A DNA stretch of 41,939 bases from Candidatus Moranbacteria bacterium GW2011_GWF2_35_54 (lineage in GTDB: Bacteria > Patescibacteriota > Minisyncoccia > Moranbacterales > UBA9337). The stretch covers positions 1 through 41,939 of the forward strand of contig LBQR01000029.1 of assembly GCA_000990945.1 (NCBI GenBank), in the 5' to 3' direction. Position 1 is the stretch's first letter; each line of letters starts with the position of its first letter. The position numbers were made by a program, and so were the translations under genes. Shown piece after piece: positions 1 to 41,939 of the stretch. A model generated the notes under the pieces. That model ran no database searches and had not been told where the DNA came from. It was given only the letters and a program-made list of their open reading frames with translations.

Positions 1-14
1 TGATAGTATTTATT

Positions 15-68
15 AGATCTCTCCATGCATAAATTTCCGAGTACAGAAATTTACTTAGTCGAGATGAC
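15..68. repeat. Palindromic element family B, right arm (AGATCTCTCC...GTCGAGATGAC)
   Basis: Matches the arms at 15812-15888 and (reverse complement) 23483-23536; GAGTAC loop at 39-44. Confidence 0.85.
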
Positions 69-85
69 ATATGACCTATAATTGT

Positions 86-664
86 ATGAACAAAGAAAAA
101 TTAGAAAAATTAAATAAAGAAATGCTAGCTTGTACAAAGTGTGCGCTTAGTAATGGTTGCAAGCAAGTTGTGCCAGGGGCGGGGAGTGCCAACGCGCAGA
201 TTATGTTTATCGGCGAAGCGCCGGGGAAAAAAGAAGATGAACTAGGTGCGCCTTTCGTGGGAGCGGCGGGAAAGTTTTTGGATGAAATGCTGGCAATCAT
301 AAAATTAAAAAGAGAAGACGTCTATATTGCTAATACAGTCAAATGCCGTCCGATCGAAAATCGCGACCCCTCTCAAGAAGAAAAAGATATTTGTTGGCCA
401 TGGCTGGAAAAACAAATTGCCATTATCCAACCTAAAATTATTGTTACTCTGGGCAGGCATTCGATGAATTTATTTTTGCCTGAATTAAAAATATCCGAAG
501 CGCATGGAAAAGCGATTAAAAAAGATTTTCCCGAAATAGGTGAGCAAACTTTTTTTACCCTCTATCATCCCGCGGCCGCTCTCTATAATGGCGGACTGCG
601 CCAGACGCTAATAAAAGATTTCAAAAAAATTCCCAAGGTTTTAAGGGAAACAGATAAAGGATGA
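86..664 (+). CDS. Uracil-DNA glycosylase, family 4 (Fe-S)
   Basis: CTKC/C/KCRP cysteines, GEAPG and HPAA motifs; start taken at ATG 86 (alternative 71). Confidence 0.93.
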   Translation: MNKEKLEKLNKEMLACTKCALSNGCKQVVPGAGSANAQIMFIGEAPGKKEDELGAPFVGAAGKFLDEMLAIIKLKREDVYIANTVKCRPIENRDPSQEEKDICWPWLEKQIAIIQPKIIVTLGRHSMNLFLPELKISEAHGKAIKKDFPEIGEQTFFTLYHPAAALYNGGLRQTLIKDFKKIPKVLRETDKG

Positions 665-695
665 TTTATGATGTAAGATTTAAGATTTATGAATT
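661..695. repeat. Heptamer array (TAAGATT/TATGATT)
   Basis: Period-7 degenerate units directly after the UDG gene. Confidence 0.7.
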
Positions 696-716
696 GGGTT
701 TTAGTTTTGTTATTTT

Positions 717-761
717 GAGATTGCCACGTAAATATCGAGTACAATATTTACTCGCAATGAC
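717..761. repeat. Palindromic element family A, right arm (GAGATTGCCACG...CTCGCAATGAC)
   Basis: Inner hairpin TAAATATCG-AGTA-CAATATTTA; matches the arms at 4572-4615 and 21254-21297. Confidence 0.85.
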
Positions 762-821
762 AGGTGGTGGATGGCGAAATTCGTAAATTCGTATGAATTA
801 GTAATTCGTAAAGAATCATGT

Positions 822-850
822 TTGACAAATCTCTCAATATACTATATATT
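822..850 (+). promoter_or_regulatory. Sigma70-type promoter for secE-nusG-rplK
   Basis: TTGACA-N17-TATATT. Confidence 0.65.
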
Positions 851-921
851 TATAAACATAAAAGCCCTGAGAGGCTTTTTAAAAAAGGCTAAAAAATAGC
901 CCTAAAAATTAAAAAAAATCA

Positions 922-1107
922 ATGAAAAAAATTTTTGATTTTATCGTCGAGGCCAAGGCAGAATTGTTAAAAGTCAATTGGCCAACTAAAAAGCAGACAT
1001 TGAATTACACTCTCATAATTATTGGAGTAAGTGTGGTGATTTCTTTGTTTTTGGGAAGCTTGGATTATCTTTTCGGCGGAATTTTGAAGAATTTCATTGT
1101 AAAATAA
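922..1107 (+). CDS. secE: Preprotein translocase subunit SecE
   Basis: EL.KV.WPT motif, single TM, upstream of nusG. Confidence 0.95.
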   Translation: MKKIFDFIVEAKAELLKVNWPTKKQTLNYTLIIIGVSVVISLFLGSLDYLFGGILKNFIVK

Positions 1108-1116
1108 TTTTAAATC

Positions 1117-1192
1117 ATGTTAGCAATTAGCATATTAACACGTTAACAAAAAACATTATTTATATGATGTTAAAATGTTGAAATGTTTGAAA
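1117..1192. repeat. Inverted pair of octamer arrays (TTAGCA/TTAACA then ATGTTAAA)
   Basis: Period-8 units facing each other between secE and nusG; same layout at 1745-1856. Confidence 0.65.
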
Positions 1193-1193
1193 T

Positions 1194-1739
1194 ATGGCAA
1201 AACAAAGTCAACATCATGGTCGCGCTTGGTATGTACTGCACACTTATTCCGGTTATGAAGATAACGTGGCCTACAATTTAAAACAAAGAATTGAATCTAT
1301 GGATATGCAGGATTTGATTTTTGATGTGATTGTCCCCAAGGAAAAAAAGATTAAGATTAAAAGTGGTAAAAGAGTAACGATAGAGGAGAGAATTTATCCC
1401 GGATATGTTTTAGTAGATATGATTGTAACAGACGCTTCTTGGTATGTGGTTAGAAACACACCCAATGTTACAGGATTTATCGGACTAGGCACAACTCCAA
1501 CTCCTATTGATCCAGAGGAGGTTAAGGCTCTTAAAAAGAGAATTGGAGTATCTGAGCCAAAATATAAATTGGATATCAAAGAGGGGGAATCAGTTAAAAT
1601 TACCGATGGACCGTTTAAGGATCATGATGGAAAAGTAAAAGAAATTGATGAAGAAAGAGGAAAAGTAAAAGTTTCAGTTTCAATCTTTGGTCGAGAGACT
1701 CCAGTTGAATTGGACTTTTTACAGATTAAAAAAATATAA
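1194..1739 (+). CDS. nusG: Transcription termination/antitermination factor NusG
   Basis: WYVLHTYSGYE, YPGYVLV, VRNTPNVTGF, KOW domain, IFGRETPVEL. Confidence 0.98.
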   Translation: MAKQSQHHGRAWYVLHTYSGYEDNVAYNLKQRIESMDMQDLIFDVIVPKEKKIKIKSGKRVTIEERIYPGYVLVDMIVTDASWYVVRNTPNVTGFIGLGTTPTPIDPEEVKALKKRIGVSEPKYKLDIKEGESVKITDGPFKDHDGKVKEIDEERGKVKVSVSIFGRETPVELDFLQIKKI

Positions 1740-1744
1740 ATTCA

Positions 1745-1856
1745 TATTAGCAAGTAACATATTAGCATATTAACATAGGCAGAGTCTGAGATTTTATTAA
1801 AATATAGTATTTCTTGGGGTGATGCTTAAATGTTAAAATGTTAAAATGTTAAAATG
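1745..1856. repeat. Inverted pair of octamer arrays
   Basis: ATATTAGC/ATATTAAC units then AATGTTAA x3-4. Confidence 0.7.
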
Positions 1857-1864
1857 ATACAATT

Positions 1865-2284
1865 ATGGCAAAGGCAAAAACAGTTATAAAACTTCAAATA
1901 CCAGCTGGAAAAGCAAATCCAGCTCCACCAGTTGGACCAGCTTTGGGACAACATGGAGTTAACATTCAAGATTTCTGTGCTCAATTTAATAATAAGAGCC
2001 AAGAGAGAATGGGAGATATCGTGCCAGTTGAAATTACAGTTAATGAGGATAGAAGTTTTTCATTTATTATGAAAACTTCACCTGCTTCAGATTTACTAAA
2101 GAAAGCCGCTGGAGTAGAAAAGGGCGCTGGTAATCCTTTGAAAGATAAGGTAGGAAAAGTTACCAAAGCTCAAGTGAAAGAAATTGCTGAGAAAAAAATG
2201 GAAGATCTTAATGCTGATGATGTGGAGGCTGCGATGAAAATTATCGAAGGCACAGCTAGATCAATGGGGATTAAGGTTGAATAA
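1865..2284 (+). CDS. rplK: 50S ribosomal protein L11
   Basis: [25 protein letters not shown]. Confidence 0.99.
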
Positions 2285-2335
2285 TTGAGAAACTGGGAAT
2301 TTAAGAATTTAGGAATGTAGGAATTTGGGAAGTTA
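2284..2335. repeat. Octamer array (GAATTTAG-like)
   Basis: Same unit at 38303-38378 and 39399-39433. Confidence 0.7.
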
Positions 2336-2395
2336 AGATTAAAAATCTGTAGTTTTACGAAATTGGATTTCTGCCAAAAACAAAGAGGTGGCGCC

Positions 2396-2626
2396 ATGAC
2401 AAGAGAAAATATTTTTGAGATATACTTGAAAGTTCTTTCTTTGTTGGCTGTGATTGCGTTATTATCATCGGCTTATTTTATTTTAAAAAATAATAATTTA
2501 GGTTGGCAAATATTTGTTTTAGCAGGAGTTATCACTGTTGTTATCTGCGAGTTAGGACAAGAATATTATGGGAGATTTGGCTATCGCCCATGGAAAGATA
2601 AACCATCGATAACCAGGAGGTTATGA
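2396..2626 (+). CDS. Small hypothetical 2-TM membrane protein
   Basis: GAGGTG SD before ATG 2396; two hydrophobic segments. Confidence 0.65.
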   Translation: MTRENIFEIYLKVLSLLAVIALLSSAYFILKNNNLGWQIFVLAGVITVVICELGQEYYGRFGYRPWKDKPSITRRL

Positions 2627-2629
2627 ATT

Positions 2630-2947
2630 ATGAATAAGATTTTCCGAAGAGTAAGTGTCTGGTTGTATGAAAAAATGGATAAATCTTTCTGTATAGAAAT
2701 TTCTCCAGAAGCGGAAATAATGGAACTTAAATTTGTAAGTCTTCTTATTTTAGGCATTTTGATTATGCTAGGATGCTGGGGATTTCAAGAGGGAAGGTTT
2801 GATTTTTGGGCAAAAATATTTTGCGCAATGGGCGTGGTAGTAGTGGTATTCATTTTCATTTGGAAAAATGTTTATGGGGGAGTTAGTCTTTTTCAGAAAG
2901 AAAAAAATACTCACGAAAGTGAGGAATCGGCATTTGATGAAAATTGA
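2630..2947 (+). CDS. Hypothetical 2-TM membrane protein
   Basis: AGGAGG SD upstream; two hydrophobic segments. Confidence 0.65.
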   Translation: MNKIFRRVSVWLYEKMDKSFCIEISPEAEIMELKFVSLLILGILIMLGCWGFQEGRFDFWAKIFCAMGVVVVVFIFIWKNVYGGVSLFQKEKNTHESEESAFDEN

Positions 2948-3052
2948 ATTGTCCAAGCGTAAAATGTCGGCAGAAGTTGATGAGTGGTTGGAGAATTTTT
3001 TCAATCACTCAAAAATAATAATTTGATTTATTTAAATAATAATAAGTAATTT

Positions 3053-3093
3053 GTGGGAGGAGATTGTACTAAGCACAACTTCATTATTACCAC
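3053..3093 (+). promoter_or_regulatory. Putative L1-binding autoregulatory leader
   Basis: GTGGGAG-hairpin-ACCAC immediately before the rplA ATG, the layout seen in L1 operator mimics. Confidence 0.65.
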
Positions 3094-3101
3094 GAAAAAA
3101 T

Positions 3102-3773
3102 ATGAGAAGAGGAAAAAAGTACAAAGGAGTAATGGAAAAAATAGAGAAGAATAAACTTTATTCTCTAGAAGAAGCGATTAAAATCGTTAAAGAAAATAAA
3201 ATCGCTAATTTTGATGAATCCGTAGAAGTTCATGTAAAAACTAATATTGATCCAAAAAAAGGTGATCAACAGCTTCGCGGTTCAGTTGTTTTCCCACATG
3301 GAACAGGCAAGACCAAGAGGATTGCAGTTATTACTACTACCAAAGCCAAAGAGGCCAAAGAGGCCAAAGCTGATGTGGTAGCGGGAATAGAATTAATTGA
3401 AGACATTAAAAAAGGAAAAATTGATTTTGATATTTTAGTCGCTACTCCAGAAATGATGCCCAAATTAGCTTCAATAGCTAAAATTCTTGGACCAAAGGGA
3501 CTTATGCCTAATCCAAAAACTGATACCGTAACTGACAAAATCAAAGAAGCGGTAGAAATGCTCAAAAAAGGAAAGATGAGCTTTAAAAATGACAATACTG
3601 GAAATGTCCACCAAGTTATCGGCAAAGCATCTTTTAGCGAAGCTCAATTGAAAGAAAATTTTGATTCTCTGATTGAGGCGCTTGAAAAAGCTAAACAAGA
3701 AGCAGTTAAAGGAAAATTGATTGCCAAAGCTGTGCTTTGTTCTACGATGGGACCAGGATTACAAGTAAAATAA
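3102..3773 (+). CDS. rplA: 50S ribosomal protein L1
   Basis: NFDESVEV, RGSVVFPHGTG, LGPKGLMPNPK, STMGPG; start at ATG 3102. Confidence 0.98.
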   Translation: MRRGKKYKGVMEKIEKNKLYSLEEAIKIVKENKIANFDESVEVHVKTNIDPKKGDQQLRGSVVFPHGTGKTKRIAVITTTKAKEAKEAKADVVAGIELIEDIKKGKIDFDILVATPEMMPKLASIAKILGPKGLMPNPKTDTVTDKIKEAVEMLKKGKMSFKNDNTGNVHQVIGKASFSEAQLKENFDSLIEALEKAKQEAVKGKLIAKAVLCSTMGPGLQVK

Positions 3774-3791
3774 TTTTCAAAAACTTTCAAT

Positions 3792-3826
3792 AAAAAAACC
3801 GTCTTGAAATAAAGGGCGGTTTTTTG
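3792..3826 (+). terminator. Intrinsic terminator
   Basis: AAAAAAACCGTC-TT..AA-GGGCGGTTTTTT after rplA. Confidence 0.8.
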
Positions 3827-3848
3827 ATTCGAATTTTTTCTTTGTTTT

Positions 3849-3963
3849 GTCTCTGCGAGTAATTTGAGTACTCTCAAATTGCGTGGCAGTCCAGAAAAAC
3901 AGAATTCTTGATTAAGCATATTTTCCTGGATTGCCACGTCAGGAATACCTTCCTCGCAAAGAC
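3849..3963. repeat. Palindromic element family A (complete)
   Basis: GTCTCTGCGAG...GTGGCAGTCCAG / CTGGATTGCCAC...CTCGCAAAGAC; inverted sister of 21182-21297. Confidence 0.9.
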
Positions 3964-4133
3964 ATGCATACTTTTTCATAGGGGTCAGTGAGGAGTTATG
4001 CAGTGCTCTGTTCCTGCACTTGATTTTTTCTTGCTTTTCGATTACTGTATATGGAAGGCAAAGAGTTATTTTTTTGGATATATTAACAGGCAGAAGTATA
4101 ATTGTCGTTTTAATTTAAGAGGAGGTTATTATT

Positions 4134-4361
4134 ATGGCTGATAATGGAAAATCTTTAAGATTTGAAATTACAATCAAGAGAAACGATGAGGGTGTGCCTG
4201 AAGTTGTTATGTCGGCAGAGGTGATTAGGAGCGATGGATCTCCTGATAAAATAGGTACGGATATTTTCTCGCTTACTGAAAATTTAGAACATGCCCTAAA
4301 GATTCTTAAGGGGAGAGTGGGTCAAAATGCTTGCGAAATGTTTTTGGATGTTATGACCTGA
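4134..4361 (+). CDS. Hypothetical protein (75 aa)
   Basis: AGGAGG SD, followed by a hairpin terminator at about 4386-4428; flanked by two family A elements. Confidence 0.7.
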   Translation: MADNGKSLRFEITIKRNDEGVPEVVMSAEVIRSDGSPDKIGTDIFSLTENLEHALKILKGRVGQNACEMFLDVMT

Positions 4362-4515
4362 TGTAGCACGACAAATCTTTTTCAGAAAAAAATCTCTTAA
4401 GAATATCATTTTCCTAAGAGATTTTTTATTTGTTTGAATTTGCATGTTAGATTTTAATTTGAAACAAAAAAGATAAAGTAACTGGCCAGTTTTCTCCAAA
4501 GACAGAATAGAGTTT

Positions 4516-4615
4516 GTCTTTGCGAGTCGGTACTCCGACGTGGCAATCCAGAATTACACACTTTAAAACCTAGATTGCCACGCAATTTCTGAGTACAGAA
4601 ATTACTCGCAAAGAC
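4516..4615. repeat. Palindromic element family A (complete)
   Basis: GTCTTTGCGAG...GTGGCAATC / GATTGCCACG...CTCGCAAAGAC; GTACTC 4530, GAGTAC 4591. Confidence 0.9.
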
Positions 4616-4712
4616 GATAAAGATGGGTTGGTTTTAGAGAGAGTGAATAATTATAATATAAAATACAATATAAAATATAGAATATTTTATATTTTTGTGT
4701 TATTATTTAAAC

Positions 4713-5144
4713 ATGGAAAATAAAATAGTAATCTACACTGACGGTGGTTCGCGAGGAAATCCTGGACCAGCGGGGATTGGTGTTTGGATAAAGACATTAG
4801 ATAAAAAATACGGAGAATGTATCGGAATAAAAACCAATAATGATGCTGAATACGAAGCATTGATTTTTGGTCTGAAAAAAGTCAAAGCTCTGCTGGGAAA
4901 AACTAAAGCCAAACAATTTGAAATTGAATGCTATGCTGATAGCGAATTAATGGTTAAGCAACTTAATCATGAGTACAAATTAAAAGAAGAAAGAATCCAA
5001 AAATATTTTATTGAAATTTGGAATTTAATGCTGGATTTTAAAGAAGTTAAATTTAATCATGTGATGCGTGAAAAGAATAAGGTGGCGGATGAGATGGTGA
5101 ATGCGGCGTTGGATGGGAAGTGTAAACAGACGAGTCTTTTGTAA
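4713..5144 (+). CDS. rnhA: Ribonuclease HI family protein
   Basis: YTDGGSRGNPGPAG, TNNDAEYEAL, DSELMVKQ, REKN..AD. Confidence 0.92.
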   Translation: MENKIVIYTDGGSRGNPGPAGIGVWIKTLDKKYGECIGIKTNNDAEYEALIFGLKKVKALLGKTKAKQFEIECYADSELMVKQLNHEYKLKEERIQKYFIEIWNLMLDFKEVKFNHVMREKNKVADEMVNAALDGKCKQTSLL

Positions 5145-5146
5145 AA

Positions 5147-5181
5147 ATGAATTATGAATTAAGAATTATGAATTAAGATTT
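5147..5181 (+). repeat. Heptamer array, left arm (A[T/A]GAATT x5)
   Basis: ATGAATT ATGAATT AAGAATT ATGAATT AAGATTT. Confidence 0.9.
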
Positions 5182-5188
5182 GTAAATT

Positions 5189-5578
5189 ATGGAAAACAAA
5201 AAAGAAAAAATAAAATCGTTTACTGATTTAAACGCTTGGAGAGAAGGGCATAAGTTGGTTTTGGAAATTTATAATGTAACAAAACTATTTCCTGAGGATG
5301 AGAGATTCGGTTTAATTTCTCAAATGAGAAGATGCGTAGTTTCTATAACATCAAATATCGCAGAGGGATTTAGTCGCAAAGGCATAAAGGAAAAAATTCA
5401 GTTTTATCACATATCCCTTGGTTCCATAACAGAATTGCAGAATCAATTAGTAATCTGTAGAGATTTAAAAATTTTAGATAATGATAAATTTAAAAAAATA
5501 GCTCAGCAAACTACGCTGGTACAAAAAATTACCAACGGATTGATTAAATCAACAAAATACATGAATTCTGAATCTTAA
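5189..5578 (+). CDS. Four-helix-bundle protein (23S rRNA IVP / Avd-like family)
   Basis: SF.DL.AW, FP..ERFGL.SQ.RR..VSI.SNIAEG, GS..EL..QL. Confidence 0.93.
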   Translation: MENKKEKIKSFTDLNAWREGHKLVLEIYNVTKLFPEDERFGLISQMRRCVVSITSNIAEGFSRKGIKEKIQFYHISLGSITELQNQLVICRDLKILDNDKFKKIAQQTTLVQKITNGLIKSTKYMNSES

Positions 5579-5604
5579 TTCTTAATTCATACTTCTTAAT
5601 TCAC
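5564..5604 (-). repeat. Heptamer array, right arm (reverse complement of 5147-5181)
   Basis: AATTCTT AATTCAT ACTTCTT AATTCAC, beginning inside the last codons of the gene. Confidence 0.88.
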
Positions 5605-5615
5605 ATAAAATAAAT

Positions 5616-6629
5616 ATGAAAAAAAGAAAAAAAATAATCATCTGGATAATTGTACTAGCGATTTTGGGTGCGGGTGCTTTTTACTATTTCAAACCCAAAG
5701 AAACTGGGCCGGAGTACACCACGGAAAAAGTAGCTAAGGCAGATATTGAGCAAACTGTTTCCGTAACTGGAGAAGTGAGTGATACTAGTAAGATAGATAT
5801 TACTCCTGAAATAAGCGGGACGGTTGATGAGTTATTAGTGGAAGTTGGCGATAAAGTAACAGCTGGACAAAAAATTGCCAAAATTAATGATTCCGTAGTA
5901 CGTTCTCAATTAACGGAAGCTTTGATTGCACTCCAAATTCAGCAAGAGCAATTGGATTTAAAGAGGCGAAAATGGGATGCATTAAAGCCAGAGGAAAAGG
6001 AGGCAGCTAAACTAACAGTAGAGAGTGCACGAGCTACTACTTGGACATTACAAAAACAATTAAAGAAAAATATTGTTTATGCGCCTGTGGATGGAATTAT
6101 TACCAAGAAATATTTAGAAGAAGGAGAGATGGCTTCTATGGCAACACCGATTGTGAGTGTGTCAGGAGAAAAAGGTTTTGAAATCAAAGCCAATATCCCA
6201 GAGTCAGATATTAATAAAATTAAAATAGGACAAAAAGGACAATCGACTTTTGATGCTTTTCTTTCAGATGAAATATTTGAATTTGAAGTTACCAAGATAG
6301 AACCAGCTGCAACTATTATTCAGGATGTGGTTTATTATGAAGTGACCTTTAAAATTTTAACTCAAGATAATCGCATCAAGTCAGGGATGAGTACCGATAT
6401 TGATATTTTAACTGCCGAGAAGAAAGATGTTCTGGCAGTTTCCAATCAAGCGATTAAAAATGATGAGGGCAATCGATATGTGGAAGTTTTGGAAGTGAAA
6501 GATGAAGTTAAAACTACTAAAAAGGTAAATGTAAAAGCAGGCTTGCGGGGAGATGACGGAATGACAGAAATTATCTCTGGTTTAAATGGCGGAGAAGATG
6601 TAATAACTTTTACGAAAGAAGCGAAATAA
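5616..6629 (+). CDS. Efflux membrane-fusion/adaptor protein (MacA-like)
   Basis: N-terminal anchor, lipoyl-like ISGTV..L.V.VGD.V..GQ, APVDG.I, GMS. Confidence 0.9.
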   Translation: MKKRKKIIIWIIVLAILGAGAFYYFKPKETGPEYTTEKVAKADIEQTVSVTGEVSDTSKIDITPEISGTVDELLVEVGDKVTAGQKIAKINDSVVRSQLTEALIALQIQQEQLDLKRRKWDALKPEEKEAAKLTVESARATTWTLQKQLKKNIVYAPVDGIITKKYLEEGEMASMATPIVSVSGEKGFEIKANIPESDINKIKIGQKGQSTFDAFLSDEIFEFEVTKIEPAATIIQDVVYYEVTFKILTQDNRIKSGMSTDIDILTAEKKDVLAVSNQAIKNDEGNRYVEVLEVKDEVKTTKKVNVKAGLRGDDGMTEIISGLNGGEDVITFTKEAK

Positions 6630-6632
6630 AAT

Positions 6633-7361
6633 ATGTCAATTCCAATTATCGAAGTAAAAAATCTAACCAAGACTTACATTAATGGTGAAGTGGAGACTTT
6701 GGCGTTGCGTGAAAATTCTTTTAATGTAGAAAAAGGGGAGTTTGTCTCTATTATGGGTCCTAGCGGAAGCGGTAAATCAACCTTGATGCAGATGTTGGGA
6801 CTTCTGGACAAGCCCAGCGGGGGAGAATATTTATTAGAAGGAAAAAATACTAGAGATTTCTCAGATGATATGCTGGCTGAAACTAGAAATAGCAAAATTG
6901 GTTTTGTTTTTCAAACTTTTAATCTTTTGCCTCGCACAAGCGTGTATGAAAATGTAGAGCTGCCTCTTTTATACAATAGAAACATCAGCAGTAAAATTAA
7001 CGAAAAAAGAATTACCGAAGCTTTGAAATCAGTTGGCATGGAACATCGCACAGATTATTTGTCCAATCAGCTCTCTGGAGGAGAAAAACAAAGAGTAGCG
7101 ATAGCACGGGCGCTAGTAACTGATCCGGAAATAATTTTTGCCGATGAACCTACGGGAAATCTGGATTCTAAAAGTGGGACGCAGATAATGCAAATTTTAC
7201 AGAAATTAAATAATGAAGGAAAAACAATTATTCTGGTGACCCATGAAACTTTTACTGCTCAGCATGCCAAAAGGATTTTAAATGTAAAAGACGGCAAGAT
7301 AATTTCCGATGAAATAGTTAAAGAAAGAAAAATAGCAGTGGATGGAGAACTTTTGAAGTAA
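6633..7361 (+). CDS. ABC transporter ATP-binding protein (MacB/LolD-like)
   Basis: [25 protein letters not shown]. Confidence 0.96.
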
Positions 7362-7419
7362 TTTAGAATTTCCAATTTTGAATTTCGAATGAATTTTAAG
7401 AGCATTATTCAATTTTTCT

Positions 7420-7593
7420 GTCATTCCAGAAGATAAATTTTCTAAGCGATTCGCCAGCTGGCGGAGAGCTTTTAGAAAATTATCTATCTGGAATCTCAAA
7501 CATGTATTAATTTGTTGTATATGAATGAGATCCCACATAAGTAAATTTCTAAAGCTCCTTACGTCGCTAAGAAATTTTACTTTCTGGGATGAC
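7420..7593. repeat. Long palindromic element (family B-like, extended arms) inside an inverted AATTT array (7360-7662)
   Basis: GTCATTCCAG...GGAATCTC / GAGATCCC...CTGGGATGAC; inverted sister of 13712-13879. Confidence 0.9.
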
Positions 7594-7670
7594 AATGCAG
7601 GGGTTTTAAAAAATTAAAGCATTGGAATTTGATTCAAAATTTAAAATTATAAATTTAAAATTGCGCAAGC

Positions 7671-8918
7671 ATGAATATATTAATTCCCATAAAAATATCT
7701 TTCAAAAATCTAATGGCGGCTAAATTCCGTTCTTTTTTAACTATCTTGGGAATTATTATCGGAGTGGCTTCGGTAATTATTATTTTTGCTGTGGGACAAA
7801 GCGCTCAAGAATTAATCCTGGATCAAATCAGAGGAGTGGGTTCAAATTTAGTGGGAGTTTTACCGGGAGCTTCGGATGAAAAAGGTCCGCCAGCTTCAGC
7901 TATGGGAATAGTTATCACTACTTTAAAATATGATGATTTTCTGGAGCTTAAAAAACCCAAAAATGTAACCGGAGTAGTGGCGGGGGCAGGCTATGTGATG
8001 GGGACGGCTACGATAGAAAATGATGGAACTGAGTTAGGCATGTCTTTTACCGGAACTACATCGCAGTACCCCGAGGTAGAAAGTACGGGTATGAAAAGCG
8101 GAAGATTTTTCATTGAAGAAGAAGAAACTAATTTATCCAGAGTGGCCGTTTTGGGAGTAACGGCAGCCAAAGATATTTTTGGAGATACTGATCCGATTGG
8201 AAGGAAGATAAAAATCAATGAGTATAAATTTACTGTAATTGGAGTTTTAAAAGAAAGAGCTTCGGCCGCTTTTGGAATCGCGAGTCAAGATGAAGCTGTT
8301 TTTGTTCCACTTTTTACCGCTCAGAAATTACTTTTGGGGATTAACCATCTGGCTTTCGCAAGATTAAAAATAGATACTATAGAAAATATTCCTATAGCCA
8401 AGGAAGATATGGCCACTGTTCTTAGAAATGAGCATGACATAGATGATCCGGATGATGATGACTTTTCAATTAGGGACCAAGCTTCAGCGGTGGAGATTGT
8501 GAGCACAATTACCAATGCGATGCGTTATTTTCTTTTGGCAGTAGGAACAATCTCTCTGATTGTGGGAGGGGTGGGCGTGATGAATGTGATGCTAATTGCA
8601 GTAAATCAAAGAATAAAAGAAGTGGGTCTGCGAAAAGCGGTGGGAGCTAAGAATATCGATGTGATGATTCAATTTCTACTCGAATCAGCGACAATTTCCT
8701 TTCTTGGGGGATTGATCGGTATAATTTTTGGAATAGCTGTTTCTTTTGGGGCATCTTTGGCGGTAAATGCAATGGGTTATGATTGGAAATTTATTATTTC
8801 GCCAAGCTCAATTGCAATTGCTGTGTCGGTTTCTATATTGATTGGAATAATTTTTGGACTCTATCCCGCCCGCAAAGCCTCGAAGATAAGTCCGATGGAA
8901 GCGCTTAGGTATGAATAA
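7671..8918 (+). CDS. ABC transporter permease (MacB/FtsX-like)
   Basis: RSFLTILGIIIG, GGVGVMNVM, EVGLRKAVGA, YPARKA...EALRYE. Confidence 0.95.
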   Translation: MNILIPIKISFKNLMAAKFRSFLTILGIIIGVASVIIIFAVGQSAQELILDQIRGVGSNLVGVLPGASDEKGPPASAMGIVITTLKYDDFLELKKPKNVTGVVAGAGYVMGTATIENDGTELGMSFTGTTSQYPEVESTGMKSGRFFIEEEETNLSRVAVLGVTAAKDIFGDTDPIGRKIKINEYKFTVIGVLKERASAAFGIASQDEAVFVPLFTAQKLLLGINHLAFARLKIDTIENIPIAKEDMATVLRNEHDIDDPDDDDFSIRDQASAVEIVSTITNAMRYFLLAVGTISLIVGGVGVMNVMLIAVNQRIKEVGLRKAVGAKNIDVMIQFLLESATISFLGGLIGIIFGIAVSFGASLAVNAMGYDWKFIISPSSIAIAVSVSILIGIIFGLYPARKASKISPMEALRYE

Positions 8919-8924
8919 TTATGT

Positions 8925-8962
8925 AGTTTATAAAGTTTGTAAGGTTATAAAGTTTATAAAGT
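8925..8962. repeat. Nonamer array (GTTTATAAA-like)
   Basis: Period 9; same unit at 15646-15680. Confidence 0.7.
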
Positions 8963-8968
8963 GGGGAA

Positions 8969-9064
8969 ATGAATTAAGAATTATGAATTAAGAATTAAGA
9001 GTGAAAATTATACTTAAAAATATGAGTTTTTATCATAATTCATGATACTTACTTCTTAATTCGA
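8969..9064. repeat. Empty inverted heptamer-array element
   Basis: Same left (ATGAATT/AAGAATT) and right (AATTCAT..ACTTCTTAATTC) arms as around 5189-5578, with only about 30 bp between them. Confidence 0.85.
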
Positions 9065-9074
9065 GTTATATTTT

Positions 9075-10352
9075 ATGAGTAAATTTATAATTTCAATCAA
9101 ACTCGCTTTGCGAAATTTGTATAGCAGTAAAGTGCGAACCGCTTTATCGCTTTTGGGCATTGTAATCGGAGTAACTTCGGTGATTTTGATTTTAGCTTTG
9201 GGAAATGGCTTGAGAAATTTTATTACTGATCAAGTGGAAAGTTTCGGAACTGATATCGTGCAGATAGAAGTTAAAGTTCCCAAAACTTCCCATGTTTCTT
9301 CAGAAAATGTAGGGGCTATGGCGGGAGGAACTCAAATTACTACGCTGAAGATGGAGGATGTGGAGGAGGTGGCTAAATTGTCTAATCTGGGTAATTGGTA
9401 TGCTGGAATTTTGGGCCAGCAAATCGTCAGTCGAGAGGATGAAAATGAACAAACTTATATTTTTGGAGTAACCAGCGGAATGATGGAGGCGGATAGTGGA
9501 GCAGAATTGGAAAAAGGAACATTTTTTACCCAGGAGGATGATCGTGATCTAAAGCAGATGGCGATTTTGGGGAGTAAGACTAAAGAATTATTTTTTCCCA
9601 ATGAAGAGGCGGTAGGACAAAGTATTAAAATTGGAAAAAATAAATATAAAGTTATTGGCGTAATGAAAGAACGCAGTTCAAGCGGAGGATTTGATTTTAA
9701 TAAAATTGTCTATATTCCAGTTAAAACTCTACAGAAAAAGATAATGGGAATTGAGCATGTTCAATTTGCTATCTTTAAAATAAAAAATATGGAGATTGTT
9801 GATCAGACCATGGAAGAAATGCGTTCTATCATGCGGGATGAACATGATATAGAATATGATAATGAAAAAGATAAAAAAGAAGGCATAGATGATGATTTTG
9901 CGATAATGTCTATAGCTGAAGCTAAGGAAATCTTGGATAAAGTTTTTAATATTATCGATGCCTTGCTTTTGGCTTTGGTTTCTGTTTCTTTGATAGTGGG
10001 AGGAGTGGGAATAATGAACGTGATGTATGTGGCAGTTACAGAACGAACTCAAGAAATTGGGCTCAGAAAAGCCGTGGGGGCCAGAAATAGAGATGTTCTT
10101 TGGCAATTTATTTTTGAAGCAATATTTTTAACATTGCTAGGCGGAATTGTGGGGATAATTATGGGAGTATTATTTTCTGAACTAGCTACTTATATGATTA
10201 ATCAATATGGTTATAATATTATTTTTGGAGTAACTGGCAGATCAGTGCTGATAGCGGTTGGATTTTCTATGATCACAGGGGTTGTCTTCGGGTTTTATCC
10301 CGCCCGCAAAGCCTCCTTTATGACTCCTGCGGAAGCACTAAGAAAAGAATAG
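9075..10352 (+). CDS. ABC transporter permease (MacB/FtsX-like), paralog
   Basis: RTALSLLGIVIG, GGVGIMNVM, EIGLRKAVGA. Confidence 0.95.
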   Translation: MSKFIISIKLALRNLYSSKVRTALSLLGIVIGVTSVILILALGNGLRNFITDQVESFGTDIVQIEVKVPKTSHVSSENVGAMAGGTQITTLKMEDVEEVAKLSNLGNWYAGILGQQIVSREDENEQTYIFGVTSGMMEADSGAELEKGTFFTQEDDRDLKQMAILGSKTKELFFPNEEAVGQSIKIGKNKYKVIGVMKERSSSGGFDFNKIVYIPVKTLQKKIMGIEHVQFAIFKIKNMEIVDQTMEEMRSIMRDEHDIEYDNEKDKKEGIDDDFAIMSIAEAKEILDKVFNIIDALLLALVSVSLIVGGVGIMNVMYVAVTERTQEIGLRKAVGARNRDVLWQFIFEAIFLTLLGGIVGIIMGVLFSELATYMINQYGYNIIFGVTGRSVLIAVGFSMITGVVFGFYPARKASFMTPAEALRKE

Positions 10353-10397
10353 TATAAATTGTTCTTATGCTTTAATGCTAATATGTTAAAATGCTAA

Positions 10398-10413
10398 TCC
10401 GCCAGCTGGCGGA
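10398..10413. repeat. Mini-palindrome TCCGCCAGCTGGCGGA
   Basis: Exact copies at 18054, 34805, 37497; variants at 7450, 13834, 15925. Confidence 0.9.
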
Positions 10414-10429
10414 GCTAACATGATTTCCC

Positions 10430-10457
10430 TTGCACTCAAATTCTTTTATGGTATAAT
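10430..10457 (+). promoter_or_regulatory. Sigma70-type promoter
   Basis: TTGCAC-N16-TATAAT with TG extension. Confidence 0.6.
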
Positions 10458-10540
10458 AAATTAAATTAAAAAACTTAAACAAAATAAAAAAACCAGTTAA
10501 ATGAAGTATGGGTGGCCATAATTTAACAGGACAATCGAAT

Positions 10541-11922
10541 ATGCAAAATAAAAAAGTCATAGTGATAGTCGCTTTGTTTATTACTGTTTTTGCGTTAGCT
10601 TATTTATTATTGGTAGGTAGGTTATTCAAAGGAAATGACGCAATTAAAGAAATTAAGAAAGAAGATATAGTGAAATTGGATCTATCTAAATTGAAATGTG
10701 ATTTTGCCTCAGATCAGGAAGCTTATAATGACGCTAGTAAAAACAATAATCTGGATGCTTGTAGTTGCATAAAAGATGAGAAGACCAAGGAAATGTGTAT
10801 CGTTTCACTAGGGCTTTAACATATTTAGATGAAGAATTGTGTACTGATATAAAAGTTTCAGTACATAAAGATGCTTGTTATGCCGTGGTAAAAGATAGCA
10901 TCAAACAGTTGGAAACAAAAAATCCGCAACATTTAGCTGATATTTACGCACTTTCACACAATGAGAAGGCCATTGCTAGCTTAGAGCAAATTACTCAAAA
11001 AAACTCAGCCACTGTGGATAATTATATATCTTTAGCATTGGCTTACGCTGAGAAAGGTTTGAAAGAGCAAGGACAAGGAAGAGATCAATCTCAATATGTA
11101 CTCAAAGCTTTTGGTTCTATCGATAAAGCCAAGGAACTTGATAAAAATAAATCAGAGATTTATCGCGTAGAGGCTTATGTCAATGAAATAAAGCCAGATT
11201 ATAAAAAAGCTCAATCTTTATATAGTCAAGCAATTGAAATGGACTCAAATAATATTCTAGCTTATGCTGGTCGGGGACACGTCAAAAGAATGTTAGCTGT
11301 ATTAGATGGGGCGGTAGAAGATTTTAAAAAAGCTGCTGATCTAGATATTAAAAGAGAACATCTTTATATTTATACTAATTTATGCAATCTGGAATACTCC
11401 AAAGGAGATGTAAGAGAGGCTACTAAAAATTGTAAAATTGTTACAGACAAAAAAGATGTCGATCCTGTTTTTCAATCAGAAGCTTATCAAATTATGGCAG
11501 ATATCTTTATGAAAAATGGTGATAGCAATCAGTCCAGGGCTAGTTTGCTAAAAGCTAAAACATTAACACCTATTGACCCGAATATTTTTATTACATTTTC
11601 TAAGTTAAATATTTTCGAAGGGAATTATCAAGAGGCAGAGGTAAATGCCCGAAAGGCAATGGAATTATCTCCAGCCAAGGCGTCTGCGCAATTAGCTCTT
11701 TCTTATGCTTTATACATGGAAAATAAGTTCGATGATTCAATAGTGGCTGCCTTAGCAGGCATTTCTCTGGTTGACAAAGATGTATCTTTACTTAATCCTT
11801 CTAAGCTCATTATGCTAAAGTCTTTGAATAGTTCAATCGCGAATTGTTATCGAGAAATGGGGAATAGTGAAAAACAAAGTGAATATGAGAAAAAAGCGCA
11901 AGAGTTTTCTAATAATAAATAA
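10541..11922 (+). CDS. Membrane-anchored Cys-motif/TPR protein, apparently frame-broken near 10805
   Basis: N-terminal TM and C..I.D...K..C unit in frame 1; a second such unit and TPR repeats (AYAGRG..., A.EL.P) in the overlapping frame. Confidence 0.75.
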
Positions 11923-11933
11923 TTTTAAAATAT

Positions 11934-12926
11934 ATGAAAAAAATATTCTTATTGGGGTTCTTTAGTCTTATATTTATTTGGACACCTCTTGATTTAAAAG
12001 CAGCAACCTGTCCAGGGAACGTTACCCCTTCTTTGGGAATGCTAGATCCGGCTTGTTGGAAATCAACTTGGGTTGTAGATTCGGCAACTGTTAATTGTAC
12101 TTGGACAAAAATTGGTGAAGAAAAGATATGTGTTCCGTGTGATTCTTTCGGTTGCGATTGGTCTAGCTCATATACGACCACTGGCGATTGTGGATCGGAT
12201 AATCATTATGCGGACAACGTTTTTCTTCAAGATGAATGCGGACATAGCGCTACCTGGTGTACCAATGTAGGCGCACCGGCTACTTTTACAAAAACTGTAG
12301 ACACCAGCCATTGGGATAACACTTGCTATTACACAACACCTGCCACTTGGAGCGCTCCAGATGCAACTGGGAAAAGATTAGCTACGTCAGTTAATCAATT
12401 AAGCACCCCTGGCTCTGGATGTACCAATGCTTCAAATATTATTTATGTTAATGCTGAACCAAATTTAGAAATAAACGGATCAGGTTCCGCTATCACAGTT
12501 AATAAATCTAACCCAATTGACATAACATGGTCTTCTAATTATGCTACTTATTGTAATGTGCCTGCTTCTAATACGGGCGTGAATTGGTCTGATCCAATAG
12601 CTACCAACGGTTCTCAGCTTAATAGCGATATTTCAATGGCACCTAAGCCAGCTAGCGAAGGAGCTTCACCTATTACTTTAAATTATGCAATGGCTTGTAC
12701 TAATCCTGGGCTAGTTAATATTTTAGATACAGTCCCGGTAACAATTATTTGTACTCCATATTCAGATTCTGCTTGGAGTGATTGTAGCAATCAATGTGGA
12801 ACAACTGGAGACCAGACAAAATTAACTCGCTATGCTAACTGTTATGAAAAGATTGAACATCAGGCTTGCAATAGGATTGCTTGTCCAGTAAGTAGCGAAT
12901 GGAGTTTAGAAAAAACTTTTAAATAG
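11934..12926 (+). CDS. Secreted Cys/Thr/Trp-rich protein with a TSP1-like C-terminal motif
   Basis: Signal peptide; WSDCSNQCG..G.QT...R...C...E.Q.CN...CP. Confidence 0.75.
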   Translation: MKKIFLLGFFSLIFIWTPLDLKAATCPGNVTPSLGMLDPACWKSTWVVDSATVNCTWTKIGEEKICVPCDSFGCDWSSSYTTTGDCGSDNHYADNVFLQDECGHSATWCTNVGAPATFTKTVDTSHWDNTCYYTTPATWSAPDATGKRLATSVNQLSTPGSGCTNASNIIYVNAEPNLEINGSGSAITVNKSNPIDITWSSNYATYCNVPASNTGVNWSDPIATNGSQLNSDISMAPKPASEGASPITLNYAMACTNPGLVNILDTVPVTIICTPYSDSAWSDCSNQCGTTGDQTKLTRYANCYEKIEHQACNRIACPVSSEWSLEKTFK

Positions 12927-12934
12927 AACAAAAT

Positions 12935-12974
12935 AAAAACAACCCCGTCGTTCGCGAACGACGGGGTTGTTTTT
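12935..12974. terminator. Bidirectional terminator (perfect 40-bp palindrome)
   Basis: AAAAACAACCCCGTCGTTCG|CGAACGACGGGGTTGTTTTT. Confidence 0.85.
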
Positions 12975-13040
12975 TATATTGATTTTTCGCGTAATTAGTG
13001 TAGAATTTAGTATGTAAGCAGTTCAATTAAGGAGCCATAT

Positions 13041-13667
13041 ATGGATAAATTTGAATCTATACAATACAGAGTGTCAGTAGCTCTTAAAATTATGATAGGC
13101 CTTTTGGTTTTAATTAGTGCTTTTCGGCAAGAGCTCTTTTTAACATCAGCTTCTCTAGTAGTTTTGTTTTTTTCATTTCTCCCTACGATTGTGAGTAAAA
13201 ATTATCGCATCAGGCTGCCGATTGAGATTGATTTTGTGGTAACGCTTTTGCTTTATTTACATTTCTTTTTGGGCGAGTATAACCATTTTTATGTAAAAAT
13301 TTCCTGGTGGGATATTTTTATGCATTTTGGAAATAGCGTAATTCTTGGATTTTTGGGATTCATCTTGGCTTATTCGCTACTTCTTACTAGCAAAATGGCC
13401 ACTAAACCAATTTTGGCTTCACTTTTTGCACTTTCTTTTTCGGTTTTTATCGGAGTAGTCTGGGAGATATTTGAATTTTTTATGGATTATTTTTTCGGCT
13501 TTACGATGCAAAAAAGCGGGATAATGGATACTATGACGGATTTAATGATGGATGTGATAGGCGCGATGACGGTTAGTTTGGCGGGCTTTTTTTATATGAA
13601 AAAGAAAAAAGATGGAATTTTTAACAGATTAATAAAAAAATTTTTACAGCATAAGTATAAGGATTAA
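13041..13667 (+). CDS. Integral membrane protein (YjdF/DUF2238-like)
   Basis: Multiple TMs, WWD..MH, WEIFEF, DTM.DL motifs; AAGGAG SD. Confidence 0.8.
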   Translation: MDKFESIQYRVSVALKIMIGLLVLISAFRQELFLTSASLVVLFFSFLPTIVSKNYRIRLPIEIDFVVTLLLYLHFFLGEYNHFYVKISWWDIFMHFGNSVILGFLGFILAYSLLLTSKMATKPILASLFALSFSVFIGVVWEIFEFFMDYFFGFTMQKSGIMDTMTDLMMDVIGAMTVSLAGFFYMKKKKDGIFNRLIKKFLQHKYKD

Positions 13668-13711
13668 TCATTGCAGAGCATTGTTTATAATTTTCAAAAA
13701 TATTACGCATT

Positions 13712-13879
13712 GTCATCCCAGAAAGTAAAATTTCTTAGCGACGTAAGGAGTGTTAGAAATTTACTTATGTGGGATCTCTGTTATACACAACAGCAAAATT
13801 CGAGATTCCGGATAGATGATTTTCTAAAAGCTCTCCGCTGGCTAGCGAATCGCTTAGAAAATCTATCTTCTGGAATGAC
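13712..13879. repeat. Long palindromic element, inverted sister of 7420-7593
   Basis: Arms nearly identical in reverse complement; central spacer differs. Confidence 0.9.
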
Positions 13880-13914
13880 AAAAAAATAACACTTTAAATT
13901 TTTACAATTGAATT

Positions 13915-15639
13915 ATGAAAGAAATTATAAAAAATGAAATTAAAGAAGTAATAAAAGAATTTATTTCCCAAAATGAAAATGGGCAGGATTTTAATTTTGA
14001 AGAATTAAATTTTGAGATAAATTTTTCTAAAGATGAAAAATTTGGAGAATTATCTTCTAATGTCGCTATGATTTTAGCGGGAAAATTAAAGATGAATCCT
14101 TTCGAACTGGCAAAACAAATTACAGAATTATTCGGAAATAGAAATATTGAGAATATCGAAAAAGTGGAAGCGGTGGCTCCAGGCTATATTAACTTTTATT
14201 TAGCCAAGAAGTATTTTAATGAGAAAATTGGAGATATTATAAAATTAGATAAAAAATGGGGAGAGACAAATGATCTAAATGGCAAGAAATATATTTTTGA
14301 GCATTCTTCTCCAAATTTATTTAAACCGTTCCATGTGGGACATTTGGTTAATAATTCAATCGGCGAATCACTGGTTCGAATTATAAAAAAATCTGGTGTA
14401 GAGAGCTTGACCACTCTTTCTTTTCCTTCAAATATTTCGCCAGGAATTGCAAAAACTGTTTGGGCCATCAAAGAAAAAAAATGGGAAAATGAAATGAACA
14501 TTAAAAAAATTGGAGAAGCGTATGCTTTCGGAAGCAAAGAATATAAAGAAAATGAAAAAGCTAAAGAGGAAATAAATATCATTAATAAAGTTCTTTATTT
14601 AAAAGAAGAATCAGTGGAATTGGAAATTTATAAAAAAGGACAGCAACTTTCCTTGGATTATTTCAAGGAAATAACGGAAAGATTGGGTTCAAAATTTGAC
14701 GATTTGATATTTGAATCAGAATCAGAAGAAGTGGGAAAAGAAATCGTAAAAGAAAATATTCCTAATATTTTTAGAGAGTCAGAAGGCGCGATAATTTTTC
14801 CCGGTTCAGAGCATGGACTATTTGATAATGTTTTTATTAACTCTCAGGGATTTGGAACATACCTAACTAAAGATATCGGACTTCTGAAAATTAAGTTTGA
14901 TAAATTTAGTTTTGACAAATCAATTACTATTACTGACGTAGAACAAAAAGAGCATTTTAAATTGGTTAAAAAAGCGGCTGAATTTATAAATAAAGAATGG
15001 TCGAATAAGAGCGAATATATCCAGCATGGCCGGCTTAATCTTTTGGGAATTAAAATTTCTTCTCGTTTGGGCAATGTACCGCTAGCGCAAGATTTGATTG
15101 AATCAGTAAAAAATATAATTTTAGAAAAAATAAAAGAGCAGGATTTTTCTAGCGATGAGAAGGAGGAAATAGCGGAAAAAGTGGCAGTGGGAGCGCTTAA
15201 GTATTCTATTTTAAAGTGCGGTGCCGGAAGAAATATTGTTTTTGATTTAGAAAAAGCTACGGCGTTTGAGGGCGATACCGGACCATATCTCCAATATGCA
15301 CTCGTTCGAACTAATTCGATTTTAAATAATGCCAAGGATTTAAAGATTGAAAATGAGGGAGAGTTAGGGGTGCGAAAAGGTGAAGTGCCAAATGTGGAAA
15401 AAATGATTTTAAAATTTCCAGTCGCTATTGGTAATTCTTTGCGGGATAATTCTCCCCATCATGTGGCCAATTATCTTTATAATCTCGCATCTGAATTTAG
15501 CTCTTTTTATGCGCAGACAAAAGTTTTAGACACCGCTAATCCTGATTTTAAAAATAATCTAGCTTTGGTAAAAGCGCTCCAGATAACCCTAAGAAACGGA
15601 TTGGAACTTTTGGGGATGGAAACTTTAGAGAGGATGTAG
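13915..15639 (+). CDS. argS: Arginine--tRNA ligase
   Basis: FGELSSNVAM, SPN..KPFHVGH, ISSRLGN, FEGDTGPYLQYA, C-terminal ERM. Confidence 0.96.
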   Translation: MKEIIKNEIKEVIKEFISQNENGQDFNFEELNFEINFSKDEKFGELSSNVAMILAGKLKMNPFELAKQITELFGNRNIENIEKVEAVAPGYINFYLAKKYFNEKIGDIIKLDKKWGETNDLNGKKYIFEHSSPNLFKPFHVGHLVNNSIGESLVRIIKKSGVESLTTLSFPSNISPGIAKTVWAIKEKKWENEMNIKKIGEAYAFGSKEYKENEKAKEEINIINKVLYLKEESVELEIYKKGQQLSLDYFKEITERLGSKFDDLIFESESEEVGKEIVKENIPNIFRESEGAIIFPGSEHGLFDNVFINSQGFGTYLTKDIGLLKIKFDKFSFDKSITITDVEQKEHFKLVKKAAEFINKEWSNKSEYIQHGRLNLLGIKISSRLGNVPLAQDLIESVKNIILEKIKEQDFSSDEKEEIAEKVAVGALKYSILKCGAGRNIVFDLEKATAFEGDTGPYLQYALVRTNSILNNAKDLKIENEGELGVRKGEVPNVEKMILKFPVAIGNSLRDNSPHHVANYLYNLASEFSSFYAQTKVLDTANPDFKNNLALVKALQITLRNGLELLGMETLERM

Positions 15640-15711
15640 GGGGTAGTTTATAAGGTTTGTAAAGTTTATAAAGTGATAAAAATGCTATTTATAATTCATA
15701 TAATGGAGGTT

Positions 15712-15888
15712 GTCATTCCGACCGGATAAATTTATGTACTCATAAATTTAGGAGTGGAGGAATCTCAATTGTTGTACGGGGCAGGATTTAGTTTCAATTA
15801 TTAATGATTTGAGATCTCTCCATGCATAAATTTCCGAGTACCCCAGTTATTCAACGGGGCAGGCACAAATTTATTTAGTCGAGATGAC
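15712..15888. repeat. Palindromic element family B (complete), with a mini-element inserted at about 15842-15864
   Basis: GTCATTCCGAC...GGAGGAATCTC / GAGATCTCTCC...GTCGAGATGAC. Confidence 0.9.
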
Positions 15889-15968
15889 ACACGTCAGATG
15901 TTCGTTCTAACGTTAAAATGTTAATCCGCCATCCGCCAACTGGTCGGAGGCGGAGCTAAAATGATTTT

Positions 15969-16574
15969 ATGACCAAATATATTTTAAATTCAGGTGGTGT
16001 AAAAAAATTTCCTCAAAAAGAGATTGATTTTGCAAAAGAGATGCTGGTTGATTTTAAAGTAGACGACGAGGTGAAAATTTTATATTGTTTTTTTGCTCAG
16101 CCAAGAGAAGTTTGGGAAGTAAAATATGAAAAATATAAAGAAAGATATATACAATTAATTGATTCAAGTTTTAAAATAAATTTTGAGCTAGCTTATCCAG
16201 AAAAATTTGAGGAGCAAATCAGATTAAGTAATATAATTTTTATTTTAGGCGGAGATGACCATCTTTTGAAATTTTGGTTAAGGCAATTTAATCTTCCTAA
16301 GATTTGGGATGGCAAAATAGTGGCTACAACTTCAGCTGGATCAGGCGCATTAGTAAATTCATTTTGGACATGTGATTGGCGAAAGAGTTTGGATGGGTTA
16401 AATATTTTACCAATTAAGTTCATCCCTCATTACAAGTCTGAAACTTATGGACTCGATGATCCGCGTGGTCCAATTGACTGGGAAAAAGCTTACCAAGAAA
16501 TTTCCGAATTCGGAGACAAAAATTTGCCAATTTACGCCCTGGGAGAAGGAGATTTCATTGTTTTTAATCAATAA
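15969..16574 (+). CDS. Peptidase S51 / class I glutamine-amidotransferase-like protein
   Basis: GGD, TSAG nucleophile elbow, PHY. Confidence 0.8.
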   Translation: MTKYILNSGGVKKFPQKEIDFAKEMLVDFKVDDEVKILYCFFAQPREVWEVKYEKYKERYIQLIDSSFKINFELAYPEKFEEQIRLSNIIFILGGDDHLLKFWLRQFNLPKIWDGKIVATTSAGSGALVNSFWTCDWRKSLDGLNILPIKFIPHYKSETYGLDDPRGPIDWEKAYQEISEFGDKNLPIYALGEGDFIVFNQ

Positions 16575-16585
16575 GCGGATTGTTT

Positions 16586-16639
16586 GGATTTCTCCGCTTC
16601 TAAATTTATGAGTACATAAATTTATTCGGTCGAAATGAC
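16586..16639. repeat. Palindromic element family B, right arm
   Basis: Near-exact reverse complement of the left arm 17885-17938. Confidence 0.85.
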
Positions 16640-16704
16640 ATACGTGGGATGTCAGCACTATTTTTGGTATTTAATTCATAATTCATAATACTTAATTCAT
16701 TCTC

Positions 16705-17831
16705 ATGTTTGTAATTAAACAAATGGAATTACGCGCAGCTAAATATCCAGATGTGATTTCATTGGCTCAAGGGGTACCAAATTTTGATACTCCTGAGTGT
16801 ATTAAACGCAGAGTGGAATTGGCTTTAAAAAGAGGGATTGTCGCCAAATATTCGCTTTCTCCTGGAATTTCTGAATTGCGAGAATTAATCGAATTAAAAT
16901 TAGCCCAAGAGAATATGTTTTATGATTGGGAAAAAGAAATTCTGATTACCGCTGGGTCGATTGAAGGAATCACGGCGACAATTTTAGCGCTTACAAATCC
17001 AGGAGACGAAATTATTATCCCTCAGCCAACCTATACTTCTTATCGGGAAGTAATAACTTTGGCTGGTTGCACTCCGGTTTTTGTAGCGCTGGACGAAGGA
17101 AAAGGCTGGGCTTTTGATCTGGAAAAATTTAGGCAAGCGATTACACCCAAGACCAAAGCGATTTTTTATTGTAATCCTAATAATCCCACAGGGACCATTT
17201 ATAGTAAGGAACAATTATTAGGATTAGCCAAGCTGGCCCAGGAACATGATTTGTTTTTAATTTCGGATGAAGTGTATAAAGATTTTCTTTTTGAGGAAAA
17301 CCAAAAAATTTTTAGTTTAGCGGAAATTCCTTTTCCAAATCTTATGCCATGACCGGTTGGCGAGTGGGTTATCTCCATAGCGATGAAAGTATTATCAGAG
17401 AAATTCTTAAAGTTCATGATTCTTTGGTAACTTGCGCGCCGGTTATTTCTCAGTACGCTGCCATGGGAGCTTTGGAGATGGGGGATAAGGATTTAATTGA
17501 AATGAATCAAGAATATAAAAAGAGAAGAGATTTAATTTGCAATCATCTGGACGATATGGCTCATATTTTTTCGTATGTCCGGCCGGAGAGCGCGTATTTT
17601 GTTTTTCCAAAAATATTGCTAGATAATATTGACTATATAGATAATGATCATAGTGGAAGTTTATCTTGGAAGTTCGCCTTAAATTTATTGGAAAAAACCA
17701 AAGTAGCCGTAGTTCCTGGCGTAGCCTTTGGCCCTAACGGCGAAGGACATATTCGAATGAGCTTTGGACGAAGTGAAGAGGATATAAATAAGGCATTTGG
17801 AAGAATGAAGAGATTCTTCAAGGCGTTGTAG
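16705..17831 (+). CDS. PLP-dependent aminotransferase class I/II, frame-broken at 17330/17331
   Basis: NPNNPTG, DEVY in frame 1; FSKSYAMTGWRVG and R.SF in frame 2. Confidence 0.88.
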
Positions 17832-17884
17832 ATGTTAAAAATGTCGTAATTGTTCTAATTATAATCGTAAGCAATTCTCTCGGT

Positions 17885-18009
17885 GTCATTTCGACCGAAT
17901 AAATTTATGTACTCATAAATTTAGGAGTGGAGAAATCTAAGTATTCTATAAATTGAGATTCCTCCATTTCCAAATCTTTGGGTACAAAGTTTTGTTCAGT
18001 CGGAATGAC
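17885..18009. repeat. Palindromic element family B (complete)
   Basis: GTCATTTCGAC...GGAGAAATCT / AGATTCCTCC...GTCGGAATGAC; inverted relative of 27751-27876. Confidence 0.9.
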
Positions 18010-18086
18010 AGATAGAAAATGATTGTTTCAATGCTAAAATGTTAACGTGCTAATCCGCCAGCTGGCGGAGTTAAAATGGACGCCTT

Positions 18087-18824
18087 ATGAAAAAAATATT
18101 TAAAATTATACTTCAATATTACCTTAAAATTATCACTAAGATAGTTCTTTGGGTTCATCGCCCGATAGTTATCGCGGTAAGCGGAAGCGTGAATAAATCT
18201 TTTGTGAGAGATGAGATCAAAAGAGTTTTAGAAGTTCAAGGCAAGACAGTGCGGGCTAATCCAAAAAACTTCAATACGGAAATTGGGTTGCCCTTGGCGA
18301 TTTTAAACATCCAAAGCGGATATAATTCTTATCGTAGATGGTTGCCGGTTATTTTTAGTGCGTTTGGCGCAATTTTTCAGAAAAATTTTCCTAAATATTT
18401 GGTTTTAGAATTGGGTGTGGCGCAAAAAGGAGATATGCGTTATTTGCTCTCATTGGTGAAACCCAAAATTGCCATAGTAACAGAAATTACTCAGCGCTAT
18501 ATCGAATCTTTTTCGGGGATGGATAAATTGGTGGGTGAGTATGTTTATTTGGCCAAGAACATGAAAAAAGACGGTAAACTTATTTTAAATTGGGATAATG
18601 AAAAAGTGCGAAGTTTAAAAAAATATTCCAAGGCGCAGGTCTTGTATTTTGGCAGTAGTTCAATGGATGTCGACGGTGAAATAAAAGAAATTAAAAAAGA
18701 AACTGATGGTATAAAAGTTAAATTGCGTTATAAAAATAAAGAAAGTGAAATAAAAATAAAAAGATTTGGTACGCACCACGCTACTGCGGCGGTGGTAGGG
18801 CAAATGATAGGAGATATCATATAG
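18087..18824 (+). CDS. Mur ligase central-domain protein (MurF-like, short)
   Basis: IAVSGSVNKS, NFNTEIGLP, VLELG, LN.D. Confidence 0.8.
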   Translation: MKKIFKIILQYYLKIITKIVLWVHRPIVIAVSGSVNKSFVRDEIKRVLEVQGKTVRANPKNFNTEIGLPLAILNIQSGYNSYRRWLPVIFSAFGAIFQKNFPKYLVLELGVAQKGDMRYLLSLVKPKIAIVTEITQRYIESFSGMDKLVGEYVYLAKNMKKDGKLILNWDNEKVRSLKKYSKAQVLYFGSSSMDVDGEIKEIKKETDGIKVKLRYKNKESEIKIKRFGTHHATAAVVGQMIGDII

Positions 18825-18906
18825 CATGTAACATAGAACATGGAACACGTAACATATGTCATAAGAATGGATAAAGGGGCAATGGATATGATATGAGGTT
18901 TTTATA

Positions 18907-18933
18907 TTAGCACTCGGACTTGACGAGTGCTAA
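18907..18933. promoter_or_regulatory. CIRCE operator
   Basis: Perfect TTAGCACTC-N9-GAGTGCTAA upstream of hrcA, overlapping TTGACG-N16-TATAAT (18920-18947). Confidence 0.97.
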
Positions 18934-18976
18934 TTTTTTGTTATAATTAAATTATAGAAAATTAATTCTTCCTTTT

Positions 18977-19110
18977 CCTCCTCCCCTTGGAAAGGGGAGG
19001 TGCCTGAAAGGCGGAGGGGTTGGATCTTCATATAATCTAAAATATATTTTTTTATAAAAGTTAGTAAACCCCCTCCTTAACCCTCCCCCCTTGAGTACAA
19101 GAGAGAGAGG
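18977..19110. repeat. Palindromic element family C (CCCTCC/GGAGGG hairpins)
   Basis: Two GC-rich hairpin arms around an AT spacer; GAGTAC loop at 19093; relatives at 23431-23471 and in trmD 40417-40447. Confidence 0.8.
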
Positions 19111-19131
19111 AATAAAGGAATTCTATAAAGT

Positions 19132-19887
19132 ATGAATAAGAGGCAAGAAAAAATTTTAGAATGCATCGTGGAAGAATATACTTCGACGGCTGTGCCAATT
19201 GGTTCAAAAGTTTTAGTAGAGAAATATGGAATTGATGCCAGTAGTGCCACAATTCGAAATGAGATGGTGGAGTTGGAGGAAATGGGTTATCTTTATCAAC
19301 CTCATATTAGCGCAGGGAGAATTCCTACTGACAAAGGCTATCGTTATTTCGTGGAAGAAATAATGAAAGATAGAGAATTGAGCAAAAAAGAGCAGATGAA
19401 ATTACAGGAGGAATTATTGAAGCTCAAAGCCAAAAATATGCGACTTTCCCGAACGAGTGCTAAATTACTTTCGGGTTTGACGGGCAACTTAGCGATTAGT
19501 GGAATATTAGACAAAGATGAATTTGATGATTTTGGGATGAGGGATTTGTTAAGTGAACCAGAGTTTCAAAAGCTGGATGATATTTGTCGCTTGACTGAAA
19601 CGATGGATTATATCGATGAGATGTTTGATAAAATTGTCAAAGAAATGAAAGAAGGGGAAACAAAAATATTTATTGGAGCTGAAAATCCGGTGGATAAGAT
19701 CTCCAATTGCTCCATGATTGTCTCGCCCTATAAATTAAAAAACGGCCAGCGGGGAGTCTTGGCCTTAATCGGTCCCAAGCGGATGAAATATGCCAAGAAT
19801 AAATCGTTGATTGAATATATAAAGAAGATGTTAGGTTCGGCAAATGTAATAGTGATGGTGGGTGGTATTAATATTTTGATATATTAA
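19132..19887 (+). CDS. hrcA: Heat-inducible transcription repressor HrcA (short form)
   Basis: SSATIRNEM..LE, PH.SAGRIPTDKGYR, IGPKRM.Y; adjacent CIRCE. Confidence 0.95.
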   Translation: MNKRQEKILECIVEEYTSTAVPIGSKVLVEKYGIDASSATIRNEMVELEEMGYLYQPHISAGRIPTDKGYRYFVEEIMKDRELSKKEQMKLQEELLKLKAKNMRLSRTSAKLLSGLTGNLAISGILDKDEFDDFGMRDLLSEPEFQKLDDICRLTETMDYIDEMFDKIVKEMKEGETKIFIGAENPVDKISNCSMIVSPYKLKNGQRGVLALIGPKRMKYAKNKSLIEYIKKMLGSANVIVMVGGINILIY

Positions 19888-19938
19888 AAAGATTGTTTAA
19901 TTTTAAGTTTAGAATTATTTGTAGAAATTTATTGATTT

Positions 19939-20013
19939 GTCATTGCGAGTAAATTTTGTACTCAAAATTTGCGTGGCACAGAAATTATGAGTACATAATT
20001 TCTTCGCAGAGAC
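19939..20013. repeat. Palindromic element family A (centre missing)
   Basis: GTCATTGCGAG...GTGGCA / ...TTCGCAGAGAC; GTACTC 19958, GAGTAC 19989. Confidence 0.85.
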
Positions 20014-20036
20014 GAGTTTAATTTAAAATTAATTTT

Positions 20037-20960
20037 ATGAAAAATAAAAAAATAGAAATGGAGATTGAGAAAGGTTGGCCAATACAGTTAACCGTTAAGG
20101 CTGTGGTTGTAAATAAGGACGGAAAAGTTCTGCTTCTAAAGAGAGCTGAAAAAGAAGTGACCAATAGTTCTAAGTATGATTTGCCAGGTGGAGGAATCGA
20201 AAAAGGTGAGACAATGGAAAAATCTCTCAAAAGAGAATTGGTGGAAGAATTAGGATTGGATAATGTCGAAATTGTTGGGGTAATTAGGGTGGGTGAATAC
20301 CCAGAGGGACATAAAAAATTTGATAGTTTAAAAGCTCTGAGATTTATCGCGCATTACAATGGCGGAGAAATAAAACTAAATCCTCGCGAGCATAGTGAAT
20401 TTGAGTGGCTCAATATCGATGAAGCGATAAAGAAACTAAATACTGGCGATGGTTTTGAAGAAGAAAAAATGGAAACTCTCAAAGCGGCCAAAAAATATCT
20501 GGAAATGGAAATGGCGCTGGATGGTTGGAAAAGAAGCTTGGCAGAGTTTGAAAATTATAAAAAAATGCAAGCCGAAAGCCAGAAAGATAGAATTCGTTAT
20601 GCGACTGAAAATATCGTAATGCAGATAATTCCTGTGATTGATAATTTCCATGTCTCCACCTCACATATTCCCGAAGATCAAAAAGATGGTGGCTGGGTAA
20701 CTGGAATAATGTATATTCAAAAACAACTGGAAAATGTGTTGGCAGAAAACGGAGTAGAGGAAATTAATTTAAAAGTTGGAGATAATTTTGATACTAAATA
20801 TTGCGAGGCCGTTTCGGATAATTGTTGTCATGATGAAAAATGCCAAGATGGTAAATGTGGAGAGAAGAAGAAATTTAAAAATAAGATAAAAAAAGTTATT
20901 TTAAAAGGTTATAAAATTGGTGATAAGGTTATCCGAGCTGCTCGAGTAATCGTAGAATAA
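20037..20960 (+). CDS. grpE: NUDIX hydrolase-GrpE fusion
   Basis: Nudix box GGIEKGETMEKSLKRELVEELG; then R..AEFENYKK, PVIDNF, GYKIGDKVIRAARV; located between hrcA and dnaK. Confidence 0.9.
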   Translation: MKNKKIEMEIEKGWPIQLTVKAVVVNKDGKVLLLKRAEKEVTNSSKYDLPGGGIEKGETMEKSLKRELVEELGLDNVEIVGVIRVGEYPEGHKKFDSLKALRFIAHYNGGEIKLNPREHSEFEWLNIDEAIKKLNTGDGFEEEKMETLKAAKKYLEMEMALDGWKRSLAEFENYKKMQAESQKDRIRYATENIVMQIIPVIDNFHVSTSHIPEDQKDGGWVTGIMYIQKQLENVLAENGVEEINLKVGDNFDTKYCEAVSDNCCHDEKCQDGKCGEKKKFKNKIKKVILKGYKIGDKVIRAARVIVE

Positions 20961-21107
20961 AAAAAGACCCCCAAGAAGATAGCTATCTTCGAGGGGATCA
21001 GGGGGAGGTAGCAGGAAATGTAGCTGGCAGATTGAATGTTTTTATAGGAAGGGTAGGGGTAGAAGAGAATTTTCTCTTCAAAAAACATATTCAATGTGCC
21101 AGCTACC
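20959..21107 (-). ncRNA. Candidate structured small RNA
   Basis: Minus-strand TTGACA-N17-TACTCT (21139-21111), long 5' stem, C-rich linker, hairpin plus T-run terminator. Confidence 0.5.
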
Positions 21108-21181
21108 TAAAGAGTAAGCCATTTGTATTAAAATGTCAAGTACGAAAACTCCTTACTAACCCCTAAGTCAAAAGCATGCCT

Positions 21182-21297
21182 GTCTTTGCGAGGAAGGTAC
21201 TCCTGACGCGGCAATCCAGTAGTGCATTAGATCTAGATGTGTTTTTAAGAGCTAGACTGCCACGTAAATTCTGAGTACAAAATTTACTCGCAGAGAC
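21182..21297. repeat. Palindromic element family A (complete)
   Basis: Inverted sister of 3849-3963; GTACTC 21197, GAGTAC 21273. Confidence 0.9.
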
Positions 21298-21402
21298 GAG
21301 TAAAAAGATAATTTATCAAGTAATAATTAATAATAAAAAATAAGTAATAAAAGATTTTAACTAATTAACTTGCTAAGTTAATTGGCTAAAAGCTAAAAAA
21401 AT

Positions 21403-23325
21403 ATGGGTAAAATATTAGGAATTGATCTCGGAACTACTAACAGCGCGATGGCCATCGTGTCTGGTGGCAAGCCGGAAATAATTGAAAACAAAGAGGGAAA
21501 TCGAACCACACCATCAATGATTGCAATTAATAAAGGCGGAGAAAGATTAGTGGGACTTTTGGCCAAACGTCAAGCGGTAACTAACCATGAAAACACTTTG
21601 TTTTCGATCAAGCGTCTTATCGGAAGAAAGTTTGACGATAAAGATGTCCAAGAGGATATTAAATTAATGCCCTTTAAAATTTCTAAAGCAGCTAATGGCG
21701 GAATTAATGTAAAAATGGGAGATAAAGAGTATACTCCGCGAGAGATTTCAGCTATGGTTTTGCAAAAATTAAAAGCTGATGCCGAAGAAAAATTGGGAGA
21801 AAAAATCGAGGAAGCGGTGATCACTGTGCCGGCTTATTTCGATGATTCTCAAAGAAAAGAAACTAAAGAAGCCGGAAGAATTATCAACGAGCCGACCGCG
21901 GCTGCGCTAGCTTATGGTTTCGATAAAAAGAAAAATGAAAAAATTGCGGTTTATGATCTGGGTGGCGGGACTTTTGATATTTCGATTCTCGAAGTGGGCG
22001 ATGATACCGTAGAAGTTATTTCTACCAACGGAGATACTCATTTGGGAGGAGATGATTTTGATCAAGTTCTCATCAACTGGATAATTGACGAATTCAAAAA
22101 ACAAGAAGGTATTGATTTAAGTAAAGATAATTTGGCTCTGCAGAGAATTAAAGAATCAGCTGAAAAAGCTAAAATTGAACTTTCCACTGCTCAAGAAACT
22201 GAAATCAACCAACCTTTTATCACTACCGATGCCAATGGCCCCAAACATTTAGTGATGAAATTGACTCGTTCAAAAATGGAAGAATTAGTGGGAGATTTAG
22301 TAACTAAAACTATGGAGCCAGTCAGAAAAGCTCTTAAAGACGCAAAACTTGAAAATAAAGACATCAATGAAATTGTGATGGTGGGAGGAATGACTCGCAT
22401 GCCACTGGTACAAAAGAAAGTAGAAGAATTTTTTGGCAAGAAACCAAATTCAAGTGTGAACCCTGATGAAGTAGTGGCCATGGGAGCTGCTATCCAGGGG
22501 GGAGTATTGGCCGGTGATGTAAAAGATGTCTTGCTTCTTGATGTTACTCCGCTGACTTTGGGAATCGAAACCATGGGAGGAATTTCCACTCCACTTATCG
22601 AAAGAAATACGACTGTGCCAACTAAAAAATCTCAGATATTTTCTACGGCGGCTGATAACCAACCTAGTGTAGAAATTCATGTCTTGCAAGGAGAACGTGA
22701 AGTAGCGCAAGGTAATAAAACTTTAGGCAGATTTATCCTAGATGGTATTGCTCCATCTCCTCGAGGAATTCCGCAAGTAGAAGTAACTTTTGATATTGAT
22801 GCCAATGGAATATTGAGCGTGAGTGCTAAGGATAAAGCGACTGGCAAAGAACAATCAATTCGCATCGAAGCCTCTAGCGGAGTAAGCAAAGAAGAAATCG
22901 AAAGAATGAAACAGGATGCCGAGGCGCATGCCGAAGAAGATAAAAAACGTAAAGAAAAAGTCGAAGCGAAAAATATTGCCGAGAGTCTAGTTTACTCTAC
23001 TGAAAAAGCTTTGAAAGACTCGGGCGATAAGATTAGTGAAGATAAAAAGAAACCGGTCATTGAAAAAATGGAAGCGCTCAAGGAAGTTTTGAAAAAAGAA
23101 GAGTCGACTACGGAAGAAATTAAAAAAGCCACTGAAGAATTTTCAACCGAAGCCCAAAAGATTGGCGAAGAGCTTTATAAAGCCACTGCACCGCAAGAAG
23201 AGAATCCCGCCTCTGCTGAAGCTACGGGCGAGACAAAGACGGGCGAGACTAAGGAGGATAATGTAAAAGATGCGGAGACAGAACCAGCAAAAGATAGTGA
23301 ACCAAAAGATGGTGACAAGAAATAA
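21403..23325 (+). CDS. dnaK: Chaperone DnaK
   Basis: [30 protein letters not shown]; about 8 codons appear to be missing at 21876/21877. Confidence 0.99.
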
Positions 23326-23430
23326 ATTCTGAGAATATTATTAAAGAGCGAGGTACAATACTTCGCTTTTTAATTTCAAATTTTCAATTACAAATTTCAA
23401 ATAAAGTTCTAAATTTCCAATGTGTTTCCA

Positions 23431-23471
23431 TCCCCCTCTCCTGTACTCGGGAGAGGGTTGGGGAGAGGGTT
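23431..23471. repeat. Palindromic element family C, left arm
   Basis: CCCTCTCCTG-TACT-CGGGAGAGGG TTGGGGAGAGGG. Confidence 0.8.
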
Positions 23472-23482
23472 AATCCCCGCAT

Positions 23483-23591
23483 GTCATTTCGACTAAATAA
23501 ATTTTTGTACTCGGAAATTTATGCATGGAGAAATCTCAAGTAAATATTGTTTGAGATCTCTCGACTTCACTATCGTTGCGCTCGAGATGAC
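23483..23591. repeat. Palindromic element family B (complete)
   Basis: GTCATTTCGAC...GGAGAAATCTC / GAGATCTCTCGAC...CTCGAGATGAC. Confidence 0.9.
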
Positions 23592-23667
23592 AAGCCGCAA
23601 AATTTCTAAAATTAAAAAGACGACCTTTTTAGGGGTCGCCTCGGGGTGCTTCGTTGAAGCTTTGAGG

Positions 23668-23838
23668 TCATTGTTGGATCTCAAGATAACTTGCAAATGT
23701 CGCGTTGCAACGGCGACAATGGTATCTTTTTTCAGGATTCAAATATTCTTCGGGATTTGGGTTGGTTTCGACTGCTCTGTCTCTGCATAGTGGACAAATT
23801 ATTATGCTAGGTGGTTTTTTTCTGGTGGCGAAGGGCAT
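23668..23838 (-). CDS. 56-aa Zn-ribbon microprotein (not in the ORF track)
   Basis: Manual translation MPFATRKKPPSIIICPLCRDRAVETNPNPEEYLNPEKRYHCRRCNATFASYLEIQQ; AAGGAG SD. Confidence 0.75.
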   Translation of the reverse strand: MPFATRKKPPSIIICPLCRDRAVETNPNPEEYLNPEKRYHCRRCNATFASYLEIQQ

Positions 23839-23870
23839 GATAGCTTCTCCTTCTGCGGTAAAAAGTTCAG

Positions 23871-24074
23871 TTAAAAAGTAAGGTCACATCTTCCACAAGT
23901 CCACTCTTTGGTTATATCCAAGAAATAAAATGCTACTTCTCCGATGCCGAGATTGCTCTTAGCGACTGCCTTGCCAACCTGGTCATTAAAATGGCAATTA
24001 GGGCAGGTTGGAACGTCCATTTTTTTTACCGCGTTTCTGTTAACAGAGGCTACTAATATATTTTGTCCGCACAT
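23871..24074 (-). CDS. 67-aa Zn-ribbon protein
   Basis: CPNC...W.CGRC..TF; AAGGAG SD. Confidence 0.75.
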   Translation of the reverse strand: MCGQNILVASVNRNAVKKMDVPTCPNCHFNDQVGKAVAKSNLGIGEVAFYFLDITKEWTCGRCDLTF

Positions 24075-24276
24075 ATTGTTTCTCCTTCCAGATAAGGTTT
24101 AAGGTGCTATCAATATGATTCTAAACGTTAGTTATGTATGATAGTATAAAACATACCAAAACGTCAAGCGTTAGGGTTATTTTCATCAGCCTACTTTTAA
24201 AAATTTTAGGGGCGACTCTTTAGGAGTCGCCCTGGTATGCTTCATTGAAGCATTTGGCCATAGTTTCAATCGGCTT

Positions 24277-24624
24277 TCAGTCGGCCATTGCATTGAAAAT
24301 TTCCCAACCCTTATCGTCGCTGATGCCAAGAGGAAATTCATTGAAGTGGATTCCGAGTTCCGTAAGTCTTTTTTCTAGCGCATCGCAGTAACGCGTTAGC
24401 AAAAGGTAATCCGGGCTGGTAATAAATTGTTGGGATAAACACTTTCCTCCCAGTGCGATAATTGAGAGAAGAGAGTATTTTCCCACAACCCACTTTAGGT
24501 CTTTACAATAAATCTCGGAAGGCTTTGCGCTCTCCATTATGTGGCGCAGGAAACCAATGCCTGCGTCAGATGAATCGTAAGAATCGCCTTCTTCCCAAGT
24601 GTCTTCTATTAACGCATGTGTCAT
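24277..24624 (-). CDS. Hypothetical protein (115 aa)
   Basis: AAGGAG SD, natural composition, no recognised family. Confidence 0.7.
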   Translation of the reverse strand: MTHALIEDTWEEGDSYDSSDAGIGFLRHIMESAKPSEIYCKDLKWVVGKYSLLSIIALGGKCLSQQFITSPDYLLLTRYCDALEKRLTELGIHFNEFPLGISDDKGWEIFNAMAD

Positions 24625-24767
24625 TTTCGATGCTCCTTTGTATTGGATGAGATTTCTGGCTCTTAATAATGCGAGGTACTAAACTAACTATACACAATTG
24701 CACAAAAAAGACAAAAAGTCAAGTTTTGCGACGCTAAGTTCTGTGATTTATTTTATAGTTTTTCCCC

Positions 24768-24791
24768 GTAGGAACAGGGCACGCCCTGTTC
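24768..24791 (+). repeat. REP-like hairpin
   Basis: GTAG followed by GAACAGGGC-AC-GCCCTGTTC. Confidence 0.55.
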
Positions 24792-24923
24792 TTTGCACAA
24801 AGTTAAATCTTAAATTCAGCTAAAATATGAAGTTATATTTTAGAAAATAATTTGTCAATGTTGATTTTTGGTAGAAATAGAGATATTCTTAATATAATAA
24901 GTAAGATTTTTTAGCAGTTTAAT

Positions 24924-25673
24924 ATGAACATAAAACAGAAATTAAAAGATTATTTTGAAGGAGTAGCAGACATGATACAACTTGAATATAAACATTCCTC
25001 TACTACTGGACATCCTAATGATGTGGGAGATAATCGAGAAGATATACTTATTAATTTTTTTAATAAGCATCTTCCTCATAAATTTAAAGCAATCAGGGGT
25101 GGAAAAATTTTTGACTCTGAGGGTAATTCTAGCAAGCAAGTTGATGTTGTAATATATGACAATAATATTCCAAGACTGGCCTCTTATCAACAAACACTGT
25201 ATTTAGCAGAAGGTGTTGCAACTGCAATTGAGATTAAGCCAAGTTTAACGAAGGGTGAATTTATAAAGGCTATAGAAAATTTAAAATCAATTAAGTTGTT
25301 AAAGAAAAAAACTGGAGGAAGTATTATGATTGGAGATTTTCGAAAAGACATATATTGTGGAATATTCTCATTTGAAACTAATTTAAGTTTCCAAGATATA
25401 TTAAATATAATTAATGAGAAAATAGGTGAAGAGAAAATAATAGATTTCATAGTGGTAAATAATAAATATTTAATTTTGAGAAATAATGGGGAGTGGCATA
25501 TTGAAAGCGAGACTTCTAGGGAGAAAATTAATTTGACACAGCATTATCTCAATTTTGATGATGGAAAGATGATTTTGTATAGATTTTTTATGCTTGCTTG
25601 CAAAGAAATTGGAGTACTTAAATTATCTGACAACAATGGTTTGGACAATTATATAAATATGAAATTTGAATAA
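24924..25673 (+). CDS. DUF6602-like putative PD-(D/E)xK nuclease-fold protein
   Basis: H....G..RE, S.QVDVVIYD, E.V..AIEIK. Confidence 0.75.
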   Translation: MNIKQKLKDYFEGVADMIQLEYKHSSTTGHPNDVGDNREDILINFFNKHLPHKFKAIRGGKIFDSEGNSSKQVDVVIYDNNIPRLASYQQTLYLAEGVATAIEIKPSLTKGEFIKAIENLKSIKLLKKKTGGSIMIGDFRKDIYCGIFSFETNLSFQDILNIINEKIGEEKIIDFIVVNNKYLILRNNGEWHIESETSREKINLTQHYLNFDDGKMILYRFFMLACKEIGVLKLSDNNGLDNYINMKFE

Positions 25674-25691
25674 ATAGTAAGAATAGAAAAT

Positions 25692-26579
25692 ATGAATAGC
25701 GAATCAAAAGATATGAAAGAGTCGTACAAAAATACAATAGGCTGGCGGAAAACATTTCTTATGGGGGTTACATTTTTCAGCATTGCTTTTCTTGGATATT
25801 TAAGTGTTTATAGTGAATTTGATACGTTAAAAAAATGGATAAAGACAACTATATATTTATTTGGTGTCGTGGGTGTCATTCTGATGATTCCATTGATTGT
25901 GTTTTTTACTTTTGAAACAATTAAAGTAATCCTGCCTAAGTTAACAAAACCAATTGATATACTAATAAAAATAATAAGTAAATTGTTTTTATTTATTAAA
26001 AATATATATATTTTTATCACTAAATTAATTATTAAGGAGGCGGTCGAGAGTATCATTCTAGAAAGAGAAAAAGGAAGGGAATTTAATTTCATATTTAAAA
26101 ATCAAAATGATGATGACCACTACTATCCAGAGAATATTGATTTAAATAAAGAAAATATAAAAATTAAGGTTGTCCCAAAAGACACTAAATATTGGAGAAT
26201 AGGCTTTAAATTCTCTAATTCTGAAATTTTTGGTGTCGCGAGGCACGGAATGGATTTACCACTTTTTCATATTGGAGAAAGCATGGTAAAAAATTCAAGA
26301 TTAGATAGCGTGGAGAACAAGGATATGTTATATGTTACATATTATAATAAAGATTGTAAAAAAGAATATGATAAAAATATAATGAATAAATATAAAGGAG
26401 AATTAACTATAATGGAAGTATTTAAAAATAATAGTTCTACAATTATTTTGGTAAAAGATAAAAGTGGGAATGAATTAATAAGAGAAAATATTGGCGAATA
26501 CAGATTCTGTAAATTATTCGCTTGGGGCGATAAAAATAATTTTATTCTAGAGACTAAAATATGGAAAGAAAATAAATAG
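25692..26579 (+). CDS. Hypothetical protein with N-terminal TMs
   Basis: Long AT-rich ORF 18 bp after the previous gene; two hydrophobic helices, then a soluble domain. Confidence 0.75.
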   Translation: MNSESKDMKESYKNTIGWRKTFLMGVTFFSIAFLGYLSVYSEFDTLKKWIKTTIYLFGVVGVILMIPLIVFFTFETIKVILPKLTKPIDILIKIISKLFLFIKNIYIFITKLIIKEAVESIILEREKGREFNFIFKNQNDDDHYYPENIDLNKENIKIKVVPKDTKYWRIGFKFSNSEIFGVARHGMDLPLFHIGESMVKNSRLDSVENKDMLYVTYYNKDCKKEYDKNIMNKYKGELTIMEVFKNNSSTIILVKDKSGNELIRENIGEYRFCKLFAWGDKNNFILETKIWKENK

Positions 26580-26647
26580 TCATTTACTTCTACGCTCTAG
26601 TGTGTTGGAGTAAAATGCAGGTAGATAAATTTTAGGTAATAAACATT

Positions 26648-27253
26648 ATGGAAAAAATAATAAATATTTTTGGGGATAGTATCGCTTGGGGTGCTTTTGA
26701 TAAAGATGGTGGATGGGTAGATAGATTAAAAAAAGACTCAATGAGAGATTCGAGTGATTATAACATTGTCTATAATCTAAGCATACCAAATGAAGTTTCC
26801 GATGAATTATTAAAAAGATTTCAAATAGAAAATGAGGCACGCGATCCAAATGTAATAATCATTGCTATGGGTGTTAATGATTCAAGCTATACAAAAACAA
26901 AAGATAGAGTGTGGGTTCCCTTAAATAGATTTGAAGAAAATATAGAAGAACTAATAAAAATTTCCAGAAGATTTACTCAGGATATTATTTTTGTGGGACT
27001 TATAAAAGTTGATGAATCAAAAACAAAGGATAATCTTCCAGAGGGAATGGATGAATATATTGACAATCAAAGTGTAATTATTTACAACGCGAAAATAAAA
27101 GAAATTTGTGAGAATAATAATTTATTATTTATTGAGATGTTGGATTTATTGAACGATGATGATTTGGAAGACGGACTGCATCCTAATTCAAAGGGGCATG
27201 AAAAAATGTTTTTGCGAATTAAGGATTTTTTGGTGGAAAATAAAATTGTTTAA
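26648..27253 (+). CDS. SGNH/GDSL hydrolase
   Basis: FGDS, G.ND, DGLHP blocks. Confidence 0.92.
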   Translation: MEKIINIFGDSIAWGAFDKDGGWVDRLKKDSMRDSSDYNIVYNLSIPNEVSDELLKRFQIENEARDPNVIIIAMGVNDSSYTKTKDRVWVPLNRFEENIEELIKISRRFTQDIIFVGLIKVDESKTKDNLPEGMDEYIDNQSVIIYNAKIKEICENNNLLFIEMLDLLNDDDLEDGLHPNSKGHEKMFLRIKDFLVENKIV

Positions 27254-27277
27254 AATTAATTTGTAATAGTTAAATAT

Positions 27278-27598
27278 ATGGGTGAGTTAATTAAATTTCC
27301 AGGAGCAGGAACAAAGAGTGTTGAAAAAGATAATTCTCCAAAAAACAAAGAAGGAGAAAATTCTTATTTGAATACAAAAAAATTAGTTGAGGTACTCAAT
27401 ATATTGACTGCCTTAAAAAAAGCTGATATAAGATCGTTTGGGCAACATACAGTTAATCGAAAGAGAGATTTGGTAGGTAGCTATTCGGACATTGAATTGT
27501 TTGGGTGGATAAACAACTACACGGAGGACGAGATAAAAAAACGTCCATCTTTTTATGGAGCAATTTTTGATGAACTAAAGTATAGGAACCTTTGCTGA
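27278..27598 (+). CDS. Hypothetical protein (106 aa)
   Basis: ORF bracketed by 56-bp direct repeats. Confidence 0.7.
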   Translation: MGELIKFPGAGTKSVEKDNSPKNKEGENSYLNTKKLVEVLNILTALKKADIRSFGQHTVNRKRDLVGSYSDIELFGWINNYTEDEIKKRPSFYGAIFDELKYRNLC

Positions 27599-27623
27599 GA
27601 GAATTGATAATTGAGGCTCAAAA

Positions 27624-27679
27624 ATGAAAAAATGTTTTTGCGAATAAGAGATTTTTTAGTGGAAAATAAGATTGTTTAG
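27624..27679 (+). pseudogene. Duplicated 3' end of the GDSL gene
   Basis: 50/56 identical to 27198-27253. Confidence 0.85.
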
Positions 27680-27876
27680 ATCTCTCGATTCCGCTATCGC
27701 TACACTCGAGATGACACCCCTCATGTGAGTTACGTCCAGCTAACGAAGGTGTCATTCCGACCGGACAAATCTTTGTACTCAAAGATTTGGAAGTGGAGGA
27801 ATCTCAATCTATCAGTTAGTTTAGATTTCTCCATTACTAAATTTCCGAGTACAGAAATTTATTCAGTCGAAATGAC
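27678..27876. repeat. Family B half element (27678-27715) plus complete element (27751-27876)
   Basis: AGATCTCTCGA...CTCGAGATGAC; GTCATTCCGAC...GTCGAAATGAC with GTACTC 27775 and GAGTAC 27847. Confidence 0.88.
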
Positions 27877-27948
27877 ATAACGTGGATTTTGGGATAAAAT
27901 GAAGAAAAGCGTTGTTAATGCTTAACATTAAAAATTAATTAAAAAATT

Positions 27949-28239
27949 ATGAATCAATCAAACCAAAGCCAACAAGTGCAAATCAAAGCGACGGATGAAA
28001 AATTAAAAGGAGAATATTCTAATGCGATGCAAATTTTGCACACTAAGGAAGAATTTGTTTTGGATTTCTTAAATATTTTTCCACCGACTGGAACTTTAAA
28101 TTCGAGAGTAATTCTTTCTCCCGGACATTTTAAACGAATGATAAAAGCCATGGAAGAAAATCTAAAAAAGTACGAAGAACAATTTGGAAAAATCGAAATC
28201 GCTACTGAGCCAAAAAGTGAGATTGGATTTAAGGCATAG
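27949..28239 (+). CDS. DUF3467-like protein
   Basis: G.YSN...I.HT.EEF.LDF, RVILSP.H.K.....L..N...YE..FG.I. Confidence 0.85.
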   Translation: MNQSNQSQQVQIKATDEKLKGEYSNAMQILHTKEEFVLDFLNIFPPTGTLNSRVILSPGHFKRMIKAMEENLKKYEEQFGKIEIATEPKSEIGFKA

Positions 28240-28340
28240 CACATAGAGTACTATGTGAATTTAAAATTTCAAATTTAGAATTTCAAATCAATACTTAATG
28301 TTTTAATTTAAAAATAATAACTGAGTCGATGAATATTTTT

Positions 28341-28372
28341 AGCTCTCCGCGAAAGCGGGGAGTTTTTTATTT
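28341..28372 (+). terminator. Intrinsic terminator
   Basis: CTCTCCGC-GAAA-GCGGGGAG followed by T-run. Confidence 0.75.
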
Positions 28373-28666
28373 ATCAATAAAATAGGAGTATTTCTAAAAT
28401 ATTTAATAAAACCTATGTCCATTATAACTGCTATCGCGTTCATAATGGACATAGCTTTTAGGAAGGGAAGGTAATGGAAGCTAAGTAAGGTAATAAAATT
28501 ACACGGCCGTGGAATTTTATTACCTTACTTTTGTCCAAAAGATATTTATTGAAGTAAAAAATAAAGTAGTAATGAAAAATTTTAAGAAAGAAAAAAATAT
28601 TTTAGAAAAAATAATTTATGAAAATTTAAAAATAAAAAAAATTTTCTGAAAAAAATAAAAAAACTA

Positions 28667-28788
28667 TTGTGCAATTTTGTTATTGTTGTATAATAAATGT
28701 AGATAAAAATATTTAGAAAATAATTTTTAGAAAAAAATAAAAACTTTTTCAAAAAAACTATTGTATAAATTTTTTATTGTTGTATAAT
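28667..28788 (+). promoter_or_regulatory. Tandem duplicated promoters
   Basis: AAAAACTATTGT...TTATTGTTGTATAAT twice, 94 bp apart (-10 boxes at 28689 and 28783). Confidence 0.6.
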
Positions 28789-28887
28789 TATTTATATAAC
28801 GAAATTGTGTGAGAAGGGGTCGAGCTTCTCAGTTAAAAATAAAAAAATAATCCAGTGAGAAATCGCTGGCTAGCCTAAAATAAAAAT

Positions 28888-29049
28888 ATGGCAACAAAGA
28901 AAAAAGCTGTTAAAAAAGTAGCTAAGAAGAAAGTAGCTAAAAAAACAGTTAAAAAAGCTGTTAAAAAAGTAGCTAAAAAAACAGTTAAAAAAGCTGTTAA
29001 AAAAGTAGCTAAGAAAACAGTTAAAAAAGCAACAAAAAAAAGAAAGTAA
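28888..29049 (+). CDS. 53-aa Lys-rich histone-H1/Hc2-like protein (not in the ORF track)
   Basis: MATKKKAVKKVAKKKVAKKTVKKAVKKVAKKTVKKAVKKVAKKTVKKATKKRK; promoter upstream, terminator downstream. Confidence 0.88.
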   Translation: MATKKKAVKKVAKKKVAKKTVKKAVKKVAKKTVKKAVKKVAKKTVKKATKKRK

Positions 29050-29066
29050 AGACAAAACAAAAAATT

Positions 29067-29111
29067 AGATGACCGCACTAAACTAAAAGATAGGAGCGGT
29101 CATCTTTTTTT
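29067..29111 (+). terminator. Intrinsic terminator
   Basis: AGATGACCGC...GCGGTCATCT followed by T-run. Confidence 0.75.
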
Positions 29112-29353
29112 ATTTTTCCGGAAGCTATTTTAGAACTTACGCGTTTGAACATTATTTTTTGTTTTATGCGTTTCTAAAAAATATCATTTTTTCTCGCCTT
29201 TCGCAGTAGCACGGCAGTTCAAAAAAATAATATTTTTCAGAAACTAAGATTATACAACTCAAACGCGCAAGCCCTATATTTATCAGATTAGAATTGAGAA
29301 AATAAAAAAGCCGGAAAGAAATCGATGTCTCTCCGGCTTTTCGATTGGTAGAT

Positions 29354-29674
29354 TTAAATCTTTTTCCTCCTCCTCGTAGTTTTTCTCTTGAGAGCTGCAT
29401 TCTCCGCTAAGAGCTCAGCAATCTCCTTCTGTTGAAGAGCTAAATGCTTGTTTTTGTCAGTGAGCTTTCTTCTCAGTTCAATTACTATAGCAGAAGGTTT
29501 TCTTTTACTGGACCTGAGGTGCGTTAGCTGCTCTTTTAATCTCGCATTTTCTCTTGTTACATTAAGAAAACGTTTTTCTATGGATGCTAGCGCTATTTTT
29601 GACGCATCAATAATACTTAGCATGGCATCGTCCTGCATTCTCCTAGTTGTCTCTTCGATTCTGTGCTTGTTCAT
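29354..29674 (-). CDS. Hypothetical basic coiled-coil protein
   Basis: Heptad pattern; minus-strand terminator at 29304-29342. Confidence 0.65.
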   Translation of the reverse strand: MNKHRIEETTRRMQDDAMLSIIDASKIALASIEKRFLNVTRENARLKEQLTHLRSSKRKPSAIVIELRRKLTDKNKHLALQQKEIAELLAENAALKRKTTRRRKKI

Positions 29675-29778
29675 TTATGATCCCTTCAAAAAAATTAAAC
29701 AGAGTTTATGAGGAAGTTACTGGCTATAAATCTAAACGTTTTTGGACTTTTAGTCAAGAATTTATTTTATTTTTTATT

Positions 29779-29807
29779 TTGACACACGGGCTTATTTTTG
29801 GTACCAT
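29779..29807 (+). promoter_or_regulatory. Sigma70-type promoter upstream of mreB
   Basis: TTGACA-N17-TACCAT. Confidence 0.6.
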
Positions 29808-29813
29808 ATGTAA

Positions 29814-29964
29814 GAGCCTGTCCGAAATCTCACCGCTAAGTTATGATAAATTACAGCTTGTCCGCTAAAGCGTCCCAATTTCGGCTGATAGTCCTTTCTC
29901 GCTTCTTACGGTTTTCGCTCGAAATTGGAACGTTTTATTTGGACATGAGATTTCGGACAGGCTC
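29814..29964. mobile_element. 151-bp MITE with IS5-family-like ends
   Basis: Perfect 19-bp TIR GAGCCTGTCCGAAATCTCA, flanked by TAA on both sides; internal hairpin; no transposase. Confidence 0.75.
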
Positions 29965-30035
29965 TAAAGCAAAAACAAAAAATAATTCTTTTAATAAAAA
30001 GCCTCTGTTGAGTTATTTCTAGAGGATTTGTTTAT

Positions 30036-31101
30036 ATGTTCAAAAATTTTAAATACATGTATCGAAAGATAACGGGAAAGATTTTTGGAAAATTTTCTAA
30101 AGATATTGGCTTTGGTTTATGTAAGTGGGAAAGGGATCGTCATCAATGAACCGAGCGTGGTAGCGATAAATAAAAAAACAGGACAAATCTTAGCCATCGG
30201 CAAAAAAGCCAAGCAAATGGTAGGAAAAACTCCTAGCCATATTGTGGCGACGCGCCCGCTGGTAGATGGAGTGATTAGCGACTTTGAAGTAACGGAGCAG
30301 ATGTTGCGGTATTTTATCGATAAGGTGCATGAAGATTCTTTTTCTATCTTGCCTCGCCCCAGAGTACTGATTGGAATTCCATCGGAAGTAACGGAAGTAG
30401 AAAAAAGAGCTGTAATTGATGCAGCCATTAGTGCAGGAGCAAGAGAAGCTTATATCATTGACGAGCCGATGGCTGCAGCTATCGGAGCGCATTTGCCAGT
30501 AACGACAGCAGCAGGAAATATGATCGTGGATATTGGCGGGGGAACGGCAGAGATTGCGGTAATTTCTTTAGGAGGAGTGGTAGCTTCAAGAAGTTTGCGA
30601 ATTGCCGGAGATGAGATGAATGAAGATATCGTCAGGTATTGCCGCGACGAGTTTAATTTATTAGTAGGAGAAAGGACAGCGGAGGATGTTAAAATTAGCA
30701 TTGGGAGTGCTTACCCACAAGAAAAAAAACTCACTATGGATATAAGAGGGCGAGATTTAGTGAGCGGGTTGCCTAAGAAGATAAAAATTAACGATGAACA
30801 AATTCGAGAAGCTCTTTCGCGTTCCATTCGAATAATTGTTAACAATGTTAAAATTATAATCGAAGACACTCCGCCAGAATTGATTGCTGATATTATGCAA
30901 CGTGGAATAATTTTGGCCGGAGGAGGAAGCTTGATTCGAGGATTGGATAAATTAATTGCCAATCAAACTGGAATATCAGTGCGCACCATGGAAGACCCTC
31001 TGACAGCAGTAGTGAGGGGAACGGGAATTGTTCTGGAAGATCTTGAATCATTGAAAGAAGTTTTGGCTGCCAATCAATATGACGATAGTCCATTGCGTTA
31101 G
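30036..31101 (+). CDS. mreB: Rod shape-determining protein MreB, frame-broken near 30109
   Basis: FSKDIG in frame 1, then LVYV..., EPSVVA, DIGGGT, GGG.L in frame 2; the IDLGTANT motif is missing at the junction. Confidence 0.95.
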
Positions 31102-31234
31102 AAATTACCGCGAATCTACAAATCTTTTACAAATCTACAAATATTGAAAAAGAATTATTATAAACAACTCATTGGGTATTTGAAATAAGTCAAAACATGG
31201 AAGTGCGTTGTATTCCCTATAAGTTAAAATAATT

Positions 31235-32050
31235 ATGTCCAGAAAATTTACTTCTAAAAAAATATTTAAAGTTTTGGCAGTTTGCGCAATCGCAATACTG
31301 CTGATACTTTGGAATCCAAATAATTTTTTCAACGGAGTAAGGGGATTTTTTATGGGGGTTACTTTGCCAGTGCAAAAGTTTCTTTCTGCCGGAGCAACTA
31401 AAACCCATTCTTTTGGCCAGGCGATTTATTCTATCGGGAAAATAAAAAAAGAAAATAAATATTTAATGGAGGAAAATTTAAAATTAAGGGCGCAAAATGC
31501 AAAATTTACCGATATCATGAAAGAAAATGAAGATTTACGCAATCAATTAAAAATTTCATCGCGGGAAGAATTCGATTTGGAGCCAGCGCGCATTATCGGG
31601 AAGGATATTTACAACAATGACAGCTGGATATTAATTGATAAAGGCAGGAAAAATGGAATAGAAAAGGGCATGTCAGTGATTGTGGCAGATGGAATTTTAG
31701 TCGGAAAGATTGAAGAAGTTTTTGACTCAACTGCACGCGTAGTTTTCATTACAGAAAAGTTGATGAATATCAATGTTGAGACTGTCGAAACGGGCGCTGT
31801 GGGAGTAGCCAAAGGAGATTATGGACTGGGGCTGATTATGGATTTAGTCTTGCAGACAGATAGTTTAAAAATTGGAGATCGGGTAATTACCTCGGATATC
31901 AGTCAAGATGTTCCCAGGGGACTTTTGGTAGGAGAGATAAGAGAAATCAATTCAGCGCAAAATGATTTATTCCAAAAGGCGGTCATATCTTTGCCGGTAG
32001 ATTTTTTTAAATTAAGATTCGTTTTTGTAATTAAAAATACTAGCCACTGA
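31235..32050 (+). CDS. mreC: Rod shape-determining protein MreC
   Basis: TM, coiled coil (EN..LR..L), IDKG...G, GD.VITS, P.GL.VG. Confidence 0.93.
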   Translation: MSRKFTSKKIFKVLAVCAIAILLILWNPNNFFNGVRGFFMGVTLPVQKFLSAGATKTHSFGQAIYSIGKIKKENKYLMEENLKLRAQNAKFTDIMKENEDLRNQLKISSREEFDLEPARIIGKDIYNNDSWILIDKGRKNGIEKGMSVIVADGILVGKIEEVFDSTARVVFITEKLMNINVETVETGAVGVAKGDYGLGLIMDLVLQTDSLKIGDRVITSDISQDVPRGLLVGEIREINSAQNDLFQKAVISLPVDFFKLRFVFVIKNTSH

Positions 32051-32595
32051 TGAATAAATTTTTATTAAGAATTTTTGTGATTTTTACAGTTATTTTTATT
32101 CAAATAAATTTTTTGGATTTAATTTTTTTAAAAAATAACTTAATTAACTTATCAATTCTAACTTTGGTTAGCTGGATAGTTATCAGCGGTTTTGAAAAAA
32201 TGTGGATGTGGATTTTTTTACTGGGCTTTTTTAATGACGTATTTTTTGCAGAAAGAATCGGTTTCAATATTTTGTTTTTTATTATTTTTGCGTATTTAAT
32301 CAGTTTTGCTTCAAAAAGTTTTATAATTGAGAGAAAATTGTCTGGCTTTCTGCTGGTAGCCGTTTTTATCTTACTGGGAAGTTTTATGGGAAGTTTTTTG
32401 AATCTTCTGATCGGAGAGCTTAGTTTTTCCAAAGAAATTTTAATTTATGGCGCAAAAAGTTATTTTATAAGCTGGGAAAACTTTATCGGGGCAAATATTT
32501 TTGCGGGAGTTTGTTTTTATGGAATTTATACTTTCATAAATAAAATAGAAAAGCATATTGCCAGAAGCGATAGCAAGCTCAATATATCTTTTTGA
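32050..32595 (+). CDS. mreD: MreD-like membrane protein
   Basis: Polytopic, GFFND motif, between mreC and mrdA. Confidence 0.75.
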   Translation: MNKFLLRIFVIFTVIFIQINFLDLIFLKNNLINLSILTLVSWIVISGFEKMWMWIFLLGFFNDVFFAERIGFNILFFIIFAYLISFASKSFIIERKLSGFLLVAVFILLGSFMGSFLNLLIGELSFSKEILIYGAKSYFISWENFIGANIFAGVCFYGIYTFINKIEKHIARSDSKLNISF

Positions 32596-32605
32596 TTATT
32601 CTCCC

Positions 32606-32700
32606 ACAAATTTACAAATCCATTACAAATCTACAAATGTGAAAATATGCTTGTTTTTGGATATTTGTAAATTTGTAGCAGATTTGTAGATTTGCGGTAA
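32606..32700. repeat. Inverted octamer-array element (TACAAAT[C/T])
   Basis: Left units and their reverse complement; 31105-31143 is the reverse complement of the right arm. Confidence 0.8.
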
Positions 32701-32776
32701 CTTCCAGGTTTAAAGCAAAAACAATAATCTGTTGCTCAATTATGTTAATATTATTATGGGTTAATTGCTGTTTAAT

Positions 32777-34624
32777 ATGAATTTTTATAATAAGAAATAC
32801 AAATTAAAAGTTTCCAAAGAGATTGATGAAATTGCGGATTCAGTTTTGTTAAGTGGCAGGGAGGTGGGCAGAATAGAAGTGCCATTCAATAAAAATCTTT
32901 TAAATGTTTTTTGGTTTGCCATACTTCTGGCCATGATATTCCTCTTTGGCCGGACAGTCTTTTTGGCCGTTGCCAAGGGAGATTATTATCGGGCGGTGGC
33001 AAAAGAAAATAGATTGCGCGTTTCTTATATAAAAGCTCCGCGCGGAAAAATATTTGATCGATCAGGCAATGCTTTGGTGTATAATATTCCAAGTTTGGAT
33101 TTAATTGTGGATGAATTTTCTCCAGAAGCTTTGGAAAAAATCAAGAAAATATTTCCCAACAGATATGAGGAGCTTTTGTTAAATCTAAAAAGTAAAAACA
33201 AGGAAGATAATTTTGTTTTGCTTTTGAAAAATATTAATCAAAAAGAAGCTATGCTGGCGATGGAAAGCTATGAAAAACTTCCTGGCGTTCAAGTCACCAA
33301 GACGGCGATTAGAGATTATTCGGATAGTTTAATTTTTTCTAATGTTATCGGTTATGAAGGAAAGATAAAAAAAGAAGAGTTGGCAGAAAATCCTGATTAT
33401 TTGATCACAGATTCAATCGGCAAGAGAGGCTTGGAAAAGTATTATGAAAAAGATTTACGGGGGACTCCTGGAAAAATTAATGTAGAGGTGGACTCCATGG
33501 GGCACGTAGCCAGAGAATTGGGGGTAATTAACCCAGAGTCCGGAAGCGATTTGGTGCTTAATATTGACAGCCAATTGCAAAAAAAAATATTTGATAGCTT
33601 AACTGGTGTTTTGGAAAAAGAAAATTTAAAAGCCGGAGCCGCGGTAGCACTGGATCCTCGAAGCGGGGCAGTTTTGGCTATGGTGAGTGTTCCCAGTTTT
33701 GATAACAATTTATTTGCCAAAGGTATTTCCAATGAAGATTATGCAAATATTTTGAATAATGAAAACAAGCCGATGTTCAACAGGGCAATTGCTGGAGAAT
33801 ATGCTCCTGGTTCGACGCTTAAACCAGTGATGGCTTCGGCAGCACTTACAGAAGGCGTGATAAGTCCCAGCACCCAGATAGAAAGCAAAGGAGGAATTAG
33901 TGTAGGGAATTGGTTTTTTGGAGATTGGAAAGCACATGGATTTACGGATGTAAAAAAAGCCTTGGCTGTTTCAAGCGATGTATTTTTTTATTCAGTGGGT
34001 GGAGGCTATGGATCTATTCGCGGAATGGGGGTGGATAAGATAAAAAAATATGCCAATTTGTTTGGCTATGGAGAAATGTCGGGTATTGATTTGCCAGGAG
34101 AAGCAAATGGATTTTTGCCGACGGAAAAATGGAAGGAAGAGACGTTTAATGAAAAGTGGTATATTGGCAATACTTACCATGCTTCTATCGGACAGGGGTA
34201 TATAACCGCCACTCCACTTCAAATTGCCAACAGTGTATCTGTAGTGGCTAACGGAGGCACACTTTATCGTCCGAGGTTAGTTTCTCAAATCCAGAAATTG
34301 GATAAAACTATTTATAATAAATCAGAAGTGATAAGAAGTGGGTTTATTAATGCGGATATTTTAAAAACAGTTAGGGAGGGTATGCGCATGACAGTAACAG
34401 AAGGAACTGCGCAAATGCTTAAGACCTTGCCAGTAGCAGTAGCGGGAAAAACCGGAACAGCTCAGTTTGGTAATGAAAAAAAGGCGCATGGTTGGTTTGT
34501 ATCTTTTGCTCCTTATGAAAATCCGGAAATCGTAATGGTAGTTTTGGTTGAAGGGCAAGAAGAGAGTGGGTTTAACGCTGTGCCTGTGACCAACGAGGTT
34601 TACAATTGGTATTTTTCGAGGTAA
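32777..34624 (+). CDS. mrdA: Penicillin-binding protein 2
   Basis: APRG.IFDR, STLK, SSD, KTGT. Confidence 0.94.
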   Translation: MNFYNKKYKLKVSKEIDEIADSVLLSGREVGRIEVPFNKNLLNVFWFAILLAMIFLFGRTVFLAVAKGDYYRAVAKENRLRVSYIKAPRGKIFDRSGNALVYNIPSLDLIVDEFSPEALEKIKKIFPNRYEELLLNLKSKNKEDNFVLLLKNINQKEAMLAMESYEKLPGVQVTKTAIRDYSDSLIFSNVIGYEGKIKKEELAENPDYLITDSIGKRGLEKYYEKDLRGTPGKINVEVDSMGHVARELGVINPESGSDLVLNIDSQLQKKIFDSLTGVLEKENLKAGAAVALDPRSGAVLAMVSVPSFDNNLFAKGISNEDYANILNNENKPMFNRAIAGEYAPGSTLKPVMASAALTEGVISPSTQIESKGGISVGNWFFGDWKAHGFTDVKKALAVSSDVFFYSVGGGYGSIRGMGVDKIKKYANLFGYGEMSGIDLPGEANGFLPTEKWKEETFNEKWYIGNTYHASIGQGYITATPLQIANSVSVVANGGTLYRPRLVSQIQKLDKTIYNKSEVIRSGFINADILKTVREGMRMTVTEGTAQMLKTLPVAVAGKTGTAQFGNEKKAHGWFVSFAPYENPEIVMVVLVEGQEESGFNAVPVTNEVYNWYFSR

Positions 34625-34689
34625 GCTTTATATAGAAAATTAAATTGGATAATTAGATAATACCAAATCAACTTAAATACTGCTAGTAT

Positions 34690-34833
34690 GTCATTCCGAG
34701 TGAAGTGAGTCCGACCCTAAGGAGGATGAACGGAATCGAGGAATCTAATCTTAGATCTTTGCGCCACCGCTAAAGCTATAGCGACACGCGGTCGACTTCA
34801 TTTCTCCGCCAGCTGGCGGATCAATTCCGCTCG
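34690..34833. repeat. Family B-type element with nested mini-palindromes
   Basis: About 90 bp identical to the reverse complement of part of 37477-37591. Confidence 0.88.
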
Positions 34834-34867
34834 ATTTAGTTTTATTTGGTATAAGAAGTCTCTAAAT

Positions 34868-35938
34868 ATGGATATTAAAGAAGAATTAAAAAAGTTTCAA
34901 GATAAAGTTAATCCTGAATTAAAGGTATTTTTTGATAAAAACATAAAAGATTCCAAGGAAAATAATTTTATTACTACGGAGGCTTTGAAACAAGTAAAAA
35001 AAATAACTTTATCGGGAGGCAAAAGACTTCGACCAGCCTTGATGTATTGGAGTTATTTGGGCGTGGGCGGTCAAAATAGGAAAGAGATAATTAAAACATC
35101 AATTAGTATTGAGCTAATCCATATGTTTTTATTAATTCATGATGACATCATAGACAATGATTCCAAGCGGCATGGCGTAGAGACAATTCATTCTAGATAT
35201 AATAAAATAGGAAAAATTATTGCTAAAGAGAAAAGAGATTCTGTGCATTTTGGAAATTCGATGGGCATTGTAGTGGGGGATATAGTATGTGCATTGGGAA
35301 ATCAAGTGCTTTTTAAATCTAAATTTAATGCTGAATTGGTAATAAAAGCCCTGGATCAATTGCAAAGTATTATAGCGCGAGTAGCGGTAGGAGAGGCGCA
35401 GGATGTTTTTATCGAACACAAGCGAATGGCCAGTGAAAAAGAAGTTCTTGATATGTATAAAAATAAAACAGCTAAATATACAATTGAAGGACCATTGCAT
35501 CTGGGCGCTATTTTGGGCGGAGCGAGCGACAAATTATTAAATAAAATTAGTGAGTTTGCTGTGCCAGTGGGAATTGCTTTTCAAATTCAGGATGATATAT
35601 TGGGAATTTTTGGCAATGAGAAAAAAATAGGCAAACCGGTGGGTTCTGATATTCGAGAAGGCAAGCAGACTATTTTAGTAGTGCGGGCTTTAAAAAATGC
35701 CAGCAAAAAACAAAAAGAAGTTTTAAATAGATTATTGGGCAAGAAAGATATTAGTGAAGTTGAAATAGAAGAATTTAGAAAAATTATTCGTGAAACAGAG
35801 GCTTTGGATTATTCTAATATTTTAGCTCAAAAATTAATCAAAGAAGGCAAAGAGGCTTTGCACAACATTGGTTTTAATAAAGAAAGTGAAAAAACACTTT
35901 TGGCTTTGGCAGACTATATGACACAGCGAGAAATATAG
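34868..35938 (+). CDS. Polyprenyl diphosphate synthase
   Basis: GGKRLRP, LIHDDIID...R, KTA.Y, FQIQDD. Confidence 0.95.
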   Translation: MDIKEELKKFQDKVNPELKVFFDKNIKDSKENNFITTEALKQVKKITLSGGKRLRPALMYWSYLGVGGQNRKEIIKTSISIELIHMFLLIHDDIIDNDSKRHGVETIHSRYNKIGKIIAKEKRDSVHFGNSMGIVVGDIVCALGNQVLFKSKFNAELVIKALDQLQSIIARVAVGEAQDVFIEHKRMASEKEVLDMYKNKTAKYTIEGPLHLGAILGGASDKLLNKISEFAVPVGIAFQIQDDILGIFGNEKKIGKPVGSDIREGKQTILVVRALKNASKKQKEVLNRLLGKKDISEVEIEEFRKIIRETEALDYSNILAQKLIKEGKEALHNIGFNKESEKTLLALADYMTQREI

Positions 35939-35964
35939 ATTTAAAAAATTATCTTTAAAATTAT

Positions 35965-37020
35965 ATGATAAAAAGAAAAAAAACTAGAAAAATAAAAGTA
36001 GGTAATGTTTTTATCGGGGGAGATGCTCCAGTGGCTATTCAATCGATGTGTAATACCGATACCCGCGATGTCGAGGCGACTGTGGCTCAAATTAAAAAAC
36101 TTATTCAAGCGGGGTGTGAAATCATCCGAGTAGCGGTGCCTGATATGGAGGCGGCCAGGGCAATTGGAGAAATAAAGAAGCAAATCAATATTCCGATTGT
36201 GGCCGATATCCATTTTTCGGCTGAGTATGCGTTAGAAGCTATCAATCAAGGAATTGATAAACTGAGAATTAATCCAGCCAATATCGGAAGCAAGGAAAAA
36301 ATTAAAATGTTGGTGGTGGCTTGCAAAGAAAAAAATATTCCTATTAGAATTGGAATTAACGGCGGCGCGATAGAAAAGAGTATCTTGGAAAAATATAATG
36401 GAGAGGTTACTCCCGAGGGAATGGTTGAATCAGCGATGGAAAATATTAAATTATTGGAAGAAAATGATTTTTTTGATATCGCTATTTCTCTTAAAGCTAA
36501 CGATGTCGAGAGAACAGTTGAGGCCTATCGGTTACTTTCTAAAAAAGTAGACTACCCCTTGCATATCGGCATAACTGAGGCTGGAACAATTTTTAGAGGA
36601 ACTGTTGTTTCTGCAGTAGGATTTGGAATAATATTATACGATGGAATTGGCGATACTATCAGAGTTTCTCTAACCGCTGATCCAGTCGAAGAAATAAAAG
36701 TGGCTTGGGAAATTCTTAAATCTTTGGGACTGAGGAAAAGAGGCATTTCGGTAACGAGCTGTCCAACTTGTGGAAGAACTCAAATTGATATAATAAAATT
36801 AGCCAATGAAGTAGAGAGACTGCTAGCGGGCAAAGAAAAAGATATTCGCGTGGCGGTGATGGGTTGCGTAGTAAATGGTCCAGGAGAAGCTAGGGAAGCC
36901 GATTTAGCAATAGTAGGGGGCGCAGGCGTGGGATTAATTGTGAAAAAAGGAGAGATTATAAAGAAGGTGGATGAAAAAGATTTACTGATTGAATTTATGA
37001 AAGAGATAGAAAAATTTTAA
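35965..37020 (+). CDS. ispG: 4-hydroxy-3-methylbut-2-en-1-yl diphosphate synthase
   Basis: IQSM, ADIHF, RINP.NI, SCPTCGR, MGCVVNGPGEA. Confidence 0.98.
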   Translation: MIKRKKTRKIKVGNVFIGGDAPVAIQSMCNTDTRDVEATVAQIKKLIQAGCEIIRVAVPDMEAARAIGEIKKQINIPIVADIHFSAEYALEAINQGIDKLRINPANIGSKEKIKMLVVACKEKNIPIRIGINGGAIEKSILEKYNGEVTPEGMVESAMENIKLLEENDFFDIAISLKANDVERTVEAYRLLSKKVDYPLHIGITEAGTIFRGTVVSAVGFGIILYDGIGDTIRVSLTADPVEEIKVAWEILKSLGLRKRGISVTSCPTCGRTQIDIIKLANEVERLLAGKEKDIRVAVMGCVVNGPGEAREADLAIVGGAGVGLIVKKGEIIKKVDEKDLLIEFMKEIEKF

Positions 37021-37091
37021 ACCCGTCAGTCGCGACCGACAGGTTTAAAAATAGTTTATAGCTTGTAGGCTATAGCTTTTAGCTTAAAAAA

Positions 37092-37120
37092 TAAAACCTC
37101 TGGAATTTATCAGAGGTTTT
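37092..37120. terminator. Bidirectional terminator between ispG and rpmB
   Basis: AAAACCTCTG...CAGAGGTTTT. Confidence 0.75.
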
Positions 37121-37145
37121 GTTTTATTATAAAGTATTTTTAAAT

Positions 37146-37316
37146 TTAAGCTTTATTCATAGTACGGATACATCTGGTACAGACTTTTTTCTTTTGTCCG
37201 TCAATTTTCTTTTGTTGAATATTAACTTTAAATTTTCGCTTAGTCGCAATATTAGAATGACTTCTGGAATGTCCAGTAGCGGTTCCTCTAGCACAAATTT
37301 CACAAGTTCTACTCAT
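37146..37316 (-). CDS. rpmB: 50S ribosomal protein L28
   Basis: [25 protein letters not shown]. Confidence 0.96.
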
Positions 37317-37476
37317 AAGTATGTTACAGAACAAATATTAACCACCGGCAGTATTTGGATGATTTATGTCCTTAAATTAGTTTGCTTATTTACAAGATTT
37401 AGATTATCATAATAGATGTATTTTGTAAAGAGAAATTAAATAAAACTAAATTAACTAAATTTATTCTATAACATTG

Positions 37477-37591
37477 GTCATCTTGAGCGGAATTGATCCG
37501 CCAGCTGGCGGAGAAATGAAGTCGACCGCGTGTCGCTATAGCTTTAGCGGTGGCGCAAAGATCTAAGATTAGATTCTTCACTCGGAATGAC
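37477..37591. repeat. Family B-type element with nested mini-palindromes
   Basis: GTCATCTTGAGC...CTCGGAATGAC; inverted twin of 34690-34833. Confidence 0.88.
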
Positions 37592-37600
37592 ACGCTTTTT

Positions 37601-38302
37601 ATGTCTGGAGAAGTTATATTAATTATATTCCAAGTAGCAATATTAATAATGTCAGTGGTTATCCATGAAGTGGCGCATGGAGTGATGGCGCTTAAGTTAG
37701 GCGACCCGACAGCTAAATATGCGGGCAGATTGACACTAAATCCAATTAATCATTTTGATTTATGGGGATCATTTATCGTGCCATTTTTTATGATAATAAC
37801 TTTTAATTTCGGTTTCGGCTGGGCCAAGCCGGTGCCCTATAATCCTTATAATCTGAGAGATCAAAAAAAAGGACCAGCCTGGGTGGCGTTGGCAGGACCA
37901 GCTTCCAACATAATAACTGCAATAATTTTTGCTATTGGCGCCAAGTTTATCCCGCTTAGTTATTCGAGCAAGTTGGACATAGCTAGTAATATGTTTAATT
38001 TTAATGAGCTAGGCATTCTTCTTTCAGGATCGTTTGCGGCTATATTTTTTTGGTTGTTTGTGATGATTTTGACTATTAATGTTTTTCTGGCAGTTTTTAA
38101 TCTGATTCCTATTCCGCCGCTAGACGGTTCTAAATTATTGTTTGCTTTTACCAATATAAGCGAACAGAAAAAAATGGCTATGGAGCAATACGGATTTATT
38201 GTTTTATTATTTTTCATATTTTTTCTTTCCGCTCCTTTGGGTTACTTTTTGAGTTTTATTTTGTCTTTATTTTTCAAATATATTGTCGGTATAACAATTT
38301 AG
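37601..38302 (+). CDS. Site-2 protease (peptidase M50)
   Basis: HEVAH, AGPASN, NLIPIPPLDG. Confidence 0.95.
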   Translation: MSGEVILIIFQVAILIMSVVIHEVAHGVMALKLGDPTAKYAGRLTLNPINHFDLWGSFIVPFFMIITFNFGFGWAKPVPYNPYNLRDQKKGPAWVALAGPASNIITAIIFAIGAKFIPLSYSSKLDIASNMFNFNELGILLSGSFAAIFFWLFVMILTINVFLAVFNLIPIPPLDGSKLLFAFTNISEQKKMAMEQYGFIVLLFFIFFLSAPLGYFLSFILSLFFKYIVGITI

Positions 38303-38444
38303 ATTAGGAATTTGAGAATGTAGAAATGTAGGAATTTGAGAATATAGGAATGTATGAATTTAAGAATGGAAGAATTTTAAAATTGTAATGCAGTCTATGT
38401 GCAGGTTTCGCAGTAGTTTTAACTATTAGAATTTAATAAAGAAT

Positions 38445-39398
38445 ATGCAAGAAGTTAATCAAGAAAATAAAATAAAAATTTCAGTAGTGGTCCCGATTTA
38501 TAATGAAGAAGGAAATGTTAAAGAACTGCATAGCCGAATTTTTGAAGAATGCCAAAAGTTAGGAAAAAGTTTTGAAATAATTTTTATTGACGATGGTTCT
38601 AAGGACAGAACAGCAGAGATGTGCGAAAAACTTAGCCCCCTAAAATTGATTAAATTTCGCAAAAATTATGGACAAACGGCTGCCTTTGATGCTGGCTTTC
38701 AAGAGGCTAAGGGCGAAGTGATAATAACGATGGATGGAGATTTGCAAAACGACCCGGCTGATATGGGCAAGTTATTGGAAAAAATAGAAGAGGGATATGA
38801 TGTGGTTAGTGGTTGGCGGCACAAACGCAAAGATTCACTGAGCAAAAAAATATTTTCTCGAGGGGCCAATCTTCTTCGCAAAATTCTTATTGAAGATAAT
38901 ATCCATGATAGCGGTTGCAGCCTCAAAGCTTATAAGCGGGAATGCTTCAATGATCTGGAGCTTTTTGGAGAGATGCATCGTTTCATCCCGGCTCTTTTGG
39001 AAATGGATGGATTTAAAGTGGCGGAAGTAAAAGTCTCTCACCATCACCGAATTCATGGAGTGACTAAATATAATTGGAAGAGAGCTTTTAAGGGATTTGT
39101 GGATATGGTTTCAATTTGGTTTTGGCGAAGATTTGCGGCTCGGCCATTGCATCTTTTTGGCGCTAGCGGAATGATCCTATCGATATTAGGAGGAGGAATT
39201 TTGGCTTGGATGTTTGTGGAAAAAGTTTTTCTAGGGGCATCTTTGCAAGAAAGAATTTGGCCGATAATTGGAGTAATGTTTGTCTTGGTGGGAGTACAAC
39301 TTTTTATCTCCGGACTTCTGGCGGATATTTTAATCAAAAATTATTTCAAGGCCAAAAACCATCGTGGATATTATATTAAAGAGATTAGCAATAACTAA
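38445..39398 (+). CDS. Glycosyltransferase family 2 (GtrB/ArnC-like)
   Basis: VVP.YNEE, DDGS.D, DGDLQ, two C-terminal TMs. Confidence 0.93.
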   Translation: MQEVNQENKIKISVVVPIYNEEGNVKELHSRIFEECQKLGKSFEIIFIDDGSKDRTAEMCEKLSPLKLIKFRKNYGQTAAFDAGFQEAKGEVIITMDGDLQNDPADMGKLLEKIEEGYDVVSGWRHKRKDSLSKKIFSRGANLLRKILIEDNIHDSGCSLKAYKRECFNDLELFGEMHRFIPALLEMDGFKVAEVKVSHHHRIHGVTKYNWKRAFKGFVDMVSIWFWRRFAARPLHLFGASGMILSILGGGILAWMFVEKVFLGASLQERIWPIIGVMFVLVGVQLFISGLLADILIKNYFKAKNHRGYYIKEISNN

Positions 39399-39509
39399 GA
39401 TTTGAGAAGTCAGGAATTTGAGAATTTAGGAACTACAAATGTGTGTATGACATAAATACTCCCTCTAATTTTGAGGGAGTTTTTTTTGGTTTTTTTGGGG
39501 TTTAAAATA

Positions 39510-39538
39510 TTGACAAAATAGCGTTTTTGGTGTATGAT
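39510..39538 (+). promoter_or_regulatory. Sigma70-type promoter
   Basis: TTGACA-N17-TATGAT with TG. Confidence 0.65.
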
Positions 39539-39589
39539 GTAAAGTTATGGAATTTTGGAGCGTTATTTAATTTAAACTCAACAATATAG

Positions 39590-39973
39590 GTGATGAATAT
39601 GAAAAAGTCCATGTTTTCAGCAGTATCTCGAATTTTCATTTGTTTATTTCTCGCGGTAATTTCCAGCGGTTGCGGGAAAAACGGTCCCCTGGGAGCGTTT
39701 AGCGCCTATACTGGGATCGGGTATCCCAGCGACAAAGAAATCGCTGAAAGCTTTGAAACGAGATGCCTGACGCTGGAAAGGTATGAAGATCGCGGGAAGT
39801 TTGCTCATTTCATGCAGTTTGAAGATGGATTTTATCTGCATGTAAACGATGCTCATTTGTATAAGGTGGGTAGATCATACCTGATGGAAGTCTCCCCATT
39901 TTTTGGCAAAAAAGGGATTGTGAGTTTCGATGAGCAAGTTGGGAAAACGCCCCCCAGAGCTTGTCGGAAATAA
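39590..39973 (+). CDS. Hypothetical lipoprotein-like protein
   Basis: Signal peptide ending in SSGC; own promoter and terminator (39998-40034). Confidence 0.65.
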   Translation: MMNMKKSMFSAVSRIFICLFLAVISSGCGKNGPLGAFSAYTGIGYPSDKEIAESFETRCLTLERYEDRGKFAHFMQFEDGFYLHVNDAHLYKVGRSYLMEVSPFFGKKGIVSFDEQVGKTPPRACRK

Positions 39974-40061
39974 AAGAGATGCGCAATGCGTGTCTCGAAA
40001 AAGGAGCTTGTCGAAATTTCGATAGCTCCTTTTTAAATTTGATAAAAAATGGTAAGATAAA

Positions 40062-40153
40062 ATACATAAAACACATAACATGAAGCATATGTACAATTTA
40101 TATATTGTTTGTTTTATGTTGTATGCTATATGCTCCATGTTTTATGTTCTATG
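40062..40153. repeat. Inverted heptamer-array element (AAACATA / TATGTT)
   Basis: Left and reverse-complement units; related array at 18824-18856. Confidence 0.65.
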
Positions 40154-40161
40154 AATAATTT

Positions 40162-41113
40162 ATGAAATTTGATATTATCACAATTTTTCCTAAAATCTTT
40201 GATTCATATTTTAATGAGTCTATCTTGGGGCGGGCGCAAAAGAAAAATTTAATCCAAATAAATATTCATAATTTAAGAGATTACACTACGGATAAACATC
40301 AAACCGTAGATGATACTCCTTATGGCGGAGGGGCGGGGATGGTATTAAAAATTGAACCAATTTGGAGATGCGTTCAATTTTTAAAATCTCAAATTCCAAA
40401 TTACAAATTACAAAACACCCCCTCTGCCTTTCAGGCATCTCCCCCTTTTATTTTCGGCCAAGGGAAAAAAATATACTCAAAGCGACGCACAAAGATTGTC
40501 TAAATATGAAAATTTAATTATGATTTGCGGACGTTATGAGGGAGTAGATGAGCGAGTAGCAGAGCATATTATTGATGAAGAATTTTCTATTGGAGAATAT
40601 GTTTTAACTGGTGGAGAAATTCCTGCAATGGTGCTAGTAGATTCAGTTAGTCGACTCTTGCCGGAAGTTTTGGGGAATAAAGAATCATTGGCAGAAGAAA
40701 GCTTTAACATTAGTTCAGAGTTACTGGTCAACAGTTCGCAGACAAAAGAAGATCGGAATAGCTCAGAGTTACTGGTCAACAGTTCACAGACAAAAGAAGA
40801 TCGGAATAGCTCAGAGTTACTGGTCAACAGTTCACAGACAAAAGAAGATCAGAATAGTTCAGAGTTACTGGTCAACAGTTCGCAGACAAAAGAAGATCAG
40901 AATAGTTCAGAGTTCGCAGTTGACAGTTCGGGGAATAGTTCACAGCTCACAGTCAACAGTTCACAGACGGAAGGAAATAATTCAAAATTCTCCAAGGAGT
41001 ATCCTCATTACACCAAGCCGGAAGAGTTTAACGGCTGGAAAGTTCCAGAAGTATTACTTAGCGGTAATCATAAAGAGATTGAGAAATGGAGAAAGGAAAA
41101 CGCTAGCGCGTAA
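40162..41113 (+). CDS. trmD: tRNA (guanine-N1)-methyltransferase with repeat insertions and a frame break near 40447
   Basis: [12 protein letters not shown]; [43 protein letters not shown] in frame 2. Confidence 0.93.
40711..40968 (+). repeat. 48-bp tandem repeat (4 full copies plus degenerate ones) inside trmD
   Basis: Units start at 40711, 40759, 40807, 40855, 40903; encode [14 protein letters not shown][R/Q]N. Confidence 0.95.
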
Positions 41114-41142
41114 ATTTCAAAGTCCAAATTACAAATGTCAAA

Positions 41143-41162
41143 CCTGCCTGCCGGCAGGCAGG
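41143..41162. repeat. Mini-palindrome CCTGCCTGCCGGCAGGCAGG in a CAAAT heptamer array
   Basis: Perfect 20-bp palindrome. Confidence 0.85.
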
Positions 41163-41261
41163 TAAAATCTAAATTTTAAAATATTTAAAATTAAAAAATA
41201 AAAGTTAAAACATTAAGATTTGAATCGAAATTCAAAATTCGTAATTCAAAATTATAAAAAA

Positions 41262-41939
41262 TTGGGTAAAAAAGAAACAAAACAAATAGACAAAACTTTA
41301 TTATCGATAATATTAATGTTATCTGTTTTTGGCTTGATGATGATTTCTAGCGCCAGTGTCTTGTATTCTCAGACTAGATTTAATGATCCAAATTATTTTT
41401 TATCGCATCAATTCATATATGGGTTCTTGCCCGGGATTTTAGTGCTGTATATTTTTAGTCGCATCGATTATCATTTCTGGAGAAAGTTTGCTGTACCTTT
41501 TTTTATTATTTCAATAGTAGCTTTGATTTTAGTTTTTATTCCGCAGATAGGAAAAAATATTTATGGAGCCAGCCGTTGGATAAATTTGGGGCCGATTTCT
41601 TTTCAACCTTCAGAAATGGCTAAGCTTTCTATAATTTTATATTTAGCTGCTTGGTTAACCAGCAAAGGAAAAGAAGGAGTGCGGGATATTTATGAAGGGA
41701 TGCTTCCGTTTTTGGGAATTTTGGCGGTGATGAGTTTCCTAATTATCAAGCAACCAGATACGGGAACATTGGCGGTAGTTATTTTAATTTCAGTGGTGAT
41801 GTTTTTTATTTCAGGCGCTAATCTATCGCATATTTGGGGAATTTTTTTGGGCGGAAGTGTTATATTGGCAGGACTAATTGCCGTGGCGCCCTATCGATTA
41901 AATAGAATATTGGTTTTTCTTAATCCCGAGCATGATCCT
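41262..41939 (+). CDS. ftsW: FtsW/RodA SEDS protein (3' truncated by the window edge)
   Basis: Manual translation from TTG 41262: FGLMMISSAS, GASRWINLG..SFQPSE.AK, KQPD.GT, APYR..R. Confidence 0.9.
   Translation, partial: MGKKETKQIDKTLLSIILMLSVFGLMMISSASVLYSQTRFNDPNYFLSHQFIYGFLPGILVLYIFSRIDYHFWRKFAVPFFIISIVALILVFIPQIGKNIYGASRWINLGPISFQPSEMAKLSIILYLAAWLTSKGKEGVRDIYEGMLPFLGILAVMSFLIIKQPDTGTLAVVILISVVMFFISGANLSHIWGIFLGGSVILAGLIAVAPYRLNRILVFLNPEHDP

Follow-up and report, generated by a model that had tools for sequence, protein, structure and literature searches.

Why should intergenic palindromic repeats with unlike outer sequences present the same tetraloop at their tips, and what would read it? 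The question arises in a 41,939-nt stretch (the window) of the genome (G000) of the tiny groundwater bacterium Candidatus Moranbacteria bacterium GW2011_GWF2_35_54, where an initial annotation described three double-hairpin families (A, B and C) sharing an invariant, oriented G-AGTA-C apex and proposed an undescribed system in which one factor reads this tag. We find that A and B are probably Ssn-related, GTC-tagged repeats with a GIY-YIG parent and with hairpin tips replaced by apical modules, mainly G-AGTA-C.

Abundance and orientation of the loop hexamer

All 18 exact GAGTAC/GTACTC positions named in that annotation are present in the window, as are both one-nucleotide variants, GGAATACC near 3943 and GGGTAC near 17980. 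In total, the window holds 29 matches, against a dinucleotide-shuffle mean of 4.98 and maximum of 12, with 29 reached in 0 of 100 shuffles. Genome-wide there are 354 GAGTAC sites, and perfect stems of at least 4, 5 and 6 bp (closing pair counted) underlie 139, 122 and 91 of them, respectively. G-AGTA-C is genome-wide the commonest combination of tetraloop and closing pair on perfect stems of at least 5 bp (122) and of at least 6 bp. Outside hairpins, GAGTAC is not enriched genome-wide (164 observed vs 142-195 expected). Ten GAGTAC sites in the window lie beyond those originally listed; one (28246) caps a free-standing 7-bp hairpin, and the other nine fall below the 4-bp stem threshold.

The strict orientation holds, all 15 apparent wrong-way matches proving by eye to be GAGAGTACTC-type stems, in which the two hexamers overlap and mimic the wrong orientation. 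Among 82 end-defined dimers in the genome, the loop occupies both arms in 47, the left only in 18, the right only in 15 and neither in 2, and it always faces the same way with respect to the GTC tag. In 15/18 family-C copies and 4/4 copies of a further family, D, the G-rich strand is the one that carries AGTA.

Repeats along the window

The elements run as follows (dimers and the insertion are unstranded).

1-3, plus strand: TGA stop codon of the putative ssnA-type GIY-YIG gene, the body of which lies on contig C52 (G000:C52:11809-12090)
15-68, plus strand: family-B right arm of the gene-bearing Ssn cassette, GAGTAC 39-44, in the C52/window overlap
719-761, plus strand: solitary family-A arm, GAGTAC 737-742
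3849-3963: family-A head-to-head dimer, left loop GTACTC (3868), right variant apex GGAATACC
About 3983-3998: outer-MITE end GGTCAGTGAGGAGTTA, after the family-A dimer 3849-3963
4516-4615: family-A head-to-head dimer, both arms with the same loop but on different apical stems, TCGG/CCGA and AATTTCTG/CAGAAATT
15712-15888: family-B dimer, right arm with GAGTAC (15836-15841) and, directly behind it, an inserted D-like palindrome
16587-16639, plus strand: solitary family-B arm, GAGTAC 16610
17885-18009: family-B dimer, right-arm loop variant GGGTAC
19066-19113, plus strand: family-C GC-rich hairpin, GAGTAC apex 19093
19939-20013: family-A dimer, central part deleted
21143-21315: insertion holding an A dimer (21182-21297) within a degenerate outer MITE
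23430-23470, minus strand: family-C hairpin, GTACTC 23443
23483-23591: family-B dimer, left GTACTC (23507), right short alternative apex without the loop
27679-27719, plus strand: B-type arm with short alternative apex, without GAGTAC
27751-27876: family-B dimer, loops 27775 and 27847
28232-28265, plus strand: free-standing 7-bp hairpin with GAGTAC apex, outside families A-D

Several of these sites vary between related genomes. The site 17885-18009 is short and element-free in G005, G007 and G001, and the family-C hairpin at 19066-19113 has same-place copies in G004 (GAGTAC) and G003 (GATTAC). G003 has the dimer 19939-20013 in full, as does a contig variant of run X1; the insertion 21143-21315, bordered by the 7-bp direct repeat TCAAGTA, is missing from G002, G003 and a run X8 contig.

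The families number at least four rather than three (A 68, B 40, C 19, D 5, other 7). Families C and D lack the GTC tag and also carry the GAGTAC apex. An additional layer involves about 22 A dimers. They ride inside a conventional element, about 195 bp long, that has the outer terminal inverted repeat (TIR) GTAACTCCTCACTGACC and makes 7-8 bp target duplications; two clean presence/absence cases were seen. No transposase matching this outer MITE was found in the assembly.

A GIY-YIG gene enclosed by family-B arms

A copy carrying an open reading frame in place of the spacer, a check proposed with the initial annotation, is found at G000:C52:11708-12155, where B arms enclose a 93-aa gene of GIY-YIG type, one of the nuclease types it had named. 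C52 ends in a stretch (12086-12186) that matches window positions 1-100 exactly; therefore, window 15-68 is the right arm of this cassette. In the sister genome G003, the GIY-YIG gene and the first gene of the window adjoin each other. The description of the remaining elements as non-autonomous is supported in the sense that they are relatives of a gene-bearing element.

The C52 protein matches Pfam GIY-YIG (E 1.1e-15), with no NCBIfam model and no PDB sequence matched. It is predicted to be of the ssnA type. Homologues at E<=1e-10 occur in 88/201 genomes of the order, and 28 of the 30 homologue loci examined bear inverted GTCAT-tagged 9-mers within 200 nt on both sides of the gene, compared with 8 among 284 control positions. 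Ssn-type genes stand next to family A as well: in a Neisseriaceae MAG, GTCATTGCGAG...GACAATC arms enclose a homologue (53% identity, E 8.8e-27), and in G061 a GIY-YIG ORF comes immediately after an A dimer.

An HUH Y1 transposase of the genome could in principle mobilize the hairpins, in the manner of REP/RAYT or IS200/IS605 systems: four Y1_Tnp genes are present, neither a DDE transposase (PF00872, PF01609, PF00665) nor TnpB was found in the assembly, and the hairpin-pair layout recalls REPINs. However, 0/4 Y1 genes adjoin a GAGTAC hairpin or A/B arm, the GTAG tag is absent, and no Y1 gene lies within 120 pan-bacterial A-type loci. The RAYT-like Y1 gene, present in 84/201 genomes of the order, was not found in 3/8 genomes of the genus. 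The gene context, with RAYT-like genes bearing other flanks and their own palindromes, largely refutes this highly improbable route.

With A and B read as Ssn-related repeats, each arm is a single-strand hairpin. Its foot has a GTC tag on the 5' side, then a basal helix of 4-5 bp (ATTGC/GCAAT, ATTCC/GGAAT or versions with compensating changes), which is followed by a C; the arms stand head-to-head in dimers of about 100-125 bp. The basal helix displays four compensated double changes (TTGC/GCAA, CTGC/GCAG, TCGC/GCGA; ATTTC/GAAAT, ATTCC/GGAAT, ATCTC/GAGAT). The parent element would be the 93-aa single-domain gene between two arms, one copy of which stands right at the left-hand edge of the window. 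If it behaves as N. meningitidis SsnA does, the enzyme may bind the hairpin foot on the tag strand of ssDNA and cut a few bases upstream of it, and the gene-less dimers would represent its dispersed targets or derivatives. The tip, which the published enzyme ignores, would have been replaced in this lineage by interchangeable apical modules. The most successful would be G-AGTA-C (read on the tag strand as TACT) on top of an AT-rich stem, a module probably swapped whole between copies and placed also on the unrelated families C and D. We know of no mode of spread established in print for these repeats.

Loop constraint and candidate readers

The hairpins fold as originally described, and the whole element 4516-4615, folded as DNA, reaches -29.7 kcal/mol (z -8.55). 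The loop, called invariant in the initial annotation, is instead dominant: the exact hexamer caps 107/139 A arms (9 further arms carry 1-nt apex variants) and 53/106 B arms (2 variants), so 32 and 53 arms, respectively, lack it. The apex is thus optional and modular, the remaining A/B arms bearing other apical modules, and G-ATTA-C and G-AATA-C occur as loop variants. Stems that differ and still pair are borne out, with 59 different stems beneath one loop genome-wide.

Comparison of 15 orthologous hairpins between G000 and G003 reveals loop changes at 0/90 positions and flank changes at 78/1800 (4.3%), a small sample for which our own arithmetic gives P of about 0.02. Together with the 59 stems, this shows the loop to be under constraint. 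Energy tables do not single out AGTA, which shares the top energy class with at least 12 other loops under nearest-neighbour DNA parameters and ranks 140/256 under RNA parameters. Family-A termini are pan-bacterial with variable apices.

Shared descent with concerted evolution would require no reader: the module arose once, spread by recombination or template switching between palindromes, and stayed uniform through gene conversion. Consistent with this, the arm at window 3868 differs from its G003 orthologue at 6 stem positions with the loop kept, a whole-module replacement; the repeats are mosaic with small palindromes nested within, and families A and D are shared by distant genera. However, conversion moves stems and loop jointly and so leaves unexplained the 59 diverged stems under 6 fixed loop positions, with all four Watson-Crick pair types at stem positions 1-5. 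We consider descent alone unlikely.

Placement could also suggest an RNA-level element, in which a recognised AGUA tetraloop signals transcript processing, stability or termination. The elements sit between co-directional genes, D copies precede start codons by 5-10 nt and have AGTA in the sense orientation, and C copies are biased towards AGTA on the G-rich, mostly sense, strand; the abstract of Di Nocera 2013 argues that many REPs are transcribed (PMC3733652). This reading is quite unlikely, as G-T (G-U-type) pairs are nearly absent from the stems (0-1% per position), which favours reading at the DNA level, dimers transcribe both loop orientations in either direction, and no Rfam family matched at gathering score.

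The enclosed nuclease is itself an unlikely reader of the loop, because loop identity is dispensable and loop extensions are tolerated for N. meningitidis SsnA, the one enzyme tested in print (PMC11893778). A 93-aa monomer at the foot would hardly reach the tip of a ~20 bp hairpin. Less probably, a lineage-specific protein other than Ssn may recognise G-AGTA-C on ssDNA or RNA and be responsible for copying, moving or protecting the apical hairpins of several unrelated repeat families; this would transfer the role proposed in the initial annotation to a second factor. Such a reading would accommodate one loop on those 59 stems in four families, the unchanged orthologous loops, the fixed orientation relative to the GTC tag and the strand bias in C and D, the lack of enrichment outside hairpins, and the retention of the loop in two genera of different families (g1, 8/8 genomes; g41, 5/6 genomes). 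Against it, no candidate was found among the genes checked and none was seen whose distribution follows the loop, RAYT-like Y1 and Ssn homologues being spread order-wide, far beyond the genera with the loop. GxxExxY, IS200-like and RAYT-like genes have other flanks, with no GAGTAC hairpins adjoining the three GxxExxY (PDDEXK_3) genes of the genome; the loop is missing from half of the B arms, and its variants are tolerated.

Ssn biology leaves the loop constraint unexplained. Provisionally, we suppose that the apex works as DNA, either capping the fold or being recognised by a second reader particular to this lineage. Of the original interpretation, the gene-bearing hairpin-nuclease relative and the loop constraint stand; the undescribed apex-tagged system does not, as A and B bear a known tag at the foot (PMC11893778, PMC3733652).

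Comparison with known systems

REP/REPIN-RAYT (TnpA-REP) systems and enterobacterial BIMEs resemble these repeats in their inverted hairpin pairs, variable linkers, mosaic make-up and cognate nuclease gene flanked by repeats; they differ in combining a GTAG tag with an HUH tyrosine transposase, in contrast to the GTC tag and GIY-YIG gene here. The likeness to MITEs (terminal inverted repeats and target-site duplications) is confined to the outer ~195-bp element, whereas the A and B dimers themselves show no target duplication at their GTC...GAC ends.

Families A and B do not represent a novel class of repeat; they are the CGTC-tagged REPs of Di Nocera, De Gregorio and Rocco (BMC Genomics 2013, PMC3733652) and the Ssn-related motifs (SRMs) of Chenal 2025 (Nat Commun, PMC11893778), a study of Ssn nucleases and their motifs, with NTS/dRS3 in Neisseria. 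CGTC REPs likewise end in a CGTC/TGTC tag, have AT first in the stem and a short unpaired tail, form mostly head-to-head dimers, and have no known dedicated transposase. However, they are reported mainly in Alphaproteobacteria and have 8-9 bp stems and 4-5 nt loops, with no conserved apex described in that text (PMC3733652).

Ssn systems share a single-domain GIY-YIG protein of ~94 aa with inverted hairpin repeats on both sides, a repeat-gene-repeat arrangement recalling an insertion sequence, hundreds of gene-less intergenic copies, and a 5' (C/T)GTC tag, a stem beginning with AT and a C after the stem (PMC11893778). The foot of the A/B arms agrees with the published determinants, namely the three upstream bases that precede the palindrome, the sequence of its stem and the C that follows (PMC11893778). 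The degenerate motif used for searching in that work admits loops of 0-5 nt (PMC11893778) and finds only 3 sites in this genome, vs 1-3 in block shuffles, so the genome is not SRM-rich by the authors' criterion. The Ssn frame does not cover C and D, which lack the GTC tag. The arms here differ from Ssn motifs in their length (45-60 nt), split stem, internal loops and long apical hairpin, and their six-base apex is conserved, whereas the published SsnA ignores the loop (PMC11893778). The host here is a CPR bacterium, and the text of Chenal 2025 contains neither "Patescibacteria" nor "Candidate". What is new is the long apical hairpin capped by GAGTAC, which escapes the published search motif and spans two genera of different families as well as two non-Ssn hairpin families (C and D).

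Loop-bearing hairpins in the source genome

The source genome assembly measures 1.22 Mb at 35% G+C and is divided into 76 contigs, the window being one entire contig (C29). The hexamer GAGTAC, GTACTC on the other strand, occurs 29 times in the window vs ~5 expected, and all 18 positions listed in the initial annotation are among these matches. Folding reproduces the elements as described there. A dimer is composed of two inverted arms with their ends outward and a variable spacer between, every arm carrying a side hairpin; a whole dimer folded as one strand forms a stem at its outer ends and another at its center, together with the two side hairpins. The stretch at window 4516-4615, folded as DNA, reaches −29.7 kcal/mol (z −8.55).

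Genome-wide, 354 GAGTAC sites are present, with 139 on perfect stems of at least 4 bp (closing pair counted), 122 at ≥5 bp, and 91 at ≥6 bp. G-AGTA-C is the top combination of tetraloop and closing pair in this genome, both at ≥5 and at ≥6 bp. Sorting the 139 hairpins by their flanks assigns 68 to family A and 40 to family B (GTC-tagged arms, mostly in head-to-head dimers), 19 to the GC-rich family C, and 5 to family D, which precedes start codons, with 7 others. The apical stems below the loop differ, with 59 kinds among the 139, and stem positions 1-5 display all four Watson-Crick pair types with G-T pairs nearly absent. Away from hairpins the hexamer shows no enrichment (164 observed vs 142-195 expected under Markov orders 1-4), so the signal resides at hairpin tips only; an uptake-sequence or mutational-drive origin was rejected on the same ground. 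Nearest-neighbor energy tables do not single out AGTA and so lend special loop stability no support as an explanation. GTAC is depleted (O/E 0.34) and ACGT equally so (0.31), leaving a restriction-site idea uninformed.

A census of arms located by their outer sequences only reveals the exact hexamer in 107/139 A arms and 53/106 B arms, with one-base apex variants in 9 A and 2 B arms and other apical modules in the remainder. The loop, initially annotated as invariant, is therefore dominant only. Among 82 end-defined dimers, 47 carry it in both arms, 33 in one, and 2 in none. Its orientation is fixed, as had been claimed, with GTACTC on the strand that begins with the GTC end. Families C and D lack the GTC tag; AGTA lies on the G-rich strand in 15/18 family-C and 4/4 family-D copies.

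Comparison of 15 orthologous hairpins with G003, a sister genome, reveals changes at 0/90 loop, 9/200 stem, and 78/1800 flank positions (P about 0.02 by our own arithmetic on a small sample). The hairpin tip is the best-conserved part of the arms. At one orthologous arm the stem is wholly different under an unchanged loop, indicating that apical modules are swapped as units.

Some arms enclose further small palindromes, namely GCCTGCCGGCAGGC, CCGCCAGCTGGCGG, and a D-like unit, as at window 15842-15864 and, elsewhere in the source genome, at C63:~1640 and C67:~3280; the one at 15842-15864 is inserted right after the GAGTAC hexamer. Family-D hairpins (CCCCAGTTAAAT...ATTTAACGGGGCAAG) lie at the following sites of the source genome:

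C10:~5640-5760, family-D hairpin
C11:~11500-11620, family-D hairpin
C60:~1920-2030, family-D hairpin

The copies on C10 and C11 end 5-10 nt upstream of ATG, like a common 5' leader. Separately, window 18907-18933 holds a perfect inverted repeat (TTAGCACTC-N9-GAGTGCTAA) upstream of the gene at 19132; it is kept in four other genomes (G003, G004, G005, and G008) and has the form of the CIRCE heat-shock operator.

Distribution of the loop among genomes

A 14-base pattern around the loop, used as a distribution probe, matches 8/8 genomes of the source genus (3-34 matches each; controls 0-1); most of the order's other genera yield 0-2 matches. Two further genera carry it: g41, from another family, with 16, 17, 5, 4, 4, and 0 matches in six genomes, and g33, with 3-5 in three genomes. 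The g41 elements are again family A, with GAGTAC in one arm and G-TAAT-C in the other, and in g33 the loop is borne by a family-D hairpin; locus L067 of that genus holds a related copy. The observation made in the window is thus real and, being genome- and genus-wide, stronger than first stated.

An Ssn-type gene and its repeat arms

A gene for a GIY-YIG protein resembling Ssn (CDD family cd10448), a single-domain ssDNA nuclease, is located next to the window:

C52:11809-12090 of the source genome, ssnA-type GIY-YIG gene between two B-type arms (C52:11708-12155)

Its 93-aa product consists of one GIY-YIG domain and no other (Pfam residues 3-77, E 1.1e-15). The last 100 bases of C52 are the first 100 of the window. 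The gene therefore has its stop codon at window 1-3 and its right arm at window 15-68, and G003 has the junction uninterrupted. The link between the elements and a hairpin-recognizing nuclease that the initial annotation proposed is borne out by this putative nuclease gene, flanked by B arms and adjoining the window.

Of the 201 genomes of the order, 88 have a homologue, and some homologues contain internal stops. Inverted GTCAT-tagged ends surround the gene at 28/30 fetched loci vs 8/284 control positions, and the arms around Ssn homologues all begin (T)GTCAT, in line with the 5' HGTC tag that immediately precedes the palindrome in Ssn-related motifs; the GTC tag of the 82 dimers is circular as evidence, the dimers having been defined by it. 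A Neisseriaceae MAG encodes a homologue (53% identity, E 8.8e-27) positioned between family-A-type arms; it was compared as a proxy for N. meningitidis SsnA, for which the SsnA paper sets a homology criterion of E<1e-10.

Many phyla share the family-A termini (GTCATTGCGAG ... GCAATC). Scanning a single genome for each species gives at least 120 A-type stretches among the matches listed, from Proteobacteria, Chloroflexota, Bacteroidota, Cyanobacteria, Nitrospirota, Planctomycetota, Firmicutes, and CPR, their conserved ends enclosing quite different small hairpins. All-against-all clustering of 3068 ORFs near these pan-bacterial repeats revealed housekeeping families and a GIY-YIG cluster (3 loci), making this GIY-YIG family, to which the C52 protein also belongs, the one recurrent small protein near these A-type repeats.

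At the foot of the arms, the basal helix exhibits four compensated double changes, and a C comes directly behind it (GCAATC, GGAATC). The published degenerate Ssn-related motif (SRM) has 3 matches in the source genome vs 1-3 in three block shuffles; relaxed to a free apex, it has 139 vs 11-19 in shuffles.

B arms can hold a 30-nt module (GCCCGCTTCGCAGTAGCTTTAGCGAGGCGA), always at the same point, as at C52:11718-11747 and in several further arms; its loop also starts AGTA, and its stem contains a G-T pair on just one of the two strands. Other small GIY-YIG genes of the source genome (C4:25462-26189, C8:18226-18438, C8:22128-22340, C59:14410-14622, and C24:8750-8956) belong to other subfamilies; some of these further genes adjoin tRNA genes, and A/B arms are found at none.

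Mobility and an outer element

No target duplication is found at the GTC...GAC ends of A and B elements, where direct repeats are no commoner than in shuffled pairings. About 22 A dimers lie inside a ~195-bp element with the outer inverted repeat GTAACTCCTCACTGACC, ~12 of them with both outer ends (by eye), and target duplication of the kind expected for a MITE of a DDE transposon (7-8 bp) is seen for this outer element only. Copies with an A-type dimer core are as follows:

Window 3983-3998, ~195-bp outer element
Window 21143-21181, ~195-bp outer element
Source genome contigs C14, C19, C28, C36, C43, and C71, ~195-bp outer element

A transposase matching the element was not found. The copy on C38 carries family-C hairpins in place of the A dimer.

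Two clean presence/absence cases have 6-7-bp direct repeats at their borders. The insertion at window 21143-21315 is absent from the genomes G002 and G003 and from one contig of DNA sequencing run X8; the G003:C77 insertion corresponds to an empty site at C3:47918 of the source genome. Species have other sites in common: the element at window 19939-20013 also occurs in G003, and the family-C hairpin at 19093 in G003 and G004. Together, these cases indicate that the repeats are partly old and partly recently moved. Some repeats move as passengers of a conventional element. Contigs from four DNA runs break at repeats; two variants alone appear in them, an empty site at 21117-21315 and a long form of the element at 19978. 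Relative to window 6616-6626, G003 carries a 920-bp insertion (C81:3945-4866) in which three B-type arms come after a small signal-peptide-like ORF.

Candidate readers of the loop

The four HUH Y1 transposases of the source genome (two IS200-like, two RAYT-like) were rejected as the factor, being accompanied by other hairpins and by neither GAGTAC nor A/B arms. The RAYT-like genes (loci L003 and L004) are:

C15:3280-3948, minus strand, RAYT-like Y1 gene with its own 38-nt palindromes on both sides
C47:7930-8559, minus strand, RAYT-like Y1 gene with its own 38-nt palindromes on both sides

One palindrome copy lies in frame within the C47 gene, and both genes are also flanked by a dispersed ~210-bp repeat (at least 20 copies on at least 8 contigs). 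RAYT-like genes are present in 84/201 genomes of the order, with no tie to the loop-bearing genera, and no Y1 gene occurs among the 120 listed pan-bacterial A-type loci. Three GxxExxY nuclease genes of the source genome, likewise rejected, have arms of another, word-repeat kind. TnpB and the DDE families PF00872, PF01609, and PF00665 were not found in this 92%-complete assembly. An IS256-like transposase was dismissed as the factor, with a single Patescibacteria record and none found in the genus; in that record (locus L145, 556-1838), a weakly Mutator/IS256-like transposase gene (308 aa) has an A-type dimer on either side, with inverted ends running into the A arms. The source genome also has three reverse-transcriptase genes (347-400 aa open frames; C40:10427-11029, C47:2264-2932, and C47:16400-17122).

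Comparison with known systems

Chenal 2025 (PMC11893778) describes SsnA as a 94-aa single-domain GIY-YIG enzyme with hairpin repeats (NTS in Neisseria; more generally SRM) on either side. It binds the repeat as single-stranded DNA only and cuts a few bases upstream; cleavage requires three bases before the palindrome, and binding requires the stem and the C after it. Loop identity is non-essential, and loop extensions are tolerated (Chenal 2025). With the published enzyme indifferent to the loop, the nuclease found here is probably not the loop reader, judging by analogy, and the known system leaves the conservation of the tip unexplained. One rather improbable account is that the G-AGTA-C apex would label single-stranded hairpins with a further address, independent of the foot and read at the tip by a lineage-specific non-Ssn factor. 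Such a factor would spread or maintain apical modules across four or more unrelated repeat families (two of Ssn type, a GC-rich one, and a 5'-leader one) in two or more Moranbacteria genera. A second reader of this kind, if real, would be a new way to address DNA hairpins; if there is no reader, the case still cautions that selfish DNA repeats can acquire conserved loops with covarying stems and so pass for structured RNAs. Rfam returned 0 matches over the whole window at gathering scores, and literature text searches for the hexamer and for terminal 10-11-mers returned primers and unrelated papers only.

These repeats probably extend the Ssn nuclease/repeat system to ultra-small CPR bacteria, which published genome lists may already include, and the published search motif misses whole lineages with apically extended repeats. 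They also offer a natural experiment on which hairpin parts are read: the foot obeys the published rules, and conservation here is highest at the tip, which the enzyme is reported not to need.

The Y1 systems differ on several points. The GTAG tag of REP/RAYT elements (REPINs) is absent, and the Y1 genes of the source genome have other flanks; unlike IS200/IS605 elements, its IS200-like genes bear their own GC-rich hairpins, with no TnpB domain found. Di Nocera 2013 (PMC3733652) classed the same repeats as CGTC/TGTC-tagged REPs, mostly head-to-head dimers, for which no transposase was known. Head-to-head dimers and a tail (3 nt in CGTC REPs) recur here, whereas the stem of 8-9 bp and loop of 4-5 nt described there contrast with A/B arms of 45-60 nt with internal loops. 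The feet of A and B share the GTC tag, basal helix, and trailing C with Ssn repeats, and the gene lies between inverted arms as in the layout of Chenal 2025, while the motif given there allows a 0-5 nt loop and the arms here bear a long apical hairpin. Because their feet fit the published tag-helix-C rules, families A and B are, by sequence, assignable to the known Ssn/CGTC-REP kind as members or close variants. The initial interpretation is half right: a putative hairpin-recognizing nuclease is linked to the elements, but the kind is already described, with its tag at the foot rather than the apex. What is new here is that the apical extension carries a conserved G-AGTA-C cap, which the non-Ssn hairpins of families C and D bear as well.

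Follow-up and report, generated by a model that had tools for sequence, protein, structure and literature searches.

A probable IVS-type cassette with inverted heptamer arrays within a protein-coding operon of a Moranbacteria genome

The best described elements resembling the one presented here are the intervening sequences (IVS) of rRNA genes. The Coxiella 23S IVS contains an S23p ORF, is closed by a 28-bp terminal stem that RNase III cuts mid-stem in vitro, and has three tandem heptamers before the ORF, the number of which varies among strains (PMC4990558). The same source regards the rRNA IVS of Coxiella and Leptospira as selfish and horizontally moved, describes the Coxiella ORF as decaying, presents the family member XCC0516 as a homopentameric toroid, and considers the origin, mobility and purpose of the rRNA IVS and its S23p ORF to have been open since the first description (PMC4990558). 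In a 2024 survey, the S23p protein was still functionally uncharacterised (PMC11270868), and genes of this IVS-protein (IVP) family have been reported inside cas operons (PMC3936711). A full-text literature search, which covered sources other than subscription journals, returned no description of flanking arrays outside the Coxiella IVS. Here, we describe a stretch of 41,939 nt (contig LBQR01000029.1 of Candidatus Moranbacteria bacterium GW2011_GWF2_35_54; hereafter the window), in which positions 5147-5603 probably represent a selfish cassette of the IVS type located in an mRNA operon, with arms that would pair into a stem cut by RNase III.

The cassette is preceded by an RNase H-like host gene (4695-5144, + strand; Pfam RNase_H and RVT_3), which is outside the cassette and whose stop is 2 nt ahead of the left arm. 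It is followed by a gene for a HlyD-like membrane-fusion protein (5616-6629, +; profile search), then by an ABC ATPase gene (6633-7361) and by the two MacB/FtsX permease genes of the operon (FtsX1, 7671-8918; FtsX2, 9075-10352); the synteny of the RNase H-like gene with the HlyD-like and ABC genes is retained across the order (30 loci examined). The left (5') arm (5147-5181, +) is made of five tandem AWGAATT heptamers (ATGAATT, ATGAATT, AAGAATT, ATGAATT and AAGATTT), with one mismatch in the fifth unit, and its pairing potential reaches 5191. The right (3') arm (5560-5603, +) is the reverse complement of the left one, bears the irregular ACTTCTTAATTC and starts inside the last six codons of the cargo gene, whose stop TAA is at 5576-5578. 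An earlier reading of the window by a model from the sequence only had already described gene 5189-5578 as bracketed by (A[T/A]GAATT)x5 and its reverse complement and had placed it in a four-helix-bundle IVP family, and both statements proved correct. The complementarity of the arms amounts to 44 nt at 80%, 27 nt at 93% and 18 nt at 94%; the predicted centroid fold of 5140-5615 has a closing stem of 23 bp with one bulge, and the MFE of this segment is -91 kcal/mol vs -74.5 +/- 5.5 kcal/mol in shuffles, with 0 of 100 shuffles folding as well. The promoter-like matches closest to the cassette on the + strand are at 4635 and 5864, and a sequence scan detected no terminator-like site within the arms. 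No rRNA match was found in 4600-9400, the sole Rfam match being a chance-level one to a miRNA model (E 0.98).

The cargo gene (5189-5578, +) encodes a 129-aa protein of the 23S rRNA IVP/S23p family, matching PF05635 with 119.4 bits (cut-off 33.8; E 1e-34; residues 13-116) and TIGR02436 with 114.5 bits (cut-off 24) in profile searches, and the solved member XCC0516 (PDB 2gsc_A) with E 8.5e-20 over residues 1-113 in a sequence search. The conserved family motif GxxRxxxSxxxNxxE (as quoted in PMC3936711) corresponds to Q45, R48, S52, N56 and E59, with Q replacing G; in an alignment of 14 diverse family members Q45, S52, N56 and E59 show no variation, and R48 hardly any. With dN/dS values of 0.024 and 0.08 against the orthologues in the related genomes G002 and G004, the protein is under strong purifying selection. 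Identification of the cargo as the Avd protein of a DGR was rejected, both Avd profiles scoring weakly and below their cut-offs (PF22296, 28.4 bits, cut-off 40; NF033474, 22.4 bits, cut-off 80) and the neighbours being the RNase H-like and HlyD-like genes. The RVT_3 match in the upstream neighbour was likewise dismissed, as it corresponds to the RNase H domain and not to a reverse transcriptase.

A gene-less copy of the same arms is present between the two permease genes, with its left arm at 8969-8999 (+) and its right arm at 9033-9062 (+), where ACTTCTTAATTC occupies 9051-9062. The gap between these arms is 2-48 nt, depending on the pairing chosen. The copy holds no ORF of at least 60 aa; it still has the 5' leader of the full cassette and the end portion of its ORF. 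In the window ACTTCTTAATTC occurs exactly twice (5591 and 9051; 0.01 expected), and ATGAATTAAGAATT, with up to two mismatches, 17 times (2.9 expected; 0 of 100 shuffles reach 17). A solo arm of the same heptamer family (16673-16700, - strand), preceded by a MITE-like palindrome, lies directly ahead of the start of gene 16705-17352, and an array of related AAGATTT-type heptamers (661-695, +) follows the stop of the UDG gene. The sequence-only reading had pointed to the empty copy, to a solo arm near 16671-16700 and to the related form at 661-695, and had understood the occupied and empty loci as two forms of one cassette lineage; the mapping agrees with each of these, and the leader, ORF end and ACTTCTTAATTC common to both copies argue for the last. 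Other repeats are found in the same operon. An array of TTTATAAAGT-type repeats (8919-8962, +) is of a type that also provides the arms of an IVP cassette on another contig (C3) of this genome, and the spacer that separates the ABC gene from FtsX1 (7362-7670, +; hairpin score 50) contains no gene and carries inverted arrays of another short repeat at both ends and two internal MITE-like palindromes, its portion 7399-7632 being swapped for 200 other letters in contigs of other metagenomes. As a separate observation, in DNA contigs from four other groundwater runs positions of about 5176 and about 5575 are joined through 21-24 different letters, which corresponds to these arms with the gene missing; because short repeats border the joints and the likeness setting was 85, the observation was given no weight.

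The operon junctions differ in their content among congeners. Between the RNase H-like and HlyD-like genes, the cassette occurs in the genome of the window (G000), in G002 (97% aa identity) and in G004 (78%), the number and order of heptamers in the latter two differing from the five of G000. At this junction only the left arm and the first 34 nt of the ORF remain in G006, arm-like repeats and no gene are found in G008, a GxxExxY cassette is found in G007, and G005 has neither gene nor arms; G003 was left out of the comparison because no RNase H match lies upstream of its HlyD gene. The spacer between the HlyD-like and ABC genes, 3 nt long in G000, contains a second IVP cassette in G001, G002, G004 and G008. 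Two further IVP types sit at the FtsX1-FtsX2 junction in five congeners, and in G003 this junction holds the same empty hairpin as in the window, with a MITE-like element landed in its loop. Where no cassette is present, neighbouring genes of the operon nearly abut, at a distance of 3 nt in G000 and of 10 nt in a more distant relative. Across these alignable loci, one and the same conserved junction can hold the unit intact, hold a decayed remnant, lack it or hold another cassette type in its place. This agrees with the mobile cassette proposed by the sequence-only reading, and G005, an orthologous locus lacking both gene and arms, runs counter to one of the two outcomes that would have refuted that reading, the absence of any such locus.

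Gains, losses and replacements at the same junctions, and a gene-less derivative that retains its ends as MITEs do, would also be expected if the arms worked in DNA, as the terminal inverted repeats of a non-autonomous transposon, that is, a MITE with cargo moved by an enzyme acting in trans or inserting into DNA hairpins or cruciforms, the RNA stem being a by-product. However, a profile search found no transposase in or beside the 5147-5603 unit, and no target-site duplication was visible by eye between occupied and empty junctions, whose spacers are short and of low complexity. A different possibility is that the hairpins belong to the host and regulate its operons in a REP-like manner, stabilising upstream mRNA or setting expression ratios, with the small gene a passenger in the loop. 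Gene-less hairpins at several junctions of this operon (7362-7670 and 8969-9062) and in many other spacers, as well as the landing of MITE-like elements in hairpin loops, as in G003, are in keeping with such a role. Yet the cassette-free junctions are so tight that the hairpins do not represent an ancestral trait of the host, the empty copy retains a leader and an ORF end of the full cassette, and the arms accompany their protein lineage into unrelated loci and phyla, which leaves host regulation a very improbable explanation.

The association between inverted arrays and the gene family was scored by composition-neutral local alignment of the flanks; duplex energies were dropped, as G+C-rich REP-like hairpins dominated them and AT-rich arms were under-ranked. 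Among the 1082 genes of this 1.2 Mb genome, the eight IVP genes rank 4, 5, 16, 17, 21, 200, 275 and 521 for inverted flanks, and the top 21 comprise five of the eight IVP genes and all three GxxExxY genes, each cassette having its own 7-8-mer. Across 41 related genomes 49 of 77 IVP cassettes reach the 95th background percentile and 24 of 77 the 99th, and in other phyla, where the same design recurs in loci of up to 60% G+C, the 95th percentile is reached by 45 of 70 IVP loci vs 0 of 70 shifted controls; the profile search of genome contigs used a five-sequence alignment as query. Flank similarity within the intervals used is direct and not inverted in 11 of the 77 cassettes, and in two of three such cassettes inspected the inverted partner lies further out. 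The association suspected in the sequence-only reading is thus strong both in this genome and beyond it, contrary to the second of its refuting outcomes, arrays unconnected with this gene family. The 35% G+C content of the genome and its repeat-rich spacers make it legitimate to ask whether AT-rich, low-complexity DNA could produce such similarity by chance, but this is refuted by the shuffle controls, the genome-wide rank test, the shifted-window controls and the occurrence of the design at up to 60% G+C, and its probability is practically negligible.

Gene and arms share their history. There are 163 protein pairs at least 60% identical, 139 of which are without a homologous flank, and 83 of these 139 have common arm 6-mers. 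Arm and protein similarity are correlated (Mantel r 0.28, reached by 0 of 999 permutations), and once protein identity drops under about 50% the arms no longer resemble each other, a pattern predicted by simple co-descent. The arm sequences are private to each cassette lineage, and arms of one cassette pair better with each other than with those of relatives (31 vs 24, p 1.5e-10). Since related proteins in unrelated flanks keep related arms, gene and arms move as one unit, and sequence comparison places the same kind of unit in unrelated flanks in many phyla. The period of the arms is mostly 7, then 8 (147 cassettes), and the conservation of a 7-nt period calls for a matching reader. The arrays might then be binding sites of a pentameric IVP, for autoregulation, RNA chaperoning or marking of the element, with the stem secondary, a view which is compatible with the IVS-type reading and draws on the retention of related heptamers by proteins at least 60% identical in unrelated loci and on the kinship of the family with Avd (weak matches) and with the solved pentameric XCC0516. 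Against it, arms of this kind also enclose the unrelated nuclease-fold GxxExxY genes (all three in this genome and 16 of 23 in relatives), the eight IVP genes are greatly exceeded in number by gene-less hairpins and solo arms, and the arms diverge as co-inheritance alone would give, so that binding of the repeats by the protein, suggested by the sequence-only reading, is weakened and as the main explanation seems improbable. Heptamer arrays are not special to the IVP gene and are about 20-fold enriched genome-wide in intergenic DNA, where tandem arrays of period 7 and 8 number 104 and 105 vs 5.4 and 5.6 in shuffles.

Whether the arms act as RNA or as DNA can be approached through their orientation and mismatches. 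Cassettes are co-oriented with both neighbours in 31 of 36 cases in relatives and 53 of 65 in other phyla, and only one of 101 is antisense to both, against a genome baseline of 65% co-oriented and 8.8% antisense. G exceeds C in the upstream arm of 73 cassettes, with the opposite in 15, and the left arm ends a median of 8 nt before the ATG. At mismatched arm positions G:U combinations number 80 vs 117 for A:C (94 cassettes), and because there is no G:U excess, long-term selection on a sense RNA stem is not visible; copying between the arms at the DNA level would fit this as well. The missing wobble excess favours the MITE-with-cargo interpretation, as do MITE-like palindromes and long gene-less hairpins in 95 of 684 spacers of this genome (0 in shuffles) and the presence in it of Y1 transposase genes with their own flanking hairpins. 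Private arms in each lineage, instead, make a sequence-specific enzyme acting in trans unlikely, the sense orientation is nearly universal, and the G-rich 5' and C-rich 3' arms tie the arms to the direction of the gene; taking both sides together, we consider this transposon interpretation unlikely. Membership in the REP/RAYT systems was discarded, since the arms differ between cassettes and the hairpins of the Y1 transposases are of another sequence.

The IVS-type reading, which we favour, would work as follows. In it, an IVP gene, to which no promoter-like match on the + strand belongs, and the two inverted arrays of a lineage-specific heptamer around it form a single heritable and movable unit, inserted in sense in a short spacer of the operon, and 8969-9062 is a derivative of this cassette lineage that is devoid of the gene and sits at a second junction of that operon. 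Transcription of the operon would run through the cassette, the arms would fold in the RNA into a stem of about 23-27 bp with the gene looped out, and RNase III, a gene for which is present in this genome, would cleave the stem as in the homologous 23S rRNA elements; cleavage would make the insertion tolerable between host genes by parting the cassette RNA from the host mRNA. Thanks to their tandem repeats, the arms could find alternative pairing registers, and slippage could lengthen or shorten them while the stem persists. We infer the pairing in RNA from the rRNA homologues and from predicted folding, and since the element is outside rRNA, the analogy with the IVS is one of architecture and cargo. 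The assembly contains no 23S rRNA gene, and 20 sampled cassette loci gave no Rfam match. Once paired, the arms would bury the ribosome-binding region of the gene, which is clearly maintained in a functional state, and a stem for RNase III leaves the conserved period of 7-8, next to which 6 and 9 hardly occur, and the strong G/C polarity of the arms without explanation.

The rRNA IVS appear to be one niche of a much wider class of cassettes that also occurs between protein genes and follows a conserved layout: the arrays are inverted and have a period of 7-8, the 5' arm is rich in G and the 3' arm in C, the insertion is in sense, and an ORF fills the loop. Occupied, decayed, empty and replaced sites at single junctions within one genus offer material for the study of the insertion mechanism, and IVP genes in cas operons may be cassette insertions rather than functional partners; wider class, junction series and cas-operon possibility together make the rRNA IVS/S23p question testable. 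In a bolder and quite doubtful extension, these cassettes would be pan-bacterial mobile elements devoid of recombinase, with inverted arrays of private heptamers and S23p/IVP or GxxExxY cargo, spreading through an RNA/hairpin intermediate, that is, a stem-loop RNA that leaves its transcript by excision, inserts again into hairpins in other transcripts and is copied into DNA again, with the pentameric IVP reading the 7-nt period as a chaperone. If true, such an intermediate would explain the near-universal sense orientation, the choice of rRNA helices and operon spacers as targets and the lack of a transposase.

Among known systems, DGR Avd, likewise a small and basic protein with a four-helix bundle, resembles the cargo weakly at the profile level, but the scores are below the cut-offs and no reverse transcriptase was found among the 11 ORFs scanned in the first 17 kb. 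MITEs and REPINs also have inverted ends, lie between genes, include gene-less derivatives and reach many copies in a genome, but the ends of the window element are tandem private 7-8-mer arrays and not a family-wide terminal sequence, and neither a partner transposase nor a target-site duplication was recognised for the cassettes. Heterocystous cyanobacteria have intergenic short tandemly repeated heptamers of unknown function, comparable to the intergenic tandem heptamers in the spacers of this genome. The 23S rRNA IVS differ in being located in helix 25 or 45 of 23S rRNA, whereas the window element is between protein genes of an operon; in the decaying ORF of Coxiella, in contrast to a protein under strong purifying selection; and in RNase III cleavage, observed in vitro for Coxiella and presumed for the window element. 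They share with it the PF05635 cargo, a long stem of terminal inverted repeats whose loop is taken up by the ORF, the lack of a recombinase and the existence of ORF-less relatives, and the IVS-like design put forward by the sequence-only reading extends to the tandem heptamers, variable in number, directly before the ORF (PMC4990558).

The window, 41,939 bp long, is a complete contig (C29) of a 1.22 Mb genome with 76 contigs and 35% G+C. Profile searches place the cassette at 5147-5603 between an RNase H-like gene upstream (4695-5144, + strand) and a downstream series of + strand genes that encode an HlyD-like adaptor, then an ABC ATPase and a pair of MacB/FtsX permeases. Its 129-amino acid ORF, at 5189-5578, is a member of PF05635 (23S_rRNA_IVP, hereafter IVP; 119.4 bits) and of TIGR02436, four helix bundle protein; the product matches the solved XCC0516 protein (E 8.5e-20), and its similarity to Avd profiles is sub-threshold only. 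The left arm (5147-5181) consists of five heptamers, ATGAATT, ATGAATT, AAGAATT, ATGAATT and AAGATTT, and the right arm (5560-5603) is its reverse complement, beginning inside the final six codons of the ORF; at their best the two pair over 27 nt with 93% complementarity, or over 44 nt with 80%. The A/T variants follow in mirrored order in the two arms, which makes one arm a true inverted copy of the other rather than a separate array; the sequence-only reading had described the arms correctly. The two-heptamer 14-mer occurs 17 times in the window, with 2.9 occurrences expected. Folded as RNA, 5140-5615 has a centroid structure closed by a 23-bp stem with one bulge and a minimum free energy of –91 kcal/mol, better than 100 of 100 shuffles. 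The arms contain no terminator-like site, and positions 4635 and 5864 are the only places near the cassette with a promoter-like match on the + strand.

Inverted arms around IVP genes are the rule and not an oddity. The genome under study contains eight PF05635 matches, most of them, by eye, inside inverted tandem repeats with a different short unit each time. Flanks were scored by local alignment of the 110 nt before the start with the reverse complement of the 110 nt around the stop, for 1082 of 1133 crudely called ORF-genes; the IVP genes ranked 4, 5, 16, 17, 21, 200, 275 and 521 (Mann-Whitney p 1e-4), that is, five of eight at rank 21 or better, and all three genes of a second family, the nuclease-fold GxxExxY genes (PF13366, TIGR04256), ranked 7, 10 and 11. 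Among 41 related genomes, 149 PF05635 matches are spread over 31 genomes, 15 of these entries having in-frame stops. Of 81 loci chosen from them, 77 were scored (three without a start and one at a contig end were excluded), with a median of 31 vs a genome background of 17; 49 reach at least the 95th percentile of the background and 24 at least the 99th. The same arm design surrounds 16 of the 23 scored GxxExxY genes in the relatives (27 listed, of which three without a start and one at an edge were unscored).

The association extends well beyond these relatives. Scanning species genomes turned up 79 loci, in Patescibacteria, Bacteroidota, Planctomycetota, Chloroflexota, Nitrospirota, Verrucomicrobiota and others; two were dropped as truncated matches and one because it duplicated a relative, 76 were analysed and 70 were scorable, 45 of which reach the threshold vs none of 70 shifted controls, each control being the mean of up to four windows and so smoother than a single value. 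Their arms are private units, e.g., GGGAGTAA / CTTACTCC or GTTACGA / CTCGTAA, and 20 sampled loci have no Rfam match, which indicates that these are not located in rRNA. The sequence-only reading had proposed scoring the flanks of all four-helix-bundle genes in the genome, with a lack of association as the outcome that would speak against it; what we find is an association in the genome itself, in its relatives and in other phyla. It holds in one direction: an IVP or GxxExxY gene nearly always has arrays, but an array does not imply such a gene. Other top scorers in the genome include a YgjP-like peptidase, DUF6930, a PaaX/Cas2-like domain and a HIT/GalT-like gene (C8:6426-7031, C26:11167-11598, C55:8458-9039 and C7:17550-18644), some with flanks that are plain palindromes and not arrays. 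Three PF13366 matches in related genomes (G018:C29:9235-9576, G040:C25:4274-4612 and G035:C5:5808-6149; loci L211, L212 and L234) lie within open frames of 1208, 857 and 661 amino acids and may be in-frame insertions or fusions.

The arms follow a common grammar. Their median length is 33 nt, the upstream one ending 8 nt 5' of the ATG and the downstream one beginning 2.5 nt 3' of the stop, and the commonest period is 7, followed by 8 and 14. Among 94 cassettes from relatives and other phyla, the upstream arm has more G than C in 73 and more C than G in 15 (44 to 1 in the other-phyla loci), so that a G-rich arm precedes the gene and a C-rich one follows it; some upstream arms, such as those of loci L155 and L156, resemble repeated Shine-Dalgarno sequences. 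Both neighbours point the same way as the cassette in 31 of 36 cases among the relatives and 53 of 65 in other phyla, and one cassette of 101 is antisense to both; the corresponding genome baselines, from crude ORF calls, are 65% and 8.8%. Direct rather than inverted flank similarity was obtained, within the windows used, in 11 of 77 cassettes; when three of these were inspected, an inverted partner lay further out in two.

Gene and arms travel together. The fraction of locus pairs sharing arm 6-mers rises from 0.14-0.22 below 50% protein identity to 0.60 at 60-70% and 0.91-0.92 above 70%, and the Mantel correlation between arm sharing and protein identity (r 0.28) was reached by none of 999 permutations. 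Adequate flanks were available for 163 pairs whose proteins are at least 60% identical; 139 of them have no homologous flanking gene, and in 83 of these the arm repeats are still common to both members. One such case, a Nitrospirae locus (L165) and a Pirellulales locus (L194), with 68% identical IVPs, shared arm repeats and unrelated flanks, suggests that the entire unit has passed from one phylum to another. Each arm also fits its own partner better than the arms of relatives with similar repeats (31 vs 24; Wilcoxon p 1.5e-10, n=115). The orthologues in the genome under study (G000) and the congeners G002 and G004 have dS values as high as 1.6 with dN/dS between 0.024 and 0.08, so the protein has long been kept functional. 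Judged by comparison of sequences, these data show that gene and arms form one unit, in sense orientation and with its protein under selection. No recombinase was seen in or beside the cassette, and no target-site duplication when occupied and empty junctions were compared by eye.

The host operon offers a natural series of such junctions. The order RNase H, HlyD, ABC is conserved across the taxonomic order, and every junction is variable among congeners. Between RNase H and HlyD, G000, G002 (97% amino acid identity) and G004 (78%) carry the IVP cassette; G006 has a deletion that spares the left arm and the ORF's initial 34 nt; G008 has arm-like repeats without a gene; G005 has neither gene nor arms; and G007 carries a GxxExxY gene with its own arms (G003, without an RNase H match upstream of HlyD, was left out). 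Between HlyD and ABC, G000 has a spacer of 3 nt and one more distant relative a spacer of 10 nt; in G001, G002, G004 and G008 the junction is occupied by a second IVP cassette with AGGAAT-type arms (49-60% identity), which in G008 has two in-frame stops; G006 has a gene-less hairpin and G005 a right arm with MITE-like inserts. Between the two FtsX genes, G000 has an empty copy, G003 this same hairpin, likewise gene-less but carrying a MITE-like element in the loop, G001 and G002 a third IVP type, and G004, G005 and G007 a fourth, which, with its arms, is similar to a cassette elsewhere in G000 (C47:4076-4462). The comparison with relatives that had been suggested for this locus thus reveals present, decayed, replaced and absent states, including an orthologous junction without gene or arms, and the alignments show gain, loss and replacement of cassettes at operon junctions.

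The empty copy itself (arms 8969-8999 and 9033-9062, without an ORF) folds at –20.8 vs –14.5 ± 2.7 kcal/mol in controls. The irregular ACTTCTTAATTC is confined, in the window, to the right arms of the full cassette and of this copy. When the two are aligned, the empty copy retains both arms, the leader to the start codon and a stretch resembling the final 25 nt of the ORF, the middle of the alignment being weak; the pattern fits an internal-deletion derivative of the full cassette. Immediately 5' of the hairpin, at 8919-8962, lies a TTTATAAAGT-type array, a repeat that also forms the arms of an IVP cassette at G000 C3:62201-62551 (L001); arrays from different cassette lineages can stand side by side in one spacer. 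The 309-nt spacer between ABC and the first FtsX gene (7362-7670) has another short repeat as inverted arrays at both ends and two MITE-like palindromes in its interior, and contigs from other groundwater runs have 200 other letters in place of 7399-7632.

Period-7 and period-8 arrays are about 20-fold enriched in intergenic DNA of the genome over dinucleotide shuffles, periods 6 and 9 hardly at all, and 196 of 924 spacers contain one; a long hairpin is found in 95 of 684 gene-less spacers vs none after shuffling. Gene-bearing cassettes, about 11, are greatly outnumbered by MITE-like palindromes, solo arms and hairpins without a gene. One family of MITE-like palindromes, with shared end sequences and recurrent in the genome and its congeners (window 16590-16650, 17885-18010 and 27680-27880; also L022, L025, L028 and L058), often has its copies within the loops of array hairpins. 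At C1:2463-2560, an AWGAATT-type array followed by MITE-like sequence is found not in a spacer but inside a 1138-amino acid open frame (1704-5120). A different repeat system in the same genome comprises G+C-rich palindromic hairpins flanking two Y1 transposase genes (C47:7927-8559 and C24:20249-20755), IS200/RAYT-like by sequence motifs.

The most likely way in which such a unit works is as follows: transcription of the host operon would run through the cassette, the arms would pair in the RNA, and RNase III, whose gene is present in the genome, would cut the stem, as in rRNA-borne homologues, making the insertion harmless to the flanking genes. The inverted arrays are real, and several points count against the RNA part of this scheme or are unexplained by it: A:C mismatches in the arms outnumber G:U (117 vs 80), the stem would cover the ribosome-binding region, and there are the 11 of 77 cassettes with direct similarity. 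An RNA stem accounts neither for the G/C polarity nor for a period of 7-8 where 6 and 9 are nearly absent, and both call for another cause; for the period, one idea is that multiples of three are avoided since a 7- or 8-mer unit brings any stop codon it contains into all three frames.

The closest known system is the 23S rRNA intervening sequence (IVS) of Coxiella, described as a 428-nt selfish element with an S23p ORF in its loop, terminal inverted repeats whose 28-bp stem RNase III cleaves at the midpoint in vitro, and three tandem heptamers (GACAGAT), of strain-variable number, directly 5' of the ORF (PMC4990558). In CPR bacteria, insertions in 16S and 23S rRNA genes are reported to carry 23S_rRNA_IVP ORFs, whose domain is termed functionally uncharacterised (PMC11270868), and 18 IVP genes have been found between cas genes (PMC3936711). 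A full-text search of literature outside subscription journals found no paper on flanking arrays outside Coxiella or on IVS-type elements in operons. The analogy with an IVS drawn in the sequence-only reading is apt: the Coxiella element has the same architecture of stem-forming repeats, S23p ORF and heptamers, but it resides in 23S rRNA, whereas the window cassette resides in an mRNA operon. This mRNA-operon context, the generality over phyla and two cargo families, and the natural series of occupied and empty sites are what is new here.
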